Below are positions 1 to 64,000 of a stretch of 64,000 nt of DNA, one piece after another. The position numbers were made by a program, and so were the translations under genes. The notes beneath the pieces are model-generated. The model saw only the letters and a list, made by a program, of their open reading frames with translations. It did no database searches and was not told where the DNA came from. How positions within the stretch are numbered: position 1 is the stretch's first letter; every line of letters starts with the position of its first letter. The DNA is from a phage: the NCBI GenBank assembly GCA_026066175.1, contig GCA_026066175.1_4721.1; one strand, written 5' to 3'.

Positions 1-29
1 TAACGAGCGGGTGTACATATCACTCCCTC

Positions 30-1175
30 TTATAGCGGTAACGTATCAAGCCATGCAGAAACCTTCAGGGCATCAACGTTCGGATATTTATTGCGTACAC
101 GTTCAACCAATAAACGCTTCACGTTGTCTTTTGTCAAGTCCCCACCTTTCTCGATAACGTTGTTAACAAAACTGTTCTTTAATAACGATTGGTTATTTTT
201 GGCATCGGTTTTAATCGACCAAATGAAACCTGGGTATAAAGCAGGAATAGAACGGAACGTTTTCGCTGCATCATCTTCCTTATCGCAACGGATTCGGATA
301 TGATCCCCTTTTTTCAATGAGGCAAGTTCCCGTTCCAAAACACGTACGATTTCATCGCCAACAAGACCATGCAATTTTATCGTCTTGTAGACATCGGCTT
401 TCTTGTTCTCAACGAACTCCCATTGGTCATTGAACGATTCGGTTAATGCGTATCGAAGATAACCTTTCGGACCTTCTTCTCCATGCGCAAGACGTCCGAA
501 CGAACCTCCCACCATGATACGCCCTTTCTGCGACTGTAAGTGAATATGCCCACTTACAATCCATCCTTGCGTTTTCTCCACCATCACGTTATACGCATCG
601 CTGCTATGCACACATGTTGCTTTTAACGCTTCGGGTGGTAGTTGATACTCAAACGCACCGTGCATCAGAATAAAGTCGGGCGATCCTTTCTCATCAATGA
701 GTTTGTTCACAGCTGCTAACGTCACGTCTGGGTCATGGCTGTAGTTATCAGGAAGATAAAGCACTTTCAACCCGAAGTCTTCATCGACCATGCAGAGATC
801 GTCATAGTAACGAACTTTCGCACCGATTTCCATGACTTCATTCTGTTCCACAAACCACTGGCTTTGCTTCTGATCGTGTAAGTTGGTGCCCTCAAGAAAG
901 ATCAACGTAATATCGTGTTTTCTTGCGTATCTTAACAGCCAGGTACCCCAGGCACGAACAGCAACCACATCGCTTGTTACAAAGGTCGTAATACGGTCGA
1001 AGACATCACCACTGAATGTAATCACGTCGAGTAACGCCGGGTCCTCTTTCGTGATGTAATAACGCAGCTGGCTAATCAGGTTTACCGTTGGCGTTTGACG
1101 ATGGATAAAATGAATATCCGATAAATTGATTCCTCGTAATACCCCAGGCGTTTTATTTCGGCTGAAGTCTCGCAT
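30..1175 (-). CDS. calcineurin-like metallophosphoesterase (possible SbcD/Mre11-type nuclease)
   Basis: 381-aa ORF with metallophosphoesterase motifs in canonical order: SDIHF (D-x-H), FSGDVFD (GD), EGTNLHD (GNH[DE]-like), LMHG, SGHIHL (GH-x-H). Start ATG overlaps the stop of the upstream ORF (TAATG). Confidence 0.6.
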   Translation of the reverse strand: MRDFSRNKTPGVLRGINLSDIHFIHRQTPTVNLISQLRYYITKEDPALLDVITFSGDVFDRITTFVTSDVVAVRAWGTWLLRYARKHDITLIFLEGTNLHDQKQSQWFVEQNEVMEIGAKVRYYDDLCMVDEDFGLKVLYLPDNYSHDPDVTLAAVNKLIDEKGSPDFILMHGAFEYQLPPEALKATCVHSSDAYNVMVEKTQGWIVSGHIHLQSQKGRIMVGGSFGRLAHGEEGPKGYLRYALTESFNDQWEFVENKKADVYKTIKLHGLVGDEIVRVLERELASLKKGDHIRIRCDKEDDAAKTFRSIPALYPGFIWSIKTDAKNNQSLLKNSFVNNVIEKGGDLTKDNVKRLLVERVRNKYPNVDALKVSAWLDTLPL

Positions 1176-1951
1176 TAGAATTCCTCTAAATCGTTGCTGC
1201 TGATCGTCCCGGTTGTCGACGGAATATTGCTACGACCTGCTGTTGTCGAAGCCGGTGCGGCCAGGTTCAGTCCGTTCAATAACCCACGCTCTTTTACCGT
1301 ACGACGTGAGCCGTCACGAACATCATAAAGAGGTACGTTATAATGGTCGAAAATCCGAAGCCATTGTACGTAATCCGCAACCACATGTTCTTTGCTCTCG
1401 TTCGGCGCAAAACGATCGAGTTGGTGGTCAACGTAAGCTTTTGCGCTTTCAGGATTGAAATTGTACTGTCGGCGGGCCTTGTCCACCATCGCAAGAAAAC
1501 AGGTGTTAGGGTCGCGGTTGATATACGAACGCGTTCTGATGAAAATCGCTGGGACCGTAAACAGAACCTTGTTGTTATTTCCATCAGCAACAATGTTAAC
1601 AGCACGGTGTGGCTGACCGGCGATTTTACACCAGTCGTGAACGATGGTACTATTACTCAACATCTCTGCGTATTCAGGGTCCTGCGAAAACATGCCTGCG
1701 AACGGATGCAGGAAATGTCTCACGAACAACGATTCAGGCAGGATGTTGGGACGCGTCATCTCCTGTAACCCTTTTCGTAGAAGCTCGCTGTTGTCGACTA
1801 ACTCCTGCCATATGTCCGGTCGTGTTTTCGGAATAGAAGGATCCTGAGCGCGGCGGATACGTTCTTCCTCGTTTACCACCACTACCCCAGCCGGATACCC
1901 TAGTAAATCCGTTCCTTCGTTAACGTTGCTGTTAGTTTGGCGCGCCTTCAT
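1175..1951 (-). CDS. hypothetical protein
   Basis: 258-aa ORF; AGGAGG Shine-Dalgarno just upstream of the ATG at 1951; stop overlaps the start of the downstream gene. Confidence 0.5.
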   Translation of the reverse strand: MKARQTNSNVNEGTDLLGYPAGVVVVNEEERIRRAQDPSIPKTRPDIWQELVDNSELLRKGLQEMTRPNILPESLFVRHFLHPFAGMFSQDPEYAEMLSNSTIVHDWCKIAGQPHRAVNIVADGNNNKVLFTVPAIFIRTRSYINRDPNTCFLAMVDKARRQYNFNPESAKAYVDHQLDRFAPNESKEHVVADYVQWLRIFDHYNVPLYDVRDGSRRTVKERGLLNGLNLAAPASTTAGRSNIPSTTGTISSNDLEEF

Positions 1952-2339
1952 TTACTTCCTCCTGCCATTTAACAAAGTTACCGCGTTCAGATCGCAAAAC
2001 ACCGCTTAAATCGTACGACATGCCTTTCTCTGTGACAATCCCTCCAATCTGGAGATCGACACGTTCCGTCGTTGAATCAATATACTTAACACGGACTTTT
2101 AGTTCCACGCGATCATAATACCGCATTAAATAGTCGTACAACATTCGATACGTCGCATCTTCTAATTTAGGTGCGCTGTATTGCGATGTTGCAATCAGGT
2201 ACGGTAATGAAACGATGGAACCTTGGTAACAATACGATTGGGAGTAGTTCGATATTGCAAAATTGGTCATGAGTCCATCTAGCTTCTTACCTGACGCTGT
2301 TAAAAAGCTTGATAGTCCTGGTAATGGATTCGACGCCAT
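1932..2339 (-). CDS. hypothetical protein (start trimmed from ORF 1932..2567)
   Basis: The first ~76 codons of the tracked ORF overlap gene 2353..2805 in another frame and look non-protein-like; internal ATG at 2339 is preceded by a GGAG SD. Confidence 0.4.
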   Translation of the reverse strand: MASNPLPGLSSFLTASGKKLDGLMTNFAISNYSQSYCYQGSIVSLPYLIATSQYSAPKLEDATYRMLYDYLMRYYDRVELKVRVKYIDSTTERVDLQIGGIVTEKGMSYDLSGVLRSERGNFVKWQEEVNEGAPN

Positions 2340-2352
2340 GAGGAACTCCTCG

Positions 2353-2805
2353 TTATTTTCGGTTGAGCGCTGCCAGCGTTTCGTAATCAGGCATGTGCCC
2401 CAATTGAAGATCAACAGGAACAGATGTTTGTGCCGCTGGTCCGTGGAATATTCGTTTATGCATATCGATATACCCGCATTCCAAACAAACAACATCAGCC
2501 AATTCCGACGGGTGATGTGGCGGGTCAATCCGTAAACGTTTATAATATTCCAACTGCCACCAGGCATGGAAATAGTTGTTGTATGCTGCTGACTTCTGGT
2601 TCGCGCATTTAAGTCCGTAAAGCACCCAAAGCTCAGCCATGAATTTCTTCATGTTTTCAATCGCGGGTACATCAGGTTTCATCACGGTAGAAATAAAAAG
2701 CAATGGTGAGTTATTATCACCAAAACAACCTTGTAGTGTATTACCAAAACGTTCAATATCCAGGCAAAGATACTCGCTTGATTTACCCTCAAAATGAACC
2801 GTCAT
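2353..2805 (-). CDS. hypothetical protein
   Basis: 150-aa ORF with ATG start and a weak GGAG-like SD. Confidence 0.45.
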   Translation of the reverse strand: MTVHFEGKSSEYLCLDIERFGNTLQGCFGDNNSPLLFISTVMKPDVPAIENMKKFMAELWVLYGLKCANQKSAAYNNYFHAWWQLEYYKRLRIDPPHHPSELADVVCLECGYIDMHKRIFHGPAAQTSVPVDLQLGHMPDYETLAALNRK

Positions 2806-2929
2806 CGATATCTCCCATTAAAAACGTTTTCTATTTCATAGAGTGCTGGAAATTCGTAGAAAATTACAAAAAGAAAAAGAAGGGCGCGGCCCCTCCCCAC
2901 CCGAGGGCAGGGAGAAACCGCAGATATCA

Positions 2930-3394
2930 TTAAACCAGCGCCGCGATAACGTCGTTGACGTTGCGACCGCGCAGCTCAGCCGCTAAGCGAATCACTTCAT
3001 CCAGGGAACGCGTTGTACGAATCTTGGCCACTTTCCAATTTTCAGGATACTGTTCGAAGTTCAGCAGCCAGGTCATGACTTTCGCTTGTTCCACACCGTT
3101 CAGCTTGATGGTCGTACGCGGATTGGCTTTAAACCACTTCTTGCTTAACTGTGCCATACGGCGAACAGGGTAAGCATAAGCGCGAGTCCAGTCTTTGGAC
3201 AGATTGTCGAGTAATTCACGATAGCTGCTGTCGTAGTCTTTGTTAATACGACGTAACAGCCAGTTGGCGGTCATCTGGTAGAGTTTATCGTCTTCACGTA
3301 AACGCATACCTGCCATCGCTAAATAAACAATAAGGCCCGCACCCATAATCAGAGACAGGATAAACAGAATTTGAGTTTCTTGAGCTAATGTCAT
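2930..3394 (-). CDS. small membrane protein (single N-terminal TM helix)
   Basis: Internal ATG at 3394 preceded by AGGA SD; N-terminal hydrophobic stretch ILFILSLIMGAGLIVYLAMAG. Confidence 0.45.
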   Translation of the reverse strand: MTLAQETQILFILSLIMGAGLIVYLAMAGMRLREDDKLYQMTANWLLRRINKDYDSSYRELLDNLSKDWTRAYAYPVRRMAQLSKKWFKANPRTTIKLNGVEQAKVMTWLLNFEQYPENWKVAKIRTTRSLDEVIRLAAELRGRNVNDVIAALV

Positions 3395-3521
3395 TTTACT
3401 ATCCTCGGATTTATTAGGATTTGATTTCCAATATAAGGACAACGCCTTATACAGTCGATTGATGTTGTACATCGCATCTGTGATGTATCACAGAAGTAAT
3501 ATAGCCGTGAAAATTATTGTA

Positions 3522-4322
3522 TTAACGTGTTCTCCTGTCACGATGGGTATATGACTGTAATCCGATGTCCATATGCGGTAACGTCAATGTTTGCCAGATC
3601 TGTTGTGCGTAGCGATCGAGTGTGTAGTCGTTGGTAACGCAGTCAACAGGTTCAATGAGATGCGTCGTATATTGACTTTTCTCTGAAAACGGATCAACGT
3701 TAGCAGTATCTCCTAGTCCGCTTTTCACCGTGAAAACAAGACGAGTAACCACCATCGCTTTACGTTGTTGCTCGTTATAACGAAGGCCACGATAAATCGC
3801 ATAGCTCGCGCCTTTCAGGCTTCGGGTATAACGAAGGTCAGATGTTGTCCCGCCAATTTGATGCAACATCCAGTCTAATGTATCCCGCCAGTATTTATCA
3901 TCCGTGTCAGGTACCTCGATACCGTAACGGGTGGGAAGCATATCCAGAAGCAGTTTGTAGAGTCCACGACGCAAGCCGTGTTCTTCTGTTTCTGATAACA
4001 TCTTTCCTCCAACATAACGAGAAATACGTGTTCGTAAATACGCACGAATAAACATGCACGTCATTACTGTTTTCGAGTGGCTGGTGATGTCTTCAAAAGT
4101 ATCAACACTGAAACTCGTTTCGATCAACCGTCCGTTAAAGTACAATGCAGCTACATACATCGCGCTACTGCTGTCTCGGTCGATGTTCAAACGACCGCAG
4201 ATATTGGCTGCGTCGTTCATGGTAAATTCGAGTTTGTCGTGTTCAATACGGTAGATAATATCTTCTTGGGTTGCCAGGCTCGCAATACGACGATAGCCTG
4301 GAGTAGTACGTTTAACGCTCAT
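3522..4322 (-). CDS. hypothetical protein
   Basis: Start placed at the ATG at 4322 (GAGGA SD 7 nt upstream) rather than the tracked ATG at 4361, which lies inside the conserved TTTATGCCGTC intergenic motif. Confidence 0.5.
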   Translation of the reverse strand: MSVKRTTPGYRRIASLATQEDIIYRIEHDKLEFTMNDAANICGRLNIDRDSSSAMYVAALYFNGRLIETSFSVDTFEDITSHSKTVMTCMFIRAYLRTRISRYVGGKMLSETEEHGLRRGLYKLLLDMLPTRYGIEVPDTDDKYWRDTLDWMLHQIGGTTSDLRYTRSLKGASYAIYRGLRYNEQQRKAMVVTRLVFTVKSGLGDTANVDPFSEKSQYTTHLIEPVDCVTNDYTLDRYAQQIWQTLTLPHMDIGLQSYTHRDRRTR

Positions 4323-4353
4323 AATGGTCCTCGATTTCAATTTTAGGATTACA

Positions 4354-4389
4354 GACGGCATAAACCCTCCCCGCGCTATGCAGGGAGGG
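4354..4389 (-). promoter_or_regulatory. GC-rich hairpin plus conserved TTTATGCCGTC motif (terminator / late-promoter-like composite)
   Basis: Minus strand reads hairpin CCCTCCC..GGGAGGG followed directly by TTTATGCCGTC, about 40 nt upstream of the gene start at 4322. Same composite recurs at about 12883, 39180 and 61262. Confidence 0.45.
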
Positions 4390-4412
4390 TAGCCATTGGT
4401 TGTCTTCGCCGG

Positions 4413-5051
4413 TTAGCCTAATTTACCTCCGGCGATGTTCGTGAAGTCTTCACCATCAGGGACCTGCAACAGAATACGTGCCATGTCCCAGTTGGTCAAT
4501 GTGATTGCTTTATCATCGATACTCAGTTCTGGTAGGTCGAGCTCATGATCATCGAACTCGTAGGAAATGCTCCATGTTTCATCAGTTTTAGGATCAGTTA
4601 TCAGCACACCGTCTGTTACACGCATGTAATCAGGGTGCAGCTCATTACTGAACGTGCTGAACGGATCGGTGTAACATTCAGCATAACCCTCGATCTGCTG
4701 ACGCTGTGCCTTCGTACGTAACTCAGGACACGCCATGATCAGCTGTCGGGAAATGCCGTTAGCCGCTCGGAAATCTTCCACGGTGATGCACGGCATCACC
4801 ACATCGTCATGGAAGATATTCTCCGACTGTCTCAACAAGGTCTTACGAAGTTCAGTATAGTTGATCTGATTGAACGTATCGAATGTTGCTAACGATTCCG
4901 CGTAAAAATGCTTTACGTGTTCGTTTGCGCCACCGAGACTGTTCATCAGCTTATGACCATACTCCATAAAGCTTTTATCGAGCCCAGTATTCATTTCTCC
5001 GAACCGTAGTGCACGATAGCTGTCTCGTCCACCTGTAAATATTTGCGCCAT
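4413..5051 (-). CDS. hypothetical protein
   Basis: 212-aa ORF; strong AAAGGAGG SD upstream of the ATG at 5051. Confidence 0.5.
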   Translation of the reverse strand: MAQIFTGGRDSYRALRFGEMNTGLDKSFMEYGHKLMNSLGGANEHVKHFYAESLATFDTFNQINYTELRKTLLRQSENIFHDDVVMPCITVEDFRAANGISRQLIMACPELRTKAQRQQIEGYAECYTDPFSTFSNELHPDYMRVTDGVLITDPKTDETWSISYEFDDHELDLPELSIDDKAITLTNWDMARILLQVPDGEDFTNIAGGKLG

Positions 5052-5066
5052 TACAGGCGTCCTCCT

Positions 5067-5304
5067 TTAGCATTGGTTATTGATTGCTTCTATTTCATCG
5101 ATATACGGTTCTACGTCATCGCCCTCCACGAATTCGTTGAACCAACAGTCAATCGTTGAGATAACCGGTGACTGATGTTCACATTTCTTAGATACCTTAA
5201 ACGGAACGTTGTTATCCATCATACCGAGTTCGGGTCGGAATCGCCCGAAATGTTTCGCAGTCCAAATGTCTGGGACGATATGGTTGTTCATAGCGTCTCC
5301 GTCG
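5067..5304 (-). CDS. RNAP beta-prime N-terminal subunit, exon 3 (starts inside the catalytic DFDGD motif)
   Basis: In-frame codons just upstream of tracked ORF 5067..5291 read C-GAC-GGA-GAC-GCT-ATG = (F)DGDAM, followed by MNNHIVP, matching bacterial beta-prime NADFDGDQMAVHVP. Boundary set after the G that follows the intron S element. Confidence 0.55.
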
Positions 5305-5683
5305 CTGTTTGTCGACTATATCTTCATCTTCATTGCGAAGAGACTCTCGTTTGGGTTTGTGTTTAACAAAGCCTACTCTACTCAACATCGCGTCTTTCGA
5401 TAGTCTGTGAGCACACATCTTAACGAATATTCGTGGGTTCCTACAGACAGGTGAATATTCTTGTTGAGATGCTTCGCTGCGGATTATTCCCGTCCTACCT
5501 CTTTTACCATACCCAGTTCATTACGCTGGCCCTCATCGATGTCACCATGATGAGTTGGTGTGTAGTCCGATTACAGAAACTTCCCGTCAATTAGAGAGTT
5601 TTAACTATGCTCCTGTTACCAGGAACCAGATCCCGACGGCATCAATAAATCAACGTAAGTTATTGATTTAATTGAAAAAACTG
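5305..5683 (-). mobile_element. group I intron B (td-like, ORF-less)
   Basis: Minus strand carries group I core elements in order: Q AATCCGCAGC (5490-5476), R TCACAGACTA (5410-5401), S GATATAGTC (5322-5314), ending in G at 5305. P3-like AACTCTCTAATTGACGGGAAG near 5615. Only about 9 nt separate S from the 3' splice site (short P9). Confidence 0.55.
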
Positions 5684-5696
5684 AAATCTGCATTAT
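5684..5696 (-). CDS. 13-nt micro-exon (AT-AAT-GCA-GAT-TT) encoding the NADF part of YNADFDGD
   Basis: Lies between intron A (ends in G at 5697) and intron B. Splicing exon1-microexon-exon3 gives in-frame ...MILKGS-Y-NADF-DGDAMNNHIVP..., recreating the universal YNADFDGD motif. Both upstream exons end in U as group I 5' splice sites require. Confidence 0.5.
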
Positions 5697-6059
5697 CTAA
5701 ACCTTCGATATGGTTCGCTACGCCATACCCGCACATACGTGCAGCTTACGTCTTTCACGTAAGAAGAGACTATATCTTTCACCCTCAGCTTTACCTGTTA
5801 GGGGCTCCCATTTCGGCGGTCGTTTGACCGGTGGTTTCCCACGCCGCTTGGCCCTAACGCCCGTAAGCGATAGTCGTTGAGCACATCTCCGTTCTGGAGA
5901 CTTCGCTGCGGATTCCCCAATCCTTACTGCTTTTACCGTACCTGAATGATTAGTTCAGCCCCATGCTCTGTTCCCAGGCATGGTTGGTGAGCAAGGCTCT
6001 AAGTAGGTTCCCGCTATTAGAGAGTTCCTCGTGATAGCATTACTGTGTCACTGGGCCTA
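5697..6059 (-). mobile_element. group I intron A (td-like, ORF-less)
   Basis: Minus strand core elements: GGAACTCTCTAATAGCGGGAACC (P3 region), GGTAAAAGCAGTAAGGATTGGGGAATCCGCAGC (Q, 5914-5905), TCAACGACTA (R, 5880-5871), GATATAGTC (S, 5776-5768), then P9 hairpins CTTACGTGAAAGACGTAAG and GCACGTATGTGC. No ORF of 60 aa or more in this stretch. Confidence 0.65.
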
Positions 6060-7305
6060 ATGACCCTTTCAAGATCATCACGCTTAACCCGATGGTATTA
6101 TCCTGCGGGTCGCGTTTAACCTTGGTGATTTCAAGACATTGGTTACTGCTACGGTCAAGTGATGGATTTCGAACAAAGCCACACACAATCCCATCGAACG
6201 GTGTATCAGCAATAAGCTCGTCATGCAGCTCGCTCATCATCGGATGATAATTGCGGACATGCTCTGCAACGAACGCACGGGCTGCTCTTGGTGAATAACC
6301 ACGATGGAATAACTTGGATTGGATATGTTCTTTATTGGTTAGTGTAAATGGTGCGTACGGAAAATGCAGATGATAATAACGATGGTTTGCTGTTATCGAA
6401 CTGATGACCGTACGTGTGGTGAATGGATGTAATGTACCTAATATGTTCTTACGTGTGATCCCTTTCTTCTTACCAATGAACTCATCGAAAATCGCCGAGT
6501 GATACTGCAACAGCTTCAATTGCACTTTCGCCATCCAGTTTTCTTTCTTTCTGGCGCTTAGTGGCGTGGTTGGATGATAGATGCTATTCAATGTTCCGAT
6601 GGCGTCTATCGCACCTTCCATTTTGCTGTCAGCGTAACGTCCTGTTGGCGTGTTCTCGATCACGAACATCATGGCTGCAGGAAAGCTGATGTACTGACTG
6701 AAGAATTTATCCCGATGAATACGGATGAATTCGCGTAGCGTATCAACCTTCTCCATGTTCTTCGGTCCACGTAGTGTTGGGCCTTTATACAAGATCTCCA
6801 TGATACGATCGAAGTTCTGTATAAAGCTATTTATACCGCGTCGTATTCCGAATACATCGAATTGCTGTTCCAGATAGTTCTTAAGTTCGATCGGTCGTTT
6901 TACGTTCGGACGGTAACTGGCATCAATGAGCCACGTCATCGTTTCAAAGCTTTTGATATTCAACTCGCTTGCCAGCACGAGATGGACCAACGGGTTAATG
7001 AACGCATCGATACCTTCCGGTACGCGCGCCCAGACCGTTGAACGAATCTCTTGTTCTGCTGGATAAGTGACAACCGTTTTACAGTTCGGGCACACCGTCC
7101 CTAATAACTCACCGCGATTATAGAAACCACAACCGCATTGCGGGGTGATATCCAAGGTATCGCTAGAGTAAACACGGGTGATGAAACTGTTTAATTTCTT
7201 CTTCTCTTCCACGACCTTCGTATCATAATCGTTCAACAATATCGGCGTAAAAGGAAGTTCTGCGAGCTGTCTATCGAAACTGACGATATCGAGCATGATG
7301 GCCAT
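6060..7305 (-). CDS. RNAP beta-prime N-terminal subunit, exon 1 (non-virion-RNAP-like)
   Basis: Zinc ribbon CGCG..x12..CPNC near the N-terminus. GKKKGITRKNILGTLHPFTTRTVISSI matches beta-prime [25 protein letters not shown]. Tracked ORF runs to a stop at 6040, but homology ends exactly where NADFDGD is expected; predicted 5' splice site is after U at 6060. AGGAG SD upstream of ATG 7305. Confidence 0.7.
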
Positions 7306-7337
7306 GGGGTATCTCCTGCAAATGAAAAAGAACGTTA

Positions 7338-7371
7338 GGACGTATAAGGGAGGGAGGTTGCCCTCCCTCCC
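7338..7371 (-). terminator. rho-independent-type hairpin downstream of the 632-aa gene, followed by a TTATACGTCC variant motif
   Basis: Perfect 10-bp stem GGGAGGGAGG / CCTCCCTCCC with a 4-nt loop (7348-7371); on the minus strand it is followed by TTATACGTCC and a T-rich stretch before the SD of gene 6060..7305. Confidence 0.5.
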
Positions 7372-7397
7372 GTCAGTTTACATCGAACGTTCTTCCA

Positions 7398-9296
7398 TTA
7401 GAACAGGTTGAATGCCCCGCCCATGCCGTTACCGCCCACATTCGGACGATCGTTACGTGCGTAGATGTTACCGCTGATGGTACCCAGACCACGAGCACGT
7501 GCTGCCATGTTACCACGAACAGCGGTACCTGCCAGATGCTGGATGTTCTCAGGACGGATGGTGAAGCCTGCTTCAGCAGCCGCTTCAATCAGTGCCTGCA
7601 GCGCCAGCGGATCGAAATCATAACGCATCGCCCAGCCAGTTTGTTCCCAGCTACCAGACAGAACGCGGTCGATGATTTCGTGACGAGCAACCACACGCTG
7701 AGACATCGACATATCGGTACGGTCGAAGCTGTCTTCCCAAGCTTCTACGGTATCCGGGTTAGTGATGTTCATCATGTACAGATCGTCCATATCACGAATA
7801 TCGTGACGGTTACCGTCCTGGTGGTTGTAGTGACCCAGCGGGATACGGTTACCGGTCGCGTAGACCAGCGGTGAGCCGTACGGATATTTCTTGCTGAAGC
7901 AACCCAGGGTAACATCATCGAACGCACGGAAGAGGGCTTTGTAGCCTTCGGAGTATTCCTGTACGTCCCCTTCAACATTACCCGAGAAGATCTTCTCAGC
8001 CGCCGGGATCATACGCAGCAGCCAGCTGTACTCACCTTCTTCTGGTACGTCGATAGAGATCAGCAGAGACGGATACAGAACCTGTTGCAGGAACTTGTAA
8101 ATCTGCTCGTTGGTTTGCGTAGACAGATCCAGCGGTGCAGTCACTTCAGGATCCAGCACCATCGCCAGAGCACCTGGGTTATGCGGACCAATACCACGAG
8201 CTGCGTTGCTGATTAAAGACTGCGCCCACGCCATGCCGCTGTTCAGCGTAGCGATGGTACCAATCAGACCCAGCACGAAGCTGTTCGGCGTGAACGCATC
8301 CAGTTCCAGCGGATACATGCTGGTCATTACGTAGCGCGGTTGGTACTGTACAGTTGGCGGTACCGGATAACCGTTAACCAGAACAGGACCTTGCTGGAAG
8401 GTCGGGTTCTGCGGGCTGTAGGTCAGATCGATATAACCGGTGGATGCAACCAGACGCTGCTGGCTATCGTAATCGCCCATCGCTTGACGGATGCGGTTAG
8501 AGATAGTTACAGTAATGTCGGAGCGTACCGGGTTACCCGCGATATCGCTATCCTGCATGCCGCTGGTGTTATACTGAACGCTACTGATCGGCTGATCGCT
8601 TGCCATCATACCCAGGTTGAACTGAGGCAGGCCCAGTCTGTCAGCAAAACGCATTTCGGTTGCCGTCTGGATCGCGTTATCCGCTGCGGAAAGCAGGGTG
8701 GTTGCCAGATGCGCAGATTCAGCAGTGATTTCATTGGTCACAACAGCCAGACCAGCGATACGTACCGTACCGTTAGCTTTACCACCGATAGCCGCATACA
8801 TCGCTGCCATGACTTCGTTGATGAACGTGCCGTTCAGGTTATCCACCCAAGTACATGGTACCAGGATGTTACCGTGAGGACCACGTTCTTCACGACGTGG
8901 CAGCGGAGCCAGGCCAGCAACCAGCGGAAGGACGTAACCGAAGAAGTGGTTATGATCACCCACTTTTACACCGCTCATCACAACCAGAGTCGGATACGGT
9001 ACGCTGTACTGATTCGGGTCAACCGCAACAAAGATGAAGTCGTCTTTGAACTGGGTATCTTCCAGATATTTCTCCATCAGACGACGGAGATTCAGTACCT
9101 GCTCGGAGCCGGTATTACGGCTGATACGACGGCTCAGTGTACGGTTAATCGTACGCATCGTATGAGTTACTTTAGGACGGTCAGCAAAATCTGCAGCGGT
9201 TTCGACCGCCTCGTTAGCATGCTGCGCCGTGCGGGTTTCAGCCACGCGGATGTCTACGTTATCGTTACCGTTATTGTTACGTACGTCTAAGCCCAT
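7398..9296 (-). CDS. abundant 632-aa protein; candidate phage-nucleus shell protein (chimallin)
   Basis: Size matches characterised chimallins; codon usage looks high-expression (CGT/GGT/CTG-rich). Own upstream promoter-like element and strong downstream hairpin. Lies immediately upstream of a beta-prime N-terminal gene, the arrangement I recall for phiKZ. No sequence comparison was possible. Confidence 0.45.
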   Translation of the reverse strand: MGLDVRNNNGNDNVDIRVAETRTAQHANEAVETAADFADRPKVTHTMRTINRTLSRRISRNTGSEQVLNLRRLMEKYLEDTQFKDDFIFVAVDPNQYSVPYPTLVVMSGVKVGDHNHFFGYVLPLVAGLAPLPRREERGPHGNILVPCTWVDNLNGTFINEVMAAMYAAIGGKANGTVRIAGLAVVTNEITAESAHLATTLLSAADNAIQTATEMRFADRLGLPQFNLGMMASDQPISSVQYNTSGMQDSDIAGNPVRSDITVTISNRIRQAMGDYDSQQRLVASTGYIDLTYSPQNPTFQQGPVLVNGYPVPPTVQYQPRYVMTSMYPLELDAFTPNSFVLGLIGTIATLNSGMAWAQSLISNAARGIGPHNPGALAMVLDPEVTAPLDLSTQTNEQIYKFLQQVLYPSLLISIDVPEEGEYSWLLRMIPAAEKIFSGNVEGDVQEYSEGYKALFRAFDDVTLGCFSKKYPYGSPLVYATGNRIPLGHYNHQDGNRHDIRDMDDLYMMNITNPDTVEAWEDSFDRTDMSMSQRVVARHEIIDRVLSGSWEQTGWAMRYDFDPLALQALIEAAAEAGFTIRPENIQHLAGTAVRGNMAARARGLGTISGNIYARNDRPNVGGNGMGGAFNLF

Positions 9297-9355
9297 TTGG
9301 GAATCCTCTTTTTCTTAACTTTTAAATGACGTCATTGAATCAGCTTTTTCTCGCT

Positions 9356-9437
9356 CATTCACCTAGGTAATATAACCCTGAAATTTTTTTCAATATTGGT
9401 GCAACCTTATTGAACGATATAAACCCCCAGGTGAATG
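9356..9437 (-). promoter_or_regulatory. conserved AT-rich promoter-like element (TATTGAAAAAAAT..TATATTACCT) flanked by a 12-nt inverted repeat
   Basis: Plus 9365-9395 AGGTAATATAACCCTGAAATTTTTTTCAATA is near-identical to elements at 38275-38305 and 62429-62459. Inverted repeat arms CATTCACCTAGG (9356-9367) and CCAGGTGAATG (9427-9437). About 60-70 nt upstream of the ATG at 9296. Confidence 0.45.
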
Positions 9438-9534
9438 CTGCCGAGAAGCAACATTCTATCTACATATAATCAGGATATGTCTGTAAACTTTTACTTCTCG
9501 TCATATCCGTTTACTATCTTCTTACGGAGTTCGT

Positions 9535-10629
9535 ATGTTTCGTGTTTTAAATAACCTCCCGCGAACATCATCGGGTGTGCAACCCATCCCTCAGAAAGAC
9601 TACCTAATACGCGAAGTTCAAAGAAACCTACAGACAATCCAGAACCACTATCAAGGTTTTACCTTCGCGGTTCAGAGCGATCACATCCTTGCATTGCTGC
9701 TCGCACAGCTCCCTATGAGATACGACATCTCAGTACAAACTTACTACGACATGATCGCTGACCTTACACCAGAATTGGGGAATCGCGTTAAGCTAACAAC
9801 AGCGCGATACGCGGGTAAGTTATTTAACGGTGCGTTCTATCCAGGATTGCATGAAGCGATCATCGCAACCAGCGAAAGCCGTCTTATATCGCGTGACGTT
9901 CTCGATAACTGGCGTAACTGGTCTCCGGTCAGAATCGTGACACACCCCTACGCGAATCTTCGTTATATCCCTCTGCATCAAAAGCCGGTTGAAGAAGGAC
10001 GGGGTTTTGCAGTTATCATGATCGATGTTCCTTTATTAGCATTGCAGTATCGCATGTGGTCATTGGTCATGGGTCACAACGTCGATGGTAAATGGGTGGT
10101 TAAAGAACCCGTTACAAGTTTCATTGCCAGTTTTCCTTTGGTCAATGCGTTATATACACACAACGACGTGGCTATCCGCAATCGTTGCTTATGGGTACCT
10201 CCGGCTAAGAATCCGCTCAAGTCACCGATTTACGTCAACGATCTGGATAACGTTTTCAGTCAAGTGGTGCTGACCGTCCAACATCAGCTATTACGAAGAA
10301 AACGTAGTTACACCGACATGTTGAAACAGATACCGAGTTTATACGAGGATCAATTTCAAGCAACACGCATGGGTTACACGATCGATCTTCGACAAACACG
10401 GTGGGCAAGGGATCTCGGATGTTTGTCTTTATGGCAACAGCTTGTTACCTTGCAAAACGTTTCAGAAAGCGTCGGCTTCAGTAGTCAAACCGATAACGAC
10501 TTATATCGTGCAGCCGATCGAAGTCTAAAAGAAGGGAACTGGGAATCGTCTCCTTTACCCGGTGATCTACGACGTGAGGTTACCGCACAGGTTGCTGATC
10601 TTTTAAAAATTCTTCCCGCTGGTGTATAA
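9535..10629 (+). CDS. hypothetical protein
   Basis: 364-aa ORF with GGAG SD; diverges from the 632-aa gene across a 238-bp intergenic region. Confidence 0.55.
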   Translation: MFRVLNNLPRTSSGVQPIPQKDYLIREVQRNLQTIQNHYQGFTFAVQSDHILALLLAQLPMRYDISVQTYYDMIADLTPELGNRVKLTTARYAGKLFNGAFYPGLHEAIIATSESRLISRDVLDNWRNWSPVRIVTHPYANLRYIPLHQKPVEEGRGFAVIMIDVPLLALQYRMWSLVMGHNVDGKWVVKEPVTSFIASFPLVNALYTHNDVAIRNRCLWVPPAKNPLKSPIYVNDLDNVFSQVVLTVQHQLLRRKRSYTDMLKQIPSLYEDQFQATRMGYTIDLRQTRWARDLGCLSLWQQLVTLQNVSESVGFSSQTDNDLYRAADRSLKEGNWESSPLPGDLRREVTAQVADLLKILPAGV

Positions 10630-10631
10630 TC

Positions 10632-10663
10632 CCCTCCTCCTTCCCTGATGGGTTGGAGGAGGG
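10632..10663. terminator. bidirectional terminator hairpin between convergent genes
   Basis: 9-bp stem CCCTCCTCC / GGAGGAGGG with a 14-nt loop; near-identical to the hairpin at 60128-60160. Confidence 0.5.
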
Positions 10664-10668
10664 TTATG

Positions 10669-12822
10669 TTACTCTGCGGTTTCTTTTTTCGGTTGGTAGC
10701 TTGCAGCGATATCTTGGGCTAACAGTGTGTTGTTTTTATTCGAAATGAAAATACCGTAACTTTCCATTAATGCGTAATACGAGCGAACGAGTGTAGAAAT
10801 CAATCGACGAATATCCATACCTTGGATGAAAATATCGGGAAGCCCAGAGGCTTCGATCACCGGTAATGGTATCGTTAAATTGCTTATCGTTTTCTTATCG
10901 TTACGTACAATCCAATCACGGAAACGTTGTTGTAACCCTTTATCCTCCCAGGAATCAATCCAATCATTAAGAAGCGTTTTGTTCTTCGTTGCCAATGGTA
11001 CACGAACCCCAACATAAGGCGGTTCAGGGCAATGGCCGTACGATTGCGCAAACACCTCTTCCCACATGTCGTACGACTGCTTGGTAACCGCAACATGGGG
11101 TTTTACTTTAACGCGTGTTAAGAAATCAGGATCGCCGCGTTTCATCGATTCCACGATTTCGTTTTCTAACGCGATGATATCATCAAGTACCAATCTGATA
11201 CTGATCTTCTCGTTACGTAACAGTTTATCCATGATACCGCACATCATGCGCTCAACACGTTGTACGATCATTTTTGGTGCTGATGCGTCACGCATAACGG
11301 GACCTTTCAATTCCAGTTTCGGCGGATTGATTGGAACCCCTTCACGCATGGTCATGTAACCGTAATAGTTTTTACCCATTGAAGTCAACGACAGAATCAA
11401 GAACATATACTCGTTCTTCATTTCCATCACGTACATATGCTCTTTCGCGACGCCGATATTACCCGAACACATTGCCATCAGATGAACCGTAATCTGCGTA
11501 ACCAGGTAGATAAGCGTATTCGCTAAGCGCGTTGAAATCGGATTGATCTCCATGTTGCCAAACCGCCACTGAACCCACTCCTGACAGGTAAATACCGTTG
11601 AGTCGGTATCAGACAACACACCCACTTCACGGATGGCTGACGGAAACGCATAAACACCAGCGGGTTGGTTCTCGGTACGCCAGAACGCCATAATCAGGTC
11701 AGCGTAACTCTGGATACGCTGCAACATTAACTTTGTCGTGGCTGCGGTGAGACGATAACCCAGTTCGTTGCCTTTTTCTAACGCAACGTAAATCGCTTCA
11801 CCATTTAAGAACTCGGTACACTGTGCTGTAATCCAGGCAACCGTGTTATTATCCATGGATGCAATAATGGCTTTCGCCTCTTCCATCGTTTCAACAGGTT
11901 CGGTGGCCAATTCACATAACGAATCAAGGAACCCACGAACAAACTCAGGGTTCAGTTCGCGTAACGAATACAAGTTGTTGCTATACATGTAACAAGCACG
12001 TTCCAACGGCGTTAAGCCGTTAATCAACTCCTGAATGACCAGTTCTTTTTCCGGGTCGAAAATATAGCGATGCAGGCATTTTGATACATTAGCCCAAACC
12101 TCTTCCGGTGTCGGGTAATGTAGCTGGTATTTTACCATCACCTGCTCAATGGCTTTACGGTCGCTGTTACGGACAATGCTTACGATATTTTCAATCGCGA
12201 TATCACAATCGTAATAATGAAAATTACCTGCCAGGAACCGTTCGTTATTCGCATTCGCTGAACCGGAAGCGCATCGGCATGTCGTGGTTAAACTCGGGTG
12301 TGCGATCGGGTTATAAAAAGGATTGAATTTAGATGCCTGTGTTCCCGACAAACTGTTGTTGTCTAACTTGGTATTGGTCTGTCGTTTATCATGCAGTTCC
12401 GCTTCGTCTTTACGTCCATGCGCTTGTGCAATAGACATCTGTTTCTTTTGTTTCTTACGCAGCTTACCGTTTTCAACCGCAAAGTCGCTTAACACGCTGG
12501 AACGTGTTTCACGTGGATAACAGTTCGCCCATACCGGGGTAATGATTAAATTATTTTCTTTGATATCGTTGATATACTGACTGAACTTAATAAGTTCTTT
12601 TTCGCGGTTCCCTTCTGTACGTTGTGTTAAAACAAGACAGTCGGGATCGACCATCCCATGTGCACCACCTGGCTTGATGGTATCAAGTACGAACCGTAAT
12701 GCTTCTTGTTGAGAAATACCACGCATGCGCATTAAGAACAGGGTATAATCCTGCACCGCTTCTTTGGTCATATCCAACGTACGACCGTATCCGTTTTCGT
12801 CGTAAAAGAACGGATTTTCCAT
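10669..12822 (-). CDS. large hypothetical protein with polymerase-like motifs (possible divergent family-B-type DNA polymerase domain)
   Basis: 717-aa ORF, GGAGG SD. Motifs in family-B order: YSNNLYSL (motif A-like), KLMLQRIQSYA (motif B-like), VLSDTDSTVF (YGDTDS-like motif C), GKNYY (KxY-like). Weak; no Walker motif. Confidence 0.35.
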   Translation of the reverse strand: MENPFFYDENGYGRTLDMTKEAVQDYTLFLMRMRGISQQEALRFVLDTIKPGGAHGMVDPDCLVLTQRTEGNREKELIKFSQYINDIKENNLIITPVWANCYPRETRSSVLSDFAVENGKLRKKQKKQMSIAQAHGRKDEAELHDKRQTNTKLDNNSLSGTQASKFNPFYNPIAHPSLTTTCRCASGSANANNERFLAGNFHYYDCDIAIENIVSIVRNSDRKAIEQVMVKYQLHYPTPEEVWANVSKCLHRYIFDPEKELVIQELINGLTPLERACYMYSNNLYSLRELNPEFVRGFLDSLCELATEPVETMEEAKAIIASMDNNTVAWITAQCTEFLNGEAIYVALEKGNELGYRLTAATTKLMLQRIQSYADLIMAFWRTENQPAGVYAFPSAIREVGVLSDTDSTVFTCQEWVQWRFGNMEINPISTRLANTLIYLVTQITVHLMAMCSGNIGVAKEHMYVMEMKNEYMFLILSLTSMGKNYYGYMTMREGVPINPPKLELKGPVMRDASAPKMIVQRVERMMCGIMDKLLRNEKISIRLVLDDIIALENEIVESMKRGDPDFLTRVKVKPHVAVTKQSYDMWEEVFAQSYGHCPEPPYVGVRVPLATKNKTLLNDWIDSWEDKGLQQRFRDWIVRNDKKTISNLTIPLPVIEASGLPDIFIQGMDIRRLISTLVRSYYALMESYGIFISNKNNTLLAQDIAASYQPKKETAE

Positions 12823-12882
12823 AAACCCTCCAAAAGTCGTGTAGCCTATCTACATCATCTCGTATATCTGTTAAAAAAGAAA

Positions 12883-12925
12883 GACGGCATAAAAAAGAAC
12901 CGATCCAGCCGAAGCCAGATCGGTT
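12883..12925 (-). terminator. rho-independent terminator plus conserved TTTATGCCGTC motif
   Basis: Minus strand reads AACCGATCTGGCTTCGGCTGGATCGGTT hairpin (8-bp stem), then CTTTTTTATGCCGTCTTTCTTTTTT, about 65 nt upstream of ATG 12822. Confidence 0.55.
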
Positions 12926-13131
12926 GAAAGGATATTAATAACAGGGAAATGAAAGTGTGACTGAAAGATATCGATGATGTTCGTGAAATAAGATCTCTCG
13001 TATACAGTGATGCCAGATCAGAGGGAGGTTGTAAACGAGAGACGGTTCACTAAAGGAGTAACAAACGCGAACCTATCTTATTTCACCGATGGCGCTAACC
13101 ACTCAAAATATATAGTGCTGTATGTAAAAGT

Positions 13132-13545
13132 TTACTGATTAATCAAGTCGTTAGCAACGATCTTGGTGTAGCCTGCTTGATTAAGAATCTGATTAATTTT
13201 TGTTACATCTGTCGCATCATCAATAACGATGCTGGGTTTATAAATCAACGTCTTGGTAACAACGATCGTACTCTCCTTAATCCAGGGAATCCCTAGGATC
13301 ACATACTCGCCATCAGCGGTGATGACCTCAACGTAGTTATATTTCGTTGGATCATTCGGAACGCTAGACGGAAGCCGGGAATAGATCTGCTGATGGATAG
13401 CGTCAACATCACGGCCGTTACGTACAGCGGTACGGTAGTTGTATACCGCACTAATTTCCACTCCGTTGAAGTTAACCCCAAGTTCTGAGGCGTACACATC
13501 AAAACTCACAACAGAGCCAATCTTTTCTAAATCAGAAGCTGGCAT
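13132..13545 (-). CDS. hypothetical protein
   Basis: 137-aa ORF at the head of a run of small, tightly packed minus-strand genes. Confidence 0.45.
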   Translation of the reverse strand: MPASDLEKIGSVVSFDVYASELGVNFNGVEISAVYNYRTAVRNGRDVDAIHQQIYSRLPSSVPNDPTKYNYVEVITADGEYVILGIPWIKESTIVVTKTLIYKPSIVIDDATDVTKINQILNQAGYTKIVANDLINQ

Positions 13546-13556
13546 AATAGCATCCT

Positions 13557-13955
13557 TTATTCAAAAATGTATTCGTATCCGAACGTTGTCGCTGACCAAA
13601 CTCGGATAGATGATAATGTTCCGCCACGATAAAACGTTTTTGTAAATTCCATATCCTGGACAACACGATAATAAACACGTGCGATGATACGTACAACGAG
13701 ATTTCGTGATAACGATCTCTCTTCGCAGTATTCGTCGATAAAGTCATCGTCGATATCCGATAAGACAACATCTGCGATTTCTTGCAGGAGATTCCTCATC
13801 AGCATCTGCTTTCCTTCGATACCCCATCCCGACAAACAGTAATCGTCTTCTGCCTGACTGTAGATGTCATAGACCGCCTGTTCAAGCAGTTGCTCAAGAT
13901 AGTGATCATCGCGTTTTATAACATGGCGACGGCGCTCAGAGGCGTATTTTTCCAT
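13557..13955 (-). CDS. hypothetical protein
   Basis: 132-aa ORF; short overlap with the upstream gene. Confidence 0.45.
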   Translation of the reverse strand: MEKYASERRRHVIKRDDHYLEQLLEQAVYDIYSQAEDDYCLSGWGIEGKQMLMRNLLQEIADVVLSDIDDDFIDEYCEERSLSRNLVVRIIARVYYRVVQDMEFTKTFYRGGTLSSIRVWSATTFGYEYIFE

Positions 13956-14398
13956 CCTGTGTTTCTCTTGTTAGGCGTATGTATTAACGACGCCACCGTC
14001 TTTTCTGGATCATCCCATAATGCGCGACGAAAACTGGACACCACCATAACGGTAGGATAGATCTGTACAACCTCCCAACCGTAACGATGTGCATTCGTCG
14101 TGCGCCCAACATTGAACAAACACAATTGATTCAAGAAACAGAGCTGCATCTTCGTAAACAATAGCGTGTCTTCACGTTTCACGTAACCGAGGATATAGGC
14201 GTTCTCGAACGCTTCACGTGCTAAGACAGGACGGTTAAGATAACGTAGCGACAACACCAACAACGCGGTGATACGCAACGGATCTTCGGGTCCTTTTAAA
14301 TCATTCAGCTCATTCTGCAACCAATCCGGAATCGCCACCGTTAGGCGATAGGTGTCTGTTCCACGATCAACCACATTTAATGTTGAAAAAGGCAACAT
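13916..14398 (-). CDS. hypothetical protein
   Basis: 160-aa ORF; short overlap with neighbours. Confidence 0.45.
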   Translation of the reverse strand: MLPFSTLNVVDRGTDTYRLTVAIPDWLQNELNDLKGPEDPLRITALLVLSLRYLNRPVLAREAFENAYILGYVKREDTLLFTKMQLCFLNQLCLFNVGRTTNAHRYGWEVVQIYPTVMVVSSFRRALWDDPEKTVASLIHTPNKRNTGWKNTPLSAVAML

Positions 14399-14879
14399 AC
14401 CCGTGAATTCCTTCTAACTCGAGGTCGTTCTCGTCGGTTTTCGGTAAAAGTCCGTTAGCTGTCAGCATCCTTGTCATCGCGCCATCGAAGCACGGGAAGA
14501 TAAGGTTAATAGTTTCATTAATCGCATCAACGTAGCTATACACCGCTTCGAAGTAATCGCCGTCATGATCGATACTCACCAGATCCTGGCATAGGTCTTC
14601 AGCAATCGTTTCATATACCGGCGGATACCACGAATGAAACGGTCGCTGCATACGTAACGACCAATACTCATACGTCGTATACTGAAGCACGTCATAGGCT
14701 GATACGTTAATGCGGTCAAAGAAAGCATACGTGTCCATGTGTTGGTACAACATCGCCAACACGGTTTCCAAACACACAGCTATCCGCACGCCATCATCTT
14801 TCCCGTTAAGGAAATTCGGTTTCTGCCGGTAACGCACGAATGCCGATGGCCTTGATTGTACTATTCCACCACCAACCAT
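14367..14879 (-). CDS. hypothetical protein (start trimmed to internal ATG)
   Basis: N-terminal 37 codons of tracked ORF 14367..14990 overlap the upstream gene and look non-protein-like; start moved to M38. Confidence 0.4.
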   Translation of the reverse strand: MVGGGIVQSRPSAFVRYRQKPNFLNGKDDGVRIAVCLETVLAMLYQHMDTYAFFDRINVSAYDVLQYTTYEYWSLRMQRPFHSWYPPVYETIAEDLCQDLVSIDHDGDYFEAVYSYVDAINETINLIFPCFDGAMTRMLTANGLLPKTDENDLELEGIHGYVAFFNIKCG

Positions 14880-15346
14880 AATGTCATACTCGTATCTAAC
14901 GTGAAATTGAAATGCCACCAATCTTCCACGCGTGGAATCCAGGTGCGGAGGATCTGATGAACCTCGCTTCGCATCACGGACAACCGACAACGGAAATCAA
15001 ACTTCTCATCACGACCATAGTCTTCATGCAGGAAAACCTCATCCAAAACAAACTCAAGTTGTGTATCGACATCACGACCCGAGATATTTCGTTTGTACAG
15101 ATACAGTTCGATCGTGTCATAAAGCAACGTATGGATATCGTAATTGCCATTCGGTGAGAAATAAGGTAAGCGTTCATCGAACATCAAAAACAGATATTCA
15201 CTGTAGTTTAAGAACGGGATGATGTACCGACGTCCTGTCTGTGGTGCGCGAATATGTATCGAAACCTGACCTGGACGCGGAATCGCCGACGGTTTAGCAT
15301 CGTCTCTCTGAAATTGCTCTAAAGATCGCAACAAAGGTGGCCGCAT
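14861..15346 (-). CDS. hypothetical protein (start uncertain)
   Basis: Tracked ORF 14861..15418; start trimmed to M25 to limit overlap with the upstream ORF. Confidence 0.35.
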   Translation of the reverse strand: MRPPLLRSLEQFQRDDAKPSAIPRPGQVSIHIRAPQTGRRYIIPFLNYSEYLFLMFDERLPYFSPNGNYDIHTLLYDTIELYLYKRNISGRDVDTQLEFVLDEVFLHEDYGRDEKFDFRCRLSVMRSEVHQILRTWIPRVEDWWHFNFTLDTSMTLWLVVE

Positions 15347-15725
15347 TGTAACTCTCCAACGCCCAATTGTAAGGCCCTTCCAACATGTGTTCCCATACGT
15401 GAATAAACTCACTACCAAAAACCGGTTCTAACGTCATCGTAAGATGCGTAAGTTCAGAAGCTGCAGCGTGATACGCGTCCACGTGTCTTTCCATCGAAGG
15501 TTCGTCTTCGTTGAAAATACGCTCGGTATCACCAGCACGTTCAATAAGTTCGGTAATGAGATCGATCCAAGTTTCGTGGCATGTCAGTGTTTCCTGTTCT
15601 CGACTTTGTATGCCGATGTCTGCGTGTACGCTGGACTCGAACCGGTCGAAAAGGACCCGAAGAACGTGCACCTTGTCGATGTATTTCACCGTTATCCAGG
15701 AAAGCGGTTGCCATCGACTCAACAT
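15294..15725 (-). CDS. hypothetical protein (start uncertain; long overlap with 15541..16518)
   Basis: Tracked ORF 15294..15923; the first ~60 codons are N/P-rich and look like out-of-frame translation. No convincing SD for any candidate ATG. Confidence 0.3.
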   Translation of the reverse strand: MLSRWQPLSWITVKYIDKVHVLRVLFDRFESSVHADIGIQSREQETLTCHETWIDLITELIERAGDTERIFNEDEPSMERHVDAYHAAASELTHLTMTLEPVFGSEFIHVWEHMLEGPYNWALESYNAATFVAIFRAISERRC

Positions 15726-16518
15726 CCATCCGGTGCTCGGGAACCCCAAACTCATATAGTACGGGTTGCACGGGGCCAAGGACGGAACGGCGTTGTTTGT
15801 AGCGTTCCTTAACGGCGAGGCCTTGTTTGACATAAATGGGTTCATTGGCGAGTTCTGCGGCTTTTCGTTTTGCGTGGGCCAATCGAAGTTCTTCCAATTG
15901 TCCAAGCCATTCAAATTGTTCATCTGTTAGCTCCTGGGGACGTTCAACAACCACGCCCGATGGGCAGACATTGATCGTAATGTTAATTGATGGCATCGCC
16001 ATCACTCGAGGATTACTATTACGTACACGGATAACATGTTCGGTTGCTGATTTACGATCAACGCAATATTCTGTCTCCTGAAACTCAAATGCTTTTAACG
16101 GTGCTGGTTTTGTTTGACGTTTTGGAACACGGCCAAGATCAACAATATAGGCATAATCGCACACACGTTCTATTCCGTAAATACGGTTATCCGACCAATT
16201 CTTACCAAACAGCTTGTTGTGATGATAAGACAAATATTCGGTTACCATACCCTGGACAACATCGAAGTCTTCTCGAAATTCAGGTTGGTACCAAATCGGG
16301 CCGAGAATATCTGCGAACGATTCATGACGATAGCGGCAATCATGCCGTGTCCAGGTCATCCTCTGATTAAGATCGAAATCAACCAGCAACTCAGTTAATT
16401 GCAGTTTTGCCTTCGGAGAAAGCTGGCGTTGATGATGCAAACTCAGGCAATCGATAAGCGGTAACGAAACCCACGACGCTAACGTATACAAATCGATCCT
16501 GGCTAATCTCTTGGTCAT
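15541..16518 (-). CDS. hypothetical protein (C-terminal ~40 aa Arg-rich, possibly read-through or frameshift)
   Basis: 325-aa ORF; protein-like to about residue 285, then an Arg-rich tail that overlaps the next ORF in another frame. Confidence 0.4.
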   Translation of the reverse strand: MTKRLARIDLYTLASWVSLPLIDCLSLHHQRQLSPKAKLQLTELLVDFDLNQRMTWTRHDCRYRHESFADILGPIWYQPEFREDFDVVQGMVTEYLSYHHNKLFGKNWSDNRIYGIERVCDYAYIVDLGRVPKRQTKPAPLKAFEFQETEYCVDRKSATEHVIRVRNSNPRVMAMPSINITINVCPSGVVVERPQELTDEQFEWLGQLEELRLAHAKRKAAELANEPIYVKQGLAVKERYKQRRSVLGPVQPVLYEFGVPEHRMDVESMATAFLDNGEIHRQGARSSGPFRPVRVQRTRRHRHTKSRTGNTDMPRNLDRSHYRTY

Positions 16519-16609
16519 ACTCTTTTCCTAAGTCCCCATTGTTTATACACACGATATCTGGGAATAGTTAAAATATACGGCGTAAAACGAAACAGGAGAG
16601 TTTCTCGCG

Positions 16610-16930
16610 TTATTTTCTTCCTCTTTTGATACAACCGATACCCCTCTCATTTAAAGCCTCCCAGGCGCGGTTTATTTCATCTTCGGTTGCTCGCGTATCT
16701 CGCGGAACCACCATCACGCAGTCTTCTATCGGCCAATGCGTAGGACGAGGAGCAGCAAATAAATCGTCCCATTCAAACGTCCATTTCTTCTTCGAACGGT
16801 TATAGTAAAGTGTGAGGTACGTACGCGTATACGCTGGGTAGCCTTGTAACACGGCGAAGTCTTTTCGATCTTGATGTGCTTGATTCCATTCGTTAAAACG
16901 GTTTCTTATTCTTGTCCACCATTTTCCCAT
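16610..16930 (-). CDS. hypothetical protein
   Basis: 106-aa ORF. Confidence 0.45.
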   Translation of the reverse strand: MGKWWTRIRNRFNEWNQAHQDRKDFAVLQGYPAYTRTYLTLYYNRSKKKWTFEWDDLFAAPRPTHWPIEDCVMVVPRDTRATEDEINRAWEALNERGIGCIKRGRK

Positions 16931-16987
16931 AAACTCTCCTACACGGCATAAAAGCCTGCCCCGAAGGACAGGCTCATCATGATACTT

Positions 16988-17185
16988 TTAACCTTCCATC
17001 TTCAATGAGGGATGGTTGACGATATGTGCATGTTTGGTTGGGTCATACGACTGATAAGGGAAATAGCCATGCCATTGACGGCCTTGACATTTCGTACACA
17101 GGAACTGACCATCACGGCGTTGATGCTCGTATGCCAATTCAGTGCTATCAACGTGACCGCAACGTTCGCAGATAAACAGCGACAT
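16988..17185 (-). CDS. small zinc-ribbon protein
   Basis: 65 aa with CERCGH...CTKCQG (two CxxC pairs); sits immediately downstream of the tubulin-like gene. Confidence 0.45.
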   Translation of the reverse strand: MSLFICERCGHVDSTELAYEHQRRDGQFLCTKCQGRQWHGYFPYQSYDPTKHAHIVNHPSLKMEG

Positions 17186-17201
17186 AGCGCATCTCCATGA
17201 A

Positions 17202-18182
17202 TTAGAAAAGCAAGAAACCGCTGTTCTTCGCTTCCGCTACGGTTTCATCACCCACCTTCGGTGCTTGTTGACGTGCGTTACGATGTTCAACAAAACGTTT
17301 TGCTTCGTCCGCGATTTGTTTGATAATACCCCCTAAACGATCGGTGCTTAATACGAACGATGTCGCTTCACGAATCGGGCTGCTTTCCGGCACAAAACCA
17401 TCACAGCTATAAATAGCATTAACACCCATGACTTTTGTTGCATCTTTCGGATACAACGTACAGAAAGCAATCGGGCTATCATGCTCTTTGGTCCACTCGT
17501 ATCCCATGAACGTGTTCAATTCGGTGATGGTCGGTTCCAAACCGGTAACACGAGGATGGTTTAAGAAGTTCTCCAGATCAGCGCTATCCAAGCGACGGTT
17601 CTCACCAGAGAACAACACACAGAGTTGGCTGATAACGATCTGGACATCCAGGTTAACGTCTTGCTCCGATTTCCCGTTTTCGCCATTCATGTGGTAGCTG
17701 ACAATCACAGGACGTTTCAACCCTTCTGCGGCTGCCATCAGTCCTTTGAACGTACGGTCAGCATTGATGGTCTGACGTTCATCGTCGAAGGAGGCAACGA
17801 TACAACAGACGACACGCTCACCGCGTTCCAGCAGGTTAGCGACCAGCGCAGGGCCTGCAACGGAACCCGAACCACCGCTTAAGCTGAAGACGACGATGTT
17901 GAATTTACCTGGCGTATGCTTATTAAGAATACCTGGGATTTGTGAGCAGATCAGTTCAGCATTCTCATCGCGTTTCTTACCGGAACCATCAAGCTCGCGG
18001 CCTGCTGCATCTTTAAAGATGTAAATGTGATCATCGTCCAGTGCGCTATCACGTAGGTTAGCACGGCTGGTATCAACATACGTCATGCTGTGTAATCCTT
18101 TCGCGACTTCGCCTTCAAATGCTGAGCCGATTTCGCCGCCACAACCACCAACCGCCCAAATATGTACTTGGTTCTCTTGCAT
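17202..18182 (-). CDS. phuZ: phage tubulin/FtsZ-like GTPase (PhuZ-like)
   Basis: 326 aa. N-terminal IWAVGGCGGEIG (tubulin/FtsZ T1 loop, cf. GVGGGGGNA) and FSLSGGSGSVAGP (tubulin signature GGGTGSG equivalent). Size typical of jumbo-phage PhuZ. Confidence 0.75.
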   Translation of the reverse strand: MQENQVHIWAVGGCGGEIGSAFEGEVAKGLHSMTYVDTSRANLRDSALDDDHIYIFKDAAGRELDGSGKKRDENAELICSQIPGILNKHTPGKFNIVVFSLSGGSGSVAGPALVANLLERGERVVCCIVASFDDERQTINADRTFKGLMAAAEGLKRPVIVSYHMNGENGKSEQDVNLDVQIVISQLCVLFSGENRRLDSADLENFLNHPRVTGLEPTITELNTFMGYEWTKEHDSPIAFCTLYPKDATKVMGVNAIYSCDGFVPESSPIREATSFVLSTDRLGGIIKQIADEAKRFVEHRNARQQAPKVGDETVAEAKNSGFLLF

Positions 18183-18246
18183 GTGAACTCCTAACTTGAT
18201 ATGTATTTAACGCACAATGAATCTTTCTTTACTAAAGGGGTGACCC

Positions 18247-19089
18247 ATGGGTGCTATTGACTACAGTGTCGATCGTATCTGCCGTACAATACCGGCAGAT
18301 ATTCTACAGTATTGCTATATCGATCGTTACGATTGGCGTAACCGCTATCCGCGTTCCGTTGAAGATATCATTACCGATTGGGTAATCCGTAAACGGGTTA
18401 TCGGAGACATCGATATCTACGGGGGGCTACAGACCGTTATTCCTCTTGATGATGCAGGCGTTACGATTGAAGAAGTCACCATTAACTGTTATGTTTTCCA
18501 TATTCCGCTGGAAGCGACACAAGGACGTTATATCACGTCAGCCTTGTCGATTATCTCTGGGAGCGTGAATAACTACGGAATCAACTATAACGGTCAATGG
18601 GGGGCGTTCAACCAAACCCAGTTCCAACGACAGCTTTGCGGATGGAACCCCGCAAGCAACGCATTGCAACAAGGGATGAATGCATTCGGTCCGGTGAACA
18701 TCCTCAGTACTGCTAACGTTGACATCATCGCACCTAACACCATCATGGTGAACAACGTCACACCGGTTCAATTCCCGTTGAGCTTACGCTGTTTCCTTGC
18801 CCATGATCCAGAACTAACCAACCTCAGCATGGAAGTCTGGAACGACTTTTACAAGCTCTGTTTATACGCCACACAAAGTGACATCTATAACAGAACCGTT
18901 ATTCGTCTCGATCGTGGTGTTACCGCACAAGGTCAAGAAGTCGGTGCATTCAAGGAATACATCGATCGCTTCGCTGATGCGGAAAACACCTACCAGGAAT
19001 TCCTGAACGAGACGTGGGCAGGCGTTGCTGCATGGAACGACCCACAAACGAAACGTCGGGCAATACGTCTGCAAACCGGTTACTTCTGA
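18247..19089 (+). CDS. hypothetical protein
   Basis: 280-aa ORF, AAAGGGG SD; lone plus-strand gene followed by a hairpin at about 19099-19128. Confidence 0.5.
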   Translation: MGAIDYSVDRICRTIPADILQYCYIDRYDWRNRYPRSVEDIITDWVIRKRVIGDIDIYGGLQTVIPLDDAGVTIEEVTINCYVFHIPLEATQGRYITSALSIISGSVNNYGINYNGQWGAFNQTQFQRQLCGWNPASNALQQGMNAFGPVNILSTANVDIIAPNTIMVNNVTPVQFPLSLRCFLAHDPELTNLSMEVWNDFYKLCLYATQSDIYNRTVIRLDRGVTAQGQEVGAFKEYIDRFADAENTYQEFLNETWAGVAAWNDPQTKRRAIRLQTGYF

Positions 19090-19590
19090 TTATCTGTGGT
19101 TCCCTCCCTCGGCGAGTTCGAGGGAGGTCTCAACAAAGCCAGCAGCAACACCACTCGCCGATATCTGTAAGGTATCGTTGAAGATAAGATCGTCAGGTAA
19201 ACAATCGAAGTAAATACCATATTGCGTGTTTGTCGTATTAATGATCAATGACGGCGTCGGTCGCGTTTTCTTAATGTCGGTGATATACAAACGTAAGAAC
19301 GTTTCACCGTCTTCGCTATCCGTAAAACGATACGCGTTACCAGAAAACTCGACACGTGGCGTAACGATAAACTGCACGCGATCGTCAGCCGGATGGATAT
19401 TTAGCCACCGTGCGATATCATCTGTGTTCACGTTGTGCATACTCAGCACGGTATACGCAAACAACGTAGCATGATGTTTGGAATAATGCAGTACATAAGC
19501 CGCATCTTTCTTTTTGTGAACCCCTTCAACGTATTCTATTGTCGTGTAGCCTGATTTATAAAGCTTTACTTGCGGTTTCTCATTCATCAT
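19090..19590 (-). CDS. hypothetical protein (start at internal ATG giving ATGA overlap)
   Basis: Tracked ORF 19090..19671; M28 start forms an ATGA overlap with the stop of the upstream gene. Confidence 0.4.
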   Translation of the reverse strand: MMNEKPQVKLYKSGYTTIEYVEGVHKKKDAAYVLHYSKHHATLFAYTVLSMHNVNTDDIARWLNIHPADDRVQFIVTPRVEFSGNAYRFTDSEDGETFLRLYITDIKKTRPTPSLIINTTNTQYGIYFDCLPDDLIFNDTLQISASGVAAGFVETSLELAEGGNHR

Positions 19591-19886
19591 AACAACCCTT
19601 CCCGTTTCATCGCAGAACGCATACTTGCGTAAAGCGCATTCTTCATTGCACCTGGACGTAACGGATAACAAATCTCATATCGACGTCCTTGTTTTACAGC
19701 GATCTTCCTTCCATTCAAAAACAACGTTCCATTATCCAGCAAGAGCTCACCTTGCAATACCATGAGCCCTGCCTTAACATGCCGTCCTTCTTCTTTGGTT
19801 AACACTTTGTAGCCGTGTTTATCCAATAACCACAACTCGTAAATACCGTGCGCAGCCTTCGGTGTTACTTTCTTTTTCGTCGTCAT
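19587..19886 (-). CDS. hypothetical protein
   Basis: 99-aa ORF. Confidence 0.4.
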   Translation of the reverse strand: MTTKKKVTPKAAHGIYELWLLDKHGYKVLTKEEGRHVKAGLMVLQGELLLDNGTLFLNGRKIAVKQGRRYEICYPLRPGAMKNALYASMRSAMKREGLL

Positions 19887-19898
19887 GATCGATACTCC

Positions 19899-20279
19899 TT
19901 AAACTCCTTGTCGGATCATCACCAACCGGAGCATATTGTATTCCAACGTGGCGCTTTCTAATTCGAATTCATATCGATACCAGAAATTCGGCTCCAATTG
20001 GTTTACAATACAACAACGCACCTCCGTTTGCACCTTCCTTGACAGCTCACGTAAGAAACGGGTTACCTCCGGTTTGAAGTAGTGCGCCAAACCTAACCGA
20101 TCGGAATAAAACAGGCCGCTGTCATTCGCAGCCTGCAGGATAACATATTCGACCATCAGATGACGTACATTCGGTTCAGGTACCGACGAACATAACGCAA
20201 GATCCAACACATCAACGATCGGACCAACGTACACGGCAGCACGGTATTCACGAATAACATCAACGTTATCCATGGCCAC
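19899..20279 (-). CDS. hypothetical protein
   Basis: 126-aa ORF. Confidence 0.45.
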   Translation of the reverse strand: MAMDNVDVIREYRAAVYVGPIVDVLDLALCSSVPEPNVRHLMVEYVILQAANDSGLFYSDRLGLAHYFKPEVTRFLRELSRKVQTEVRCCIVNQLEPNFWYRYEFELESATLEYNMLRLVMIRQGV

Positions 20280-20286
20280 CTACTGA

Positions 20287-21111
20287 TTAGTTGTTGCTTT
20301 CCGATAGGTTGATATAGTCAAACGCACGATCGCGTAAACAGGCATAACGAGGCAACGCGCTAAGGATAATCATCTTCAGCTGCATCGCAAGCGACATGCG
20401 TTCTTCCTCGGTCGCATCATCCCCCCATTTACCCGGTTTAACCTGGATGGGTTCCTGAGGATCCTGCGGAAAGATAAAACTCAACAGCAGGTAATCCGTG
20501 CGGAATTCCCATACCTCCCGTCCATCGCTATTGGTTTCTTTACGCAACGTGAACGGCTGACGCTCCGTGGTAGGATCCAACATCAGTGGACGACCACGAA
20601 CAACCTCAAGTTTACGTGGGCTGACGAACGTTGTTCGTTCTGGAAGATGCTTTTCAACCTCGTCGGTATCTAACAAGAACAAAATGATATCATCAAAATG
20701 CTCGGGTGCGAACGTGTGTATTGGCTCACCGTCGGTGTAGGAACAGATCGCCTGGAGTATGGGTGTTTTATCCGAGAAGCTCTGGCATGACCCGCGCGTG
20801 ATCGGTAAGGTATTCCAAAGATGTTCTGTAGACAACTCCACCGGCACCAACGGCTGATCATCGATGAACACCACGCAGGTCATCCCAACAGGAATATGTC
20901 CGTCGTTATTCGGTTCGAAGACCAAGCGAAGTTTACCGGTGATCAATGCTAACTCATCCGGCAGTAAACGATTCGCTGAACGCGCCAAACGGAATCCGGT
21001 TGCTTGGTGATATGGTTCGGGTTTATAACCACGGACAATAAGGGAAACCTCCGCAAGTTCGATGCTTACGAAGGCGTTTTTGATGTCCTTATTGTTCATC
21101 GTTAACGTCAT
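20287..21111 (-). CDS. hypothetical protein
   Basis: 274-aa ORF. Confidence 0.5.
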   Translation of the reverse strand: MTLTMNNKDIKNAFVSIELAEVSLIVRGYKPEPYHQATGFRLARSANRLLPDELALITGKLRLVFEPNNDGHIPVGMTCVVFIDDQPLVPVELSTEHLWNTLPITRGSCQSFSDKTPILQAICSYTDGEPIHTFAPEHFDDIILFLLDTDEVEKHLPERTTFVSPRKLEVVRGRPLMLDPTTERQPFTLRKETNSDGREVWEFRTDYLLLSFIFPQDPQEPIQVKPGKWGDDATEEERMSLAMQLKMIILSALPRYACLRDRAFDYINLSESNN

Positions 21112-22126
21112 TGTTCATTTTCTCCGTTGCAACAAATCGTTCAAGTTCATTCAGTAAACGTGCTTTTAACGTCGCATCCACGTCTGGTGCATGTTTATCA
21201 CGGTACCATTCTGTTCCGTTGTACTGTAAACTTACATGCCATGTGCCTAATGGACTATCTTCTGCCGCTGCGATGAAGTTCTTAACACCGGTTTTGGTTG
21301 GATACTCCATGATCGGCATGGCTTTATCTGGATCCATCAGCGTAAGATCCTGGAAGTTATAATCCAGAAGTGTCAACATGCGTTGCTTACGTAGTAACAC
21401 TCCGCATTGCAGGATGGTAAAATCGATTCCCCAGAAACGGAGTTTACCGCCCACGCCTATTGGCGTATGCCCACGATAAACCGCAAGATAGATTTCCCCT
21501 TTATCGGTTTCTTTGTTGTAGCCTGCGATGAACGCTGCGGTGATCAACGGCTGTTCGCCTTTCGCTAAAAAAGCAGGATGGCTACGATACAACCAATCGC
21601 TACGAATCAAATCGGTAACCTGACCTAAACGTGCGGTGGGTACCATCGTTGACCCTAAGGTTTCATCAACCGGGATCTGATAATACTCGAACAGAACCCC
21701 ATCGACTTCTTCGGTTGCATAAGGCGTACGCTCTGGATCGTTAAGTACCTTACGAAGTTTCTCATCGATTTCGTTTACACGATCGTCATGCGCTTTCTCA
21801 CGGCTTCCAACAACGAAAGCAACCAGATTGCGTACACTTACGAAGACGTCATCTTTTTCGGTCTCGGTAAGATCTTCCGCATCAGGCATCGTTGTCCAGT
21901 GCAAAGGACCTTCTACCACCTTAAGCCACTTATCTTCACGTTCAGGATAAACAAACGGTTTATGAACAGGAACATCCGTGTGTTGAACACGTAACAGTAA
22001 ATTGCATAACGGAGGTAATGTTTTCTCTAACGGTGGAACAATACCTGATGTAACAGCAATGACATAACGGTTAAGAACAAGAGAAGCGGAATAGGTAATG
22101 TTATCTAATCCTGGTAATTGATCCAT
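21089..22126 (-). CDS. hypothetical protein
   Basis: 345-aa ORF; first gene downstream of a 340-bp AT-rich ORF-free region. Confidence 0.5.
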   Translation of the reverse strand: MDQLPGLDNITYSASLVLNRYVIAVTSGIVPPLEKTLPPLCNLLLRVQHTDVPVHKPFVYPEREDKWLKVVEGPLHWTTMPDAEDLTETEKDDVFVSVRNLVAFVVGSREKAHDDRVNEIDEKLRKVLNDPERTPYATEEVDGVLFEYYQIPVDETLGSTMVPTARLGQVTDLIRSDWLYRSHPAFLAKGEQPLITAAFIAGYNKETDKGEIYLAVYRGHTPIGVGGKLRFWGIDFTILQCGVLLRKQRMLTLLDYNFQDLTLMDPDKAMPIMEYPTKTGVKNFIAAAEDSPLGTWHVSLQYNGTEWYRDKHAPDVDATLKARLLNELERFVATEKMNNDVNDEQ

Positions 22127-22463
22127 GATAGAAATCCTTATTGGTTTTGATCTGTTGTTTAATTAACATATTAAGTTTTAAAGAGGTTATGTTTTACGTC
22201 ATATTCGATGTTTGTATTGATGAATTAGAATACTTGTATTTTTAAGCGAGTATAATAATAGTAATAAACCTAAATTAATCTCTGTTACTTACTGTTCTAT
22301 CTAAAGATAGTAAACTGATATAATGCTCCCCACCACCCCATTCTCCCAAGTAATACTGGCCTACCGGCCCTCTCCTTTTTAGGGAGAGAGGTAAGCATTC
22401 AGTATTGCTCAAATGAATAAGCAAAGCTGTAGAGATTTACTGCCGCTTTACCTCTCTTATCTA

Positions 22464-22814
22464 TCAACACCCTATCTCTGCATAAACCTTCAATGCTTCG
22501 AATGCATCTCCCTTCTTTGTCATCGTCTTGTACAGACGTGATTGAGCAATGATTTTTACCCATTGCTTAGGATCATGAAAATTCACGTTTTCAAAATGAG
22601 GTGTGTGATCATCATTGAATTTGATGTACCCTAAAAGCAATCCGGTATGAGAACCTCGACGGAGTTCGATATGGGGTTTGAAGAAGATACGATTGTCTGG
22701 TGGATACCAGCTTACCGTGTAGTAATGGTTTCCCGAAACAACGATTTCATGAACCTGTTTTGTTTCGTCATCGATAACCGCGTTCACGCAAGGAATCATT
22801 AATTTTTGAAGCAT
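22464..22814 (-). CDS. hypothetical protein
   Basis: 116-aa ORF. Confidence 0.45.
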   Translation of the reverse strand: MLQKLMIPCVNAVIDDETKQVHEIVVSGNHYYTVSWYPPDNRIFFKPHIELRRGSHTGLLLGYIKFNDDHTPHFENVNFHDPKQWVKIIAQSRLYKTMTKKGDAFEALKVYAEIGC

Positions 22815-23398
22815 GGGACATAAACCTCCATCAACATCGCATAAAGCGCACCAAGCCCGTGTAGGACTCGGTTAGGGGCAAAGGTAGGTGTATAGCAGAC
22901 TTGTTCAGTGGGCGCTTGCTGACGCAGATCGAGAGGATCCCCGTTGATAAGCATTTGTAGAAGATCGGTGTCGTCCTGTAAGGTATCTTCATCGATATAC
23001 GCATCAACACAGAGCAGTCGATGTAACTGTTCGGGTTTAATTGAGATGCCGACAACCATGCAGTTGTTGTAGGTCGCGTTGTCCAGAAAGAAGTGAATAA
23101 CCCCTGCTTGCGGATCGCCGCTGTAATGCAGCCATTGAGTAAAACCCGCCGACATCATCCACAACGGGTTATGTTGCAATGCGCCGACAACACGGGTTTC
23201 GAATTCCAAACCGAACTTCTGGAAGATCGCGCCCATCTGGAAACGATCTTCATCCAAACGGTAACGGAAGATACAGGCATCAGAGCCTGTTGAGTTATCA
23301 TACACCGAAAGATACCCACGATGGATTTCCACGGTAACGTTGTTATCATTAAGCGTAGCGCTTGCGACGCCGTTAGCAAAGGTTGGTACAAAGCTCAT
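22799..23398 (-). CDS. hypothetical protein
   Basis: 199-aa ORF. Confidence 0.45.
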   Translation of the reverse strand: MSFVPTFANGVASATLNDNNVTVEIHRGYLSVYDNSTGSDACIFRYRLDEDRFQMGAIFQKFGLEFETRVVGALQHNPLWMMSAGFTQWLHYSGDPQAGVIHFFLDNATYNNCMVVGISIKPEQLHRLLCVDAYIDEDTLQDDTDLLQMLINGDPLDLRQQAPTEQVCYTPTFAPNRVLHGLGALYAMLMEVYVPCFKN

Positions 23399-23973
23399 CT
23401 TGTAATCCTTAATTTACCTGAATGAATGATTGTTGTTGGGTCGACGACGCGACCGTATTTCGCGTTACGTAGTACACGATGCCCAAAGAAGTCAGCGGTT
23501 TCTAACACAACCGTATAACAACCCAGTTGATGTTGGTGCCCCCAAAACCGCTCAATGGGAATCCAGCATGGTGTCATGCCTTTATGTCGCCAATCGGTAA
23601 CGCAACCAAATTCAGCAAACTGCTCAGTAAACCACTCGTCGATATCGGTATCCGTAAAGAGAAAGACATGATCTCTAACCAGATAAGCGAATCCAGGATA
23701 AAAAAGCTGCGGGTCGTCAGCGTCACGAAGATAGACACGAAGTTTATCTAACGTGCCCTCGATAACGATCGTATCGGGTAATCCTGGCGGTGTGAATCGA
23801 AGTTGGAAATTATCCTCGTTTGCTGAAGCGTTAACCAAATACCCCAATTGAAGAGGTCGATGCAATTCGAAGAGATTGAACGTTAGTGCATATTCGATAT
23901 ACTCTAATCCTATATTCATGTTTGACCTATGTGGTATGGATGACATTACGTTGCCTTCCGCGGATATAATCAT
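23395..23973 (-). CDS. hypothetical protein
   Basis: 192-aa ORF; ATGA-type overlap with the downstream gene; promoter-like element variant immediately upstream. Confidence 0.5.
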   Translation of the reverse strand: MIISAEGNVMSSIPHRSNMNIGLEYIEYALTFNLFELHRPLQLGYLVNASANEDNFQLRFTPPGLPDTIVIEGTLDKLRVYLRDADDPQLFYPGFAYLVRDHVFLFTDTDIDEWFTEQFAEFGCVTDWRHKGMTPCWIPIERFWGHQHQLGCYTVVLETADFFGHRVLRNAKYGRVVDPTTIIHSGKLRITR

Positions 23974-23974
23974 G

Positions 23975-24000
23975 AAGGTAATGTAGGTTTATTTTAATCT
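23975..24000 (-). promoter_or_regulatory. variant of the AT-rich promoter-like element (AAAATAAACCTACATTACCTTCATGAT on minus strand)
   Basis: Shares the GAAGGTAAT core and flanking ATCATGAAGG with the element at 62429-62459; sits in a divergent intergenic region. Confidence 0.35.
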
Positions 24001-24057
24001 CCATTTCGCGATGATATGACAGTCTTTATTACGTTTACCATCTGAGGGAGCATGCTC

Positions 24058-25296
24058 ATGTCTTCTATTTTACAGGTGTTTAATGCGCATGCGGAAGGCA
24101 TTGACATCGACGAGTATTTTGTTAATCAGGTTATCCGTTACGCAACACGCTTCCGTACGCAAGACCAAGAACACATGCGTTTTTTCGGTGGGGTTTTATT
24201 AGGCGTACAGAAAATCCGATTCACAACAAGACATAACGATATGTGGTTTTCCGACGTCTTGATGATGGATGAAGAAAGCTTACGACGCGATTTAAGTAAA
24301 CTGCCCTTTTACAACACGCAAACCAACCGTGTTGCGTCAAATGCGTTTAACCTTAGCTGCTGTTGGTTGCTTCATGCGATTTTCCACAGCAAACAGATCA
24401 AAAAAGAAAAGGTTCGTGAAGCCGGGATGCTTGCAGCAATGCAAGTCCTTCATTATAAATTCATTTGTGGCCTGGTGGCACGCCGTTATCCGTACAACGC
24501 TGATCCAGCGATTGCTATTAAGGCGTATGATGAGTTGACCCTCAAATCAGGCATCAAGCGCATGAACAGCTGGAACGAGTATATCGATGAACGCTGTAAT
24601 GCTATCATCGCACGTAATAGCACCCACTTCAGTCGTTGGTCGACCTTAGAACCGGATAGCGTTGCTGAGCGTTTCGTACGTGACGTGAATACCGGGATTC
24701 GTAAAGTAATCAACCGTATCACCGACACCTATTACGCGATGTATGAAGAAGGTAAGAAAATCGGCACGTCATCACAAACCGTAGAATTAGATGACGGTCT
24801 CGCTGTTCGCGACATTAAACGTAACGAAACCACCTACCGGCAATACCTGTTCGAAATCGCTTATGACCGAACAAGTTTCGTTAAACGCGAACTAATGGTG
24901 GTTATCCTCGACGTGCATCATACAACCAACCTCCTGTCTCTTGAACGCGCATTAAGCTATATCAGCGCTAATGTAGAACGTCCAACGAAAGACGGAAAAC
25001 AGGTCTCTCAAATGCTGCGGCTTGTAATGGAACATGCGATCGAATACATCATCTTGAATAAAGTCGATATGCGTGACTTAACGTTCTTATTCTACATGCG
25101 TAACGTCTACACGTCTAACCGTACCAGCAACCCGAAACTGTTAGAACTTCGTAAGATCGGCTCTGAAGTCATTAAGAAAGCAACCAACGCAAGAAACGAT
25201 GCTGAAGCAGCAGCAACCCGCACCGGGGTCTTTCTGTATATCCTGCTTCGTGTGTTTAGCCGTAATTACTATGTTCGTCGTGCGATGTCTCGGTAA
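24058..25296 (+). CDS. hypothetical protein
   Basis: Start placed at the second ATG (GAGGGA SD 8 nt upstream); about 412 aa. Confidence 0.5.
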   Translation: MSSILQVFNAHAEGIDIDEYFVNQVIRYATRFRTQDQEHMRFFGGVLLGVQKIRFTTRHNDMWFSDVLMMDEESLRRDLSKLPFYNTQTNRVASNAFNLSCCWLLHAIFHSKQIKKEKVREAGMLAAMQVLHYKFICGLVARRYPYNADPAIAIKAYDELTLKSGIKRMNSWNEYIDERCNAIIARNSTHFSRWSTLEPDSVAERFVRDVNTGIRKVINRITDTYYAMYEEGKKIGTSSQTVELDDGLAVRDIKRNETTYRQYLFEIAYDRTSFVKRELMVVILDVHHTTNLLSLERALSYISANVERPTKDGKQVSQMLRLVMEHAIEYIILNKVDMRDLTFLFYMRNVYTSNRTSNPKLLELRKIGSEVIKKATNARNDAEAAATRTGVFLYILLRVFSRNYYVRRAMSR

Positions 25297-25435
25297 AGTT
25301 TTACTGCTGTTGGTTATTATTTGAAGCATAGGGCTTCACCCAGGAGTACCATCCCTTTAAGCCATTTGTCCTCTCCTGGTTAACTGTCGTTCTCTCACAG
25401 TGCTCGACAGACCAAAAATGCTCAGGCCCCATAGT

Positions 25436-25464
25436 CCTCCTCTGGGAATGGAACCCAGAGGAGG
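25436..25464. terminator. bidirectional terminator hairpin
   Basis: 11-bp stem CCTCCTCTGGG / CCCAGAGGAGG with loop AATGGAA, between convergent genes. Confidence 0.5.
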
Positions 25465-25484
25465 CTATGTTTATTATGCTGTCT

Positions 25485-25793
25485 TTAAAACTCAATTCGA
25501 CCTTTTGTGGTAAATAATACACCTCTTTGCCAACAGAAAAGATCCTCCGATTGCGCACATACACGAATACCGGCATCGAACAAATGTTTTGTTCTGGCGC
25601 TTAAACAATCTGAATCTTCTACGTACAACAGAAGACGTTGACATTTATTCTGAATGCGTTCAACAAGAATGTTCTTATCGCTTAAAATAGAATGCGCGTT
25701 ATCCGTTAAGTTATCGTCTGTTTCCAGCTGTTTAACAAGTTTGATTAAAATACGTAATTGCTCGAGTGTGTCATGATCAAGTGAATCGCCCAT
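25485..25793 (-). CDS. small hypothetical protein (immediately downstream of the terminase large subunit)
   Basis: Start at M5 of tracked ORF 25485..25805 (GAGG SD 7 nt upstream). Confidence 0.4.
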   Translation of the reverse strand: MGDSLDHDTLEQLRILIKLVKQLETDDNLTDNAHSILSDKNILVERIQNKCQRLLLYVEDSDCLSARTKHLFDAGIRVCAQSEDLFCWQRGVLFTTKGRIEF

Positions 25794-25875
25794 GGCGTAC
25801 CTCAACGTTATACGTCGTTCGTATTATAATACTTAGACTCCCCATCGGAATTAACGGGGAGTCTGCAAATCGTGC

Positions 25876-28107
25876 TTAGAAAAAACCTCCCGGACGATAT
25901 TGTCCCATCGTCATCCACGCGTTACGAGAAATATTCCGTTCGTTTGAGGAGCGGCTTATTTGACGATACGTGTTCGCGCGTTCTTCCCTTGCTTTCGTGA
26001 TCATCGCGTCAATAGAAACAGACGCTGAATCCTCCCCACGTATCTTCCCTTTATACGTAAGAAGCTCTGCCTCCAAACGATCCAAAATGAGGCCGTTGGT
26101 TTCGGTTTTGAGCAGCTCATAGATTTCAGCAACACGTTGACGTAACTTCGCCTGCTGTTGGTTCAGATACGCTTCGTAGGGGTCTATTTCACCGGTCACC
26201 GATGCCGGTAAACGACTCATGACTTTAAGGGGATCGATACCATAATGGATCTGTTTCTTAGCACGCTTAATGAACCACATCGCCAACATCCACGCAAAGG
26301 TCATGTCGTCGTGCATTCCATCCTGGTGGTCGACACGTCCGTCTTTAATCACCAAGCCGAGAATCTCAGAACACAGCATCTTGTCGCGTAATTGTCCACG
26401 CGTTTCTACAATACCTTCCATCAAGATGTCGGAATATAATTCCATACGTTTGCGCGCATCCGTGGTGAAACCCAGATGCTTCTTACGTTGTGCGTACCAG
26501 CTTTCATCACGCATGCTTAACGGTAATTTCAAGTCTTCAAACATCGCCGGGTTGTCAGCATGTCTGTCCACAATGGTGTTATAGACACGTTTGAATACAT
26601 CGATACCCGCTTGTCTTAGGAACTCCTCGATCGCGTCTAACAGCATAATCGCACTGCTTTTACGTTCAGGAATCAACGTCACATTTTTATATCGCATCAG
26701 GAAGTTCGCTATCCAGCGCGCAAATGAAAGCAAGCTTAACTTATTAAAACGACCTGTCGCCACAACCTCTGCTGTTTCCACGTCAACCATGACCAGACCG
26801 ATAGCATCTCGACCAATCGCATCACTGGTATCCAAACCCGCAACCACCTTATTGTTCTGCATGTAGGTTTCGATCTGACCTCGAGGGATATACCAGTTAA
26901 CGCAGTAGCCTTCAGGTGAAATCTCAATGTGGTCGATTTCACGTTGTCCCGCCATGATCATTTCAACCATCTCAGCGGTTAACGGGCTTTCTGCTGAACC
27001 GTTGGTCCAGATGTTCATGTAGTCGCGGTCTTTCTGGAGTTTGTCACCTTCCGTTTCGTTCATGGTTTTCGCTAACCATTCATCACTGAATCCCAGCTGG
27101 GCATGGTTCCATTGCGCACCAATCCTGACGGTCGCCTTGCTAAGTTCGCACGGTACATTGTTCAATACCGTTTGATGTAAATGTTTTTCGTTACGGCAAT
27201 CAAAGAAACTTTCAGAGAACGGCGCTGAACGCATGAAAACTTCATACGCCCATTTTCCTTCACGTTTATCCAATTCCCCAGCCGTTGTTGTGTAGATGAT
27301 ACTGGTTAAGTCACCGTTACTTAACGCTTCATCACGTGCCGCACCCATCGCACCGATACCGGCAGGAACAATGATTTCAATGTATTTCGTAAACGCGGTT
27401 TCGTCGCTATGGAATATCGGGGTGGTTAGACCACGGCCGATGTTCGTGGCTTGTTTCTTATCCGAACGCGGAATCTTCACCGAAAGCTTGTTCTTAAAAC
27501 GTGTGTAGGTGACGTTTTCTTTGTTCGATGAGTCACGGCTATCCAGCGTCCAGAGATACGCCGGTAACAGATCACGGATACTACGCACGTCTTCTACTGT
27601 TTTCGTACGCGCATCACCGTCTTTTGTTAGCTGGATGACTTCGGTGTTACGACTGCGTACATACGTCAGATAGCAAAACAAACCTAACATGGTCATGGAT
27701 TTACCAGTCTGACGTATCTGTATCTGATACCAGTTCGTTCGTGTGAATATCCCCCACAGCATCGGAATATTACCGCGGTTAGCACGGAATGAGATTTTGT
27801 TGTCACCCGCTTTTGCTGGGACACGCATCACTTCACGGAAGAAGTACCATGGATTGAGGTAACATTCTGCACTGATCATCTGAATCTGTTCAGACGTCAA
27901 ATTCGGCGCATGAGGATCCACACCAATCAATCTTGGATTCAACAACGCCATGAAGAACGCGGAGTTACGAACGCCGAATTCACGACGGTATAAAATCGCT
28001 AAATCACGCCAACTTGTGTTTGTTGTTTCCCAGTGCGGAACCGCTTGAGGAAAATAATCCCAATCCTCCTCAAACAGAATGATTTTCTTCGGATCAACAA
28101 TCGACAT
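25876..28107 (-). CDS. terL: terminase large subunit (TerL)
   Basis: 743 aa. Walker A-like IQIRQTGKSMT, Walker B / catalytic carboxylate PIFHSDETAF, and C-terminal RNase H-like nuclease acidic residues (VAGLDTSDAIG, GMHDDMTFAW). GGAGGAG SD. Confidence 0.75.
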   Translation of the reverse strand: MSIVDPKKIILFEEDWDYFPQAVPHWETTNTSWRDLAILYRREFGVRNSAFFMALLNPRLIGVDPHAPNLTSEQIQMISAECYLNPWYFFREVMRVPAKAGDNKISFRANRGNIPMLWGIFTRTNWYQIQIRQTGKSMTMLGLFCYLTYVRSRNTEVIQLTKDGDARTKTVEDVRSIRDLLPAYLWTLDSRDSSNKENVTYTRFKNKLSVKIPRSDKKQATNIGRGLTTPIFHSDETAFTKYIEIIVPAGIGAMGAARDEALSNGDLTSIIYTTTAGELDKREGKWAYEVFMRSAPFSESFFDCRNEKHLHQTVLNNVPCELSKATVRIGAQWNHAQLGFSDEWLAKTMNETEGDKLQKDRDYMNIWTNGSAESPLTAEMVEMIMAGQREIDHIEISPEGYCVNWYIPRGQIETYMQNNKVVAGLDTSDAIGRDAIGLVMVDVETAEVVATGRFNKLSLLSFARWIANFLMRYKNVTLIPERKSSAIMLLDAIEEFLRQAGIDVFKRVYNTIVDRHADNPAMFEDLKLPLSMRDESWYAQRKKHLGFTTDARKRMELYSDILMEGIVETRGQLRDKMLCSEILGLVIKDGRVDHQDGMHDDMTFAWMLAMWFIKRAKKQIHYGIDPLKVMSRLPASVTGEIDPYEAYLNQQQAKLRQRVAEIYELLKTETNGLILDRLEAELLTYKGKIRGEDSASVSIDAMITKAREERANTYRQISRSSNERNISRNAWMTMGQYRPGGFF

Positions 28108-28122
28108 ATAAACTCCTCCGAT

Positions 28123-28143
28123 GGAGGGTGCCGAGCACCCTCC
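28123..28143 (-). terminator. hairpin in the TerL 5' leader / terminator of the upstream gene
   Basis: 9-bp stem GGAGGGTGC / GCACCCTCC with loop CGA, directly upstream of the TerL SD. Confidence 0.4.
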
Positions 28144-28157
28144 ATCGTTGTATTACC

Positions 28158-29897
28158 TTATGCGACTTTACTAATAACGACGGCAGTGATACCGAGATGG
28201 AGGTCAACGCCGTTCTGTACTTTAATCCAGCGGATATACAGGTTAGCGTTATCCTGTCCCGTACCACCTGGGACGTTATTGTTCTTATTCCATTGTGAGA
28301 TTTCGAAACGTTTCTGCACGTTAGGGCCAACCATGATTTCAAAGTGGGTTGGTTCTGGTGCTTTCGATTCCGTCTTCTCAAGATAAAGCGGATGGGTTGA
28401 GTAGTAAAGCTGATTCAACCATTCACCCAGGTCTGAGTGTTTGTTCGTCAAGTCAACGTACGCGTTACCGGCAACGTCGTAAGAGAACAACGCTTTCGTA
28501 TTACGGCCGTATACATCCGTTGTTGTTGGGGTGGTCTGCGAACTGAAGGTAACTGTCCAGTAATCACCGGATGTTGCCGAACCGGCTTGCAGCAACGTCA
28601 TGCGAATCGTCTGTGTATGACGTACACGTTTGTAAACGGTAGGGTCGACTTCATCCAGCCAGATGTTGTACGCAAACTCTTGAGGTTGTCCGTATTTCTT
28701 CGGACTGAACTCAGGACTGTTCAACGCTAATTGGACTTTGTCGGTGACGTTGTAATACCGTTCACGGTCAACGTTATACAGCCAGAACACCAGCTCGTAA
28801 CCCACAGCGTCAGATACCCATTGCGGATAACAGAACAGCTTAACGCTATACGCGCCCTTCGCTTCTTTCGAAACGACGGTGTATGGAACACTGATGTGTT
28901 TCACTGCACCTGGTAATGCGTAGGAGGTATCTTCATCATCATCCAGGTAGTAGTGCAGCGCCAGTGGGTGTTTGCTGTTAATGACCTGAGACGTGAAGAC
29001 GTTAAGACCATCCAACACAACCTTGTTCCCGGTAACAGGCCAGTACTTGATAGAACCGTCGCTGTACGTGACTTCTGCCTGAAGGTCGACGGAGTCCAAG
29101 TTGACGTTGATTGGTAGCTCAAGGAGTTTGGAATCGCTGCTGCTAAGCCAGGTCGATTTCAGTCGTACTCCGTCTTCCAGGATGTACTTAATACCTTGGT
29201 CTGGTGTACGGACATAATCAGTAATACGAACGATCATGCGTTTCATCGACAACGGTTGTGGACCATCACCGTAACCGACCACCATCACTTGTTCGAAGTC
29301 TTCTACAGGTTTAATGCAGTAGCCTTCACGGGGTGCCCAGATGGCTTTGTTCGTTCCGTCTTTATAAGCGATAAGCTGACAGGGAATAAAATCGCTGATC
29401 TTATTACCGCTATTGTCATACATCGCACTGATGATTTCGCCGTTAGCGCTGATATCAGAACCACGGAAGACCGCAATACGTCGAATATCCGAACCGTGTA
29501 GATGGAAACGACGGTCAATGTTCATCGTTGCTGGAATGGTGTTCGTATTAATCAATACCCGCCAGGTATCGTACGACCAGGTTGGATCGATCCCTTCAAA
29601 GGTCGTTGTTTCATCACCTTGACCATCGAAGGGTGCTGACAATTGACCGATGAGCTTAAGGGTACTCAGTTTCGTTCTGTCATCAACAGCGATAACCCGG
29701 TACACCGCGTTGGTGTCCCAGTCTTCAACTTTATCATCCACGTTGGGAACATAAAGCTTCCAGTCTTCTTCAACACCATTGTAGATCTCTTTATACGCAT
29801 ATGTGGTATAGCGTCTGTCGAGATCCTGAATAGCGAGTTTATCCGGATGCTGTTGTGCGTAAAGCACCGGATTGGTAATCTCTCTTCCCATTATCAC
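28158..29897 (-). CDS. hypothetical protein (probable virion/morphogenesis protein)
   Basis: 579 aa; ATGA overlap with the upstream 864-aa gene; same operon as TerL. Confidence 0.5.
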   Translation of the reverse strand: MIMGREITNPVLYAQQHPDKLAIQDLDRRYTTYAYKEIYNGVEEDWKLYVPNVDDKVEDWDTNAVYRVIAVDDRTKLSTLKLIGQLSAPFDGQGDETTTFEGIDPTWSYDTWRVLINTNTIPATMNIDRRFHLHGSDIRRIAVFRGSDISANGEIISAMYDNSGNKISDFIPCQLIAYKDGTNKAIWAPREGYCIKPVEDFEQVMVVGYGDGPQPLSMKRMIVRITDYVRTPDQGIKYILEDGVRLKSTWLSSSDSKLLELPINVNLDSVDLQAEVTYSDGSIKYWPVTGNKVVLDGLNVFTSQVINSKHPLALHYYLDDDEDTSYALPGAVKHISVPYTVVSKEAKGAYSVKLFCYPQWVSDAVGYELVFWLYNVDRERYYNVTDKVQLALNSPEFSPKKYGQPQEFAYNIWLDEVDPTVYKRVRHTQTIRMTLLQAGSATSGDYWTVTFSSQTTPTTTDVYGRNTKALFSYDVAGNAYVDLTNKHSDLGEWLNQLYYSTHPLYLEKTESKAPEPTHFEIMVGPNVQKRFEISQWNKNNNVPGGTGQDNANLYIRWIKVQNGVDLHLGITAVVISKVA

Positions 29898-32488
29898 TCA
29901 CCTTTGATTGTGTAAAACTTCGTGAAGTCCACGCGATCTTTCAAGAACTCACGACTGACACGTTCTAAGAACCGCAACTGTTTAACTGTTACTTCAAGCG
30001 GTCTCCAACTGTCGTGTGGATGAATAGAAACCATCCGCCAATCGTAATTGCGTAACGCAGGATCGTAATCATAGAACCATTTATACGGTTTCATGAAGTC
30101 CATCAACTTAACGTCCTGCATATCGGGATCGGGATCGATAACACCGTTGATAAGATCGTACGTTACCGCCATCAGCGTTGGACTGATCAGCTGATATTTG
30201 TTTTCGATCGTGACCGGCGTATCGTACTTCACGCGAGGGAAATACAATGACATATAGTCTTCAACGCGTTTGTCGGTTTCAAGACTTTTGTCGCGTAGAT
30301 AATACGTGTCTGTGTTCACGAGACCACGGATAGGGGCAATAACATGGTAAATCGCATAAGGCACCCCATCGTTGACTTTGATGTCGGCAGGGTATTGCGT
30401 GTCCTCTGCGGTAACCACTTCGCTACGATCGTAAATACGTCCACCAACCACAATACGAACAACATGGTCGTCACGAACATTAAACACGTCGTCGTAAGAA
30501 AGCTGATTATGCATCGTCCAACCGGTATCGTAAACGGTTTCACCGGTTAAGTCCGTACGTGGGAAACCGGTGCATCTCACGGTAACCGTGTGCGTGTTCC
30601 CTTCACTGAAATACCGTTTCGCGTTGATCATGATCGTTGGCCATTTTACGATATAATCGATATCGCGTACCAAGCTGTAGCTTTTGGTTGCTCGCTCGTC
30701 ACCTAACCATACTTCGATTTGACCAGGTTCGAAAGGCAGCGGATATTCAACATCAATACCCGTCGTAACATCCAACCATACGGTGTGGTTACGATGTTGT
30801 ATTGTGGTCTTATACGCTAAGAAGTAGGTGTCGAACAATACCAACCCGGTTTGTTTTCTTCCATCCAACGACCACTTAATCACACCGCTCTCTTCCGTTA
30901 CCACTGAAGCATCGTCGGTAACATCCTTCCATGTGTTTGCGACAGGTTGTCCGTTACGAAGATTGACGCTATAGCAACGATAGCTTGCCCATTCACGAAC
31001 AGGTACGTCGGCAACACCCTTCACGTAATCAAGCGTTCTTCCGCCGACGCCTGAACGACCCTCAACATACGACGTTGTTGGGTATTGCGGATAGAAATAG
31101 CGTCCAGCAGGATGTTGGGTAATCCCTAATAAAAGACCGCTACTGTCATATTCGAAGAACGTTGCGTTTGCACGCAGCCCCCACGGGACTTCAGCAGCCG
31201 GTGTACCCATATCGTCGGTAACACGTTGTGGGCTATCCGCAACCAGTTTCGCCATCGCGTTATACCCGTAAGCAGAAGTCACCATGTCGATCGTGATATT
31301 GCTTTCCTTATTACGCATGATGCGTGTATAATTGCTGGCTTCAAGTGTGCGTGCAAAGAACTCGGGTATATTCGCGTTCTGTTCTAACATCGCACCGACA
31401 ATGACATCGTCAGGAAGTTTATACAACTCGTGGATGCGATTATGCTCGAAGGTCAAATGCGTTTTCAAGCCGCTATCACGGACAATAACTTCCAACGTTA
31501 AATCGCGAAGTGATTCAGCACCATCAGCACGTTCAACGAAATAGCTGACGTAATCAACAGGAATCCCGTAATCACGATGCGTAAGCATGCGGATACTATT
31601 TTCCTGGTTGGTGTGGTAGTAACGTCCTTTTCCGTTAGGGCCTTTCACGTAAATATCGACATCATCACGATACTGAATCTTAATATCTTTCTCATCTTTC
31701 GGTGGATGAATCAGATACTTCACTTTCTTGTCCAGATCGCTGTTATACGTTTTAAGGTCTTCGACACGGAAACTGTAACGATGGACAACCGTACCGTCGT
31801 AAACGACCTGAATGCTATCACCGATCTTAAAACTTGACGGCGGGATATCTTCAACCGCTTCACCGTTGATGCTACAATGCGTCCAACCGATTCCGGTTTC
31901 CTGGATCTTTTTACGCCATGCGTATAGCTGACGTTGCCACTGCAGAACCTGTGTGGAACTCGTCACGATACCGCCCAGGATATGCACTTCACGACCCGTC
32001 GGTTTTGTATACGCTGGATAACCTTCAGCGAAGTCTGCGTTGAGATAGGTACGCCAGTAATAATCACCAACGCCAAGATCGGCGATATTCGGTTGATCCA
32101 GTACGCAGATCAACATCGTTTCATTTTCCAGGTTACCGGTCCACGTCAGTGTTAACGGGAATTCTTTACCGTCTTCGGTATAGATGTTGTAATAAGACCC
32201 TTTCACTTCGCAGAACTTGCTCAGTTCTCGCCACCATAACCGACCCGCCCCGACATTAAAATCCTCCCCCATATGGCGTCCGATAACAAACACATGGAAC
32301 GTATTCGTATCGTCAGGAAGATTGAAGGTTCGATGCCATGCGGTAAAATTTTTTACAGCGCCGGTTTTTCCGGTGATACGACGCATCTTGATACGATGCT
32401 GGTTGTCCATTAACGGACGGCAGTTCACGTTCAGCGCAGCATGATTGATCAAGTATTGCGCGGTAGGATTAGAAGCGTTCAACACCAC
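29894..32488 (-). CDS. hypothetical 864-aa protein (portal-size virion protein candidate)
   Basis: GTG start with GGAGG SD. Size and position next to TerL are compatible with a jumbo-phage portal, but no motif evidence. Confidence 0.45.
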   Translation of the reverse strand: MVLNASNPTAQYLINHAALNVNCRPLMDNQHRIKMRRITGKTGAVKNFTAWHRTFNLPDDTNTFHVFVIGRHMGEDFNVGAGRLWWRELSKFCEVKGSYYNIYTEDGKEFPLTLTWTGNLENETMLICVLDQPNIADLGVGDYYWRTYLNADFAEGYPAYTKPTGREVHILGGIVTSSTQVLQWQRQLYAWRKKIQETGIGWTHCSINGEAVEDIPPSSFKIGDSIQVVYDGTVVHRYSFRVEDLKTYNSDLDKKVKYLIHPPKDEKDIKIQYRDDVDIYVKGPNGKGRYYHTNQENSIRMLTHRDYGIPVDYVSYFVERADGAESLRDLTLEVIVRDSGLKTHLTFEHNRIHELYKLPDDVIVGAMLEQNANIPEFFARTLEASNYTRIMRNKESNITIDMVTSAYGYNAMAKLVADSPQRVTDDMGTPAAEVPWGLRANATFFEYDSSGLLLGITQHPAGRYFYPQYPTTSYVEGRSGVGGRTLDYVKGVADVPVREWASYRCYSVNLRNGQPVANTWKDVTDDASVVTEESGVIKWSLDGRKQTGLVLFDTYFLAYKTTIQHRNHTVWLDVTTGIDVEYPLPFEPGQIEVWLGDERATKSYSLVRDIDYIVKWPTIMINAKRYFSEGNTHTVTVRCTGFPRTDLTGETVYDTGWTMHNQLSYDDVFNVRDDHVVRIVVGGRIYDRSEVVTAEDTQYPADIKVNDGVPYAIYHVIAPIRGLVNTDTYYLRDKSLETDKRVEDYMSLYFPRVKYDTPVTIENKYQLISPTLMAVTYDLINGVIDPDPDMQDVKLMDFMKPYKWFYDYDPALRNYDWRMVSIHPHDSWRPLEVTVKQLRFLERVSREFLKDRVDFTKFYTIKGE

Positions 32489-33416
32489 GGCATGCCTCCA
32501 AGAGGTATTTCATATTGGCTTGGAAATCATTGACGTCACGCGCCATGCGACGCTGATCCGCCATGAGACGAGCCAACACGGTATCACGATAACCACGGTC
32601 GTGGTCAGCAGAAGAGCATAAAAGGATAAATGTTGGCGGATGCTCTAAAGCGATCCCGGCAACTTCTTTACTGTATCCCCCAACCCAACTGTAGGCGGTA
32701 ATCTCAAACAACAGCGCTTGCGTTAACGTGTTCAAACGTGGGCTGATATTGCTTTCTTTTAATGCGGTAACAAAAGCCGCCATGTTAGGGATAAAGCCCA
32801 GGTTCTCGGTAACGATTCCGATGCTCGCAAAGTCGTAACGAAGCGTTGTCTGGATGGTACGTACCATCGTGAGTCTTTCATTATTTGTAAGGCTATCTTT
32901 AAATAAGCAAAGATAGTACCACGCTGTTATGATGGCAACATCACGACGCTGTTGGAGATCCAAACCTAAACGTTGAGTAATTTGTCCGCTGATCCAATCG
33001 CAGAAGACACGCATCGGGATAGGACCAAGACGTTCAAAAGGGCGTGTGCCCAAGGATTCCCATCCTACCTGAAGATACGCACGTGATTGAAGAAAGTTAT
33101 ATTCACGTTCGTTAACGACGGTAGTACGCGATCCTGGGCGTGAAGTGTCGGTTGGTGTGCGAGCATAGGCACGCTGGTCGATGACGACGCGTTGTCCATC
33201 CATCACCGTTTTAATCACCAGCGGATGACCGAAGGAAGGAATATCGTCTAACGTGTTTTTGTTACCGATAACTTCTAAGACGGGGGTGTTTACACCATTT
33301 TCTTCTCCGGGTGCGCTTAACAACCCACCGACATAAGCAACCTCGATGGCGGTGCGAATACGGTCAATCCCTTTGAGTTTTGTTCCAACAGTTGTGTCGT
33401 AAGGAGAGATGAACAT
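32469..33416 (-). CDS. hypothetical protein
   Basis: Start trimmed to the first ATG (AAGGA SD); about 315 aa. Confidence 0.45.
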   Translation of the reverse strand: MFISPYDTTVGTKLKGIDRIRTAIEVAYVGGLLSAPGEENGVNTPVLEVIGNKNTLDDIPSFGHPLVIKTVMDGQRVVIDQRAYARTPTDTSRPGSRTTVVNEREYNFLQSRAYLQVGWESLGTRPFERLGPIPMRVFCDWISGQITQRLGLDLQQRRDVAIITAWYYLCLFKDSLTNNERLTMVRTIQTTLRYDFASIGIVTENLGFIPNMAAFVTALKESNISPRLNTLTQALLFEITAYSWVGGYSKEVAGIALEHPPTFILLCSSADHDRGYRDTVLARLMADQRRMARDVNDFQANMKYLLEACRGVERF

Positions 33417-33477
33417 AGATAATTCCTTTATTACGGCATAGTAAGAAAACGGGTTACGCACACAGATTTAAGCATAA

Positions 33478-33489
33478 TGGTAATATTTT
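33478..33489 (-). promoter_or_regulatory. variant ATATTACC promoter-like core
   Basis: Minus strand AAAATATTACCATTATG in the divergent intergenic region 33417-33561. Confidence 0.3.
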
Positions 33490-33561
33490 ACGTAATGCCT
33501 ATGACATTGTGTCACGTGTGCAATTATGTCATACAATTTCCTTAATTTAAGGAGAGTTATA

Positions 33562-35640
33562 ATGAGGCTCAAAAACAGTACGCCTCGCGCGATTTTCACG
33601 GGCTTTAAAGAGGGTCTCACTACGGATCCGGTAACCGCCCCTGAGATCACGCCCATTCACCTCCCGTATGTATACATTCAGGGTGGTCGTGGTAAAGAGG
33701 ATACCTTGCTTTTAACAGGGGACGCCCTGTCCACCGTTTACGGTGACGAAATGTTGAATTACCGTAGTAAGTATGCTTCTCCTGCAACACTGATTGCACG
33801 TCAAGCGGCTTCAACCGGTAGCGCAATTTTCACCAAACGTTTGGTATCACCCGATGCAAAATACGCACGTATTCGTATCGGCGTAGAAGTGGTTGACGAT
33901 GTTCTTCCGGTATGGCAACGTAACCCCGACGGCTCCTATAAAAAGGATCAGGACGGTAACCGTATTCAGGATGCAGACAAGACCACAAACAAAGTTAAAA
34001 TGCGTTGGGTCGTTAACCACGACAAAGACGCTGACTCACCGCATGAATTCGGTAAAGATGAGGTCACTATCGGATCAATGACCGCAACCGCGGACGACGC
34101 GCAGAGTAACTACTATCCGATTCTGGATGGCCTGGTAAGCTGGCGTGGTGAGGAAGGCAACAATATCGGTCTGCGTTTAGAAGCGCCTACCGCATTGAGC
34201 AGCAATCCGACCCGCACCGACATCATCGAACGCATCGGTGCATTCCTGTATCGCATTCAGTTCGTTGAACGTAAATCGGCACGTACTGCGCCAACTGTCG
34301 TTCGCACCATCAGCGGTATGGAACAAGAAACGTTCGCATTGCAGACAGGTGTTATTCACCCGGACGACGAAACCGATCTGTCCTTTGATAAAGTCGTTGT
34401 TGATGCCTACGAGTACAATGAAACGGGGAATACCCCGATCTTTGCACCGATGGATCAACTTCACATTTATCAGAAGAATATCGACGAGCTGACTAAGCGT
34501 CTGTATGATGCTGAGAAAGCGGAAGCCGGAAACCATCTGCTGACCGACGTGGAATTCGTTGAAGGTCAGATGAACATCCTTACCGGTGTTGACTACAACG
34601 GTATTCCGTACTACGCGGTGGAAGTCCTGGATGCGGACGAAGGCGGCGTTATCTTTGATGGTAGCAGCACCTTCTACGCGATCGACGGCAGCGATGGCAC
34701 CGTTGACTGGGATACCTTCGATGCGTTAGCGCAACAGCAGTTCGCGTCGTTCGGTAACATGGGTGAAGACCTGGAAGACATGGCGTATTATCCGTTCTCT
34801 ATCGTGTACGACATTGGTTACAAAGTCGATACGAAGAAAGCAATGGCTAACGTCTTGTCCCTGCGTCCAGACGTCATGATTATTGCGTCAACCCATACCT
34901 GGAAAGGTGTGGAACTGAACGTCGACGAAGAAAGCTCCATGGGTGCAATGCTGCGTAACTATTATCGCCTGCATCCAGAAAGCGTGCTTTATAACACCCC
35001 AGCGTGTCGTGCTGCTGTGTTCATGCAGTACGGTGAAAGCATCGAAGCGCCGAGCTTAGGTAAAGTTCCATTAACCATGGAAGTGGCTAACAAGCTGGCA
35101 ACCTACATGGGTGCTTCCGATGGTGTTATTCGTGGAACCCGCATCGATAACAACCCTGGTAACGTTGTCACAACGATGCGTAAAATCAACAAGACGTATC
35201 GTAACGCAACGGTTCGTGATCGTGATTGGGAAAACGGTTTGAACTATGTTCAGACTTATAACCGTAATTCCAACTTCTTCCCGGCGTGGGGCACGATCTA
35301 CAACAACGACCGTTCGGTATGGCGTTCGTTGATCAACGTGATCATCGGTTGCGATCTGACTCGCGTATGCTATCGTCTCTGGGCAGAAACCACCGGTACA
35401 ACAGGAATGGATGAAACCCTGTTCCTGAAACTGATGGGCGAACGCTTCCTGGAATACACCACGGGTCGTTATAACGACCACGTGACCGTTAAGGGACGTT
35501 TCTACCTGGATAAAGAAGACGGTTATAACGGCTTCAGCTATCATGGTGATATTAGCCTGATCGGTGATCCGGGTATGACCGTGGGTACGTTTACCATCAC
35601 CGGGCTGCGTCGTAACACCGAAGCAGCTGAAGCGGCGTAA
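33562..35640 (+). CDS. major virion structural protein; candidate tail sheath
   Basis: 692 aa, strong AAGGAGAG SD, high-expression codon usage; followed 15 nt later by a 296-aa gene and then a terminator. Size and gene order match a myovirus sheath/tube pair. Assignment by size and context only. Confidence 0.4.
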   Translation: MRLKNSTPRAIFTGFKEGLTTDPVTAPEITPIHLPYVYIQGGRGKEDTLLLTGDALSTVYGDEMLNYRSKYASPATLIARQAASTGSAIFTKRLVSPDAKYARIRIGVEVVDDVLPVWQRNPDGSYKKDQDGNRIQDADKTTNKVKMRWVVNHDKDADSPHEFGKDEVTIGSMTATADDAQSNYYPILDGLVSWRGEEGNNIGLRLEAPTALSSNPTRTDIIERIGAFLYRIQFVERKSARTAPTVVRTISGMEQETFALQTGVIHPDDETDLSFDKVVVDAYEYNETGNTPIFAPMDQLHIYQKNIDELTKRLYDAEKAEAGNHLLTDVEFVEGQMNILTGVDYNGIPYYAVEVLDADEGGVIFDGSSTFYAIDGSDGTVDWDTFDALAQQQFASFGNMGEDLEDMAYYPFSIVYDIGYKVDTKKAMANVLSLRPDVMIIASTHTWKGVELNVDEESSMGAMLRNYYRLHPESVLYNTPACRAAVFMQYGESIEAPSLGKVPLTMEVANKLATYMGASDGVIRGTRIDNNPGNVVTTMRKINKTYRNATVRDRDWENGLNYVQTYNRNSNFFPAWGTIYNNDRSVWRSLINVIIGCDLTRVCYRLWAETTGTTGMDETLFLKLMGERFLEYTTGRYNDHVTVKGRFYLDKEDGYNGFSYHGDISLIGDPGMTVGTFTITGLRRNTEAAEAA

Positions 35641-35655
35641 TGAGAGGAGTCCATA

Positions 35656-36546
35656 ATGCGTCCTGATAATACCCTACTCGGTGAACAGGGTGTTGGTGCT
35701 CTTAGCAACGCGGCTATGGTCGATATTCGTGCAGGTGCCCAAAACGGGTACATCAGCAATATCGGTACGTACGTTGCTAACGCCAACTACATTCCGAACC
35801 AAATGTTCTGCCTCCTGCTGGAGGCACCACGTGGTTTCAACTACCTGCCTAACCCGGATGTCCAGATCGGCTATCTGAAAGCGCTGGTAGAAGAAGTTGC
35901 GCATTCGATTACCGGTCTGCAACGTGGACTGGAAGTTGAATTCGTTAGCGTCCCGGTTTCTGGTTCCGGTGAAATCCAGGAAGAAGTCTCTGACGTTAAA
36001 CGTCCTCGCTCTAACCCGACCTTCGGGATCTATGAGAAAGAAGGCCGTTCTGTCAGCTACTTCCTGGAGCAATGGATCACGTATCTGTTGATGGATCCGG
36101 ATGCCAAGTATCCGATGCTGTCGTCTATCGTATCCACTGGTGGTCCAACCGACCTGCTGGCGGATTATCGTAGCGCAACAATGCTGTTCGTTGAGCCAGA
36201 CCGTCAACACAAGAAAGTGGTTAACGCCTGGCTGTGCACGAACATGATGCCTCACGGTACCGGTGACTGGACATCACGTCGTAACAAGAACGATGCGCCA
36301 AACGTGGTAGAATTGAGCATTCAGTTCACCGCGTTAACACAGACCAACTACGGCGTGCGTGCTTTTGCACAACGTCTGCTGGATAAGATGAACCTGCTTA
36401 AAGTGAACCCGGATTTCCGTCCGGCATACTTAAGCGACATCGATCCGGCTGTTGCTGCACAGAAGGTGGGTTACACCTTCGACTTTGATAACAACGATAC
36501 CTTCGAGGTACCGAGCGCTTATCAAAACGTAACACCTCGCGTGTAA
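35656..36546 (+). CDS. virion structural protein; candidate tail tube
   Basis: 296 aa, GAGGAG SD, directly downstream of the candidate sheath gene. Confidence 0.35.
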   Translation: MRPDNTLLGEQGVGALSNAAMVDIRAGAQNGYISNIGTYVANANYIPNQMFCLLLEAPRGFNYLPNPDVQIGYLKALVEEVAHSITGLQRGLEVEFVSVPVSGSGEIQEEVSDVKRPRSNPTFGIYEKEGRSVSYFLEQWITYLLMDPDAKYPMLSSIVSTGGPTDLLADYRSATMLFVEPDRQHKKVVNAWLCTNMMPHGTGDWTSRRNKNDAPNVVELSIQFTALTQTNYGVRAFAQRLLDKMNLLKVNPDFRPAYLSDIDPAVAAQKVGYTFDFDNNDTFEVPSAYQNVTPRV

Positions 36547-36565
36547 CGTAAAAAAAAAACATATT

Positions 36566-36600
36566 ACATCCTCCTTCCCCGGCCTGATGGCTAGGGAAGG
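36566..36600. terminator. bidirectional terminator hairpin
   Basis: Stem ATCCTCCTTCCC / GGGAAGGAGGAT preceded by a T/A-run, between convergent genes. Confidence 0.5.
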
Positions 36601-36615
36601 AGGATTATGGTTTAT

Positions 36616-37155
36616 TTACTGTTGGTTCTTAGCTTCACGAATGAAAATGACATCAGGGTATTCTTGGGATTCAATGAATTCAGGATTACGATAACGACGA
36701 ATATGACGCATTGTCGTACAAGCAAGTTTGTAAAGATGTTCCTCCTCACGTTGTGTTAATAACATCAGTTGCGCGTCTGGAATCACGAATGGGAGTCTTT
36801 CATTCACGTATTCCCGAAGGTCATCGAGATCATCGTGATGAATGCCCTCTGAGAGCTTATATAACGCTTCCAGCAATTCTAATCCACCGAACTGGTAACT
36901 TCCTATTGTCGTCTTAAACAATGCGCCAGAACGCGTGGTGGATGCTCTATCGGCGACATCGTATTGTTCTAACATATATCCGTAGACCATGCTACGTCGA
37001 TCCAGTGTATCCGTAACGAGATTACGCCACCGTTCCAGTCTTTCGAGCGCTTTGTCGATAGAGTAAACGATCATGCCATGTTCATCCAACTCTTCCGCAA
37101 TACCCAATAGTTCATTGTTGTTAGGTTTTGCTGCACCGATAAGAAAAACACTCAT
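36616..37155 (-). CDS. hypothetical protein
   Basis: 179-aa ORF. Confidence 0.5.
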   Translation of the reverse strand: MSVFLIGAAKPNNNELLGIAEELDEHGMIVYSIDKALERLERWRNLVTDTLDRRSMVYGYMLEQYDVADRASTTRSGALFKTTIGSYQFGGLELLEALYKLSEGIHHDDLDDLREYVNERLPFVIPDAQLMLLTQREEEHLYKLACTTMRHIRRYRNPEFIESQEYPDVIFIREAKNQQ

Positions 37156-37568
37156 TACTCAAACTCCTTATTCCAAAACTCGATTAATGAATCGAGCTGT
37201 TCCTTACTGGTTATCTCACCTCCCCTAACAAAATGAAATCGTTCCTGAATGGCGATCTTTTCAAGGATATCGGTAAGCAAATGACGGTGACAGAAATTTC
37301 CTGCAGGACAATAACACCCTAACACCACAACAGGATGGGAGAATAAAACCAACCATTCCGGTGTATGATCAACAAAGCTTTTGCGCATAAGCGCGTAGTA
37401 GCCTGTGGTATATTCATCCTCGGTTAACGTTTTTGATTTGATTCCTGTAACAAGTTCCCATGAAGGTGCGAAGAGTGGGTTACCTGTTTTCACCGTCGTG
37501 TCCAGTAGGAACGCTCGTGTGTCTGAAAGCCAACGATGTTTGGCTAATTGAAGGGTGTATAAAAACAC
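37155..37568 (-). CDS. hypothetical protein
   Basis: 137-aa ORF; start/stop overlap with the downstream gene. Confidence 0.5.
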   Translation of the reverse strand: MFLYTLQLAKHRWLSDTRAFLLDTTVKTGNPLFAPSWELVTGIKSKTLTEDEYTTGYYALMRKSFVDHTPEWLVLFSHPVVVLGCYCPAGNFCHRHLLTDILEKIAIQERFHFVRGGEITSKEQLDSLIEFWNKEFE

Positions 37569-37673
37569 AGCGCTAACCCCAAAGGATAAAAATAAAACCT
37601 TGACATAACCACCACCGCAACCCCATACAGGGCTACGGTGGGGTTTATACAGAGAGACGAGTTAAATTACAAA

Positions 37674-38153
37674 TTAGCCTTTCAGCAGCTCAGCTGCATA
37701 TGCACTGATGTTATCGCGAATATGCTTAACCTGAGTTGTTGGGAAGGATTTCTTATACGCGGTAGTCAGACGTCCGTAAACCTGTTTCTTCTCGTTAGAG
37801 CCGAAACCAACTTCAGCGCTACGTTGAACGGTTGCTGATACAACGTCTTTACCCAGCGGCAGCGTAACAGAAACAACGTCAACCTGCTTGTTGTCTGCCA
37901 TGAACTGCGCACCAACGCGACCCACTGCCAGGCCATGAGCCAGACCGATGTCTGTTGTCAGTTTCTGTGCTTTTTCCAGGATTTCTTTTTCTTCTGGTGT
38001 TACCAGCGTACCAATGAAATCACTGCCCAGCTTCTGGCTACCTGATTCGTCCAGTTTGAGACCAGCAGCGATTTTATCAGAAAGAGCCTGAACTTCCGGA
38101 CGTACGTTAGAAGTGGTTTCAGTCGCTACGGTGGTTTCTACTGCTTCAGACAT
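37674..38153 (-). CDS. small abundant hydrophilic protein (function unknown)
   Basis: Start at M12 (GGAG SD), about 159 aa. High-expression codon usage; own promoter-like element upstream and a hairpin plus T-run downstream (37608-37650). Confidence 0.5.
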   Translation of the reverse strand: MSEAVETTVATETTSNVRPEVQALSDKIAAGLKLDESGSQKLGSDFIGTLVTPEEKEILEKAQKLTTDIGLAHGLAVGRVGAQFMADNKQVDVVSVTLPLGKDVVSATVQRSAEVGFGSNEKKQVYGRLTTAYKKSFPTTQVKHIRDNISAYAAELLKG

Positions 38154-38274
38154 GTTAGTACTCCAATTAGTTTTTCGATCGATCAAAAGGATAAAATCAG
38201 AAGATTCTTTTCTTCATAGGGAAAACACAAGTCGGTTAAGGTTTACTTCTCAAACTCCTTGCGTTCTATCAGTT

Positions 38275-38305
38275 AGGTAATATAGACCTCAACTTTTTTC
38301 CAATA
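38275..38305 (-). promoter_or_regulatory. conserved AT-rich promoter-like element
   Basis: Plus AGGTAATATAGACCTCAACTTTTTTCCAATA (minus TATTGGAAAAAAGTTGAGGTCTATATTACCT). Overlaps the last codons of gene 38289..39086 and lies about 120 nt upstream of gene 37674..38153. No plus-strand gene is downstream, which fixes its orientation as minus. Confidence 0.45.
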
Positions 38306-39086
38306 ATGCCGCAACGGAACGGGCGAATCGGATAACCTTGTAGTTGCGTGTCTGTGTGACATCTTCCCCATCGCTGTCCTCTTCGGACGGATCTTCCCAC
38401 GTGAACTCTTGTTCCTCCGCTTTCTGGAGGTAACGATACAACTGCACCATACTGCGGGCTGTCGGAGAGATCGCTTGAAGTTCAGTTAAGTCATCTTCCG
38501 TCAACAACACGTGCGGTGAACGCAGCGGTTCCATCGTGGTATTGCATAACAGACGAATCAGAAGATCCACGCATGGAATAATCGAACCTGGTGACGCGAT
38601 TTCAGGATGCAGCGTATACTGCCAATATACAGTGTTGTAATACGTCAATACCGCAGGTAACGACGGGTGTTCCATTACACGTGCGATTTGCTGTCTTACG
38701 ATTGATGCGCGATCATTCAGAACATCAAGCGTGATCTGTTGTGGTTCCATCACCGCCATTGAAATGCCGTATGCGTCAGCCACGCCCAGGATTTCATGAA
38801 GGGACTGATGTTCTTCTTCAACAGATGTTGTTCCAACGGCTTTACGTCCAGCCAGCTCAATAAGCATGGGTGTAACGGTCTCTTTAACCGCGTTAAAAGA
38901 AGCCTGGTAAGCATGCTTGTGGAGATACAACGTCCAGGCTAATGCACGTTCTGCCGTATGCAGAAGATCAACATAAGACAGATCTTGATAACAAGGTCCG
39001 TATACGCTTACGGCAAGCTTGGTGGCTTTCTCGGATGCAGCCATAATAGCATCCGGTGATTTAGGCATATCGCGTTCTTCTTGCAT
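38289..39086 (-). CDS. hypothetical protein
   Basis: 265-aa ORF. Confidence 0.5.
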   Translation of the reverse strand: MQEERDMPKSPDAIMAASEKATKLAVSVYGPCYQDLSYVDLLHTAERALAWTLYLHKHAYQASFNAVKETVTPMLIELAGRKAVGTTSVEEEHQSLHEILGVADAYGISMAVMEPQQITLDVLNDRASIVRQQIARVMEHPSLPAVLTYYNTVYWQYTLHPEIASPGSIIPCVDLLIRLLCNTTMEPLRSPHVLLTEDDLTELQAISPTARSMVQLYRYLQKAEEQEFTWEDPSEEDSDGEDVTQTRNYKVIRFARSVAALLEKS

Positions 39087-39179
39087 CTTTTTAATTCCTA
39101 CTCAACAAAAGGTTCGTGTTCGACATCACGTGTCATGTATCCGTAGAATAATGAGTCCTGGTAAGCTTTTACATCAAAA

Positions 39180-39225
39180 GACGGCATAAAAAGTACCTCC
39201 TCACCCACAAGGGGCAAGGAGGTTC
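39180..39225 (-). promoter_or_regulatory. hairpin plus TTTATGCCGTC motif
   Basis: Minus strand ACCTCCTTGCCCCTTGTGGGTGAGGAGGT hairpin followed by ACTTTTTATGCCGTCTTTTG, about 100 nt upstream of ATG 39086. Confidence 0.45.
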
Positions 39226-39370
39226 GTCCATCACGACGGAAGGACGTTATGTGACGCGGTGTCCATAACGGCCCTGGTAGCAGGCATTAAAGATAACAAA
39301 AAGGATGTAAGTTGAGCTAAACCACCTAAATACGGTAACGATGACTTCCGTACACAATATACTGCAACAC

Positions 39371-40180
39371 TTACCACTGGTTAAAGCTACCCGCTTTAAC
39401 GACATCGCAACGCAGATGGTTACGTAACTGATCCAGGAAGACAACCGGGCTATCGCCGGATAGCATGGTCAGGGCATGTTGTCCACCGGAACGAACAACC
39501 AGCTCATCAACCATCGGTGCGGTAATCGGAAGATCGTACGCATCCATGATGGCTTTAGCTTCCTGTTCGAGGTCTTTCTGGAAGCCTTCCATCGTTGGAG
39601 AGTCGTATTTGGTTGCAAACTCGATCCCCGGTAAGTTGACATAATCGTACGTCATAACGCGGGTCATTACACGACGTCGCTCATGTTGCCAAATCTGAGG
39701 ATCGGTTAACGCGCGTACTGAAAAACACACGTTCACCAACGGCGTTTCAAAGTCTTTACGTAACGCATCACCATACGGACCACAAGGAATAACATCCCCC
39801 ATCACCATCACGACAGGACGACCACGACGGTCGCGTCCTGATTCCTCTAACCAAATCTTAGAAAAGCAATGGCTTACCTTGGTTTCTTCGATTCGTAATG
39901 CACGCTGTAAAAAACTGGTTGCATCCTGACCAACTTCTGGTTTCGGATGACCGTACTCACCTTTCAATGAACGGTTACGTGCATTCGTTTGCAATAAGCT
40001 GTTTTCTAAGAACAGCGGTTTCGAACGTTCAAGTTCGTAATATTCTTCGGTATTGTTAAAGCAGTTAAATCCGCCTATGACACAGGTGTAGGCACCGTCG
40101 GCGTTAGGACGGATAATGCCTTTCTTATTTACACCAAGATAACTGGTGCAAACAAGATTACTAATTGGTGGTTGCATCAT
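39371..40180 (-). CDS. hypothetical protein
   Basis: 269-aa ORF. Confidence 0.5.
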   Translation of the reverse strand: MMQPPISNLVCTSYLGVNKKGIIRPNADGAYTCVIGGFNCFNNTEEYYELERSKPLFLENSLLQTNARNRSLKGEYGHPKPEVGQDATSFLQRALRIEETKVSHCFSKIWLEESGRDRRGRPVVMVMGDVIPCGPYGDALRKDFETPLVNVCFSVRALTDPQIWQHERRRVMTRVMTYDYVNLPGIEFATKYDSPTMEGFQKDLEQEAKAIMDAYDLPITAPMVDELVVRSGGQHALTMLSGDSPVVFLDQLRNHLRCDVVKAGSFNQW

Positions 40181-40213
40181 AACCCCTTAATAAGCAACTA
40201 AATGAAAACACGA

Positions 40214-40945
40214 TTACCACGCATACGATCCAGCGCTTTGATGTCCTAAAAGGACCAACGCATCATCTTTAGCAGCCAGGTATTTATCCATTGTAATTTT
40301 CGTTACCGACACATTGGAAAAATCCATAACCCCCAACCGATGATCGTAATGGTTAATTTGCATTCGGTAATACCCTTTCTTTACAACCAGGAACTCACCT
40401 TGACGCAACCATAACGGAACATCATCGACTTCCGCATGAATGTAGAACACAGGACACTCTGTCGATACGGAGCTGTCTTTTCCGTCTTTGTCCTTGATCT
40501 TACCCTTGGGTATAGCCGCAATAAAACATTCACCGATACGTTTGGTGTGGTAACCTTCCGGGTATCGTGGGTCGTGAAATAACCAATGTTCGTCACTGAT
40601 ATCAACATCGGATAACAGCGTACGATGAGGACGTAATGCAAGATCGAACGGAACCCGATAGATGACATACCCACCTAACCAGTGCGCGAGATTACCCCCA
40701 GAGTAGTACTGCTTAATGGCGGTGCTGTAGCCGTATATGCAACCCATCAGACTGCTGGATACACAAATCCGTGGAAACGAACCATCCTCCATCCTCAAGG
40801 TACGCTGAGGAATACGAGGTGTCATCGTTGTCAATTCGGTATCGGTGCTGATGTGTAATAAGCCGAACGGTAACGTTCTGCTGGGTACCCACGCACAGCG
40901 TTCCATAATCGCTCTTGGGACAATTGTCTCGATAGTCGATAACAT
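40214..40945 (-). CDS. hypothetical protein
   Basis: 243-aa ORF. Confidence 0.5.
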   Translation of the reverse strand: MLSTIETIVPRAIMERCAWVPSRTLPFGLLHISTDTELTTMTPRIPQRTLRMEDGSFPRICVSSSLMGCIYGYSTAIKQYYSGGNLAHWLGGYVIYRVPFDLALRPHRTLLSDVDISDEHWLFHDPRYPEGYHTKRIGECFIAAIPKGKIKDKDGKDSSVSTECPVFYIHAEVDDVPLWLRQGEFLVVKKGYYRMQINHYDHRLGVMDFSNVSVTKITMDKYLAAKDDALVLLGHQSAGSYAW

Positions 40946-40946
40946 A

Positions 40947-41657
40947 TTACCCCCTCAGAATCGCTTCTGTTTCGCTGATCGTATCCGCAGGATAAACCAA
41001 ACTACTGTCGATGGCGTTATTGACATAACCACCCATTAAGTTGGTGATGGTGTTTGTACCGCTATCGATGATGTTTCGTAATCCGATATCGATGGCTTTT
41101 AACGTGCTGCGTTCCTCATCCGAAAGCAAACGCCATGCCCGACGACGGTCGTTGGGATCACGCGTGGTGATAGACGCCAGAACAGAATAAATGCTGCTGT
41201 CTGCGTTCAGCTTAACTCCGGCTAATTTTGCAGAGGTATACAACAACTGGTATTTCTCTTTCTCGGTATACCACCATGGTACCTTACCGAGTGTGTAGAT
41301 CTCGTTATACATCAACCAAGGAAAAGAGTTGCGCATAACAACATCGGTCGATACCAACACGGTATCACCTGGAAGAAAGACAAATTCATAAAACGGTTGA
41401 CCATCCATGGTAATCTCACGGATGTCGGACGGGTCGATATGGAGCTGGGTCAATGCGTGGCTGACACCATACTGACCATCAGGAAGAAGAATCGGGCAGC
41501 ATGCACATACCCGGTTCTCGCTCCCGATGATAGATAAACCCAATCCTTCGTAACGGACGGGTGTCAGAATTGAACACCCGCCTCGTGTCACAACGGATTT
41601 ATCTTCTTGTATGTCCCAGTCCGCCAGTACCGCAGCACCGTTGCGGACAAGCGCCAT
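40947..41657 (-). CDS. hypothetical protein
   Basis: 236-aa ORF. Confidence 0.5.
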   Translation of the reverse strand: MALVRNGAAVLADWDIQEDKSVVTRGGCSILTPVRYEGLGLSIIGSENRVCACCPILLPDGQYGVSHALTQLHIDPSDIREITMDGQPFYEFVFLPGDTVLVSTDVVMRNSFPWLMYNEIYTLGKVPWWYTEKEKYQLLYTSAKLAGVKLNADSSIYSVLASITTRDPNDRRRAWRLLSDEERSTLKAIDIGLRNIIDSGTNTITNLMGGYVNNAIDSSLVYPADTISETEAILRG

Positions 41658-43178
41658 TTACACCTCGCTAATCTGAATAACGTAAAGCTGCTGGGCCACG
41701 TAATCGGTGGTCAGATGCATCGTTGCGATCGTTGCCGCTTCGAAAACGGTAAGCTCGGGACGTTCGCGCATGATCAAATCGATTTCATCGATCAAACGGT
41801 TAACGCCCTGGGCGTCTTCATGATGCATGACTTTGACGTATAGCGTACGGAAGTATTGCTGGAAATTAGCCACGTCGGTATCGGTCAGATTAGCCACTTC
41901 ACCGCGTACGATTTCCAACACTTTCTTACGGGTGTCTTCATCGAGGTCTACCGTAATCAAATCAGCAAATACACCCTGCAGCGCCAACGCGTATGCGCGT
42001 AAGCGGTTTGCAGCTTGCTGGCTGGCTTTCATGTTAATGTAGTTACGATAGTGCTGCATGAAGCCTGCACCGTTCGCTAACAGTTCATCTTTGCTTATGA
42101 GTTCACGTTCCAACAGAACCGCTGCGGTTAATGCTTCTGGTGAACCACCTTCTTGCAGATAACTCATGTAGACATCGGCGTTAACGAAGATCGTCATCGT
42201 TGATGCATCTTCGGCACGTTGAATCTGAGATGCGGATGGCGCAGAAAGAATCAGTTCACCACGCTCCATACGCAGGATACGATCACGACCAATACGTGCC
42301 ATCCCGTTGATCGCTGCACTACGGGCCTGTTGCATCTTCGCACGATAGTTCTCGAGCATCATGTCGTTACCGTCCTGGATATCTTCCAGTAGGTTAACCG
42401 CCCACATATAGCAGAGGAAAGCCGGGGTTGCAGCGGCACGTGAACCCTGGAAGGCGACGTTGTCGCTATCCGGATACGCGATCAGGAAAACGTTGTTGGT
42501 AGCGGATGCCGAACCACGGAAGAAATGGTTGTAAATATCTTCCAGTGCTTGATCGCTCATTCCTTCGGTTGCTTGCTGGACGAAACGGTCCAGGTTTTCA
42601 TTACCGGTATACAACAAAGTGCGGAGTTTGTCGCCGGTGATATAGGCCAGCTTCTCGGTTGGGGTAAACTCATTGTTAACATCGATCAGGCCGTTAAGGT
42701 TATACTCACCCACCAACGCCTGATATTCTTCAGAGTTATAAAACTCAGGATAGTAACTCAAACTTACTGTCGGGATCAGTTTAGGTGCCAGGATGATCGC
42801 GTCGATGCGTTTTTCCAGTTCCGGGTACAAGGCACGGCATTTCGGCAGGATGGTATTACGCGCCAGCTCTTTGGCATACACCACCTTTTCCACCACGTCT
42901 TGAACTGCGGTCTGTAAAACTTCATCATGAATATAAACCTCGCGTTCGCCAGCAGGTCGTACGACACCGTCCTCGGTTTCATCAAGGGTTTCAGCGACCA
43001 CCACACGCTCAGCACTCAGCTGTACTAATGCATCAGCATCTTCTGGCGGTTGGTTCCAATGCATAGTTTCACAAACCGCAGCAAGCGGGGTACCTGGAAT
43101 TGCTGCAACGATCTGGTTGCGTTTAATAAACCCTTCAACGATCGGCTCAACGGCATAAACGGTTTTATTGGTAATCAT
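41658..43178 (-). CDS. hypothetical protein
   Basis: 506-aa ORF; no RNAP motifs recognised despite lying in the RNAP operon. Confidence 0.5.
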   Translation of the reverse strand: MITNKTVYAVEPIVEGFIKRNQIVAAIPGTPLAAVCETMHWNQPPEDADALVQLSAERVVVAETLDETEDGVVRPAGEREVYIHDEVLQTAVQDVVEKVVYAKELARNTILPKCRALYPELEKRIDAIILAPKLIPTVSLSYYPEFYNSEEYQALVGEYNLNGLIDVNNEFTPTEKLAYITGDKLRTLLYTGNENLDRFVQQATEGMSDQALEDIYNHFFRGSASATNNVFLIAYPDSDNVAFQGSRAAATPAFLCYMWAVNLLEDIQDGNDMMLENYRAKMQQARSAAINGMARIGRDRILRMERGELILSAPSASQIQRAEDASTMTIFVNADVYMSYLQEGGSPEALTAAVLLERELISKDELLANGAGFMQHYRNYINMKASQQAANRLRAYALALQGVFADLITVDLDEDTRKKVLEIVRGEVANLTDTDVANFQQYFRTLYVKVMHHEDAQGVNRLIDEIDLIMRERPELTVFEAATIATMHLTTDYVAQQLYVIQISEV

Positions 43179-43411
43179 TACTGCGCTCCCTCCAACGCGT
43201 TGTTACGTACCGGCTCTTTGGTTTCCAGACGGCTGTTCAAGCGCGCAGCAACCGCATCTTCCAATCCCAACGGCATAACCTTTTTATTCACATCAGGATC
43301 CGCTGCATCGTTACCGACGGTCTGACGGACGACCTCAGCAACCAACGTTACCGCGTTCGTCAGCGCAACAAAGCTCGCTGCCCGAGCCGTATTAAGTTGT
43401 TCTTGGTTCAT
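43178..43411 (-). CDS. small hypothetical protein
   Basis: 77-aa ORF filling the gap between two larger genes. Confidence 0.35.
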   Translation of the reverse strand: MNQEQLNTARAASFVALTNAVTLVAEVVRQTVGNDAADPDVNKKVMPLGLEDAVAARLNSRLETKEPVRNNALEGAQ

Positions 43412-43471
43412 TCACTTTTCCTTTACCACGTTCAGCGAAATAAATGAGCAGGGGCATAACGCCCCTTGCTC

Positions 43472-44602
43472 TTATTTGGCTTCATTAAAATAAATATCAA
43501 CGGCACGTTCCGTTGCGTAGAGAAGACCCAGATTCACGGTCCCTACCACTTCCGGTGAACCGATGATACGGTTAGCGATACTGGTGCCACTGAAGATAGC
43601 ATCAAGGGTGTGCCCGTCTTCGGTTTTGTTCACACCATGACCCACGGAAGAGACAACGGATTTCGCCTGTGCGGCGAAGGTACCTTTATCCCCCATTCCC
43701 GCACCAAGGTCGTAACGCATGAAAATACGGATCGCGATCTGGTTCTCACCTAACGGATTACCGTCTATTCTCACGTTACTGTTATTGATGCGTCCCGTTG
43801 TTGCTTCGTTGAGTTTCAGTTCCTTAACACGTTTAGCTCGCGCCTTATCAGCGTCACCCACAAGTGCTGCCATGGTTTCGCTCATGTCTTCAATCTGAGC
43901 GCGGTACAACACATCGATCTGTACGACTTCACCATGCACGTCAGCGCGTGGGTTATACTGACTCATACGGCGTAACGCTTCAACCGCTTCCTGACTTTCA
44001 TCGCTCAGATCGGTTGCAATAGGTTCTTCCAGTGTTGCCAGGATCGTCCGAGGTTCAACATGATCGCCGATTTTCACCAAACCACGAATGTTGAGATGAG
44101 CGTCAACAATGAGCGTACGGCTCTTAATCGATGGGGTTACGAGACGATCGGCAAGATTGTCGAAGATATACGAACTGTCCTCGTGCGTTTCTGGAATATC
44201 CAGAATACCAACCAGAGACAACACGCCTGCGCGCCAAACAACCTGACCTGGGTTCCACCAATCCCGTTTAAAATAAAGACGATGGAAAACCACTACATCC
44301 TGGTCCTTAACGCGATCCCCGACTTTATAATCGGTAATGAGATCGTGAGGATAATACTTACCTGGTCCTTTCCCGATTATCGTACCGAGTTGGAAAACCT
44401 CTTCCCCTAATTCTGGATCGTCGTATTGTATCGTAAGCGCTGTTTTGGTGACCTTCTTCACAACACCATCGCCTTGAGCAGCTGCTGCGAAGAGTTTACC
44501 AACACGATGCGCGATAACAGTCTCGCCACCAGTGCGCCATGGTTGTACGTCGTAACCTTCAGCGGCTATCATGCGGTTGTGTTGGATGCCTATAAACACC
44601 AA
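43472..44602 (-). CDS. RNAP beta subunit, middle segment (probable exon 2 of an intron-split beta gene)
   Basis: [28 protein letters not shown] matches beta [35 protein letters not shown]...[21 protein letters not shown] matches beta GRHGNKGVIS...[22 protein letters not shown]. The tracked ORF begins at a TTG, not ATG, consistent with an internal exon. Confidence 0.6.
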   Translation of the reverse strand: [376 protein letters not shown]

Positions 44603-46273
44603 TCTCTTGGGCGAATTTAGTTCTTATTCAGTATTAACATACCGTTACCGAAATAAGACTGAGATTAGATTGTTCAGATAAGGTCGTTAATCTTATCCCG
44701 GAGGTGATGATAGGCACATCACCTCCCGCTTACGTTCTCACGCAAGAGCAGACTATATCACATCTCGTTTCAAACGGTGCTTCTTCAGCACCTCAACGAG
44801 AGTTCACTTCTTCCCAGCGCATCCAGCGCCATTCTCTTATCCAAGGAGAATGCCTCACTCGAGGGGTACAGGGGGATGAATCCCTTAGTCGTTGAACCGT
44901 CACCCTAGAACGTTTCACAACGATCCTTAGGCGATTGGCTGCGGATTACCCTTGGCCTGCGGACCACGAACTTTTGTCGCGGTCAACTCTTCATTTTTAA
45001 AGCCTGCTTCACGAGCAATACGTCTCGCTTCTCGCACGTCTAACGTTTCCGTTTCCGCTTTGGCTGAAGGCAGCATTGGGCGTCCCCGCAATTCAATGAA
45101 TCTCGTCCATACGTCACCGTATAAACGGACCCGCTCTTTGTAAACAGAATAGTAGATATAACGTTTTCCGTCAGGAAATTTAGTCATTCCATCCGACTTT
45201 AAACGGTAATTGAGTAACGTAGTAGATATACCCATTTCTTCAGCGCAATCGACGGCCGAAAGGTACAACAGAGGTACATCATTTTCAGGAATGACGACAA
45301 TAGCACGTTTGTTGGTTGTCTTCTCCAACTCCAGGATACTATCTTCGACTTCTCGCCATGGCGTCTCATCAGTAACCCACTTAACTTGATAACAACCATT
45401 AACGACAGGTTGGTTCTTGTCGTTAACGTACATCGACGCAGTGGATAACTTAACACCAATGTGATTCGCGAATTCAGTCAATGATTCGAAAAGATGAATC
45501 TCTTTTGTTATCGTTGACCTTGCAATCACACCCTTACTTCCCGTATCCGTCAACGTTGCTAACTCGTATTTGGTGGGAATACGCCATGGTTCATCGCCGT
45601 AATCTTTGCGGTACTGCTTACGTTCAGGAAACGCTCGCTGTTTGCCTCTATAGACACGATGATGAATGAAGTCGATATTCACACCAAGATCGCGTGCCGC
45701 TTCCGTCATGGATGGATATCTGGTTACAACACCGGTATCAACATCACGAACCTGAATAGGTTTACCGTAGGCAGCAATTGAACGTTTACGCATGTTCATA
45801 ATGCGAGCATGCTGATTGTTCTCTTTCTGCGTAACCCATTCAAGATTGTCATTCTCGGCGTTACCGTCGGGATCAAGGTAGTTATTAAGTCTGTTGCCGT
45901 CCTTGTGGTTCACATGGAGCAAATGCGCATCATCGATGTTACGGAACGTTAACATTAGAAGCCTGTGCATGGAACGGTAAACCAATGTTCCATCGTGACC
46001 TCGAAACGAATAACGATAATACCCAGCAATGATGGTGGGCAAATATTCAAACTTCGATTCCTTGTTACGCAATGTTCCATCTATGGATATCTCCAGGAAC
46101 GGGAATTCCGGTACGGTCTTAAATACCTTCTCACTCATTGACTATATTCCTCTTGTGCAGTGAAACTAACTACACTTTCGTAATATAGCCTTAATTCTGT
46201 TTACATTGAAGCCTTAATCATCTCTATCAGCAGCAGGTACTGCAAGTGCTGATGTACTCATTATTGACGAGCT
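44603..46273 (-). mobile_element. group I intron (td-like) carrying an HNH homing endonuclease ORF; boundaries approximate
   Basis: Minus-strand core elements 3' of the HNH ORF: Q GGGTAATCCGCAGCC (overlapping the last HNH codons, about 44950-44937), R GGTTCAACGACTAAGGG (about 44899-44883), S GATATAGTC (about 44760-44752), then P9-like hairpins. Beta homology in the upstream ORF ends at ...SVYGETKPYDEKTDG. Confidence 0.55.
44927..46138 (-). CDS. HNH homing endonuclease (intron-encoded)
   Basis: 403 aa; HNH motif HVNHKDGNRLNNYLDPDGNAENDNLEWVTQKENNQHA; basic C-terminal DNA-binding-like region; lies between two beta segments. Confidence 0.8.
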   Translation of the reverse strand: MSEKVFKTVPEFPFLEISIDGTLRNKESKFEYLPTIIAGYYRYSFRGHDGTLVYRSMHRLLMLTFRNIDDAHLLHVNHKDGNRLNNYLDPDGNAENDNLEWVTQKENNQHARIMNMRKRSIAAYGKPIQVRDVDTGVVTRYPSMTEAARDLGVNIDFIHHRVYRGKQRAFPERKQYRKDYGDEPWRIPTKYELATLTDTGSKGVIARSTITKEIHLFESLTEFANHIGVKLSTASMYVNDKNQPVVNGCYQVKWVTDETPWREVEDSILELEKTTNKRAIVVIPENDVPLLYLSAVDCAEEMGISTTLLNYRLKSDGMTKFPDGKRYIYYSVYKERVRLYGDVWTRFIELRGRPMLPSAKAETETLDVREARRIAREAGFKNEELTATKVRGPQAKGNPQPIA

Positions 46274-49200
46274 ACCATCCGTTTTCTCGTCGTAGGGTTT
46301 CGTTTCACCGTATACAGACACAATGTTTGCGTTAGGTGCGAGGTAAGCAGAAATACCTACGTCCCCACTATCCTTCGTACCTTCGGATACAACACCAATG
46401 TCCGACTTGTCGTACTCACGATCGCGTGCGCGTCGAAGCGATGTTTTCGAACGACCCCCGATACCGGTCATCGTTGCTTCTTCACCCTGCTTGATATCCA
46501 GCATCGGGTTGGTTTCATCGATGACGATAGAAGCACTGTCGTCAAGGATTTGGTTCCAAACGCTCACCGGACTGATTGAGATCTTCTGTCGGTTGCCTTG
46601 GCTGCTGTTCTCGTTTTGACGAATAGCACCAACCAGATCCTTATACACCAACTCAGCGAACTTATCGTACGTTTTGAAGCGCTGGTAGTTCACGTCGTTC
46701 GTGTTAGGTGCCCAATCGTCCAGAAGCAGTTCAACCGCACGTAATAACAACATGGCGAAATCAGTCGGTTCGCCCATGTTCTGTAATAACGTACGACTTA
46801 CCGGGTCGACGAAAAGACGCTCCATGAGTTCAAGTTCGCGAAGATGACGAACCTTAAGACCTGCACCATCGACAACGTTAAAATAGATATCCCGATTGTC
46901 GAAAGCACCTCGAGCGTAACCAATGTAGTTACGGTATTCGTTGAATCCGCCTAACAACAATGTCGTCATTCGATCATCTTTACTGAAGATCAAACTTTCA
47001 TCGTCGAAGCTCACCGCGAATTCATCCGATGCTAATCCCATACGAGAACCACGAGGTACCGTACGGTAGTTCGCTTTAAGATGTTCTAATAACGGTGTAA
47101 GACCACCTAAGTAACTTAACACAACACCAACCGGAATACGTACGCCCATGAACTCAAGGTCAGCGGCTTCGATGGGCATCTTCGCGGCATTGATACCGAA
47201 GAAATCAGGGAACGTTCCAACCGGCGTTGGGGTTTGATTCGGTTCGTAAACGTATAACTGATTCTGACCATCCACCGCCAGGAATTCGCCGTTGGTGTTT
47301 TTGGCGAACGTTAAGAATCCACCCGCCAGCTGTTCGGTGAATAAATCTTCACCGATGTGTTCCGGCAACGTTTTGATATCGAGGCGTATGTCCCAATCCG
47401 CAAATTGGATTTGGGTGTAGTTACGTGCAAGCACCGCGAAGTAATACGGAACTTTGACAGACGGATCAAAGACGTTACCACGTTTTAAGGTGGTTAAGGG
47501 CGAGGTTTTATCGTAATACATCGCTGTGAGTTGACGTGTTAACCAACGACCAGCATTATTAACCACGCGTTCTGAACGCTTAACGAACACCTTACCGTAG
47601 GCGGTACTCAACGCAACTTCGGATGACGATACCTTTCTGATTGGTTTATCGACACGTTGTTTACGCATTCGATATTTAATGCCGTTAACGACATAAATGC
47701 CGTCCTTACGAACCTTCGGTAACATCACCGGGAACGTGGTCGGAACACCGCCTACCGGAGCCAGCTTGATCGTGATGACCTGGTAATCACCCATCACGTC
47801 AACAACATCTTCAACTTTATATCCGGTAACAGGATAGCCCGCTTGCTGCACCGCCACAACGGCTGCTGCGATGTCCTTTTGCATGACATGTTCGACGTAG
47901 TGTTTATCCCATACGGCAAGCGTCGATTTGCACAAGCTCTTATCAACGATAACGTCCGCTTCCGGCATCACCTTCTCAGGTGCTAATTTCGCGGCTTTTG
48001 GTTTAACCTCAACGTATTCAGCAAGCGTGAGTCCAGAACCGTCAGGTGCTTCAATTTCATGAATCGCGTCAGCGTTACGCATCGCTGCTTTATATTGAAC
48101 GCCGCTTAATTGACCAGCATCCGCGAGGTCGCTTGCACGTACCAGCACTGCATCGGATAACGACTGAATATATTCACCGTGCGTTTTCGGTAACGTTGCC
48201 GCATCGAAGACATCAACTTTTTCTTCCGGCATGTCATCGTTGACAACCTCAAAGAGATCATCGGTGATGTCTTGATCTTCGTCCGGTTGAAAATCGGGCT
48301 GAACTTCAACGCCAGGGACTTCACGAACATCTTCAAACGCACGTTCAACAACCGCGTTCCATGCTTCAGCGTCGTCATCTTCATCCGATCCTCCGATCAA
48401 CTCGCTTTCCAGTTCATCGGGGTCAAGAACGGTATCAAGGTCCTCACCGTTAGGAAGCACGACATCACGTTCATCGTACTCCGCATCGGGACTGTCTGCG
48501 AGAATATCACGCTCTTGACGAAGAACCTGCTCCTCTTCTTGTTTCTGTTCTTCTTCATTGGCGCTCTGCGACCACAGACGGGTTACCGCCATCATCCAAC
48601 GACGCTGGAACGTTTCAAGCGTTGTCTTATCAAGTTCCTCGCCTTCCTTCGCTAAACCCGAACGCCATTCTTCCATTAAACCAAGATTCAGAGTAAAGAA
48701 ATAGACGCCGTCCGTAAATACAACGTTAAGCTTATCCAGCGAAGCACGGTCCAATGATACCATCGTGCTGTTCTCACGATCGACACCTAACCAACGGAAG
48801 AAGTCAAAGAACGACAGCTCCTCGGAGGTGGCAAAATTCATGAGGTTATTACGGGTTGGGGCTTGTTGTGTCGTACGCATCAACGATATCTTCGGTAACG
48901 TCGACGGGATACGGAATAACAAGAACTGCTGACGGTCGCTTTGTTGGGCGATCTCGTTTGCTTGCGTCCAAATCGTTTTACGCACGTTGAACCATTCATC
49001 ATACCAACGGGTCAGTGTCGGACGATAGATGTACATGTGGTTAAGATGCGCATAGTTAGCCACGATCTGGGCGTTGATGTTCTTCTCAACCTTGCTAAGA
49101 TCGGTGACCAAACGAAAACGACGATGCGATGCACGGTAATCCAGTTTCGCACGCGGTAGCTGGAATCGCTGATCGCGTCGAGGTGCGCCTTGCTTGGTTG

Positions 49201-49423
49201 CAAGATCATCCGCGAATGATATCCAAAGCTGGGCGCTTTCTTTGCTCAGCATGTATTCGTTTTCAGGAGGACCGATTAACGAAGGATCGGTTGCTGTATA
49301 ATGATAAACCGCATAACGCGGCAGCTGCAAAAGCTGCACCAAACGCAATCTAGGTGATAATAACTCTTGATAACGTCGTACACCGAATTGTCTGTAGTAA
49401 TCAAGGTATTTAAGTTTTGCCAT
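46214..49423 (-). CDS. RNAP beta subunit, N-terminal segment (virion-RNAP-like set); last ~20 codons may be intronic read-through
   Basis: 1069 aa. C-terminal TGIGGRSKTSLRRARDREYD...EGTKDSGDVGISAYLAPNANIVSVYGETKPY matches beta LGPGGLTRERAGFEVRDVH...[30 protein letters not shown]. Start is translationally coupled to the upstream beta-prime gene. Confidence 0.6.
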   Translation of the reverse strand: MAKLKYLDYYRQFGVRRYQELLSPRLRLVQLLQLPRYAVYHYTATDPSLIGPPENEYMLSKESAQLWISFADDLATKQGAPRRDQRFQLPRAKLDYRASHRRFRLVTDLSKVEKNINAQIVANYAHLNHMYIYRPTLTRWYDEWFNVRKTIWTQANEIAQQSDRQQFLLFRIPSTLPKISLMRTTQQAPTRNNLMNFATSEELSFFDFFRWLGVDRENSTMVSLDRASLDKLNVVFTDGVYFFTLNLGLMEEWRSGLAKEGEELDKTTLETFQRRWMMAVTRLWSQSANEEEQKQEEEQVLRQERDILADSPDAEYDERDVVLPNGEDLDTVLDPDELESELIGGSDEDDDAEAWNAVVERAFEDVREVPGVEVQPDFQPDEDQDITDDLFEVVNDDMPEEKVDVFDAATLPKTHGEYIQSLSDAVLVRASDLADAGQLSGVQYKAAMRNADAIHEIEAPDGSGLTLAEYVEVKPKAAKLAPEKVMPEADVIVDKSLCKSTLAVWDKHYVEHVMQKDIAAAVVAVQQAGYPVTGYKVEDVVDVMGDYQVITIKLAPVGGVPTTFPVMLPKVRKDGIYVVNGIKYRMRKQRVDKPIRKVSSSEVALSTAYGKVFVKRSERVVNNAGRWLTRQLTAMYYDKTSPLTTLKRGNVFDPSVKVPYYFAVLARNYTQIQFADWDIRLDIKTLPEHIGEDLFTEQLAGGFLTFAKNTNGEFLAVDGQNQLYVYEPNQTPTPVGTFPDFFGINAAKMPIEAADLEFMGVRIPVGVVLSYLGGLTPLLEHLKANYRTVPRGSRMGLASDEFAVSFDDESLIFSKDDRMTTLLLGGFNEYRNYIGYARGAFDNRDIYFNVVDGAGLKVRHLRELELMERLFVDPVSRTLLQNMGEPTDFAMLLLRAVELLLDDWAPNTNDVNYQRFKTYDKFAELVYKDLVGAIRQNENSSQGNRQKISISPVSVWNQILDDSASIVIDETNPMLDIKQGEEATMTGIGGRSKTSLRRARDREYDKSDIGVVSEGTKDSGDVGISAYLAPNANIVSVYGETKPYDEKTDGSSSIMSTSALAVPAADRDD

Positions 49424-49426
49424 GAG

Positions 49427-51106
49427 TTAGGCTCCACGAGGTCCCGTTAAGTTGCGTAATAGGAACGCAACCGTATCGTAACCAATATCAATGTTGAATT
49501 TATTTTTACCGCTTACCCAGAAAGCACGCTTCTTGTGCGAGTTGGTAATTTCGTCGATGGCTTCCATGGAATAAAGAACGTTAACAGAGACCGTATCACC
49601 GTCGAAATCGGCCCCGAGCCCGGCGAGAAACACTTGGCCGACTTGGGTCGTTTCTACGAACGATGCTTTTAATGACCAATCTGGGTATTCCCACGCCATA
49701 TAACGATAGCCTTCCATCGGTTGCCAGCTATCGTCGAGTTCTATTCTCGGTTTTGTATTAACCGTCGTTCTCACATAGCAAGTTAACGGTATAACTGACT
49801 GCATCCCGGATACCGGATAACGTGTAACCATCGCACCGAGTTTATTCCAAAGATGGTAACCACTCAGATAAATCAACTCGCAATAGGTAATTGGGTGAAC
49901 ATTCGCACCAGGTTTGTTAAGCATCTCTGGTGGTAATTCACTCATACCACGGAACAGCCGGAATGAGTTGTTGTTCACATAGACCAAACAGAGATAGCGA
50001 CCATTCACCATGATAGGTTCGTTACGTACACCAGGATCGCTTAGGGTGTTTAATAAACGTTCGATGCCGTCCCAGGTTGTAAAGTCATCGATGGTATCTG
50101 GGTCTAGCGTGACACGTTCACGTTCCATCGTTTCGGTATCGATAAGCTCAGCTTCAGTAACATCGCGAACAAAGATTTCTTGTAATATCCCTGTACGTAA
50201 CGCATGTTGCGTTATCGGAAGGGCTGCTTTGCTCATCTGGTATAGGCCGAGCTGTACAGACGTACACGATGTTTGGTTTGGAGAGCCAAGAACTTCGGTC
50301 GTTGGAATAACTGCTGAAATAACGTTACGGGTTGAGTTCCAAACACGACGTGAACCGAACTTACCTTGGAAGATCCCTTTCTTACCCTGGAACATATCCA
50401 ACAGCAATGCGTAGATATCATTGAAGGTTCTTTGCAGGCTCCAGCGCTGTCCGTCGTAGACAGGATCGTTGTAGTCCTTTAACCCATCGGGAACGGTATT
50501 GGAGATAGCAAGGAAACGACGATAAAGCTCCGTGATTTCTTGTTCGCTTTCATACCCGCCTTCTTTTACTTCTATTTCACGAAGACCAGCAGGTAACACC
50601 AATAAATGACGGGTCATCGCTTTGAACATGTTTTCTTCGACAACTTTAATACGCAGTTCTCGTTGCGCTGAACCTGTTGAAACGAACATGATCTCCGCAA
50701 CGTGTTGTGCGAAGAAACCGTAGCCGGTTTGTCCCGTTAACGCATCAGCGGCAACGAAATCACGTTGTTCTGGATCCCATCGCGCATAAGCTTTACCGGA
50801 CATGATATCGCCATAAAGGTGTTTCAATCGAATAAGGCGATCGTAAATGACCGGATGCAAGATTTCCACTTTACACTCGATGACCGCAAAGCGGCGATCA
50901 CGATCTTCGCTTCCCGCGCTCCCAAAAATGGTGTACGAATAAAAACCATCGTCATGGAAATTACCCGTGCTCGGGTCGCGGATACTCATGCTGGTAATCT
51001 TAGGAAGGAAACGCAACTGCTGCTTATCAAGATGCAGTATACTGATATTGAACGGCTCTCTGACTTTAGCCATGGATGCACTCCTTAAATAAGGCGGCGG
51101 TATCAT
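49427..51106 (-). CDS. RNAP beta-prime N-terminal fragment with catalytic DFDGD motif (virion-RNAP-like set)
   Basis: 559 aa. FQGKKGIFQGKFGSRRVWNSTRNVISAVIP (beta-prime lid/rudder region) and LAGLGADFDGDTVSVNVLYSMEA (NADFDGD Mg-binding motif). My line count puts the start ATG 1 nt off the tracked coordinate; tracked coordinates are used. Confidence 0.8.
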   Translation of the reverse strand: MIPPPYLRSASMAKVREPFNISILHLDKQQLRFLPKITSMSIRDPSTGNFHDDGFYSYTIFGSAGSEDRDRRFAVIECKVEILHPVIYDRLIRLKHLYGDIMSGKAYARWDPEQRDFVAADALTGQTGYGFFAQHVAEIMFVSTGSAQRELRIKVVEENMFKAMTRHLLVLPAGLREIEVKEGGYESEQEITELYRRFLAISNTVPDGLKDYNDPVYDGQRWSLQRTFNDIYALLLDMFQGKKGIFQGKFGSRRVWNSTRNVISAVIPTTEVLGSPNQTSCTSVQLGLYQMSKAALPITQHALRTGILQEIFVRDVTEAELIDTETMERERVTLDPDTIDDFTTWDGIERLLNTLSDPGVRNEPIMVNGRYLCLVYVNNNSFRLFRGMSELPPEMLNKPGANVHPITYCELIYLSGYHLWNKLGAMVTRYPVSGMQSVIPLTCYVRTTVNTKPRIELDDSWQPMEGYRYMAWEYPDWSLKASFVETTQVGQVFLAGLGADFDGDTVSVNVLYSMEAIDEITNSHKKRAFWVSGKNKFNIDIGYDTVAFLLRNLTGPRGA

Positions 51107-51246
51107 CTGAACACATGAGAGACGTAATGGGTGAAGCCATCACCCATCGCTTCCCTGCTTGATGCGAGGAAGGTATTAAATTACGTACCTGTTCGACAGC
51201 ATCGAACAGGCGATGTATGAAGCTATGCTTCAATTTGGAGGTATAC

Positions 51247-54200
51247 ATGGTAGATAAAACCCGTGTTGAGGGTGATGATAATTGGGATAACTGGGATGAT
51301 GACTTCTCCCTGGATCTCGATTTTAACGAACCCAAAGACGATCGTAAACCGATAACACGCTTTGCGGTAGGCGCGGTTAAAGGTGCTGCTGAGGATCTTA
51401 CTTCCTACGAAAGAATGAAGGAGATCGCCAGAAACGCATTACCTAAGGGTTATAGCGACGGTATGGATCTTATCGATTCCGCCGTCGGATCCACGAAGGA
51501 ACTATACAATGAAGCCGTTCGTGACATTCTTCCGAAGGTACAAAGCTCAAAACGGTTAGCCGCACAACTGACGAAAAAATACCGTGCGAGCATGCCCGAT
51601 TTCTCGAAGAAAATCATCGAGCGTTGGGAGCAGGAAGCCAAGGAAGAAGACGAACGTAAGCAGGCGGAAGCCGATCTCAAACAACGCATGGCGAATGCAG
51701 GTGATGAAGAAATCGCTCGCAAGGTCGCTGAAGCGTTAGGCGAAGCGGCTAACCAGAACGCGGATCAGTTTGCGGAACAACAAGCAAAAGAAAGTATCCG
51801 TGACGATATTGCTGATAAACGTTATAATGTCACCAACAAACAGATGAGCGCGATGCAGGAAGGCATCGCCAAGATGGTTGGTTTCAATAACGAATTCGCC
51901 GCACGCTATATGCGTAAAAGCCTGGAACTGAAATACCGTTCTTTGGCGATACAACGCGCGAGTTTCGATCAGCATAAAAAGTTAGCCGAAGTCTATATCG
52001 GTTTATTACAGAACATCCAAAAGAACACAGCTTTACCGGATGCGGCTAAAGCAAAAATGTCGGAAGAATTTCGTCGTACGGCGTACCAACGTTTCTTTGG
52101 TAACGCATTGAATGCGATGAGTTCTTTCGAGAACCGTTTCTTTGCTGATGTTAAGAAAAACCTTGCAACCAATGCACTGGGTGCGTTAAAAGGTGTTGCG
52201 TCTGGTGCGCACGACGCCCTCTCTGGTTTAAACGAAGCACGTGACTCGATGTCCATGATGGACGGCATGGGGTCAGAAGGCGATATTAAGGAAATGCAAG
52301 GGAAGATGTTGGGTCAGTTAATCGGCTCAACCGTTGCACCATGGATGGCTAATAAAGGCATGACGGCATTGCGGGATTTAGCAAAACGCCATCCTAACGC
52401 TAAATTCGCCAACGCGTTAAAAGCGGTCGATCAAGGCGGTGAAGCTGCCGCTTATACAACGCGTAACGTCGGGAAACTGCTGCAAGAAGATATTCGTAAA
52501 AACGAATTCAACCTCAGCGATCCTTTCTACAAACAGTTCCTCCGTGGAGCTGGACGTTGGGCCTTCAATCTGGACGGCGGTCGTAACTTCCGTGTAATGA
52601 ACGACACCGCAGAGACATTAGCCGAACAAACGTCTTTCGATGGTTTAACCTATCGTAGCATCAACGAGGTCATTCCTGGATTTCTTGCTCGGATACTGAA
52701 AAGCACTGAAGGTATCCGTACCGGTGAAAGCGATCCTGATTACGAGGTCTATGATGGCATCAGTGGGCAATTCGTTGCTCAGCGTACCCGCGAGCAAGGC
52801 GTAACCGACACGCTCTTTAACAAACGCTCGTTCGGTTATTACGCCGGTCGTTTTAATGAAGTTATCTCGGTTATCGATCCTGATAAACAGCTGTCAGAAA
52901 AGGCAAGGAAAGCCTTGGCTAAACAGCTGGCACGCGACAGCGATGCGAACATGGCTTTCGATCCTGCTCGATATACCGACGAAAGTAACTTTGATCGCAG
53001 CATCGATAGAGACGCCATTAAAGAACTTTCTGCGTATTTCAAAGATCGTTACGGTATTCGTGATGATGTTGATGATGAAGGTAACCGTCAGCAGGTTATT
53101 GAAAACCGTGGGCAGTACTACACGGAACGTAACCGCGCTGACCTGCGGTACGGTAATCTGAAATCATTACAGCCGGATATCCAACGCAACCTTAACCTTC
53201 TGAAGCGTACCGGTGATATTCAATACCTGGAACGTATCGGGATCGTAACAAGAAACAGCGATGGCAGTTATTCGGTTAATCACGATCGTTACTTCTCTGA
53301 AATCGATCGATACATCGACCGACCGGAATATGCTGACCGCGGCGATGTTAACACGCGACTCAGTGCCCAACAGACCAGGGCGTTAGCGTTAGGCTATCGT
53401 GATGACGTTGCATCAAACACTGACGTACAAAATCGTGCGTTACCAAACCTTGATCGAACAACGGTCGGGACGGTAAACATCGATGAGAACATCGGGTACG
53501 AGAAATGGTGGAACGACGCGGGTGTTATCACCACATCGCTTGAAGACCAAAATCGCGCATGGCAAGAACTCTATCTTGAAGCGCTTCAGGAAGCTTCACA
53601 TCAGCGTGAAACAATGCTGGAACTTCTGAAAGCGATCTCAGAAAAAGAATGGGGTGGTAACGGCATTGGACTCCAGGGCGAACCTGGCGGGGAAGAAAGT
53701 GATGATCGCTCTATGTTAAGTCGGATCTCCGACTTAACACTGGGTAAAGCCGGTAGCTATGCCTGGAAAGGTGCGAAAGGGGCTACCAAGTTCGGATGGA
53801 AATGGGGTCGAAAAGCGGCAACATGGGGCGCGAAACGTACATGGGGAAGCTTCGTAAACTCAGCGCGTCGAATTATCAACTTCAACCGTTTTGTGTTTGG
53901 CGCATTATCTAAGGTCGATCAAGTTCCGTTTGACATTTACGTTAAAGGTGAAGATCGTCCACGTATCTTAGCTGCGAAACTTCGTCAAGGTCTTTATTTC
54001 GATGAAGCCACCGGCAAAGCCGTCAAACGGATGAAGGATATTAAAGGTCCGTTAGTTGATGCTGATGGCAATATCGTCATCAGCGCTGAAGATATCGAGA
54101 AGGGCTTGATTACGCGTGCTGGACGCGCCTTCGAAAACTCCGGTTTGAAAGCATGGGCACGTGAAGGTATTAACGGTATCACCACGGTCTTAAGTTTACC

Positions 54201-57200
54201 AAGACTTTTAAAGCGTGGTGCTACGGAGCTGTACAAGCATTTCGATAAAACACCTGATGTATACGTGGCCGGTGAATCCACCCCACGTTTGCTTTCTCTG
54301 GTGATGGCAGCTGGCGGTTATTTCCGTAAGTCCGATGGGAAAGTCATCAAGCATCTGGAAGACATCGACGGTGATGTGGTTGACGCACAAGGAAACGTCA
54401 TCCTGACCCACGCTGATATGCAGAAAGGGTTGGTCGATAAATACGGTAAGAAGATACGTCGCCTGAAAGAAAAGCTGATCAACTTCGGTGTGAAAGCTTT
54501 CACCTTACCGTTAACCTTATTGCGTAAGACAAAAGACATCCTGAAGAATCTCCCCACGAAAGCCATGAACGGGTTGCGTCGTATGGGCCTGAACTTCCGT
54601 TTACCGGAAGAGGTGCTTATCGGTACAACCGCAGGCATGGTGGATCGTCTTGACGCTATTTATCAGCTTCTTGATAAACGCATGCCGGGTGGAGATAAGG
54701 ATTATCGTGATTGGAACGGTGACGGTGTCCGTGAAGGATCGCTTGAAGATCTGAAACGTAAACGCGCTGAGAAAGAAGGAGAAAAAGGAGAAGGTACAGG
54801 TAAAGGATCCGGGAAAGGAGAAGAGAAGGAGAAGAAAAAAGGAATTCTTGGGAGCCTTTTCGACATGCTTGGTGACACCGCACTTGGTAAACGTTTAATG
54901 GCGAGTCCGCTTGGAAAGATTCTGGGTGGCCTTGGATCCATTCTCAGTGGTGGTGCATCATTAACGGGGTTACTCGGGAAAGGTTTGCTTAAAGGCTCAG
55001 GCGCACTCCTCAGAGGGGGTTTAAGTGCTGCGGGTTGGTTAGGGCGCGGTGCTCTGATGGCGGGCGGTGCTGCGCTTAATGCGGTAGGAGGATTATCCGG
55101 GCTTGGTGCTGCGCTTATCTCCCCGGTTGGGTTAGCGATTGCCGGTGGGGCATTAGCGGTATACGTAGGCTGGAAGATCTATCAGCATTATGCTGAGAAA
55201 CCTGACCCGATGCAGAAGCTTCGTCTTATTGCATACGGTGCAAAAGGGGATGACAAGGACTTCAACAAGAAGTTATTACAAACTGAAACCTACCTTACCG
55301 ACCATGTGGTCATGACGGGAGATACCATCGGATTCAATCCAAAAGCGGATTCTGAAAAGATTCTTGAAATCTGGGAACTGTCATTGGAAGATACCGACCG
55401 GATGAATGAATGGAAGCGCTGGTATCTGCATCGCTTTATCCCCGTTTTCGCTCGTGCGTATAAGCTCTGGAAAGAGCATATGCCGGACGAGAAGAAGTAC
55501 ATGGAGATGGACGACTACCCCAACGGTGAGAACAAGGTCAAATGGTCGGAAGCCTTCATCTGGCCATCGGACAGTCCAGACAGCCCGTACTATGTTGAAG
55601 CTAACCCGTTAGGTTCGGCTGGCGCAACGTTATACATCGCAGGGCAAGATGTTAAAAAGCTCATGGAGAGCCAACTGGAAGTCATCAGGAAAGAATATCA
55701 AAACCAGATCAAGAAATACACGCACGATGAAGCGATTAAAGACTGGTCGAAGATGTCTGACGCTCAGCGTAAATCTGTTGCACCTAACGCGTTACGTGGT
55801 CAGAAAGCCTCTTTACGTTTCAACGACAAACGTTATAACAGTGCGGGTGTTAAAGGTCGTCAGAAACTGGACGCTACCGCGGTTGTTGAAAGCGTGGATC
55901 GTCGCGGTAAGAAATGGATGGCCGGTGGGTATATTGATGAACTTACCAGTTTGCGTATCCGTGCGTATGGGTTAGAGGTTCCGCTGTTAAGCCAAATCAA
56001 GGTATTGATGGAACTGGAAGACGCGGTTGAACCTGGCGTTGTTGCTGAAGGTAAAGGCGTCAAATACGGCGGTAATCTCGCGGAGCTGTATAAGAAGTTC
56101 GCGTCTAAGTTCGGTCGGGATGTCAACGGCAAACAAGACCAGAACATCTGGTTCGCCTGGATGAACAACCGTTTCTTGCCGGTCTTCTTAACGTACTATC
56201 AGCAAGTTGGCGAGATGGGCGGACAAGGGCTGTTATCAGATGTTGTACAGAATCTGAAAGACAGCCAGCGTTGGGAAATCGGTGAGGCGTTGGTTGCTGC
56301 GCAATACAAGGATGAGAAGGGTGCGCTACAGCCGGTATGGTCGTGGAACAGTTGTGGTTTCTCTGGCACCAAAGCAAACATGTCCAGCAGTTCAACCAAG
56401 AGCCAACTCGATCTGTTAAAAGAATACGCAGATAAAGAGAAGGTTCGTGAGAAGAACGCTGAAGCATCGCAGGAGGATGAAGATAAATTATCGAAAATCC
56501 AAGAGCAGTTGATGAAGCAAGCGGGATATGAGAAGAAGGACGGTGTTTGGCAGAAGAAATCACGTATCACGGGTGGGATGAGCAACGCGGAGGCGAACTA
56601 CAATCCGAACCGTAACGAGGTTGGCAGAAGTAGCTTTACTGCTTCAGCAACCTCCAGCGCAGGTTTGGGTAGTGGTGGACCGGATATCACCGGGTTACCG
56701 AACATGGGACTGAAGAAACCCGCATCAGGTCCTGGTCCAGAAGCGGGTCGTCGTGCGGCAATTAAATCAGCGGTGAAGCACGGTATTACCGATCCGATGG
56801 AAATGGCGATGTTCTTATCGAACCTCGAACATGAATCCGGTAACTACAGGTATGTCCGCGAACTTAACTACACAAAACCCGAAAGTCTGAAGAAAGCGTT
56901 CAACCGGAAATTCAGGGATGAACAAGACGCTGCGCAGACCATCAGCATGGGTCCAGAGGCTGTATTCGAACGTGTTTATGGCATGCGTAAGGACCTGGGA
57001 AATACCCAGAAAGGTGACGGAGCGAAATATCTGGGGCGTAGTTATATCCAGGTTACAGGCAAAGCCAACTACGCACGATTGTCGAAGATCCTGAATAAAG
57101 ATCTGGTTAGCGATCCATCGTATTTGGAAACCCCAGAAGGTGCAGCCGAAGGGAGTGTTGCATGGTGGCTTAACAGGGGTAACGTATTACGTGATCCTGC

Positions 57201-57918
57201 AAAGCGTGGCGATGTGCGCCAGGTTCGTTATCTGGTTAACGGAGGATATAATGGGCTACGCGATGTTGAGCAACGTTCAGCGTATTGGATTCAAGCTGCT
57301 AAAAGCGGCACGTTGAAGAAAATGATGGATGAGGTTGCGGGTGCAACCTCGGACGATCAAGCTGAAGGTCCGTCTACCGCCAGCCAAGTGAAGAACGAGG
57401 AGGCGCAAGAAACCAACAGCACGCCAACGTCAAGCAACGATCCGCAAGCACCGACGGCGACCACGACGCCTGAAGTCAAACCATCAGCGGCCTCCGGCAC
57501 TGCACCCGCACCCGGAACGGCAACACCGACACCAGGAAGTTTCGATACCGCAAAAGCTGCTGCTGGACAACCAGCATCAACACCAGCACCTAGCGATTTA
57601 CCGTCAAACCCTGGTGCAAATCGAGGAATTTCAGTTCCAAATACACCCGCGCAGGTTGCGCAGTCCGCAACACAAACATCGGCAGCAAGTGAAAACTTCT
57701 ACGGTAGTGCAGGTGAGATTCTTCGTCAGCAGTTGACCGTGCAACAAAACATCGAGAAGAACACCGGTAAGACCAACGAACTTATCTCAGAATTGATCCA
57801 GGCTGTTAAAGGGTCAACGATCGGTAAAGGTTCGACAGGATCTTCTCAACAACAGACGATGTCGCTACCTAATCGTCCGCAAGGGATCTCTCCAACACGG
57901 ACAAGGTACGCGCAGTAG
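51247..57918 (+). CDS. giant virion-associated protein with C-terminal GH19-type lysozyme domain (phiKZ gp181-like structural lysin)
   Basis: Start at the second ATG (TTTGGAGG SD); about 2223 aa. Lysozyme signatures FLSNLEHESGNY (catalytic Glu context) and LGRSYIQVTGKANY (GH19 signature 2-like) at about 56760-57200. Gly/Ala/Leu-rich hydrophobic segment at about 54840-55190. Two tandem ~108-aa internal repeats at about 53940-54450. Ser/Thr/Pro/Ala-rich C-terminal tail. Confidence 0.7.
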   Translation: MVDKTRVEGDDNWDNWDDDFSLDLDFNEPKDDRKPITRFAVGAVKGAAEDLTSYERMKEIARNALPKGYSDGMDLIDSAVGSTKELYNEAVRDILPKVQSSKRLAAQLTKKYRASMPDFSKKIIERWEQEAKEEDERKQAEADLKQRMANAGDEEIARKVAEALGEAANQNADQFAEQQAKESIRDDIADKRYNVTNKQMSAMQEGIAKMVGFNNEFAARYMRKSLELKYRSLAIQRASFDQHKKLAEVYIGLLQNIQKNTALPDAAKAKMSEEFRRTAYQRFFGNALNAMSSFENRFFADVKKNLATNALGALKGVASGAHDALSGLNEARDSMSMMDGMGSEGDIKEMQGKMLGQLIGSTVAPWMANKGMTALRDLAKRHPNAKFANALKAVDQGGEAAAYTTRNVGKLLQEDIRKNEFNLSDPFYKQFLRGAGRWAFNLDGGRNFRVMNDTAETLAEQTSFDGLTYRSINEVIPGFLARILKSTEGIRTGESDPDYEVYDGISGQFVAQRTREQGVTDTLFNKRSFGYYAGRFNEVISVIDPDKQLSEKARKALAKQLARDSDANMAFDPARYTDESNFDRSIDRDAIKELSAYFKDRYGIRDDVDDEGNRQQVIENRGQYYTERNRADLRYGNLKSLQPDIQRNLNLLKRTGDIQYLERIGIVTRNSDGSYSVNHDRYFSEIDRYIDRPEYADRGDVNTRLSAQQTRALALGYRDDVASNTDVQNRALPNLDRTTVGTVNIDENIGYEKWWNDAGVITTSLEDQNRAWQELYLEALQEASHQRETMLELLKAISEKEWGGNGIGLQGEPGGEESDDRSMLSRISDLTLGKAGSYAWKGAKGATKFGWKWGRKAATWGAKRTWGSFVNSARRIINFNRFVFGALSKVDQVPFDIYVKGEDRPRILAAKLRQGLYFDEATGKAVKRMKDIKGPLVDADGNIVISAEDIEKGLITRAGRAFENSGLKAWAREGINGITTVLSLPRLLKRGATELYKHFDKTPDVYVAGESTPRLLSLVMAAGGYFRKSDGKVIKHLEDIDGDVVDAQGNVILTHADMQKGLVDKYGKKIRRLKEKLINFGVKAFTLPLTLLRKTKDILKNLPTKAMNGLRRMGLNFRLPEEVLIGTTAGMVDRLDAIYQLLDKRMPGGDKDYRDWNGDGVREGSLEDLKRKRAEKEGEKGEGTGKGSGKGEEKEKKKGILGSLFDMLGDTALGKRLMASPLGKILGGLGSILSGGASLTGLLGKGLLKGSGALLRGGLSAAGWLGRGALMAGGAALNAVGGLSGLGAALISPVGLAIAGGALAVYVGWKIYQHYAEKPDPMQKLRLIAYGAKGDDKDFNKKLLQTETYLTDHVVMTGDTIGFNPKADSEKILEIWELSLEDTDRMNEWKRWYLHRFIPVFARAYKLWKEHMPDEKKYMEMDDYPNGENKVKWSEAFIWPSDSPDSPYYVEANPLGSAGATLYIAGQDVKKLMESQLEVIRKEYQNQIKKYTHDEAIKDWSKMSDAQRKSVAPNALRGQKASLRFNDKRYNSAGVKGRQKLDATAVVESVDRRGKKWMAGGYIDELTSLRIRAYGLEVPLLSQIKVLMELEDAVEPGVVAEGKGVKYGGNLAELYKKFASKFGRDVNGKQDQNIWFAWMNNRFLPVFLTYYQQVGEMGGQGLLSDVVQNLKDSQRWEIGEALVAAQYKDEKGALQPVWSWNSCGFSGTKANMSSSSTKSQLDLLKEYADKEKVREKNAEASQEDEDKLSKIQEQLMKQAGYEKKDGVWQKKSRITGGMSNAEANYNPNRNEVGRSSFTASATSSAGLGSGGPDITGLPNMGLKKPASGPGPEAGRRAAIKSAVKHGITDPMEMAMFLSNLEHESGNYRYVRELNYTKPESLKKAFNRKFRDEQDAAQTISMGPEAVFERVYGMRKDLGNTQKGDGAKYLGRSYIQVTGKANYARLSKILNKDLVSDPSYLETPEGAAEGSVAWWLNRGNVLRDPAKRGDVRQVRYLVNGGYNGLRDVEQRSAYWIQAAKSGTLKKMMDEVAGATSDDQAEGPSTASQVKNEEAQETNSTPTSSNDPQAPTATTTPEVKPSAASGTAPAPGTATPTPGSFDTAKAAAGQPASTPAPSDLPSNPGANRGISVPNTPAQVAQSATQTSAASENFYGSAGEILRQQLTVQQNIEKNTGKTNELISELIQAVKGSTIGKGSTGSSQQQTMSLPNRPQGISPTRTRYAQ

Positions 57919-57924
57919 TCATTA

Positions 57925-57947
57925 GTTCGGGGTGGGGAATCCCCACC
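57925..57947 (+). terminator. hairpin after the giant gene (terminator/attenuator)
   Basis: 9-bp stem GGGGTGGGG / CCCCACCCC with loop AAT; only a short T-tract follows, then the SD of the next gene. Confidence 0.35.
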
Positions 57948-57968
57948 CCCCTTCTTGAGGAATGGTAC

Positions 57969-60110
57969 ATGGGTATTCTTGTTCAAAACGCCCTCATCAC
58001 AAAACAAGCCTTTTTATTACCCGGTGACAGCAGCACGCTTAGTGCTGACATGATTAAAGCGAGACATACACCCTATTCCTACGATAACGTCGATGATACA
58101 ACACTGGGTGGGAACTGGGTACTTAACCCGCCACCGCAATATACGAAATTTGCTGATATCAAAGAACGACGGCGTGCAGTTATGCCTGGATCAACAGGTA
58201 TGGGACGTGGGTACAGTGAAAGCATCAACAGCTTTAAAGAAGTTGTTACATTACGATTCGGTAAACCACGTTTTACAGGTGCGAGTATCTTCTTTACTGA
58301 TTTCTACGACGCCGATGTTGCGGTCACCGTGAAAACCGGTCGTGACCCAGGTATTCTTTATTACGCCGCCAAAGCGTATACCACCGTGCTTTCTTATCTC
58401 ACACCGTTACCTTATATCTACATGCTGGGTCGTATCGGCCGATACTTCATGGGCAAACCAACCAGTCAGTACTACTATCAAGTACCGACCATGCATGTAT
58501 ACTGGTCCTCGTTCCAGACGTTGGTTAACCAAGCAGCAATAAACATGGGTATCGTTGCGGGGATGGGTAAGGACAAAGGGTATGTCGAGGAAGGCGGTAC
58601 CGTACTCCACCAATTCTCGATTGGTGGTCAGGATGTTGAAGAATTCATCAACTACGCTTCTAAAACGCTCCCAGGCATTTATAAGAAAGGCGGTGGGATC
58701 GATATCTATCAAATTGCAACACGTCGCCAACGCATACAGAACGCATGGGTTCGACGTATTCAATCCATGATGGAGAACGATTACGCGTCTTACGAGGAAT
58801 TCTGGAACGATCTTGATAAACGACTCGATAGCGGAGCATTTCCATCGGACGTTACCGGCCGTACGCTAACACAGTACCTTGCTGATACACAGAAGTCTGC
58901 CGTTTACAGTGCTGCAGCAGGTGATAACAAACAGACGATGGACGACCTGTTATTCGGCAGGGCTTCCTACAGCAACAAAGATGCTGATGCTAACTTCAAT
59001 ATCTCTGCTGCCACCTCCGACGGCGGTACGTCAGCACAAAGTCAGGGTACGACAGCTAACGTCGGTAATTCAACATCGGGGACAACGCAAGCTTCAACCG
59101 CAGCATCAACGGCTGGAGGTGCGAACGTACAGAGCAAAGGCATCGGGCAAACGAATGCGGCTGAAGAAGCGACGTTCCTTGATCTGATGGATGCCGAACT
59201 GGCCGATGGTGCTCAGTTTATCAGTTTTCGGGTCGATTCTGTAACCAGTGTAACCGAAACATTCTCAAACAGCGCTTCGGAAAGTTCAATCGCACAAACG
59301 ATGAACAGCAAAGCGCAGGCGAACATCGAACGACGTTTTACGTTGTCTGGCGGTCAAACCGGCTGGGCTATGCTGGACGCGGCGATAAAGGGTGTGTCGG
59401 ATACCATCAACGGTGCTATTTCAGGAATGGGTTTGGATGGTATCTTTGGTGCCTTCATGGGTTCTGGCTTCGCAGACATTCCAAAGTTCTATTCTGGGTC
59501 ATCGGTAAGCCTTCCACGTGCAGATCTGACAATGGAATTACGTTCCTGGAGTGGAGATCGTTGGTCGATCTTTACGAACCTCATGGTACCGCTTTTAGCG
59601 ATCCTTGCAGGCGGTTTACCGCAGTCTACCGGTAAATCGTCTTACGGGATGCCATTCATGTGCGAGTGTTATATTCCTGGTAAGGTCCAGATTAAAATGG
59701 GTCTTATTGATAATATCACAGTTACACGCCATGTCGGGAACGTGCCGTCAACACGTGAACGCTTACCGTTAGGTATTGATGTCAGTTTCAGTGTGTATGA
59801 CCTGTCGTCGATCGTTGCAATGCCGATCACCACCACAGCAGCATCATTAGCAAAATTGGATCCTCGTGGCTTCTTAAGTGATCTTCTTGCTGATGATACG
59901 CCGCTGAACAACTATCTTGCTGTGTTATCGGCGTTGACGCTTACCGAACAGGTTTACATGATCCCAGATTTAAGTCGTCGTATGCATAAGACCATGGCTG
60001 ATATCGATAGTTTCTGGAGCAAAGGTAATTTTGCTAACTGGTTATCGGACACCATGCCTGGCAGGATAGCATCAGGGCTGTTATGGAAACGTACCGAACG
60101 ACCGTTCTGA
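57969..60110 (+). CDS. hypothetical virion-associated protein
   Basis: 713 aa, GAGG SD. Ser/Thr/Gly-rich linker and a Gly-rich hydrophobic segment (GAISGMGLDGIFGAFMGSGF); co-transcribed with the giant lysin-domain gene. Confidence 0.5.
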   Translation: MGILVQNALITKQAFLLPGDSSTLSADMIKARHTPYSYDNVDDTTLGGNWVLNPPPQYTKFADIKERRRAVMPGSTGMGRGYSESINSFKEVVTLRFGKPRFTGASIFFTDFYDADVAVTVKTGRDPGILYYAAKAYTTVLSYLTPLPYIYMLGRIGRYFMGKPTSQYYYQVPTMHVYWSSFQTLVNQAAINMGIVAGMGKDKGYVEEGGTVLHQFSIGGQDVEEFINYASKTLPGIYKKGGGIDIYQIATRRQRIQNAWVRRIQSMMENDYASYEEFWNDLDKRLDSGAFPSDVTGRTLTQYLADTQKSAVYSAAAGDNKQTMDDLLFGRASYSNKDADANFNISAATSDGGTSAQSQGTTANVGNSTSGTTQASTAASTAGGANVQSKGIGQTNAAEEATFLDLMDAELADGAQFISFRVDSVTSVTETFSNSASESSIAQTMNSKAQANIERRFTLSGGQTGWAMLDAAIKGVSDTINGAISGMGLDGIFGAFMGSGFADIPKFYSGSSVSLPRADLTMELRSWSGDRWSIFTNLMVPLLAILAGGLPQSTGKSSYGMPFMCECYIPGKVQIKMGLIDNITVTRHVGNVPSTRERLPLGIDVSFSVYDLSSIVAMPITTTAASLAKLDPRGFLSDLLADDTPLNNYLAVLSALTLTEQVYMIPDLSRRMHKTMADIDSFWSKGNFANWLSDTMPGRIASGLLWKRTERPF

Positions 60111-60127
60111 TATTCGCTGCATAGAGC

Positions 60128-60160
60128 CCTCCTCCTTCCCTTCCGGGTTGGAGGAGGGCT
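60128..60160. terminator. bidirectional terminator hairpin (same repeat family as 10632-10663)
   Basis: Stem GCCCTCCTCC / GGAGGAGGGC with loop TTCCCTTCCGGGTT. Confidence 0.5.
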
Positions 60161-60164
60161 TATG

Positions 60165-61232
60165 TTAACCTAACGTCACCGTCGGTAAATCAGGATAAAG
60201 TTTCTTCAAGCCTGCCATCGTGGTGGTAGTTGTATAATTCTTACCCATCACAGCAAGAGATGCGTATTTCCTACTGCGGGAGAAAAGAGAATAGAACCCA
60301 CTGGATGTTTCCATCCACATCGTGAGACGTTCTGCATCCTTACCGTGATAGTTCGTTTTACCCCATCCCGGTTTAAACGCATCAGCAAAATCAATTAAAC
60401 GTGACGCTTCAGCGTCGTATTCTTTAAGGGTGATGTACGACGGTATACGGTAGTTGCGAAATAGCAAAGTGATGAGTTCAGGGACCACACTACGTGCGCG
60501 TTCAGCCGTAATGAGTTCGGTAATAACGGCAGCTGTACGGAAATCACCGTTCTGACCAACGCTACTTAATGACTCTGCTAAAGTGGTTGCCATCGCCACT
60601 TTATCTTCCGCTGATCCTGAATCATACAAACTACGCACGTCGATATAGTTGCCCGCTAATGCAGCTTGACGAATCAACGACGTAACAACAGTTTGGTTCG
60701 TCTTGTAGTCGTTATAGCTGAACGACGTACGTTCCTTTCCTTGGTCAGAAAGATACTTATCAACGATCGTAGACAGTTTGTAATACTCATCGCCAGACAT
60801 CAGACTGTCGAGAAGTTTTACATTACCCTCTTTATCGATAAGCTTCCCTAGCGCACCATTAGACTGTTGGTTGATGGTGCTGTAAATCTGATCTTTGACT
60901 TGCGATAAGATGTTATCCGTTGATGTGATATTCAAGCCGGTAACATCTTTGATCTTATTCATTAACGCGTTTTCATTCAGCGAGATTTTACCGCCGCTGA
61001 TGTCAATAAAGGAGTTAAGATCGCTGATGGAAATCAGGTTTCCTGTTAACGCCGATAATGTACTGTTGATGCTATTCGTAATACTGCTACGAAAACTGGT
61101 TAATGCGTCTGCTGCTGAAACAGCGGTACCGCTAACCGCTTTAAGGAGCGTATCACGCCCGGTTGAAAAATCGCTGGTGATGGTTTTGATCTTGGACGTA
61201 TCTATACTCGGCAGTTTGTCGTAAAGACTCAT
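60165..61232 (-). CDS. hypothetical protein
   Basis: Start at M18 of the tracked ORF (AGGAGG SD); about 355 aa. Confidence 0.5.
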   Translation of the reverse strand: MSLYDKLPSIDTSKIKTITSDFSTGRDTLLKAVSGTAVSAADALTSFRSSITNSINSTLSALTGNLISISDLNSFIDISGGKISLNENALMNKIKDVTGLNITSTDNILSQVKDQIYSTINQQSNGALGKLIDKEGNVKLLDSLMSGDEYYKLSTIVDKYLSDQGKERTSFSYNDYKTNQTVVTSLIRQAALAGNYIDVRSLYDSGSAEDKVAMATTLAESLSSVGQNGDFRTAAVITELITAERARSVVPELITLLFRNYRIPSYITLKEYDAEASRLIDFADAFKPGWGKTNYHGKDAERLTMWMETSSGFYSLFSRSRKYASLAVMGKNYTTTTTMAGLKKLYPDLPTVTLG

Positions 61233-61261
61233 CACGTCCTCCTGAAAAAGAAAAAAGAAAT

Positions 61262-61296
61262 ACGGCATAAAGCCTACCCACACAATGGTGGGTAGG
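61262..61296 (-). promoter_or_regulatory. terminator hairpin plus TTTATGCCGTA motif
   Basis: Minus strand 11-bp-stem hairpin AGCCTACCCAC / GTGGGTAGGCT followed by TTTATGCCGTATTTCTTTTTT, about 26 nt upstream of ATG 61232. Confidence 0.5.
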
Positions 61297-61314
61297 CTAA
61301 GATCAACATCGATG

Positions 61315-61827
61315 TTAAACTTCTTCGTTTTCTGAACCTAATGATTCAGCATCTGGATCGTCAACAGGAACGGTTGCATCAAAATACCGCTTCGTATGCG
61401 TGGTTGTGTACCCTACGCTATCCGTAATGGAAATCGTAAACGTCACTTCCCTTGCACGTATTAAACGCAACTTGTTCATGAAGTTCCGAAAAGGCATGGA
61501 TCCACGATTCAACTCCTTGATGACGTTTCCTCGAATGCTGGAAATGTCTTTATTCGTTTTATCGGGATGCCGTTTCTTCACGTCACGCATATGTCGGGTG
61601 ATATACGAATTGAGCTGATTTGCGCCGATCCCTCTCTCCGTATAAATCTGCAACAAGAACTCCGTCAGGAAATCCTGTCTACCCGTAGGCGTCCAGAAGT
61701 TGTTACCGTGGTTATAGTTAGTCGCTCGTCCTCGATTACTTTGAGGATTTTCATCATCGCTTTCGTCACGACGCTTAAGCGGATTAATGCGTGCGCGAAA
61801 AGAGACTTCGTTATATTTATCTATCAT
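61315..61827 (-). CDS. hypothetical protein (start uncertain)
   Basis: Tracked ORF 61315..61872 begins at a TTG; first ATG at 61827; basic protein. Confidence 0.4.
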   Translation of the reverse strand: MIDKYNEVSFRARINPLKRRDESDDENPQSNRGRATNYNHGNNFWTPTGRQDFLTEFLLQIYTERGIGANQLNSYITRHMRDVKKRHPDKTNKDISSIRGNVIKELNRGSMPFRNFMNKLRLIRAREVTFTISITDSVGYTTTHTKRYFDATVPVDDPDAESLGSENEEV

Positions 61828-62339
61828 AGTACACCAGTGTATTGACTGAGTGCGAAGGTTAGGAGTTCGCAACAGTCTCTCGCTAGTTTCCTTGTTTTGC
61901 GTAATCCATAAGCCGCATCCAAATCGTCACGTTCCGCCAGCGCGTCTAACCACGTCGCAAGTATGCGTCCATACTCGATAACGTCACGCATGAGAACGTC
62001 GAACTGGATAACACGACCATCGGCATCAGCAAGCCAACGATTGAATGTAATTTGTGGTGCTAATATTGCATAGGTTCTCTCCTCTAATGTTATTATGTTT
62101 ATGTTGCCTTCGTTATCGAACGCTTGATGCCAACGGCGTAGGTCAAGCATCAACGACTCAGCATCCATATACCACAACGGTAAATACGTTTTACGTGCAA
62201 CACGTATATCGTAGATGTTGTGAACCCAGGACGTTGTTTTATAGAGCAACAAGAGTTCGTTTAACCGTTGCCTATCATCTTGAAACGTCTTCCTTTTATA
62301 ACGTTGGAAAGCACGCCTCAAGAAAAAGCGATGTAACAT
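61824..62339 (-). CDS. hypothetical protein
   Basis: 171-aa ORF; the AT-rich promoter-like element lies about 90 nt upstream. Confidence 0.5.
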   Translation of the reverse strand: MLHRFFLRRAFQRYKRKTFQDDRQRLNELLLLYKTTSWVHNIYDIRVARKTYLPLWYMDAESLMLDLRRWHQAFDNEGNINIITLEERTYAILAPQITFNRWLADADGRVIQFDVLMRDVIEYGRILATWLDALAERDDLDAAYGLRKTRKLARDCCELLTFALSQYTGVL

Positions 62340-62428
62340 GGCATCACCTATGTATCATTCTTGCAGGTATCAATGATACCGTCACAAGAAGGTAACGTTT
62401 TACGTCGCCTCCATGACTGTTATCATGA

Positions 62429-62459
62429 AGGTAATATAGTCCTGATATTTTTTTCAATA
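62429..62459 (-). promoter_or_regulatory. conserved AT-rich promoter-like element
   Basis: Plus AGGTAATATAGTCCTGATATTTTTTTCAATA (minus TATTGAAAAAAATATCAGGACTATATTACCT), in the divergent intergenic region 62340-62473. Confidence 0.45.
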
Positions 62460-62473
62460 CGGAGAATAGAATA

Positions 62474-63088
62474 ATGAGCGAATACGGTGTTGTCCCCGTA
62501 GATGATGAACCGCAAGAGGCACCCGATAAATTCGAGGTCCGTCTCGATGAAACTCGTAACATCCGTCAACGATTTATTCAGCGTCTTGAAATGCTGTTAG
62601 ATAGCGAATTCAAGGAATTTGAGCATAATCCCGGTGCGGATAATAAAGCCATCGTTGACGTAGAAAACGTCGACCGAATCGGGAAACTATTGCTGAAATC
62701 GTTGGGTGATAATGATAAAGTCGACTTAACGCTGAAACGCATTAGTGCTGACCAGGCCATGAACGACAGCGCATTGAAAACGGCGCAGGCCCTAACCGAA
62801 ACCATGCTGCGCCGCTTAGGTCAGATGGATCAACATCCTCTCGCAGCAGGGGCTGTTTATGATGGCGAAGTCGTGCAACCGGTTACACCGGAAGAGCGCG
62901 ATCGTCGACTTGGTTTTGCGTCGTTGGAAGAATTCGACAGCAAAGAGTTTTCACCGGGTATTCTCATCCAGGGACGTGTTGAAGAAACCAGCGATGCTTT
63001 TTACGCTAGAATGGCTCAACTGACGGCGTCGGTTCGTGAAGAGGTGTCTCAGCAGATGACTGCTGAGGACGCACGCGAGGGGGAATAA
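62474..63088 (+). CDS. acidic hypothetical protein
   Basis: 204 aa, GGAG SD, Glu/Asp-rich. Confidence 0.5.
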   Translation: MSEYGVVPVDDEPQEAPDKFEVRLDETRNIRQRFIQRLEMLLDSEFKEFEHNPGADNKAIVDVENVDRIGKLLLKSLGDNDKVDLTLKRISADQAMNDSALKTAQALTETMLRRLGQMDQHPLAAGAVYDGEVVQPVTPEERDRRLGFASLEEFDSKEFSPGILIQGRVEETSDAFYARMAQLTASVREEVSQQMTAEDAREGE

Positions 63089-63782
63089 AATAACTGAACC
63101 ATTTTATTCCAAAGAACCGCATGAACATCACGGGTGCGTTAGAAAGTTCAATCGCTTCGTAAAGTTGATCGTAAGCCAGATCGGAGTCAGGAATGGTTTC
63201 GCTGATCCGTCTGGCTACCACCAATACGTTACAAATCGGATTATCTTCCAACAGCATTTGATTCGGGAGATGCCAACGTTTGAAATCGTAAAAGAACATC
63301 GCGTTATACGTTTTACGGATTTCTGCGGGATGCATCGTCGCCGGATGACGGTAGATAATCTCGACGATATCTTGCGCACCGAGATACTGTTGAATACCCT
63401 CTTTTAACGCAACAGCTGCATCACCGACAAACTCAAACGGGTATGTGTTGACATGAACCGAAAAATCCGGCGATGCGATACCGGTTAATCGATCCTTCAT
63501 GTAATCCGCAACCACATAACACAACCGCCACATTAACTCCGTAGGAATGCATTTATCGAGAATGGTTTCGTCGATATTTGCTAACGCGTCCTTAAACTCC
63601 TCGTAAGTATAAGTAACGCCCGCCTGTTTCTCAGGTTCCAGGTTATAGGGCCTGTAATGCCATTTCTTTCCCCACTTCCTGATCGCTTCTGGATCCAACG
63701 TTGTCGCTACTGCCATCTCAATGTCGAGCAGCGCTTCGAGTTCGACATAAACCGTAACATACGCTGCGCTTTCAATCATCAT
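63006..63782 (-). CDS. hypothetical protein
   Basis: Tracked ORF starts at a GTG; first ATG at 63782, coupled to the upstream stop (TGATG) with a GGAGAG SD. The 3' end overlaps the convergent plus gene by about 83 nt. Confidence 0.45.
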   Translation of the reverse strand: MMIESAAYVTVYVELEALLDIEMAVATTLDPEAIRKWGKKWHYRPYNLEPEKQAGVTYTYEEFKDALANIDETILDKCIPTELMWRLCYVVADYMKDRLTGIASPDFSVHVNTYPFEFVGDAAVALKEGIQQYLGAQDIVEIIYRHPATMHPAEIRKTYNAMFFYDFKRWHLPNQMLLEDNPICNVLVVARRISETIPDSDLAYDQLYEAIELSNAPVMFMRFFGIKWFSYFIPPRVRPQQSSAETPLHEPTPSVEPF

Positions 63783-64000
63783 CACTCTCCAGTATTACCC
63801 GTTAGCATCTGCGCGTCAGGCGACGTTGCCATTTTCTTCTCGTACTCTTTGGTTTGTTTGAAGACCAACTCACCGATTTCTTCCAGTTCTTCAACGGTGA
63901 CGGTATGCAAATAGAGTAGCGGAATAATCCAGGTGTTCGCATTAAGCATGTCGCGGATATCATCAACGGATGGGAGTTCGGTAAAGAACTGTTCATCAAC
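63782..64000 (-). CDS. hypothetical protein, partial (C-terminal 72 codons; gene continues beyond the window)
   Basis: Frame translating ...VDEQFFTELPSVDDIRDMLNANTWIIPLLYLHTVTVEELEEIGELVFKQTKEYEKKMATSPDAQMLTGNTGE-stop is open to the window edge; stop TGA overlaps the downstream ATG. Confidence 0.45.
   Translation of the reverse strand, partial: VDEQFFTELPSVDDIRDMLNANTWIIPLLYLHTVTVEELEEIGELVFKQTKEYEKKMATSPDAQMLTGNTGE

Follow-up and report, generated by a model that had tools for sequence, protein, structure and literature searches.

Genes of the window and the repeated element

The DNA analyzed here, a stretch of 64 kb referred to as the window, came from a Goslar-like nucleus-forming jumbo phage with 89% nucleotide identity to E. 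coli phage Goslar. The gene for chimallin (ChmA, the nuclear shell protein) was located at 7398..9296 on the minus strand, and the sequence-only reading had listed a candidate chimallin among the genes behind the repeated element. Its product was 93.8% identical in amino acid sequence to Goslar chimallin, which is annotated as nuclear shell protein in the Goslar record NC_048170, and 24% identical to phiKZ gp54. Downstream of chimallin, tblastn identified a phiKZ gp55-like gene for the β′ N-terminal subunit of the non-virion RNAP at 6040..7305 on the minus strand (31% identity to phiKZ 47923–49170, E = 4e-61). The virion RNA polymerase genes, whose product is the presumed reader of the promoters predicted below, occupied 43472..51106 on the minus strand. 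They comprised a phiKZ gp180-like gene at 49427–51106 and a phiKZ gp178-like gene at 46214–49423 and 43472–44602 (tblastn against phiKZ, E = 5e-96, 5e-139, and 3e-80). The gp178-like gene was interrupted by a group I intron (Rfam, 44729–45152) and an HNH ORF.

Four other minus-strand genes encoded hypothetical proteins with orthologues in Goslar: a 159-aa protein at 37674..38153 (gp214), its start set by alignment with Goslar; a 171-aa protein at 61824..62339 (gp200); a 154-aa protein at 2930..3394 (gp182); and a 174-aa protein at 23395..23919 (gp225). The 159-aa protein had no Pfam match and matched only phrog_9746, a family of unknown function. Family searches with the other three proteins gave no match. 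The 159-aa gene was followed by a phiKZ gp151-like gene at 37155–37568; Goslar gp215 and phiKZ gp151 share 44% identity.

A 31-base element was present in three copies on the minus strand of the window: copy 1 at 9365–9395 (TATTGAAAAAAATTTCAGGGTTATATTACCT), copy 2 at 38275–38305 (TATTGGAAAAAAGTTGAGGTCTATATTACCT), and copy 3 at 62429–62459 (TATTGAAAAAAATATCAGGACTATATTACCT). The sequence-only reading had given these coordinates and called the copies near-identical, which was borne out. The consensus that it wrote for the minus strand stood except at copy 2, which departs from it in two places (GG for GA, and G for T). A spaced pattern with up to three mismatches matched exactly three times in the window and never in 100 dinucleotide-preserving shuffles. 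The 10-mer core alone, searched in the window with one mismatch, was not significant (6 matches vs 2.85 expected). The similarity stopped beyond the edges of an element of about 40 nt. The distances from core to ATG were 69, 122, and 90 nt for the copies at 9365, 38275, and 62429, in keeping with the range first given.

The motif family in the window and in Goslar

The three 31-base copies belonged to a larger family with a 33-nt consensus, (A-tract)-TTTCAsGnC-TAYATTAC-N6-GA. Five members were found in the window, with predicted starts at 3489, 9360, 23971, 38270, and 62424, and 14 were found in Goslar. The Goslar counterparts of the five window starts would be, in the same order, 166055, 172964, 187625, 201930, and 226681. 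The three copies first noticed were thus genuine members but formed only a sub-class, three of the five window sites, and a strong site at 3485–3517 had been overlooked. The window sites scored 25–40 bits with the family matrix, and the best of 50 random windows scored 18.1 bits. The Goslar scan gave 12 sites at 34–40 bits and two at 25–28 bits over a noise of at most 12 bits.

Three window sites were assigned to class A. The predicted early promoter upstream of chimallin (9356..9395, minus strand) scored 39.6 bits and was identical to Goslar at 33/33 positions. It consisted of the A-tract TATTGAAAAAAA at 9384–9395, TTTCAGGGT at 9375–9383, and the core TATATTAC at 9367–9374; the predicted start was G 9360, 64 nt before the chimallin ATG at 9296. 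The second class-A predicted early promoter (38266..38305, minus strand; 34.4 bits) was also identical to Goslar at 33/33 positions, with TATTGGAAAAAA at 38294–38305 and the core TATATTAC at 38277–38284. The first gene behind its predicted start, G 38270, was the 159-aa gene, whose ATG at 38153 followed after 117 nt. This site overlapped the stop codon of the upstream minus-strand ORF 38289–39086, so the overlap with a gene 3′ end described earlier was correct. The third class-A predicted early promoter (62420..62459, minus strand; 37.9 bits; 31/33 identical in Goslar) lay in a divergent intergenic spacer, with TATTGAAAAAAA at 62448–62459 and the core at 62431–62438. Its predicted start was G 62424; the 171-aa gene, the first behind it, had its ATG 85 nt further on, at 62339.

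The overlooked site, at 3485..3517 on the minus strand, was a class-B predicted early promoter of 33.5 bits with the sequence TTTCACGGC-TATATTAC-TTCTGT-GAT. Its core was at 3496–3503; the predicted start, G 3489, preceded the ATG of the 154-aa gene (3394) by about 95 nt. The Goslar orthologue of this site, at 166051–166083, scored 39.9 bits, and a 16-nt insertion relative to Goslar left TAC-N6-GA intact. A weaker family member at 23967..23999 (minus strand; AAATAAACC-TACATTAC-CTTCAT-GAT) scored 25.0 bits against the random maximum of 18.1 and was 32/33 identical in Goslar. A divergent gene shares the spacer in which it lay; its core was at 23978–23985, and its predicted start, G 23971, preceded the ATG of the 174-aa gene (23919) by 52 nt. 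The weaker variant proposed at about 23975–24000 was therefore real. The other proposed variant, at 33478–33489, was dropped from the family: it scored less than 6 bits and contained only AATATTACC, without the T-tract or TGA.

The core TATATTAC or TACATTAC was present in 5/5 window sites and 13/14 Goslar sites; the weak Goslar site at 151616 has TACATAAC. Four of the five window sites had TTT at −23 to −21, and three had an A7 tract at −31 to −24. The G(A) 7 nt past the core was conserved in every window site and in 13/14 Goslar sites. All five Goslar sites of the matching region were kept in the window with 22–33 of 33 positions identical, a weak footprint of low power at such distance, the flanks themselves being 81–94% identical.

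All 14 Goslar sites were on the minus strand, each 20–200 nt upstream of a minus-strand gene, and in Goslar and the window together 19/19 sites were on the strand of the gene. The cores were in ORF-free DNA at 13 of the 14 Goslar sites (P = 4e-13) and at all five window sites (P = 7e-6). The genes behind the family sites encoded chimallin, non-virion RNAP subunits, and small proteins of no assigned function. No family site was found upstream of any gene recognized as structural, nor in particular upstream of terminase, sheath, gp181-like, or capsid genes.

These data bear on whether the element is a dispersed repeat without a role in transcription, such as a chance family, a mobile-element remnant, a terminator, or an N4-type hairpin. 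The class-B sites contain a partial inverted repeat, TTCAC...GTGAA, that would suit a hairpin. Yet no terminator-like hairpin was found at the copies, the family was strictly co-oriented with genes in ORF-free DNA, and it was conserved across five genera; the probability of such a repeat is negligible. An N4-type hairpin promoter was rejected, as the TTCAC/GTGAA arms were complementary at only 2–5 of 5 positions with no compensatory changes. An intrinsic terminator was rejected as well, as the motif copies had no G+C-rich stem-loop followed by a T run.

A host sigma-70 promoter for E. coli RNA polymerase, with TTGAAA as −35 and TATATT as −10, is extremely unlikely. Both hexamers are present in the class-A copies, and the likeness extends to the AT-rich −10-like hexamer and the TTGAAA string. 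However, the spacer between them is 13 nt, compared with 16–18 nt for sigma-70, and at none of the three copies did a sigma-70 consensus scan give a match on the minus strand; on these two grounds the sigma-70 reading was rejected. In addition, class-B members have no TTGAAA, and the last core position is a conserved C, unlike TATAAT. Phages of Pseudomonas, Erwinia, and Klebsiella carry the motif too, and phiKZ transcription does not depend on the host RNAP.

Comparison with promoters of phiKZ and other phages

The likeness to phiKZ-like early promoters, proposed in the sequence-only reading, proved correct. The phiKZ promoter core has been published as TATATTAC (PMC7058600 Table 2), and P54E, upstream of phiKZ gp54, has been used experimentally as an early promoter (PMC4666361). 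The window chimallin copy (TATTGAAAAAAATTTCAGGGTTATATTACCTAGGTGAA) aligned without gaps over about 40 nt with the upstream region of phiKZ gp54 (AATGAAAAAAATTTGAGATTTATATTACTAAATTGAA), that is, with P54E. The ungapped alignment extended to the chmA upstream regions of PhiPA3, RAY, and Eowyn.

The phiKZ sites were derived from the phiKZ genome itself by an iterated matrix. This matrix gave 32 sites, all on the gene strand, which agrees with the published number of 28–32 early promoters. With the start set at N6-G, the median 5′UTR in phiKZ was 37 nt; the typical published 5′UTR is 31–40 nt. The phiKZ-type early promoters described, which are read by the virion RNAP, have an AT-rich core of about 8–10 nt centered about 10 nt before the start, and they are T-rich upstream of −19, with blocks about 20 and 30 nt before the start. 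A promoter of this class is expected to give rifampicin-insensitive transcripts within minutes. The window family and the phiKZ sites had in common the core TATATTAC and the TGA five bases past it. They also shared a T-run and TTTsAG roughly 20 nt ahead of the start (a predicted one in the window) and, in one sub-class, an A-tract roughly 30 nt ahead of it. The promoter positions common to Goslar and phiKZ were those at chmA/gp55, at gp68–70, and at the gp121–123 operon after the capsid gene; in both phages the element is placed upstream of chimallin and the non-virion RNAP β′ gene and of the gp68-like and gp121–123-like operons. The two phages differed in the −20 element (TTTCACGGC or TTTCAGGGT here, TTTAAACAG or TTTGAGATC in phiKZ) and in the bases after the core (CCT or CTT here, TAA or AAA in phiKZ). 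Goslar had 14 sites compared with about 32 in phiKZ, and the genome G+C was 47% compared with 37%.

A middle-class or dual early/middle promoter, read by a non-virion RNAP, was also considered. The phiKZ middle motif AAAATTACC resembles ATATTACC and overlaps in sequence with TATATTACC, and the middle promoters (AAAATTACC ... TATG) have the string ATTACC in common with the element. Moreover, phiKZ gp54 has a middle-type secondary start besides its early primary start, and an A-rich run is common to the class-A sites and phiKZ middle promoters. However, the middle motif of phiKZ is centered at about −22 to −24 with the start within TATG, and in P78M it lies about 16 nt before the TATG start. That spacing was absent here: the downstream element was TGA, 5 nt past ACC, and no TATG was conserved downstream of the core. 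The full 40-nt register fitted phiKZ early sites and not P78M. With the spacing wrong and TATG missing, the phiKZ middle/late promoter reading was rejected, and a middle or dual function is improbable.

The early-promoter skeleton is not limited to phiKZ. The predicted promoters of N1M2, OBP, 201phi2-1, EL, and phiKZ have a common skeleton (PMC7058600 Table 2), and those of Klebsiella phage N1M2 and the Pseudomonas phages OBP, 201phi2-1, and EL number about 31 copies (PMC7058600). The N1M2-type predicted promoters and the window family were both found by over-representation upstream of genes. The N1M2 sequence WWWWWTTTCARRYAKATATTATYWAAGTGWA and the window chmA copy AAAAATTTCAGGGTTATATTACCTAGGTGAA matched at 27/31 positions by manual count. 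The core of N1M2 and OBP is WWWWWTTTCARRYAKATATTATYWAAGTG (PMC7058600); it ends in TAT in N1M2, OBP, and EL, but in TAC here, in phiKZ, and in 201phi2-1. The early consensus of Bacillus phage AR9, AAATATATATTAT-(6N)-G(+1), has its initiating G mapped by dRNA-seq, six bases past TATATTAT. AR9 shares an AT-rich core ending in TATTAY and a six-base spacer to the initiating G. It differs in that it lies outside the chimalliviruses, its DNA contains uracil, and the upstream part of its promoter is a plain AT run without the TTTCAsG element or A-tract.

Predicted early promoter and the A-tract sub-class

The element is very probably an early-class promoter of a Goslar-like chimallivirus, as predicted from the sequence comparisons above. 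The reader is most likely the injected virion RNA polymerase. The features of a phiKZ-type early promoter tested here were found: an AT-rich core, upstream blocks in fixed register, and over-representation and co-orientation at early operons; the genome also encodes a multisubunit virion RNAP with homologues of phiKZ gp178 and gp180. To our knowledge, no virion RNAP of the phiKZ-like family has been demonstrated in vitro to read such a promoter.

In the proposed mechanism, the multisubunit virion RNA polymerase, part of which is encoded at 43472–51106, would be injected along with the DNA. It would recognize a duplex signal of three parts in fixed register: TAYATTAC, the −10-like core, roughly from −14 to −7; TTTCAsG, roughly from −23 to −17; and, in one sub-class only, an A7 tract, roughly from −31 to −24. 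Initiation would occur at the G (or next A) of the conserved TGA, seven bases past the core. The five window sites would then give transcripts of chimallin with the non-virion RNAP β′ subunit and of four small-gene clusters of unknown function. The start points, the early timing of the four units other than that of chimallin, and the identity of the polymerase are predictions of this mechanism.

Published observations on Goslar infection bear on this mechanism. A GFP-tagged Goslar virion RNAP subunit enters the cell with the injected DNA. Goslar chmA is on at 5 min, and it reaches its normal level in infections arrested at the stage of the vesicle that holds the virion RNAP; unlike chmA, the capsid, portal, and sheath genes are not expressed in vesicle-arrested infection. 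Two observations are counterpoints. In the Goslar preprint, the first base of the chmA "TSS sequence" is 91 nt upstream of the ATG, compared with 66 nt for the Goslar chmA start predicted here. If −91 is the start and not simply where the displayed sequence begins, the element would lie across the start and not ahead of it. Furthermore, 175 of 249 Goslar genes are on at 5 min and only 14 family sites were found, which suggests that the units are long or that other early signals exist.

It is very unlikely that the element is instead an operator or activator site, bound at promoters by a regulatory protein of the phage or the host, and not a polymerase recognition element. The position and orientation data fit a promoter and a promoter-proximal factor site alike, and the upstream halves of class A and class B differ, as factor sites might. 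On the other hand, in phiKZ, 201phi2-1, and AR9 this core, equally far from mapped starts, defines the early promoters, and early transcription in these phages is independent of new protein synthesis. The core is also asymmetric and has no dyad, and the partial TTCAC/GTGAA symmetry does not covary.

As an early promoter, the element is of a kind already known: it is the version in this phage of the phiKZ-like TATATTAC early promoter, and the result is a largely expected confirmation and extension. No promoter description for Goslar-type phages was found in the searchable literature; the Goslar genome paper mentions none, and the Goslar RefSeq record annotates terminators and no promoters. Goslar-type phages are the E. 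coli model of nucleus-forming phages, and the five sites here and 14 in Goslar provide a map of their promoters, with exact predicted start sites that can be checked against existing 5-min RNA-seq data. These sites also offer short portable early promoters for engineering, including that of chimallin itself. The virion-polymerase promoter is deeply conserved: its signal persists across genera whose proteins are now only about 24% identical.

What is new is the A-tract sub-class. Its position upstream of chimallin is conserved in four genera, Goslarvirus, Phikzvirus, Miltoncavirus, and Agricanvirus, among which chimallin identity is only about 22–25%. The phiKZ counterpart was a sharply separate sub-class of 19/32 sites, found at the head of every non-virion RNAP operon. 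When phiKZ-trained models were applied across genomes, class A always fell towards phiKZ sub-class II (+3 to +20 bits). Class B was mixed (−19 to +6 bits), and therefore the notion of two conserved sub-classes was only partly supported. It is a tentative possibility that the three 31-base copies represent a distinct ancient virion-RNAP promoter sub-class (ATTGAAAAAAA, TTTsAG, and the core), kept at chimallin and regulated differently. If so, class A and class B might differ in strength or timing, or the A-tract class might still be used once the genome has entered the nucleus. This would give a sequence handle on the ordering of the first minutes of infection.

A scan of viral contigs with GAAAAAAA-N9-TATATTAC gave mostly chance matches in AT-rich contigs. 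Its useful yield was three more Goslar-like contigs, one phiKZ-like contig, and a contig of 223 kb whose motif was intermediate.

The repeated element and its wider family

The three copies of the AT-rich element described in the sequence-only reading were located exactly at 9365–9395, 38275–38305, and 62429–62459 on the minus strand. With the spaced pattern and at most 3 mismatches, only those three copies were found in the window and none in 100 shuffles. The bare 10-mer core with 1 mismatch occurred 6 times against 2.85 expected in the window, which was not significant. Therefore, the signal resides in the whole 31 nt.

The family was widened from 1-mismatch core matches in the window and the assembled Goslar genome, and a position matrix built from the Goslar sites was applied to Goslar and then to the window. 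Goslar had 12 sites at 34–40 bits and 2 at 25–28 bits, all 14 on the minus strand; everything else scored at most 12 bits. The window had five sites, all on the minus strand: 3485–3517 (33.5 bits), 9356–9388 (39.6 bits), 23967–23999 (25.0 bits), 38266–38298 (34.4 bits), and 62420–62452 (37.9 bits). Across 50 random windows, background scores reached at most 18.1 bits. The three original copies are a sub-class of this larger motif family. The earlier reading had overlooked the strong site at 3485. As for the two weak variants then proposed, that at about 23975–24000 proved to be a member (25.0 bits), and that at 33478 was not (below 6 bits). The non-member, AAAATATTACCATTATGC (33478–33495, minus strand), lies upstream of a virion-protein gene and contains ATTACC and TATG, strings of phiKZ middle/late promoters, with spacing unlike that of the phiKZ middle promoter P78M.

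The family consensus was TTTCAsGnC-TAYATTAC-yTnnnT-GA. In class A, which comprised the sites of Goslar gp040, chimallin, and the 159-aa and 171-aa genes, TATTGrAAAAAA lay directly upstream; class B had TAAyNCA... in its place.

Other assignments of the element were rejected. A sigma-70 promoter had no minus-strand match at any of the three copies, and the spacer was 13 nt. No terminator was found at the three copies. For an N4-type hairpin, there was partial TTCAC/GTGAA symmetry without covariation. For a phiKZ middle/late promoter, both the P78M spacing (AAAATTACC about 16 nt before TATG) and TATG were missing.

Placement and conservation of the sites

Every Goslar site was 20–200 nt upstream of a minus-strand gene. 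The sequence-only reading had asked whether copies are more frequent in intergenic than in coding DNA. The 8-nt cores were concentrated in ORF-free DNA (without ATG-ORFs of at least 100 aa; 9.2% of the Goslar genome), at 13 of 14 sites in Goslar (P = 4e-13) and 5 of 5 in the window (P = 7e-6). The genes behind the sites were chimallin with the β' subunit of the non-virion RNA polymerase (nvRNAP), a gp68-70-like trio, an operon like gp121-123, a further nvRNAP subunit, and numerous small proteins without family assignment. No family site preceded terminase, sheath, gp181-like, or capsid genes.

Each of the five sites that Goslar has in the matching region was kept in the window, four of them at 31–33 of 33 positions. 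Since the flanks were 81–94% identical, this footprint is weak evidence. At site 3485, a 16-nt insertion relative to Goslar recreated TAC-N6-GA. The insertion (about 3470–3493, minus strand) holds the palindrome CTGTGAT-AC-ATCACAG, exactly at the predicted start of this promoter. Goslar-like IMG/VR contigs L043, L078/L081, and L114 (237,533 bp, 182,865 bp, and one other), with chimallins 94% identical to that of the window, had identical chimallin and gp200 promoters. The jumbo-phage contig IMGVR_UViG_3300011906_000002 (223,076 bp) had two family sites within 3.6 kb (848–880 and 3283–3315), one of which, ATGAAAAAAATCTCAGATCTATATTACCTAGGTGAG, stood between the Goslar form and the phiKZ form.

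Relation to phiKZ early promoters

The phiKZ sequence upstream of gp54 (chimallin), GTAATGAAAAAAATTTGAGATTTATATTACTAAATTGAATC, and the window chimallin copy, ATATTGAAAAAAATTTCAGGGTTATATTACCTAGGTGAATG, had identical blocks and spacings, and nearly equal TGA-to-ATG distances (66 nt and 64 nt). The former is P54E, an experimentally used early promoter (PMC4666361). The earlier phiKZ-like early-promoter interpretation is supported. A matrix iterated on the full phiKZ genome gave 32 sites of at least 18 bits, all on the gene strand, in agreement with the published 28–32 early promoters, for which an AT-rich -10 element is described together with a block rich in T upstream of -19. Published predicted promoters (PMC7058600 Table 2) are TATATTAC for phiKZ, ...TTTRARR_BTATATTACDWHDGTG for 201phi2-1, and TBYAWWWWWTTTCARRYAKATATTATYWAAGTGWA for N1M2; by our count, the window chimallin copy matched the last at 27 of 31 positions. 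Upstream of chimallin, PhiPA3, RAY, and Eowyn also had TATATyAC-N6-G, and the A7 tract was retained in PhiPA3 and RAY. The seven sequences compared aligned without gaps over 51 columns. The element is the Goslarvirus member of an already known promoter family, and the only point beyond expectation is how deeply the A-tract form is conserved at chimallin.

The 32 phiKZ sites fell into two sharply distinct upstream groups, of 13 (TATTCAAACCATTTTAAACAG-TATATTAC) and 19 (CTAAAAAAAgTTTrAGATC-TATATTAC). No description of this split was found in the literature that could be searched. The 19-site group heads gp54/55, gp68, gp71-74, and gp121-123, that is, all nvRNAP operons. With phiKZ-trained models, all class-A sites of Goslar and the window sided with the 19-site group (+3 to +20 bits), and class-B sites were mixed. 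The scores are only suggestive that class A may correspond to that group.

Goslar chmA, the chimallin gene, is transcribed at 5 min and reaches normal levels in infection arrested at the vesicle stage, the site of the injected virion RNA polymerase; the same does not hold for the genes of capsid, portal, and sheath. This expression of chmA and the homology to phiKZ early promoters point to the virion RNA polymerase as the probable reader of the element.

In AR9, early promoters have the form AAATATATATTAT-(6N)-G, whose G is the mapped start; according to reviews, the conserved core is situated near -10. All sites in the window and 13 of the 14 in Goslar had a G six bases after the core, in most cases as part of TGA. 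This N6-G rule gave a median phiKZ 5'UTR of 37 nt, in line with the published typical 31–40 nt. On these grounds, starts are predicted at 3489, 9360, 23971, 38270, and 62424. A Goslar preprint legend places the first nucleotide of the 'TSS sequence' 91 nt upstream of ATG for chmA and the next gene alike. For the latter, this position is two bases past the chmA stop codon; therefore, -91 in the legend was tentatively read as the left edge of the displayed stretch. If -91 were the true chmA start, the start model would be off by 25 nt.

Phage identity, hairpins, and introns

Window bases 7000–12000 matched Goslar (NC_048170) at 89% identity over the full length, and the DNA-level search found no matches to them in other phage records. 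The chimallin ORF (632 aa; 7398–9296, minus strand) was 93.8% identical to Goslar chimallin and about 24% identical to chimallins of phiKZ and other chimalliviruses. The window also encoded homologues of phiKZ gp55 (nvRNAP subunit), gp178 and gp180 (virion RNA polymerase subunits), gp50 (DNA polymerase), PhuZ, terminase, sheath, and gp181/182.

A hairpin, GGGAGGGAGGG-CAA-CCTCCCTCCC, followed by TTAT, was located at 7330–7362 (minus strand), after the stop codon of chimallin and ahead of the nvRNAP β' start. The most enriched intergenic 8-mers of Goslar were polypurine/polypyrimidine hairpin words (CCTTCCCT, GGAGGAGG, CCCTTAC), which are similar to the conserved TTAT-ending terminator motif of phiKZ.

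Downstream of the nvRNAP β' gene, the window (5052–6039) was about 1 kb shorter than Goslar (167607–169638). The Goslar segment includes an annotated group I intron along with an HNH endonuclease; no ORF of at least 80 aa or Rfam intron match was found in window 5052–6039. The gp178-like gene was split into 46214–49423 and 43472–44602 (minus strand), with an Rfam-matched group I intron (44729–45152) and a phiKZ gp56-like HNH endonuclease ORF (44927–46138) between the two parts. A promoter-like string, GGCTATATTAC-GAAAGT-G (46169–46201, minus strand), was found 35 nt upstream of this intron-borne ORF; its score of 10.6 bits was sub-threshold, under the random maximum of 18. AR9 likewise has an early promoter and a gene inside an intron.

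Follow-up and report, generated by a model that had tools for sequence, protein, structure and literature searches.

A family of stable hairpins followed by a conserved 3′ tail occurs at gene ends in the window (the whole 64,000-nt stretch of phage DNA analyzed here) and, judged from its sequence, very likely represents the terminators of this phage, being the counterpart of the terminator motif of phages phiKZ and 201phi2-1. The observation is confirmed but for the most part not new, as the counterparts coincide with mapped 3′ ends in phiKZ and 201phi2-1. New here are the long two-tier stem, the conserved 2x2 UU/AA internal loop and the compensatory changes that keep the strand asymmetry, as well as hairpin cores that were flipped repeatedly from one relative to another and a single case of a hairpin inserted within another. 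The window carries the genes for chimallin, PhuZ and split RNAP beta, and shares 87.7% (about 88%) nucleotide identity with its relative, Escherichia phage Goslar. By these sequence features, it is from a nucleus-forming chimallivirus, namely an E. coli jumbo phage akin to Goslar.

Three hairpins at convergent gene junctions

Three hairpins named in an earlier, sequence-only reading are located with their surroundings as follows.

10632..10663, both strands: two-tier hairpin at a convergent junction, CCCTCCTCCTTCCC-TGAT-GGGTTGGAGGAGGG
9535..10629 (+) and 10669..12822 (-): convergent ORFs around the 10632 hairpin
10664..10672, + strand: tail of the 10632 hairpin, TTATGTTAC, directly 3′ of the stem
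10621..10631, - strand: tail of the same hairpin in the opposite reading, GGATTATACAC, with a TTATA core
60124..60161 (full stem), both strands: two-tier hairpin at a convergent junction, between gp203-like and gp202-like genes
60127-60158: core of the 60124 hairpin, CCCTCCTCCTTCCC-TTCC-GGGTTGGAGGAGGG
57969..60110 (+) and 60165..61283 (-): convergent ORFs around the 60124 hairpin
60159..60168, + strand: tail of the 60124 hairpin, CTTATGTTAA
60115-60126, - strand: tail of the 60124 hairpin, CTCTATGCAGCG
36568..36605, both strands: hairpin at a convergent junction, ATCCTCCTTCCC-(CGGCCTGATGGCTA)-GGGAAGGAGGAT
35656..36546 (+) and 36616..37155 (-): convergent ORFs around the 36568 hairpin
Tails of the 36568 hairpin: TTATGGTTT on the + strand, GTAATATGTTTTTTTTTT on the - strand

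The 10632 hairpin, of which the stem comprises 9 bp (CCCTCCTCC/GGAGGAGGG), a 2x2 TT/TT internal loop and a CCC/GGG upper stem closed by a TGAT loop, nearly fills the 39-nt gap between the stop codons of the gp245-like and DNA polymerase genes. Its + strand tail fits the TTATKYY portion of the phiKZ terminator consensus, and this junction holds the element in L048 and L033, too. The near-identity proposed between this hairpin and that at 60128-60160 holds, with the second core read at 60127-60158: the arms are identical and the loop alone differs (TTCC vs TGAT). On the - strand, the loop of the second hairpin is GGAA, a GNRA loop, and the core lies between CATAGAG and CTTATG. The close relative proposed at 36566-36600 was recovered as the element at 36568-36605, in which a 12-bp stem (ATCCTCCTTCCC/GGGAAGGAGGAT) encloses an inner GGCC-TGAT-GGCT stem. 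This hairpin is neighbored by a gp217-like virion protein gene and a gp216-like gene, and is in flipped orientation relative to its Goslar counterpart (200229-200265).

The calculation of folding energy that had been suggested as a check gave -25 to -32.5 kcal/mol for the RNAs of the three hairpins, with z of -4.4 to -6.9 (10632, -26.9 on the + strand and -25.0 on the - strand, z about -4.4; 60124, -32.5 and -29.9, z -6.9 and -5.2; 36568, -30.8 and -30.7), and none of 200 shuffles was as stable on either strand. The 14-mer of the arm, with up to 2 mismatches allowed, occurs 5 times in the window vs 0.08 expected from shuffles.

Family members, tail and conservation

Other hairpins in the window were assessed as follows.

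25430..25469, both strands: hairpin at a convergent junction, CATAG-(T)CCTCCTCTGGG-loop-CCCAGAGGAGG(C)-CTATG, then TTTATTATGCTGT on the + strand; 133 nt 3′ of the stop codon of ORF 24052..25296 (+); -28.7 kcal/mol, z -6.0; conserved in Goslar at 189098
4355..4390, - strand: unidirectional member, ACCCTCCCTGCATAGCGCGGGGAGGGT then TTATGCCGT; 22 nt past the stop codon of 4413..5051 (-); -26.5 kcal/mol
7339..7371, - strand: purine-first variant, GGGAGGGAGG-GCAA-CCTCCCTCCC then TTATACGTC; between the nuclear shell (chimallin) and RNAP beta genes; -23.8 kcal/mol; identical in Goslar
12884..12925, - strand: ordinary GC-rich hairpin, AACCGATCTGGC-TTCG-GCTGGATCGGTT then CTTTTTTATGCCGT; counterpart annotated as a putative terminator in Goslar
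16943..16975, - strand: hairpin, GAGCCTGTCC-TTCG-GGGCAGGCTT then TTATGCCGT; counterpart annotated as a putative terminator in Goslar (-18.8)
37598..37645, - strand: hairpin, AACCCCACCG…CGGTGGTGGTT, continuous with TTATGTCAAGG; inner part flipped vs Goslar 201270-201306
39181..39223, - strand: hairpin, ACCTCCTTGCCCC-TTGT-GGGTGAGGAGGT then ACTTTTTATGCCGT; stem imperfect here, perfect in Goslar at 202853
61262..61298, - strand: hairpin, AGCCTACCCAC-loop-GTGGGTAGGCT then TTATGCCGT; -20.7 kcal/mol; identical in Goslar at 225528
43435..43471, - strand: probable member whose tail is weaker, GAGCAAGGGGC-GTTAT-GCCCCTGCTC then ATTTATTTCGC; counterpart annotated as a putative terminator in Goslar
28119..28147, - strand: stable purine-first hairpin related in design only, between virion protein and terminase genes; no adjacent TTAT tail, followed by a GGAGGAG ribosome-binding site and the terminase ATG
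57929..57949, + strand: purine-first hairpin, GGGGTGGGG-AAT-CCCCACCCC, between co-directional + genes; no TTAT tail; two compensatory pair changes vs Goslar 222186

The placement at convergent junctions claimed earlier is correct for all three named hairpins, whereas further members lie between co-directional genes (junctions at 4364, 12898, 16952, 37607, 39195 and 61271). The secondary hairpins reported at 7348-7371, 25436-25464 and 28123-28143 are present as given, and that reported at 57925-57947 was read at 57929-57949, but those at 7348, 28119 and 57929 are purine-first (GGGAGG…CCTCCC) rather than pyrimidine-first. As the 28119 and 57929 hairpins also bear no TTAT tail, neither strictly belongs to the sequence family.

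Members of the family combine a 5′ arm rich in C/T with a 3′ arm rich in G/A, and T-TATG-YY-G-T comes after the stem. Among strong intergenic hairpins, 24 of 48 from Goslar and 5 of 11 from the window have a TTAT within 0-4 nt of the stem; among coding hairpins, the counts are 3 of 52 and 0 of 14, respectively (background, 2.7% per tail). A flexible scan for a hairpin plus TTAT[GT]YY yielded 15 matches in the window vs 4.9±2.1 in shuffles; the tail positions left free by the search fit the phiKZ consensus (G, 64%; T, 61%), and exact TTATGCCGT follows five intergenic hairpins. No classical U-tract was found in the tails, and the 10632 hairpin was not among the hits of a simple terminator scan of 1-20000. 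The TTATG(YYGT) tail, which is missing from the sequence-only reading, is the most diagnostic sequence feature.

At the co-directional junctions of the window and Goslar, the tail was sense-only in 23 cases vs antisense-only in 4 (p=3e-4), and the hairpin begins a median of 16 nt past the stop codon. The element at convergent junctions is symmetric (CATA-hairpin-TATG), as expected of a bidirectional terminator. In the covariation analysis, 5 of 12 pairs bore double changes, 99% of the cells were paired, and the observed score was reached by none of 500 shuffles. These compensatory changes, which keep the pyrimidine/purine asymmetry, show selection for the structure, as the earlier suggestion of strong selection for one structure had anticipated.

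The genome-wide search that had been called for found further copies, and the idea of a dispersed repeat family was thereby upheld: Goslar has 15 two-tier members, and several contigs of 183-249 kb, regarded as Goslar-like phages on the basis of their size and of the loci compared with the window, contain 4-7 copies each of an exact 30-mer. This 30-mer was seen only in Goslar-like phage contigs, with no match among 185,579 bacterial and archaeal genomes. Several members already lie under the ARNold-based terminator features of the Goslar record. Gene order is shared with Goslar across the junctions examined, and the hairpin positions compared between the two genomes correspond one-to-one, so that the turnover is in content: the cores flipped repeatedly between relatives, and a 32-nt unit identical to 4149-4180 is nested inside the loop of a degenerate Goslar counterpart of the 10632 hairpin.

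Comparison with known elements and alternative readings

In phiKZ, most ARNold-predicted intrinsic terminators in the termination regions found by ONT-cappable-seq share one motif (PMC10914365). This motif, 5′-BCCYCCCCHWWDGGGRRGGBYTTATKYYGT-3′, is present in 61 regions (PMC10914365). By themselves, 3′ ends from ONT-cappable-seq do not separate true termination from exonucleolytic trimming to a stable hairpin. Motif A of 201phi2-1 (n=59) is strongly similar to it, the bidirectional terminators number 15 in 201phi2-1 and 6 in phiKZ, and eight of 201phi2-1 were functional in vivo, reducing downstream reporter expression in an assay that relied on the host polymerase instead of the phage enzymes (PMC11512511). 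Like phiKZ (Phikzvirus) and 201phi2-1 (Serwervirus), the phage studied here is a chimallivirus host of the element with multisubunit RNAPs of its own. The elements share with that motif the CCYCC-type pyrimidine 5′ arm, the GGRGG-type purine 3′ arm, the short loop, the T-TATG-YY-G-T tail immediately 3′ of the stem, the position just past stop codons and the symmetric CATA…TATG between convergent genes. The phiKZ sequences inspected are of the same design, as exemplified by the element after the major head gene, CATAG-GCCCTCCC-TTCG-GGGAGGGC-TTTATGTTGT. On the other hand, the stem of the prominent window copies is two-tiered, with 9 bp and CCC/GGG separated by a conserved 2x2 internal loop of UU or AA; it offers 12-14 pairing positions, compared with about 7 bp in phiKZ. 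This roughly twofold difference in stem length explains why the fixed-length phiKZ consensus found no match in the window at up to 5 mismatches. Several window copies also have fully identical arms, unlike those of phiKZ and 201phi2-1.

The literature searched contained no transcript-end data for this phage or Goslar. Nevertheless, the motif match, the position after stop codons and the tail on the transcribed strand favor the terminator reading proposed earlier, and RNA 3′ ends of this phage would be expected at these elements. Like bacterial intrinsic (Rho-independent) terminators, they comprise a GC-rich hairpin and an A/U-rich stretch after genes and may be used bidirectionally at convergent genes; they differ in the lack of a U-tract (only a weak UUAU, then conserved G-Y-Y-G-U), in the strong pyrimidine/purine strand asymmetry of the stems, and in the presumed responding polymerase, a non-canonical phage enzyme.

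The TATG past the hairpin could instead be the core of a late promoter of the nvRNAP with the start at G, so that a composite element stops one transcript and starts the next. Late promoters of phiKZ have the consensus 5′-TATG-3′ with G as +1, and all positions are needed in vitro (PMC4666361). TATG lies 17-95 nt 5′ of the next start codon at several co-directional junctions (for example, 16952, 37607, 12898 and 39195), and composite terminator/promoter repeats, PeSLs, are known in T4-like phages (PMC4122927). We nonetheless regard this reading as unlikely. The tail is no less conserved at convergent junctions, at which a start could produce only antisense RNA entering the neighboring gene. 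In addition, 3522..4361 (-) and 60165..61268 (-) have been called from the ATG in the tails of the 4355..4390 and 61262..61298 elements, respectively, and a start at G would remove this codon (junctions at 4364 and 61271). Moreover, the best-studied late promoter of phiKZ, P119L, has no hairpin before its TATG and no CYGT after it, and the promoter logo bears no conserved YYGT extension (PMC4666361). The PeSLs resemble the present elements as short, recombination-capable regulatory stem-loop repeats, dispersed in many near-identical copies over a large phage genome, but they include an early promoter for host sigma-70 and border gene modules that have been swapped (PMC2839356, PMC4122927); here no promoter part is evident, and Goslar gene order is kept at the junctions examined.

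It is quite improbable that the elements are solely stabilizers or processing sites of RNA 3′ ends, in which the polymerase reads through and the hairpin blocks 3′-to-5′ exonucleases or the UUAUG tail is an endonuclease site. The extreme hairpin stability, the lack of a U-tract and the blindness of long-read 3′-end mapping to termination vs trimming accord with such a role, and E. coli REP palindromes act as 3′-end stabilizers. However, a pure exonuclease block needs no conserved 3′ sequence, yet TTATGYYGT is kept from Pseudomonas to E. coli phages, and the eight terminators of 201phi2-1 cut downstream reporter expression in vivo. Stabilization is compatible with termination and is probably an additional role.

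Identical-arm copies at non-orthologous junctions, the nested unit in Goslar and the flipped cores may recall a selfish or mobile palindromic repeat (REP- or MITE-like) that spreads intergenically with no role in transcription. Such a repeat is very hard to reconcile with the one-to-one positions in the window and Goslar, and a neutral repeat would not be expected to have its tail so strongly biased to the sense strand or to sit so near stop codons. Neither a copy in the bacterial and archaeal genomes nor, in an unsystematic look, a transposase linked to the elements was found, and identical copies can arise when terminators are duplicated or undergo gene conversion with one another. Enterobacterial REP/BIME are likewise imperfect palindromes of ~35 nt with internal mismatches, dispersed over gene 3′ ends in both orientations, and can stabilize upstream mRNA, but the present elements are unrelated in sequence, absent from bacterial genomes and equipped with a conserved directional tail, and no RAYT-type transposase is known here.

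Translational control, in which the CCTCC arm masks a GGAGG ribosome-binding site for the next ATG, can practically be dismissed: GGAGGAGGGTTATG resembles a strong ribosome-binding site plus start codon and at 4364 and 61271 the next gene has been called from the ATG, but the ORFs that begin at the ATGs past the three named hairpins, of 18, 3 and 50 codons, have nothing in common and lie antisense to real genes, and the same tail follows purine-first and non-GGAGG stems.

A proposed mode of termination

Under the terminator reading, the nascent RNA would form a very stable hairpin with a CCYCC pyrimidine-rich 5′ arm and a GGRGG purine-rich 3′ arm, directly followed by U-UAUG-YY-G-U. We infer that the polymerase responding to it is the phage enzyme and that the TTATGYYGT tail contributes by its weak start: the hairpin would fold right behind the short UUAU stretch of the RNA:DNA hybrid, and the transcript would be released a few nucleotides downstream. 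The hairpin retained at the 3′ end would probably also shield the mRNA from 3′ exonucleases. The three near-identical named hairpins would be of the bidirectional type, in which one symmetric hairpin (…CATAW-hairpin-WTATG…) between convergent genes may stop transcription in both directions and thereby limit antisense read-through.

A hairpin family restricted to Goslar-like phages

The hairpins at 10632-10663 and 60127-60158, which the sequence-only reading had described as near-identical, possess identical arms (CCCTCCTCCTTCCC and GGGTTGGAGGAGGG) and differ in their loops, TGAT in the former and TTCC in the latter. The third hairpin, at 36568-36605, is the close relative it had been taken for, with the related arms ATCCTCCTTCCC and GGGAAGGAGGAT enclosing a small inner stem. 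Allowing up to two mismatches, the arm 14-mer was found five times in the window against 0.08 expected. When folded as RNA, each of the three forms a single dominant hairpin per strand with an energy of -25 to -32.5 kcal/mol (z-scores of -4.4 to -6.9), a stability not matched on either strand by any of 200 shuffles. Hairpins 10632 and 60127 are built alike in two tiers: the lower stem, of 9 bp, is separated by a 2x2 U·U internal loop (A·A when read on the opposite strand) from a CCC/GGG upper stem, which is capped by a loop of 4 nt. Convergent ORFs flank each of the three hairpins as previously claimed, and hairpin 10632 takes up almost the whole of the 39-nt gap between two stop codons. The gene context was taken from a greedy longest-ORF caller (approximately 93% coding) instead of a curated annotation, and a few junction labels are wrong (e.g., Goslar 156156 is in fact convergent). 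No Rfam match was found at the hairpins, the sole matches in the window being group I introns.

Escherichia phage vB_EcoM_Goslar, a chimallivirus (nucleus-forming jumbo phage), matches the 4-kb stretch 9000-13000 of the window at 87.7% identity and is collinear with other stretches at approximately 80-93%. The collinear genes include those for the nuclear shell protein, PhuZ tubulin, DNA polymerase, terminase, and tail sheath, as well as several split RNAP beta-subunit genes; by this collinearity, the phage is one with chimallivirus vRNAP and nvRNAP (non-virion RNA polymerase) genes. The closest relative found was a metagenome contig (JACXXQ010000003.1, 208,844 bp), which is nearer than Goslar, with 98.0% identity to 9478-17094 of the window (7.6 kb compared).

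One RNAP beta-subunit gene that is continuous in Goslar (gp207, 1448 aa) occurs in the window (43472-49423, - strand) as two pieces, 46214..49423 for aa 1-1069 and 43472..44602 for aa 1073-1448. Between the two lies an insertion of approximately 1.6 kb (44603-46213) containing a 403-aa ORF with weak similarity to the Goslar endonuclease gp206 as well as a group I intron (Rfam RF00028, 44729-45152, 51.4 bits), while the Goslar intron and gp206 between gp205 and gp207 are absent from the window. A second group I intron at 5305-5674 (- strand) scored 49.1 bits, just below the Rfam gathering score of 50, and a weaker third candidate lies at 5746-6083 (- strand; 27.9 bits). Both are downstream (3') of the RNAP beta gene 6040..7305, the weaker one overlapping its 3' end, and the window lacks the HNH endonuclease gene (gp186) that adjoins the intron in Goslar.

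The wider search for the repeat, which the sequence-only reading had proposed, did yield further copies. The pattern CCTCCTCCTTCCC-N4-GGGTTGGAGGAGG gave 15 matches in IMG/VR, all on three contigs (183-238 kb) that include Goslar, and 42 matches in metagenomes, where the long contigs were all of 209-249 kb with 4-7 copies. No match was found in 185,579 bacterial and archaeal genomes. Among the 59 exact copies, in which arm identity is by construction, the loops were TTAC (34), TGAT (7), TGTT (5), TGAC (5), TAAT (3), TTCC (3), and TGCT (2), and the flanks recurrently bore symmetric ACAGCATAW and WTATGYY tails. We take the contigs with exact copies to be Goslar-like phages, judging from their size and their loci that align with the window, and in the collections searched the hairpin family is restricted to this lineage. 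One exact copy lies at Goslar 237246-237277 (12098-12127 of the extracted piece L015), close to the right end of the record (30 nt away) and followed by an A-run, and a different strong hairpin preceded by a T-run is found at the left end (57-99). As the Goslar genome is reportedly circularly permuted, its record was probably cut open within an intergenic region of terminators.

The conserved tail and the terminators of related phages

We folded the complete sequences of the window and of Goslar, listed the strong hairpins, and sought TTAT 0-4 nt past the stem. The background rate of TTAT is 2.7% per tail.

Table. Strong hairpins followed by a TTAT tail.
Goslar, intergenic hairpins (dG <= -18): 24/48
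Window, intergenic hairpins (dG <= -18): 5/11
Goslar, coding hairpins: 3/52
Window, coding hairpins: 0/14

The consensus of the tail is T-TATG-(C/T)(C/T)-G-T. Exact TTATGCCGT occurs seven times in the window, and five of the seven directly follow intergenic hairpins on the - strand (4364, 12898, 16952, 39195, and 61271); hairpins 10632 and 60127 are followed by TTATGTT, and 36568 by TTATGG. On the + strand, the tails of the three convergent-junction hairpins are TTATGTTAC, CTTATGTTAA, and (T)TATGGTTT, and a second TAT-containing tail is present on the - strand (GATTATAC, CTCTATGC, and GTAATATGT10, respectively), making these hairpins symmetric in the form of CATA-hairpin-TATG. The ORFs 3522..4361 and 60165..61268 were called as starting at the ATG within the tail TTATGCCGT (4359-4361 and 61266-61268, - strand), as is also annotated in Goslar for the former (gp183), with the purine arm only approximately 3 nt upstream. 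At 4364 and 61271, either these start codons are mis-assigned or the terminator also serves as a ribosome-binding region.

In phiKZ, a related Pseudomonas phage, ONT-cappable-seq mapped 133 termination regions; most of the terminators predicted by ARNold to be intrinsic belong to phiKZ, and 61 of its regions share 5'-BCCYCCCCHWWDGGGRRGGBYTTATKYYGT-3', a pyrimidine-then-purine hairpin followed by TTAT; six terminators, located between convergent genes, are bidirectional (PMC10914365). Motif A of 201phi2-1 is strongly similar (n=59), with combinations of the motif resulting in elongated hairpins, and 15 bidirectional sites were found in this phage, in which eight terminators were validated in vivo (PMC11512511). 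The phiKZ sequence itself carries CATAG-GCCCTCCC-TTCG-GGGAGGGC-TTTATGTTGT after the major head gene, as well as symmetric CATAA-hairpin-TTATG versions. The window hairpins are alike in the asymmetry of the arms (CCYCC, rich in pyrimidines, on the 5' side and GGRGG, rich in purines, on the 3' side), the TTAT-K-YY-G-T tail, the position at gene ends, and the CATA/TATG symmetry at convergent pairs. The tail positions left free by our search (G in 64%, T in 61%) also agree with the phiKZ consensus.

The fixed-length 30-nt phiKZ consensus (a stem of approximately 7 bp and a 4-nt loop) had no match with up to five mismatches in the window, three short-stem matches in Goslar, and 11 in 50 kb of phiKZ. 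The stems in the window are about twice as long, so it is the geometry that fails and not the design. We therefore used a flexible scan for a terminal hairpin followed by TTAT[GT]YY, which hit 15 sites in the window, where dinucleotide shuffles yielded 4.9±2.1, and 54 in Goslar. As the arms, tail, and position are alike, we file the family as the Goslar-lineage version of the known chimallivirus terminator signal. Altogether, the putative terminators of the window agree, at the level of sequence, with the motif around mapped terminators in two related genera. A canonical intrinsic terminator has a U run (at least five of eight) after the stem, whereas the window tails UUAUGUUA, CUUAUGUU, and UAUGGUUU lack it; hairpin 10632 was not among the sites listed by a terminator consensus scan of 1-20000. 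On the - strand of 36568, a T10 run follows GTAATATG. Several family members are already marked as 'putative transcriptional terminator' in the Goslar record, while the counterparts of hairpins 10632, 36568, and 60127 are unmarked.

Pooling the window and Goslar, the tail at co-directional junctions was sense-only in 23 cases versus antisense-only in four (binomial p=3e-4), and at least one tail was found in 15 of the 21 hairpins at convergent junctions. The hairpins lay a median of 16 nt past the upstream stop codon. Such orientation and spacing are what is expected of a direction-dependent gene-end signal.

Stabilization of RNA may be an added function of the hairpins, but as their sole function it leaves the conserved sequence past the stem unexplained. 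The combination of a hairpin and TATG could alternatively be read as a terminator-promoter cassette. This reading is weakened by the phiKZ late promoter P119L, which has TATG without a hairpin or CYGT, by the equal conservation of the tail where it is directed into the antisense of a convergent gene, and by the tail ATG at 4364 and 61271 being itself a called start codon. Sigma-70-like sites were not enriched (27 found versus 33.6 expected), and the window hairpins differ from the PeSL of T4-like phages, in which a promoter is fused to the stem-loop. A neutral mobile repeat would account for neither the orientation nor the spacing of the tail; no HUH/RAYT-type transposase was found in the Goslar annotation. 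For a REP/MITE-like palindrome, copies in bacterial chromosomes would be expected, but the 30-mer pattern of the window is absent from the 185,579 genomes searched, and a bacterial origin or a REP-like host element was rejected on this ground. A small ORF or a masked ribosome-binding site was also rejected, the ORFs after the hairpins being of 18, 3, and 50 codons and mutually unrelated.

Selection on structure and turnover of the hairpins

Covariation was examined in 16 two-tier hairpins with 4-nt loops, namely 14 of the 15 in Goslar and two in the window. Paired cells amounted to 99% against 49-66% in slid controls, the former value being inflated because the set was chosen for at least eight of nine lower-stem pairs. 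Compensatory double changes were found in five of the 12 pairs (21 cells), and the observed score was reached by none of 500 shuffles. Nearly all of these changes are C-G to U-A and all but one keep C/T in the 5' arm and G/A in the 3' arm, so that the pyrimidine/purine asymmetry is preserved. The invariance of the 2x2 internal loop and the CCC/GGG tier is uninformative because both were fixed by the search pattern. Two compensatory changes were also found between the purine-first hairpin at 57929 and its Goslar counterpart. The hairpin structure, be it of RNA or DNA, is under selection. Repeated terminators had been suggested to reflect either a dispersed family or selection for one structure, and, as far as sequence can tell, this suggestion is borne out: the copies are dispersed, the stems covary, and the phiKZ/201phi2-1 motif is matched.

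The hairpin positions that were compared correspond one-to-one between the window and Goslar, with their contents flipped, overwritten, or nested. The flanks of orthologous junctions align base for base and remain collinear, while the asymmetric part of the core (the internal loop and end loop) is reverse-complemented in 10632/174262, 36568/200229, 60127/224384, and the inner part of 37607/201270 (window/Goslar). Both core orientations were found at five or more orthologous junctions among the metagenomic relatives. The automatic grouping of the 59 copies by shared 7-mers merged some junctions, as the flanks themselves carry the shared motif, and the flip calls thus rest on inspected longer flanks and pairwise alignments. 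Since the cores flip between relatives, either orientation is tolerated, at least at bidirectional sites.

In Goslar 174247-174314 (11643-11710 of the extracted piece L001), the ortholog of 10630-10668 of the window, the loop of a decayed 10632-type hairpin contains a 32-nt hairpin, CATCCTCCCAACCCGTAAGGGAAGGGAGGATG, that is identical to Goslar 4149-4180. Here, one hairpin unit has been inserted or replaced, the only case of a nested 32-nt unit found; every other junction retains a hairpin in both the window and Goslar. With identical copies at different junctions, nesting, and inverted cores, the hairpin units may behave as copy-and-flip cassettes. The pattern fits template switching or conversion between short palindromes, and recurrent small inversions are well known at the hairpins of chloroplast non-coding DNA.

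A candidate termination signal of chimalliviruses

From the sequence comparison, we regard the window hairpins as a long-stem, multi-copy form of an already known kind of phage terminator. In such a signal, the phage RNA polymerases would terminate a few nucleotides into the tail, where UUAU would provide a weak proximal hybrid, symmetric copies would halt convergent transcription from either side, and the retained hairpin would shield the 3' end of the mRNA. The beta-like subunit GP123 of the phiKZ nvRNAP binds TATG on the non-template strand at late promoters (PMC4666361; PMC12809450). The conserved part of the tail is approximately 9 nt, similar to the length of an RNA:DNA hybrid, and contains TATG, the same word as the GP123 target; speculatively, the tail may thus act as a polymerase-specific pause signal. 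We consider it rather unlikely that T-TATG-YY-G-T is a sequence-specific stop or pause signal for the phage non-canonical RNAP and not a degenerate U-tract. The pocket that reads the tail could then be the beta-lobe pocket of the beta-like subunit (GP123 in phiKZ) used at late promoters. If true, termination in chimalliviruses would require a promoter-like DNA word in addition to a hairpin, and the terminators would be specific to the phage polymerase.

The hairpin-plus-TTATGYYGT signal is common to Pseudomonas phages and an E. coli phage lineage, and its longer two-tier form described here, present in several identical copies, offers a compact and easily mutated substrate for in vitro assays, with a tractable host, of how the sigma-less, non-canonical multisubunit RNAPs of nucleus-forming jumbo phages terminate. 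The copies are also candidate strong or bidirectional terminators for synthetic biology, and the flipping and nesting of their cores represent a small, clear case of the turnover of palindromic regulatory sites. In Goslar-like phages, in which standard terminator finders miss the main copies, the motif can serve as a marker of operon ends. The main value of the family lies in a clean substrate for studying termination by chimallivirus polymerases and in an annotation rule for Goslar-like genomes.

Follow-up and report, generated by a model that had tools for sequence, protein, structure and literature searches.

A 717-residue protein of a Goslar-like jumbo phage is very probably the C-terminal, polymerase-domain subunit of a split family B DNA polymerase

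Escherichia phage vB_EcoM_Goslar is a nucleus-forming jumbo phage of the phiKZ-like type. Its genome aligns at 86.8% identity with the first 25 kb of the window (the whole 64,000-nucleotide stretch of phage DNA analyzed here), the alignment covering 97% of those 25 kb; as judged by this identity, the window comes from a close relative of Goslar. The open reading frame under study has the extent given by the initial annotation (10669–12822, 717 residues), and reads from an ATG start on the minus strand. The locus carries the following features:

10669–12822, minus strand: polymerase gene (very probably the C-terminal/polymerase subunit of a split family B DNA polymerase; ortholog of Goslar gp244), 717 aa, ATG start
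12826–12831, minus strand: Shine–Dalgarno-like GGAGGG, 3 nt 5′ of the ATG (read from the sequence)
12898–12925, minus strand: strong terminator-like hairpin, with a 12-bp stem followed by TTTTTT, separating the SH3DP and polymerase genes (consensus scan)
13132–13545, minus strand: SH3DP gene, encoding a 137-aa SH3-fold protein, upstream of the polymerase gene (PF20287, E 4.3e-36; phrog_3235)
7398–9296: chimallin gene, downstream of the polymerase gene

Comparison with Goslar gp244 (annotated “DNA polymerase” in RefSeq) gives 88.3% identity at the DNA level and 97.2% at the protein level, with 218 of the 253 nucleotide differences falling at third codon positions and 20 amino acids changed. The resulting dN/dS of ~0.02 marks the frame as a real and strongly constrained gene, indicative of purifying selection on the polymerase.

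The SH3-fold gene next to the polymerase has been described by Iyer et al. (2021, PMC7824862), and its product is likely to be an accessory factor, and is a candidate accessory subunit, of the enzyme. It also lies upstream of the polymerase in a phiKZ-type phage (E 5.4e-37) but was not detected at that position in Vibrio phage USC-1 or Bacillus phage AgentSmith, hence the arrangement is common, not universal. Goslar has an annotated terminator at the place equivalent to the 12898–12925 hairpin. Downstream, a 364-aa gene on the strand opposite to the polymerase accompanies the chimallin gene, and this polymerase/364-aa gene/chimallin block recurs in a phiKZ-type phage and in Vibrio phage USC-1. 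A tRNA scan of the window found no tRNA, and the sole nuclease found there is an SbcD-like protein (30–1175).

The initial annotation had proposed a family B polymerase from four short strings, while allowing that the match could be coincidental. The family call is right, and the signal lies far beyond chance: the protein matches PF20286 (Divergent Family B DNA polymerase, divDNApol) with an E-value of 1.3e-202 and 675.3 bits against a gathering cut-off of 25.7, effectively end to end (protein residues 9–705 on model positions 3–704 of 705), and matches phrog_2927 (“DNA polymerase”) with an E-value of 1.7e-205. The profile-HMM comparison that had been suggested as a check thus returned a full-length family match, not an unrelated fold. 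Full-length homologues are present in 290 jumbo-phage records from hosts of the genera Pseudomonas, Erwinia, Salmonella, Vibrio, Serratia, Aeromonas, Klebsiella, Ralstonia, and Bacillus; an exhaustive profile search returned 985 clusters (50% identity) at E ≤ 1e-30; of the 150 clusters listed from these, nearly all have lengths of 700–790 aa. Iyer et al. (2021, PMC7824862) describe the family as the hallmark DNA polymerase of jumbo phages of the phiKZ type (“group 1”): its members have a DxD hairpin and, ahead of palm strand 2, a helical insert of unusual length, no exonuclease is fused to them, and a small gene for an SH3-fold protein lies upstream. The ortholog from Erwinia phage RAY (gp220) localizes inside the phage nucleus, and the family is reported to be among the core genes of phages that encode chimallin (PMC10299810).

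To place the catalytic motifs we used an alignment of 65 homologues, 23–64% identical to the 717-aa query. Residues R122, K126, K152, N156, G160, T179, E194, G199, R398, and D405 are invariant in this set, as are T406, D407, S408, K469, E471, K484, Y486, E494, K506, and G507. A single-sequence phmmer search of the PDB matched nothing relevant, whereas the 65-sequence profile reaches the classical family B polymerases. Full-length hhalign runs with a low alignment threshold misaligned the N-terminal half across the insert described below, an error corrected by the use of cut alignments. The motifs and related features of the protein are as follows:

12445–12459, minus strand: basic residues R122 and K126 of finger helix 1 (RKKQK), both invariant; predicted contacts to the dNTP triphosphate
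12343–12369, minus strand: true motif B, K152-L-D-N-N156-S-L-S-G160 (KxxxNSxYG, with Tyr replaced by Ser), from alignment to RB69/T4
11638–12207, minus strand: family-specific multi-helical insert, aa ~206–395 (~190 aa), from the structural model
11962–11985, minus strand: YSNNLYSL (aa 280–287), within the helical insert
11701–11733, minus strand: KLMLQRIQSYA (aa 364–374), within the helical insert
11590–11619, minus strand: motif C, VLSDTDSTVF (aa 402–411), a β-hairpin with D405 and D407, from conservation, the model, and the T4 alignment
11407–11421, minus strand: MKNEY (aa 468–472), with invariant K469 and E471, start of the next palm strand, from the T4 alignment
11362–11376, minus strand: KxY motif, G-K484-N-Y486-Y, with K484 and Y486 invariant; predicted contact to the primer terminus

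The fingers begin at around residue 110 and are anchored in the profile-to-PDB alignment by the family consensus “kkRkkaKk,” which pairs with “nqRkehKg” of RB69 and “fqRkdwKk” of T4. R122 and K126 are presumably the equivalents of RB69 R482 and K486. Motif B aligns with “KLLINSLYGA” and “KILINSLYGA” of RB69 and T4, placing K152 and N156 on RB69 K560 and N564; K152, N156, and G160 are invariant, S157 and S159 are conserved in at least 90% of the 65 homologues, and the motif B Tyr is replaced by Ser throughout the PF20286 family. Between the helix following motif B and the motif C hairpin, residues 206–395 contain nothing but helices in the model (pLDDT 91 for the model), matching the long multi-helical insert before palm strand 2 described for PF20286 in PMC7824862. 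Motif C then forms two strands in the model (401–405 and 408–411) and aligns with T4 “AAGDTDSVYV,” the Asp pair falling on GDTDS, such that D405 and D407 are predicted to bind the catalytic metals. Beyond it, the profile–profile alignment pairs E471 with the Glu of T4 “MDREAIS,” and the KxY motif aligns with “KKRYALN” of RB69/T4 (chain residues 705–758). This lineage carries its own substitutions at three otherwise near-invariant columns (N283 for Asp, N485 for His, and I664 for Glu). The modeled palm, fingers, and thumb resemble those of solved family B polymerases, at weak Foldseek E-values (~1e-3; TM 0.2–0.27) that the size of the insert and the multi-domain architecture probably explain.

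These assignments bear on the four strings from which the initial annotation had assembled a motif A–B–C–KxY series. All four are present in the order given: YSNNLYSL starts at residue 280, KLMLQRIQSYA at 364, VLSDTDSTVF at 402, and GKNYY at 483. The last two hold as motif C and KxY: D405, T406, D407, and S408 are invariant in the 65 homologues, as are K484 and Y486, and both Asp residues of DTDS, whose conservation had been named as a test of the proposal, are thereby retained throughout. The first two do not hold. KLMLQRIQSYA contains no column conserved at 85% or above, and the true motif B lies ~210 residues upstream; YSNNLYSL sits in the all-helical insert, C-terminal of the true motif B, and is therefore not motif A. 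The short-motif reading had thus reached the right family through partly wrong motifs.

Taken at face value, the canonical order of the strings would describe a self-contained divergent family B polymerase, with motifs A, B, C, and KxY in one chain, YSNNLYSL as motif A, and a free-standing exonuclease elsewhere. The family consensus at the supposed motif A, YTGDLYHL, lends this some credence, as position 283 is Asp in 58 of the 65 homologues; likewise, Iyer et al. (2021) call the exonuclease standalone, and the retrieved passages of that paper (PMC7824862) do not place motif A in it. Position 283 is, however, Asn in the present protein and in six other members of the family, a variation that cannot be reconciled with an essential metal ligand, and a motif A following motif B would be out of order.

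Motif A was also sought elsewhere in the chain. A column search of residues 1–120 across the 65 homologues found no invariant Asp or Glu that could represent motif A (DxxSLYPS, palm strand 1), and this lack of an invariant acid N-terminal of the fingers is incompatible with a self-contained palm-type polymerase. The model has an N-terminal hairpin (61–66/74–79) followed by a helix (80–90), a topology that pointed to a motif A Asp at around residue 78; the column there is Thr, Gly, Met, or Ile, with Asp in two outliers only. The helix at 18–34, weakly paired by hhalign with T4 “FDLTSLYPS...,” carries no conserved acid. E194 and E471 were also considered as substitute metal ligands, and were dropped as moot once motif A had been located in a second protein family. 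The Pfam scan and family alignment found neither a fused 3′–5′ exonuclease domain nor Exo motifs before the fingers.

That second family is represented by gp21 of Bacillus phage AgentSmith, a 570-aa “T4-like DNA polymerase” encoded near the PF20286 gene, which matches the family B exonuclease domain PF03104 (E 5e-8). Its C-terminus reads “...CDLDATSSYPSCTLVGNVSKET” (the region is also quoted as “...VRGITCDLDATSSYPSCTLVGNVSKET...”), comprising motif A followed by “N-x-S-x-ET” as in T4. In all, 285 phage records, phiKZ gp82 and 201phi2-1 included, hold a match that spans 80% or more of gp21, and the per-genus counts of these matches and of the PF20286 hits are equal for Pseudomonas, Erwinia, Salmonella, Vibrio, Aeromonas, Klebsiella, and Ralstonia. 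A 47-member alignment of this partner shows invariant Exo I (D144, E146), Exo II (N232, D236), and Exo III (Y366, D370) residues and a motif A, D497-x-D499-xxxx-Y504-P505, that is invariant in 47/47. In hhalign the partner family matches T4 gp43 over T4 residues 15–433 (probability 98%, E 1.8e-13), placing D499 (AgentSmith numbering) on T4 D408 and Y504 on T4 Y413, the steric-gate position, corresponding to Y416 of RB69.

Alignment thus locates motif A in the partner family and finds it absent from the 717-aa protein; with motif A on a separate N subunit, the 717-aa frame is one part of a family B polymerase and not a complete one. A canonical motif A at the end of the exonuclease protein, invariant and in register with T4 D408/Y413, makes the single-chain reading of the 717-aa protein very unlikely. 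Since the partner aligns to gp43 15–433 and the PF20286 protein picks up at around gp43 residue 434, the alignments map the break near T4 gp43 residue 433, in the palm, between the motif A helix and the “SPNG” hairpin.

The Goslar N subunit is composed of gp068 (79,690–81,189; PF03104; annotated “DNA polymerase”) and a downstream exon. Between the two lies a NUMOD1/HNH homing-endonuclease gene, and the exon begins “LDISSSYPNGQILLNLSRA...,” a layout from which it follows that a mobile element has inserted exactly at motif A. This locus (79.7–83.2 kb) is ~90 kb from gp244, beyond the region covered by the window, and accordingly no homologue is found here. Pfam gave no exonuclease-family match in the 58 other ORFs of the window, PHROGs gave no exonuclease gene on 39 window ORFs, and tblastn of the AgentSmith protein against the 64 kb gave no homologue, such that the search for a separate exonuclease gene called for in the initial annotation came back empty within the window. 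The further remark in that annotation, that jumbo phages of this type can have divergent and split polymerases, agrees as regards the split with the “split subunit DNA polymerase” of phiKZ (PMC5105663, citing Cornelissen et al. 2012, the primary source for the split).

We are highly confident that the 717-aa frame encodes the C-terminal polymerase-domain subunit of a split family B replicative polymerase of a Goslar-like, phiKZ-type (Chimalliviridae) jumbo phage. In the arrangement that we propose, the 717-aa chain would supply the fingers, with R122, K126, and the motif B residues K152/N156, as well as the thumb, the ~190-aa helical insert, and the second half of the palm, which holds the motif C hairpin (D405/D407), E471, and K484-x-Y486; R122, K126, K152, and N156 would bind the dNTP triphosphate, and KxY would contact the primer. 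The N subunit (~570 aa) would comprise an N-terminal domain, the 3′–5′ exonuclease (Exo I–III), and motif A (D-x-D-x-x-x-x-Y-P), so contributing proofreading along with two residues of motif A, its Asp and the Tyr that occupies the steric-gate position. With motif A on one chain and motifs B, C, and KxY on the other, the active site would therefore need both. The analysis shows family membership, fold, the distribution of the motifs between the two proteins, and purifying selection. No purified or assayed PF20286-family member came up in our literature search, and the PDB search gave no relative closer than the classical family B polymerases; catalytic activity, heterodimer formation, and any role of SH3DP or the helical insert are accordingly inferred.

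Inactivated family B polymerase modules exist in archaea and in Pol epsilon, and both the missing motif A and the large non-canonical helical insert could be taken to mean that the 717-aa protein derives from a polymerase but no longer polymerizes DNA, having assumed a structural or regulatory role. Such a loss of function is scarcely credible here, given that R122, K126, K152, N156, D405, D407, K484, and Y486 are all invariant across 23–64% identity and that dN/dS is ~0.02. Moreover, the ~176 kb of Goslar annotation covered by the analysis contain nothing else annotated as a DNA polymerase beyond the partner gene, save gp039 (598 aa, named only “polymerase”), and the reported core-gene status of the family (PMC10299810) speaks against it too.

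The source of primers raises a different alternative, namely that the enzyme is a primase-polymerase and itself primes. Iyer et al. (PMC7824862) noted that group 1 phages are without DnaG-type and AEP primases and suggested, as speculation, self-priming by the polymerase; the Ser at the motif B position where canonical family B enzymes have Tyr would be in keeping with it. No sequence feature points to de novo initiation, however, and the same source offers the phage RNA polymerases as an alternative origin of primers. The motif A Tyr of the N subunit (Y504, on T4 Y413) is invariant, which argues for dNTP selectivity, and altogether we consider a self-priming enzyme highly improbable.

For the split polymerase that we favor, the practical consequence is that anyone seeking an active enzyme should regard the 717-aa protein as half of one, with motif A and the proofreading exonuclease carried by another gene outside the window. 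The gene has been described before, as a core gene of an established phage group, and the biochemistry of phiKZ-type replicases (how the chains assemble, what SH3DP and the insert do, where primers come from) is not specific to this locus; the value of the result lies mainly in annotation, as the gene can now be named with confidence “DNA polymerase, family B, C-terminal (polymerase) subunit.”

Compared with other PF20286 members (Goslar gp244, RAY gp220), the protein shows no difference of substance: it shares their ~710-aa length, DxD hairpin, helical insert, and lack of a fused exonuclease, and its gene likewise has SH3DP upstream and is syntenic with that for chimallin. Relative to gp43 of T4/RB69 the differences are large. 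There the polymerase is a single 898-aa chain, whereas here it is encoded by two genes with the break near gp43 residue 433; the 717-aa protein carries the ~190-aa helical insert and has fingers much shorter than those of T4. In addition, gp43 has no counterpart to ~78 N-terminal residues of the 717-aa protein and ~45 C-terminal residues of the partner. We tentatively suggest, as a possibility that we rate below even odds, that these two segments bridge the break and form a novel heterodimerization module, and that together with the insert and SH3DP they make up a clamp-independent processivity device; with regard to SH3DP or the insert, a clamp substitute has already been suggested by Iyer et al. 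(PMC7824862). If true, one catalytic site would be built across two chains by a module without counterpart in solved family B polymerases. That the polymerase is split has been published before; where the break falls and what the interface is like may not have been.

A two-polypeptide family B replicase is likewise formed by the split gp43 (43A/43B) of some T4-like phages, for example the “split DNA polymerase” of Acinetobacter phage Henu6, in which, as here, the first chain carries the exonuclease and motif A and the second carries motifs B and C. The C-terminal fragments of these T4-like proteins are ~390 aa long and match only about the last 72% of a T4 370–898 query, an extent that would put their break more C-terminal, in or near the fingers, in contrast to the position in the palm after the motif A helix seen here. 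The 43A and 43B genes are also adjacent, whereas the two phiKZ-type genes are ~90 kb apart in Goslar. Poxvirus/NCLDV polymerases are the closest relatives by the profile–profile comparison of Iyer et al. (PMC7824862), and our own profile matches the finger and motif B region of vaccinia E9 and mpox F8 with an E-value of ~5e-5; these differ in being single chains of ~1000 aa with a fused exonuclease and their own, different inserts and processivity factors.

The window polymerase (the 717-aa C-terminal subunit of a split family B DNA polymerase, whose numbering is used here) carries three residues, E194, G199 and R398, that are invariant throughout the family in an alignment of 65 homologues and for which no counterpart could be aligned in T4 or RB69. 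All three are positioned around both ends of the family-specific helical insert, and may serve as its anchors.

A C-terminal polymerase fragment alone, of ~390 aa, occurs in many T4-like phages (that of Acinetobacter phage Henu6 is annotated "split DNA polymerase"). These fragments represent an independent split of a family B replicase; judged by the extent of the T4 query that they cover, the break appears to fall at a different position from that in the phiKZ-type split of the window polymerase.

The gene for the N subunit of the Goslar polymerase, gp068 (NC_048170 record 79690–83167), is itself interrupted, and the break falls precisely at motif A. The residues "...RLFVAD" close exon 1, after which comes gp069, a NUMOD1/HNH gene; the downstream exon beyond gp069 is unannotated, begins "LDISSSYPNGQ..." and reaches a stop ~80 codons on.

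A virion RNA polymerase beta gene in the window (43472–49423, minus strand) is divided over two ORFs, with an endonuclease ORF and an intron match between them:

46214–49423, minus strand: virion RNA polymerase beta, ORF 1 (phrog_3148 positions 2–1050)
44927–46138: HNH/NUMOD1 homing-endonuclease ORF
44729–45152: group I intron match (RF00028, 51.4 bits)
43472–44602, minus strand: virion RNA polymerase beta, ORF 2 (phrog_3148 positions 1055–1422)

Two further group-I-intron-like elements lie in tandem (5305–6083, minus strand) directly downstream of the ORF for non-virion RNA polymerase beta (6040–7305), whose end they also overlap:

5746–6083, minus strand: group-I-intron-like element (27.9 bits)
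5305–5674, minus strand: group-I-intron-like element (49.1 bits, slightly below the gathering score of 50)

Comparison of this locus with Goslar reveals 92% identity between window 5309–5696 and an annotated Goslar intron; the Goslar HNH gene gp186 is missing here, and window 5697–6064 is without a Goslar counterpart.

The polymerase is flanked by the following genes:

7398–9296, minus strand: chimallin (nuclear shell)
9535–10629, plus strand: conserved 364-aa gene (phrog_3938)
17202–18182, minus strand: PhuZ tubulin

The order polymerase/364-aa gene/chimallin is kept in phiKZ-type and Vibrio jumbo phages.

Elsewhere in the window are two other genes:

51217–57918, plus strand: 2233-aa ORF (N-terminal half, tail-fibre family phrog_3201, E 2e-298)
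30–1175, minus strand: SbcD-like nuclease subunit (phrog_100, E 4e-39)

Over residues ~1850–2070, the 2233-aa product has matches to endolysin/chitinase-type families, suggestive of a lytic domain associated with the virion. The SbcC-like partner of the SbcD-like protein is distant in Goslar (gp012, at 7.5–10 kb), a further case of functionally linked genes being scattered in such jumbo-phage genomes.

Follow-up and report, generated by a model that had tools for sequence, protein, structure and literature searches.

In the 64,000-nt stretch of phage DNA analysed here (the window; contig GCA_026066175.1_4721.1), homology to the beta subunit of RNA polymerase (RNAP) is spread over two open reading frames (ORFs) with an HNH endonuclease gene between them. 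Does this locus hold one beta gene interrupted by a mobile group I intron, or are there two naturally split beta genes with a free-standing HNH gene between them? The original prediction favoured the intron, and that reading is supported by uninterrupted alleles in Goslar and contigs L100 and L101, by a group I covariance-model match together with a complete helix set, by an ORF-less copy of the intron in metagenome contig L094, and by homology to the PhiPA3 locus. We consider it about 90% probable that, as a whole, the locus represents a mobile td-like (subgroup IA-type) group I intron with an HNH gene, inserted into the virion-RNAP beta gene. The phage itself is a Goslar-like nucleus-forming E. 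coli jumbo phage.

The beta gene and its uninterrupted alleles

The three minus-strand ORFs reported earlier are present at 46214..49423 (1069 aa, ATG start), 44927..46138 and 43472..44602 (376 aa, called with a TTG start). Along the profile of PHROG 3148 'RNA polymerase beta subunit' (length 1424), the first ORF covers positions 2-1050 and the third covers positions 1055-1422, confirming that beta homology occupies both flanking ORFs. The interrupted gene encodes the virion-packaged RNAP beta subunit and is a homolog of Goslar gp207, PhiPA3 gp211/209 and phiKZ gp178. Exon 1 is 31% identical to PhiPA3 gp211 (E 8e-160), with the alignment stopping exactly at DD, and exon 2 is 39% identical to gp209 (E 9e-89), beginning at residue 2.

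A comparison with relatives lacking the insertion had been proposed, and such alleles were found. The counterpart gp207 (1448 aa) of phage Goslar (88% nucleotide identity) is uninterrupted, and in Goslar, L100 and L101 the reading frame continues as ...AVDRDD GKRLVFVG... across exactly the insertion point. Removal of 46216..44612 in silico yields an ORF of 1448 aa that aligns with gp207 without a single gap column, at 96.6% identity. The insertion point lies directly after two conserved aspartates, the second of which corresponds to E. coli RpoB D675 (PMC11620839).

The ribozyme core and the HNH gene

A covariance search, named in the original prediction as a test that could refute the intron, returned a match to Rfam RF00028 (group I) at 45152..44729 on the minus strand, with 51.4 bits (E 3.9e-10), which exceeds the gathering score of 50 by just 1.4 bits. 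The same gene, site and layout occur in the jumbo phages Serratia 2050HW, Serratia Kodama and Vibrio C-ZP2022; the RF00028 scores of same-site introns were 82.6 in 2050HW and 67.8 in PhiPA3. The Q, R and S strings were located where they had been read by eye (GGGTAATCCGCAGCC, 44951-44937; GGTTCAACGACTA, 44898-44886; GATATAGTCT, 44759-44750), and the RF00028 match makes them more than chance resemblances.

The td-like helix set P1-P9.2 is complete, and in our helix table, compiled by hand, each helix is canonical, both in the window and across 7 related introns (Table 1). P3 (6 bp) is formed in one register across 8 introns, with covariation at 6/6 positions; P4 covaries at two positions (G-C in the window, A-U in L094, U-A in 2050HW and PhiPA3). 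The P2 hairpin of L094, UCUAUGUG-GCGA-CAUGUAGA, shows one compensatory C-G to U-A change. P4, P5, P6, P7.1, P7.2, P8, P9, P9.1 and P9.2 were found independently by RNAalifold, with 6 pairs changed on both sides; P3 and P7 were not found by this program in the window and related introns. Peripheral elements vary among the relatives: the P5 extension of L094 is shorter and different, the two extra hairpins after P7.2 are absent from the 2050HW and PhiPA3 introns, and L004 and L094 have a different hairpin in place of the 3'-terminal one.

Table 1 Features of the interrupted beta gene and its intron (window coordinates)
Feature	Coordinates	Strand	Basis
Exon 1, codons 1-1069, end ...AADRDD = GAT AGA GAT GAT	46217..49423	-	PHROG 3148; PhiPA3 gp211; collinear with Goslar gp207
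Group I intron, 1605 nt	44612..46216	-	RF00028; absent from Goslar, L100, L101; removal restores 1448-aa ORF
P1 5' strand GAU↓U, includes predicted 5' splice site (↓)	46216..46219	-	pairs with internal guide sequence (IGS) GGUC 45131-45128
P1 extension 5' strands GCUU (46212-46209), UGUAAACAG (46205-46197)	46197..46212	-	pair with GAGC (45136-45133), CUGUUUACA (45147-45139)
HNH homing-endonuclease gene, 403 aa	44927..46138	-	phrog_59, NUMOD1, PhiPA3 gp210, I-HmuI
P1 extension 3' strands and IGS, CUGUUUACA AA GAGC G GGUC	45128..45147	-	pairing with 5' strands
P2 hairpin UUUAUACG-GUGA-CGUAUGGA, GNRA loop	45106..45125	-	helix table, relatives
'P' element: P3 5' UUCAUU (45100-45095), J3/4 GAAU, P4 5' UGCGGG (45090-45085)	45082..45100	-	RF00028
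P5 (GCCC/GGGU) and ~125-nt P5 extension	44952..45081	-	RF00028, RNAalifold
'Q' element: P5 3' GGGU, AA, P4 3' UCCGCA	44937..44951	-	RF00028, RNAalifold, P4 covariation
P6a/P6b hairpin	44900..44934	-	RF00028, RNAalifold
'R' element GGUUCAACGACUA, P7 5' strand GACUA	44886..44898	-	RF00028, helix table
P7.1 (GGGA-UUCA-UCCC) and P7.2 (CCUC-GAGU-GAGG), subgroup-IA signature hairpins	44853..44884	-	RNAalifold, helix table
Two extra lineage-specific hairpins, CAUUCUC...GAGAAUG and GCGC...GCGC	44817..44852	-	RNAalifold
P3 3' strand AGUGAA	44802..44808	-	RF00028, helix table
P8, UCUCGUU/AACGAGA and inner GGUGCU/AGCACC stem	44763..44801	-	RF00028, RNAalifold
'S' element GAUAUAGUCU, P7 3' strand UAGUC	44750..44759	-	RF00028, helix table
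P9 (44746-44729, GAGA loop), P9.1 (44726-44700), P9.2 (44697-44677)	44677..44746	-	RNAalifold, td comparison
Extra 3'-terminal hairpin UCUUAUU...AAUAAGA, between P9.2 and 3' splice site	44622..44658	-	comparison with L004, L094
Exon 2, codons 1070-1448 and stop, begins CCC AAG AGA UUG = PKRL	43472..44611	-	PHROG 3148; PhiPA3 gp209

The middle ORF encodes an HNH endonuclease, as had been proposed, with matches to phrog_59 (E 2.6e-38) and Pfam NUMOD1 (34.4 bits, cut-off 22.8); its score for Pfam HNH_3 was below the cut-off (17.3 vs 24.8). Its AUG at 46138 is preceded by its own Shine-Dalgarno sequence, AAGAGGA (46154-46148). In the protein, the motif VNH(78)KDG...DNLEW...N...HA precedes NUMOD1 and I-TevI-type DNA-binding modules; the protein is 36% identical to PhiPA3 gp210 (E 5e-46) and matches I-HmuI (PDB 1U3E) over residues 38-154 (E 3.5e-5). 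H78 aligns with H82 of gp210, and the H82R mutant of gp210 lost nicking activity (PMC11620839). Between the window and L004 the ORF differs at 22 nt, 17 of them at third codon positions and just 4 amino-acid changing, a substitution pattern indicative of purifying selection.

The predicted pairings place the HNH gene inside the P1 loop, since L094 carries at the same site an ORF-less, 503-nt version of the intron in which P1 is a small hairpin. The earlier description, which put the core simply after the ORF, needs correcting: the ~210 nt at the 3' end of the ORF overlap P1'/P2/P3/P4/P5/P6, and their translation could therefore disturb the folding. The final ~60-70 aa of the protein, encoded by the ribozyme core and including a C-terminal tail encoded by the P5 extension, have no counterpart in relatives, and the stop codon TAA (44929-44927) falls inside the P6a/P6b hairpin.

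Presence and absence of these elements are polymorphic. Three states occur among six Goslar-like genomes (intron with HNH gene, intron alone, no intron), each paired with its own flanking-exon haplotype; intron-containing alleles share S/I/A/P/I and intron-less ones share I/V/V/G/V. These haplotypes resemble the products of co-conversion. In the comparison of the window with L004, identity is 98-100% over the intron and the final 100 nt of exon 1, against 87-93% for the exons overall.

Could the intron have decayed and ceased to splice, with beta reduced to a pseudogene and the metagenomic genome defective or mis-assembled? The marginal Rfam score, a weak P1 and the lineage-specific insertions (P5 extension, two extra hairpins, 3' hairpin) would fit, but three independent genomes (the window, L004 and L094) retain both exons open and in frame and all core helices canonical, P2 and P4 by way of compensatory changes. 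The purifying-selection pattern in the HNH ORF also speaks against decay, and the virion RNAP is considered essential for these phages (PMC11620839). We regard this possibility as very improbable.

Slightly less probable still is that no splicing takes place and that polypeptides of 1069 aa and 376 aa, the latter starting at TTG 44602, assemble into the polymerase, with the HNH gene free-standing between naturally split genes. RNAP subunits of chimalliviruses are known to be divided among separate genes, separate CDSs stand in the public annotations of PhiPA3, 2050HW, Kodama and C-ZP2022, and both pieces are open here, the second with a possible TTG start; however, the continuous genes of Goslar, L100 and L101 and the complete group I core between the pieces speak against such a split, which also does not predict L094, where the ribozyme is kept and the HNH gene is absent. 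The TTG is an internal Leu codon of exon 2. The Pro-Lys-Arg codons upstream of it are conserved in frame with synonymous variation (the first is CCC, CCA or CCG, all Pro, in three intron-containing alleles), and the sole purine-rich stretch before it, AAGAGA, abuts the TTG, too close for a ribosome-binding site.

Splice sites and a model of splicing and homing

A further question is where the intron begins and ends. The predicted 5' splice site lies between U46217 and U46216 and gives the joined product DRDD↓PKRL of 1448 aa. The intron starts with UAAGGCUU... and ends with ...ACUAAAUUCG, the last base, omegaG, being 44612; the U at -1 and the G that closes the intron are in keeping with these sites, and the 3' end ...UUCG↓CCN AAR is common to the window, 2050HW, Kodama, L004 and L094. 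The first three intron bases supply the in-frame stop directly after exon 1, and the annotated end of the exon-1 ORF (TAA, 46214-46216) is thus already within the intron. The original prediction had the 3' join right (CCC AAG AGA TTG at 44611). Its 5' join, at about 46274, is placed 57 nt upstream of the exon-1 end predicted here, because beta homology does not end at ...SVYGETKPYDEKTDG (EKTDG) but extends 19 further codons (SSSIMSTSALAVPAADRDD) to the codon before TAA.

The exon portion of P1 is short, with 3 bp, including the wobble pair U46217·G45130, plus one intron pair; there is a U x C mismatch at -4, and P10 has at most 2 bp. The register is set by the relatives: UGAU↓U/GGUCA in 2050HW vs CGAU↓C/GGUCG in Kodama is a compensatory change (U-A vs C-G), the Vibrio intron pairs GACGAU↓C/GGUCGUC with a 6/6 match (GACGAU/GUCGUC), and L094 has the same pairing as a compact hairpin with the loop UUAAU. 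The P1-extension stems flank the HNH cassette on both sides, and its loop is closed by a 9-bp stem; in 2050HW, Kodama, PhiPA3 and the Goslar beta-prime intron, the loop that holds the ORF is likewise shut off by long stems of a comparable kind. A 5' splice site three nucleotides upstream, after U46220 (P1 AGAU↓G with CGUUU; product ...ADRD↓PKRL..., one residue shorter), is the 5-bp register preferred by RNAduplex in isolation, but it is as improbable as the split genes, since the second conserved Asp would be lost, DD is followed by x-K-R at equal spacing in all relatives and intron-less alleles, and by homology the guide GGUC is what covaries with the exon sequences of 2050HW, Kodama and Vibrio.

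With the predicted site after U46217, the pre-mRNA would fold into the P1-P9.2 ribozyme, and free guanosine would attack after U46217, held in P1 by its wobble with the guide GGUC (45131-45128). Exon 1 would next attack after G44612, and the spliced message, ...AADRDD↓PKRLVFIG..., would be translated into the 1448-aa beta subunit. By homology to PhiPA3 gp210 and I-HmuI, the HNH product would most likely nick the uninterrupted alleles of relatives infecting the same cell, near GAC GAT↓GGA AAA, the predicted target in Goslar gp207 being the fragment with GTAGACCGTGACGATGGAAAACGTCTGGTT, and recombinational repair would copy the intron and adjacent exon sequence into the cut genome.

Comparison with known systems

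This type of intron is already known: the gp210 intron of PhiPA3, which interrupts the virion-RNAP beta gene (gp211/gp209) at the identical Asp-Asp position, has been studied before (Birkholz et al., Science 2024; PMC11620839). Both introns follow directly on the two conserved Asp codons of the same host gene, carry homologous HNH endonucleases with the catalytic His aligned, have the endonuclease gene upstream of the core with a long stem closing onto the guide sequence, and share the guide-sequence type GUCC and the mismatch at -4. They differ in host (genus Pseudomonas for PhiPA3, E. coli for the Goslar-like window phage) and in exon-2 codon 1 (Met in PhiPA3, Pro in the window). The window ORF is ~70 aa longer, reading through P2-P6, and its intron has the P5 extension, the two hairpins after P7.2 and the 3'-terminal hairpin; its P9.2 region resembles that of the T-even td intron more closely. 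The enzyme for which nicking activity and the competitive effect have been demonstrated is gp210.

The annotated group I introns of Goslar (ncRNA gs001 and gs002; HNH genes gp186 and gp206) belong to the same phage lineage and td-like core family, with a 32-nt match around the R element and alignable P9/P9.1/P9.2. They are likewise located in catalytic motifs of RNAP genes, but there they interrupt the (N)ADFDGD motif of the two beta-prime-like genes. The beta-gene intron of the window is missing from Goslar, and the window in turn lacks gs002/gp206. I-HmuI and I-BasI, nicking HNH enzymes of Bacillus phage DNA-polymerase introns, also have HNH followed by NUMOD-type DNA-binding modules, and Pfam I-HmuI_NUMOD-like matches the window protein weakly. 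These are distant relatives in another host gene and another intron, and the window protein is more than twice the length of the solved I-HmuI chain (1U3E).

The td intron of T4 and the T-even phages resides in a different host gene (thymidylate synthase). It carries the GIY-YIG enzyme I-TevI in P6a, whereas the HNH gene of the window occupies another loop, P1, and it ends 5 nt past the shared block described below, whereas the window has ~60 more nt, including a hairpin. Both follow the same helix plan with P7.1, P7.2, P9, P9.1 and P9.2, and both begin with an in-frame UAA. The T-even P2, UAUAAG-GUGA-CUUAUA, has the same GUGA loop as the window, and the two introns are 100% identical over a 15-nt and a 32-nt block that take in the S element and P9.2 (32/32 for 44702-44671).

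Interruption of the beta-subunit gene and its splice sites

Three minus-strand ORFs are present at this locus as the original prediction had claimed (see the table), which was established by ORF calls and by coverage of PHROG 3148, a profile of length 1424 for the 'RNA polymerase beta subunit'. The first ORF covers positions 2-1050 of this profile and the third positions 1055-1422; only four positions are left uncovered, and thus the two ORFs are neighbouring parts of the same family. Nucleotide identity of the window to Escherichia phage vB_EcoM_Goslar is 88%, and the match is broken in two, leaving ~1.6 kb of window sequence unmatched. The Goslar homolog, gp207, is a single continuous CDS of 1448 aa that reads ...STSALAVPAVDRDD GKRL VFVGIQHNRM... 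through the insertion site, while exon 1 of the window ends ...STSALAVPAADRDD with TAA directly after it, and the frame of exon 2 opens with PKRL. A search of PDB sequences, with the stretch of beta that surrounds the junction as the query, returned no match.

Features of the interrupted beta gene and its intron
Feature	Position	Strand	Remarks
ORF 1	46214..49423	-	1069 aa, ATG start
ORF 2 (HNH)	44927..46138	-	403 aa
ORF 3	43472..44602	-	376 aa, TTG start
Guide sequence GGUC	45131-45128	-	
P2	45125-45106	-	
P3	45100-45095 with 44808-44803	-	
P4	45090-45085 with 44945-44940	-	
P5 and long extension	45081-44948	-	includes GGGU 3' strand
P6	44934-44900	-	
P7		-	GACUA / UAGUC, invariant
P7.1 and P7.2	44884-44853	-	GGGA-UUCA-UCCC and CCUC-GAGU-GAGG
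Two extra hairpins	44852-44817	-	
P8	44801-44763	-	
P9	44746-44729	-	
P9.1	44726-44700	-	
P9.2	44697-44677	-	
Extra 3' hairpin	44658-44622	-	
Last intron base (omegaG)	44612	-	

Related phages were searched for alleles lacking the insertion, as the original prediction had suggested, and such alleles were found in Goslar and in two Goslar-like contigs (L100 and L101). The intron with its HNH gene occupies the same site in the window and in L004 (an IMG/VR contig of 237.5 kb), and L094 (metagenome contig OGZS01000006.1, 238 kb) carries there a 503-nt intron without an ORF. A search of IMG/VR for close relatives of the intron revealed one only.

Splice sites were sought using two properties of group I introns, a U preceding the 5' splice site and a terminal G in the intron. 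The sole in-frame, length-preserving solution places the 5' site after U46217 (GAU GAU|UAA...) and the 3' site after G44612 (...AAAUUCG|CCC AAG AGA UUG), which gives an intron of 1605 nt ending in omegaG. In silico removal of the intron produces a 4347-nt ORF of 1448 aa with the predicted ligated junction ...GATAGAGATGAT|CCCAAGAGATTG; the host reading frame is restored in agreement with the intron-less alleles, and identity to gp207 is 96.6% with no gap column. The 3' join proposed earlier, at CCC AAG AGA TTG, agrees with this solution. Beta homology had been thought to end at ...EKTDG, and it continues 19 codons further; the proposed 5' join at about 46274 is therefore wrong, as 19 conserved residues would be deleted. 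The Pro codon at the start of exon 2 is CCC, CCA or CCG in the three intron-containing alleles, a synonymous variation which argues for translation of this codon and pins down the 3' junction. A 7-bp pairing of ACCUGCU with AGCGGGU, with the splice site after U46235, was rejected since it would delete the conserved AADRDD. The same intron with its 5' splice site 3 nt upstream is unlikely: this register is thermodynamically available for P1, but it would remove the second conserved Asp.

Ribozyme fold and placement of the endonuclease gene

The covariance search for a group I intron that had been named as a check gave a match to RF00028 at 45152..44729 (-) over the full model (1-253), with 51.4 bits against a gathering score of 50, a small margin, and an E-value of 3.9e-10; the corresponding scores of homologs inserted at this site are 82.6 and 67.8. 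The core helices P3-P8 and the P, Q, R and S elements are all present and canonical. The predicted Q, R and S strings sit at 44951-44937, 44898-44886 and 44759-44750, and the P9-like hairpins are found in the helix set as P9, P9.1 and P9.2. The pattern of three ORFs with an intron core is real and above chance.

The fold was compared with seven relatives, namely, the introns of L094, Serratia phages 2050HW and Kodama, PhiPA3 and Vibrio phage C-ZP2022, the Goslar beta-prime intron and the T-even td (thymidylate synthase) intron. The helix set is consistent across the window and all seven, and every pair is canonical. Pairs were counted in an explicit, script-checked helix table because a five-sequence MAFFT alignment including the Goslar beta-prime intron and td was too rough and was set aside. 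P3, with 6 bp, keeps its register throughout the eight introns and covaries at each of its six positions while remaining paired; P4 covaries at two positions across the eight (G-C in the window, A-U in L094, U-A in 2050HW and PhiPA3). Unguided RNAalifold prediction on three Goslar-like alleles recovered P4-P6, P7.1, P7.2, P8 and P9-P9.2, with six pairs changed on both sides. P3 and P7 were not recovered from these three alleles, in which both are invariant, so that the prediction is uninformative on them. In the scheme of Michel and Westhof, hairpins P7.1 and P7.2 between P7 and P3' distinguish the td-like subgroup IA. The window intron has both, and they are homologous to P7.1/P7.2 in td, 2050HW and PhiPA3.

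A further question is where the endonuclease gene lies with respect to this core. Comparison of the relatives revealed a conserved GGUC-type element directly upstream of P2, after the ORF, in which guide and exon covary: UGAU|U faces GGUCA in 2050HW, CGAU|C faces GGUCG in Kodama (a compensatory change), and in the Vibrio phage GACGAU|C matches GGUCGUC at 6 of 6 positions. P1 of the window is a short helix of GAU|U with GGUC, including the wobble U46217*G45130, and has at position -4 a U x C mismatch that is identical in PhiPA3. Two further pairings lengthen it, GCUU/GAGC and a stem of 9 bp, UGUAAACAG (46205-46197) / CUGUUUACA (45147-45139), the latter of which closes an ORF-containing loop of ~1 kb. 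The ORF-less intron of L094 reads GAUGAU|UAAGGCUUUAAUAGCGGGGUCCG and forms a compact P1 hairpin with a 5-nt loop, which shows that the HNH cassette is located in the P1 loop. The original prediction of an HNH ORF followed by the ribozyme core holds for the shared strand and fails for the simple succession: the gene sits in the P1 loop, and its 3' end overlaps the core.

Guide candidates obtained by brute-force complementarity near the 5' end or in the ORF were weak or inconsistent, and GGUC 45131-45128 was chosen in their place because of the comparison with the relatives and with ORF-less L094. Those rejected were GUUAGUUUC at 46170 in the 5' leader, which is rich in wobble pairs and compatible with several registers, GUUAUAUCUA at 45162, whose key pairs are lost in L004 via synonymous changes in the ORF, and several 6-mers inside the ORF.

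The HNH ORF contains no stop until P6; its last ~210 nt double as P1'/P2/P3/P4/P5/P6, and the last 60-70 residues of the protein have no counterpart in the PhiPA3, Serratia and Vibrio homologs. Between 44927 and 45139, where the ORF crosses the guide sequence, P2, P3, P4 and the P5 extension and enters P6, the window and L004 differ by one nucleotide, so that this comparison is uninformative on selection acting on the tail. Transcription is separated from translation in nucleus-forming phages (PMC12908238), and we speculate that this nuclear separation may explain how the overlap of ORF and core is tolerated.

Endonuclease, allelic variation and possible homing

The middle ORF matches phrog_59, 'HNH endonuclease' (E 2.6e-38), and Pfam NUMOD1 (34.4 bits, cut-off 22.8); HNH_3 stays below its cut-off (17.3 against 24.8 bits), and I-TevI_DNA-bd gives a weaker match. 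The HNH motif reads VNH78KDG...DNLEW...N107..HA, with H78, N98 and N107 invariant across seven homologs and H78 aligned with H82 of PhiPA3 gp210. This protein is the top phage match (36% identity, E 5e-46), followed by 2050HW gp101 and C-ZP2022 gene 245; the only solved relative is I-HmuI (PDB 1U3E, E 3.5e-5). The window and L004 differ in the ORF by 22 nt, 17 of them at third codon positions and 4 amino-acid-changing, a pattern of purifying selection. The possibility of a dead intron is unlikely because, in addition to this pattern, the frames and the helices with compensatory changes are kept in three genomes.

The exons flanking the site have haplotypes specific to the presence or absence of the intron in six alleles: all three intron-containing alleles translate GSSSIM...AADRDD|PKRLVFIG, and all three intron-less alleles read GISSVM...AVDRDD GKRLVFVG. 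The reading of one beta gene split by a group I intron with an HNH gene is supported by the intron-less alleles, the complete ribozyme and the ORF-less intron of L094; the same observations, and the Pro-Lys-Arg codons conserved in frame upstream of TTG, contradict a free-standing HNH gene between truly split beta genes.

Between the window and L004, identity is 98-100% in the intron together with the final 100 nt of exon 1, 86.7% in exon 1 overall, 92.8% in exon 2 overall and 59% in the last ~90 nt of the intron; relative to L094, the intron core (90.8%) and the exons (91.5%) are about equally diverged. Such a pattern would be expected if the intron had recently been transferred laterally, with co-conversion of the exon 5' of it, and points to such transfer indirectly. 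Presence/absence polymorphism at one site among close relatives thus occurs together with signs of lateral transfer, as in homing introns. In the comparison with L004 and L094, 44601..44700, which comprises the terminal ~90 nt of the intron with the initial ~12 nt of exon 2, is the most diverged part of the locus; one type of 3'-terminal hairpin is common to L004 and L094, and another is found in the window. The recombination tract seems to end within the intron near P9.2.

In the proposed mechanism, the pre-mRNA would self-splice, a guanosine attacking after U46217 and the exons being ligated after G44612, to yield the 1448-aa beta subunit, and the HNH protein would be translated from its own Shine-Dalgarno sequence and AUG (46154-46136). 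The protein would then nick intron-less alleles of co-infecting relatives near GACGAT|GGAAAA, and repair of the nicked genome would copy the intron and neighbouring exon markers into it. The predicted nicking target is Goslar gp207 around GACCGTGACGAT|GGAAAACGT, where the Goslar site reads GTAGACCGTGACGATGGAAAACGTCTGGTT. A tentative reading, to which we give a probability of roughly 0.3, is that a polymorphic homing system at the PhiPA3 Asp-Asp site is active at present in the Goslar-like jumbo phages of E. coli. If it is true, the window endonuclease would nick intron-less Goslar in mixed infections, and intron-mediated interference competition between nucleus-forming phages could be modelled in E. 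coli. Goslar, a tractable phage of E. coli, serves as a laboratory model of the phage nucleus, and the natural series of intron with HNH, intron only and intron-less, each with its own exon haplotype, suits tests of homing, co-conversion and competition.

Other introns and comparison with known systems

Similar interruptions were observed elsewhere. The other RNAP gene of the window, a beta-prime-like homolog of Goslar gp247 (ORFs 6040..7305 and 5067..5291, - strand), appears to be cut inside the catalytic NADFDGD by two tandem ORF-less group-I-like elements (5305..6083, -), which score 49.1 bits (5674..5305) and 27.9 bits (6083..5746) against RF00028. Between them lies a micro-exon of ~13 nt, reading KG|YNADF|DGDAMNNH, with splice points placed by eye only. 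Goslar (L091, 163000-212000, locus ~4860-6650) occupies the same ~30-nt NADFDGD stretch differently from window 5291-6065: intron A with HNH gp186 in its P9 loop, the micro-exon C GAC GGU GAC GCU, an ORF-less intron and AUG AAC AAC CAU. There are therefore three intron sites within ~30 nt, differently occupied in the two phages, and gp247 and gp185 of Goslar are probably two exons of a single gene.

Upstream of the beta locus, the window gene 49427..51106 (GLGADFDGDTVSV) is uninterrupted at 49606..49647. Its Goslar counterpart (L001, 811-2894) is split inside ADFDGD (GLGGD|FDGD) by a gp206-carrying intron of ~2.1 kb, and the gp205 annotation therefore misses the last ~60 codons; ORF-less versions of this intron occur in L093 and L101. 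Klebsiella phage phiKp_32 (L088, locus 4280-5700) carries a related HNH-containing intron in the same beta gene ~9-10 nt further downstream; its exon 1 reads ...SDDPKR..., and this conserved motif has two insertion sites close together.

Likeness to the td intron extends to an in-frame UAA at the start, P7.1 and P7.2, and two blocks of 15 and 32 nt that are 100% identical. The 32-nt block (44671..44702, P9.2 region) and the 15-nt block (44745..44759, S element) are shared with td of about 40 T-even phages; L004 and L094, the closer relatives, differ from the window within the former. These blocks could stem from module exchange among E. coli phages that are not related, or from a strong constraint on function, and the intron may be a mosaic having swapped its P9.2 module with T-even td (32 of 32 nt identical).

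A literature search found no paper on a beta-gene intron in Goslar-like phages. PhiPA3, 2050HW, C-ZP2022 and Kodama share this layout, with an endonuclease flanked by two 'RNA polymerase beta subunit' CDSs, and in the first three a group I core follows the endonuclease. The annotation of two beta-subunit CDSs and a 'putative endonuclease' would thus become one spliced 1448-aa gene and a mobile intron in the window, and the same logic extends to these four phages.

The closest known system is that of PhiPA3. Its gp210 lies in a putative group I intron directly after two conserved Asp of the virion RNAP beta subunit, a homolog of phiKZ gp178, and is a nicking HNH enzyme that is inactivated by H82R and gives PhiPA3 an edge in competition with phiKZ (Birkholz et al., Science 2024, PMC11620839). 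The window shares the host gene and the insertion site after the conserved Asp-Asp: PhiPA3 gp211 aligns with exon 1 (E 8e-160) and ends exactly at ...DRDD / ...MNDD, and gp209 aligns with exon 2 from residue 2 (E 9e-89), starting KRL/KRV. The intron of the window is best regarded as a mobile one of the PhiPA3 type, sitting at the Asp-Asp site of the beta gene for the virion RNAP, now in an E. coli Goslar-like phage. Neither a new mechanism nor a new category is implied; the range of the weaponised intron type of PhiPA3 would be widened to E. coli phages related to Goslar.
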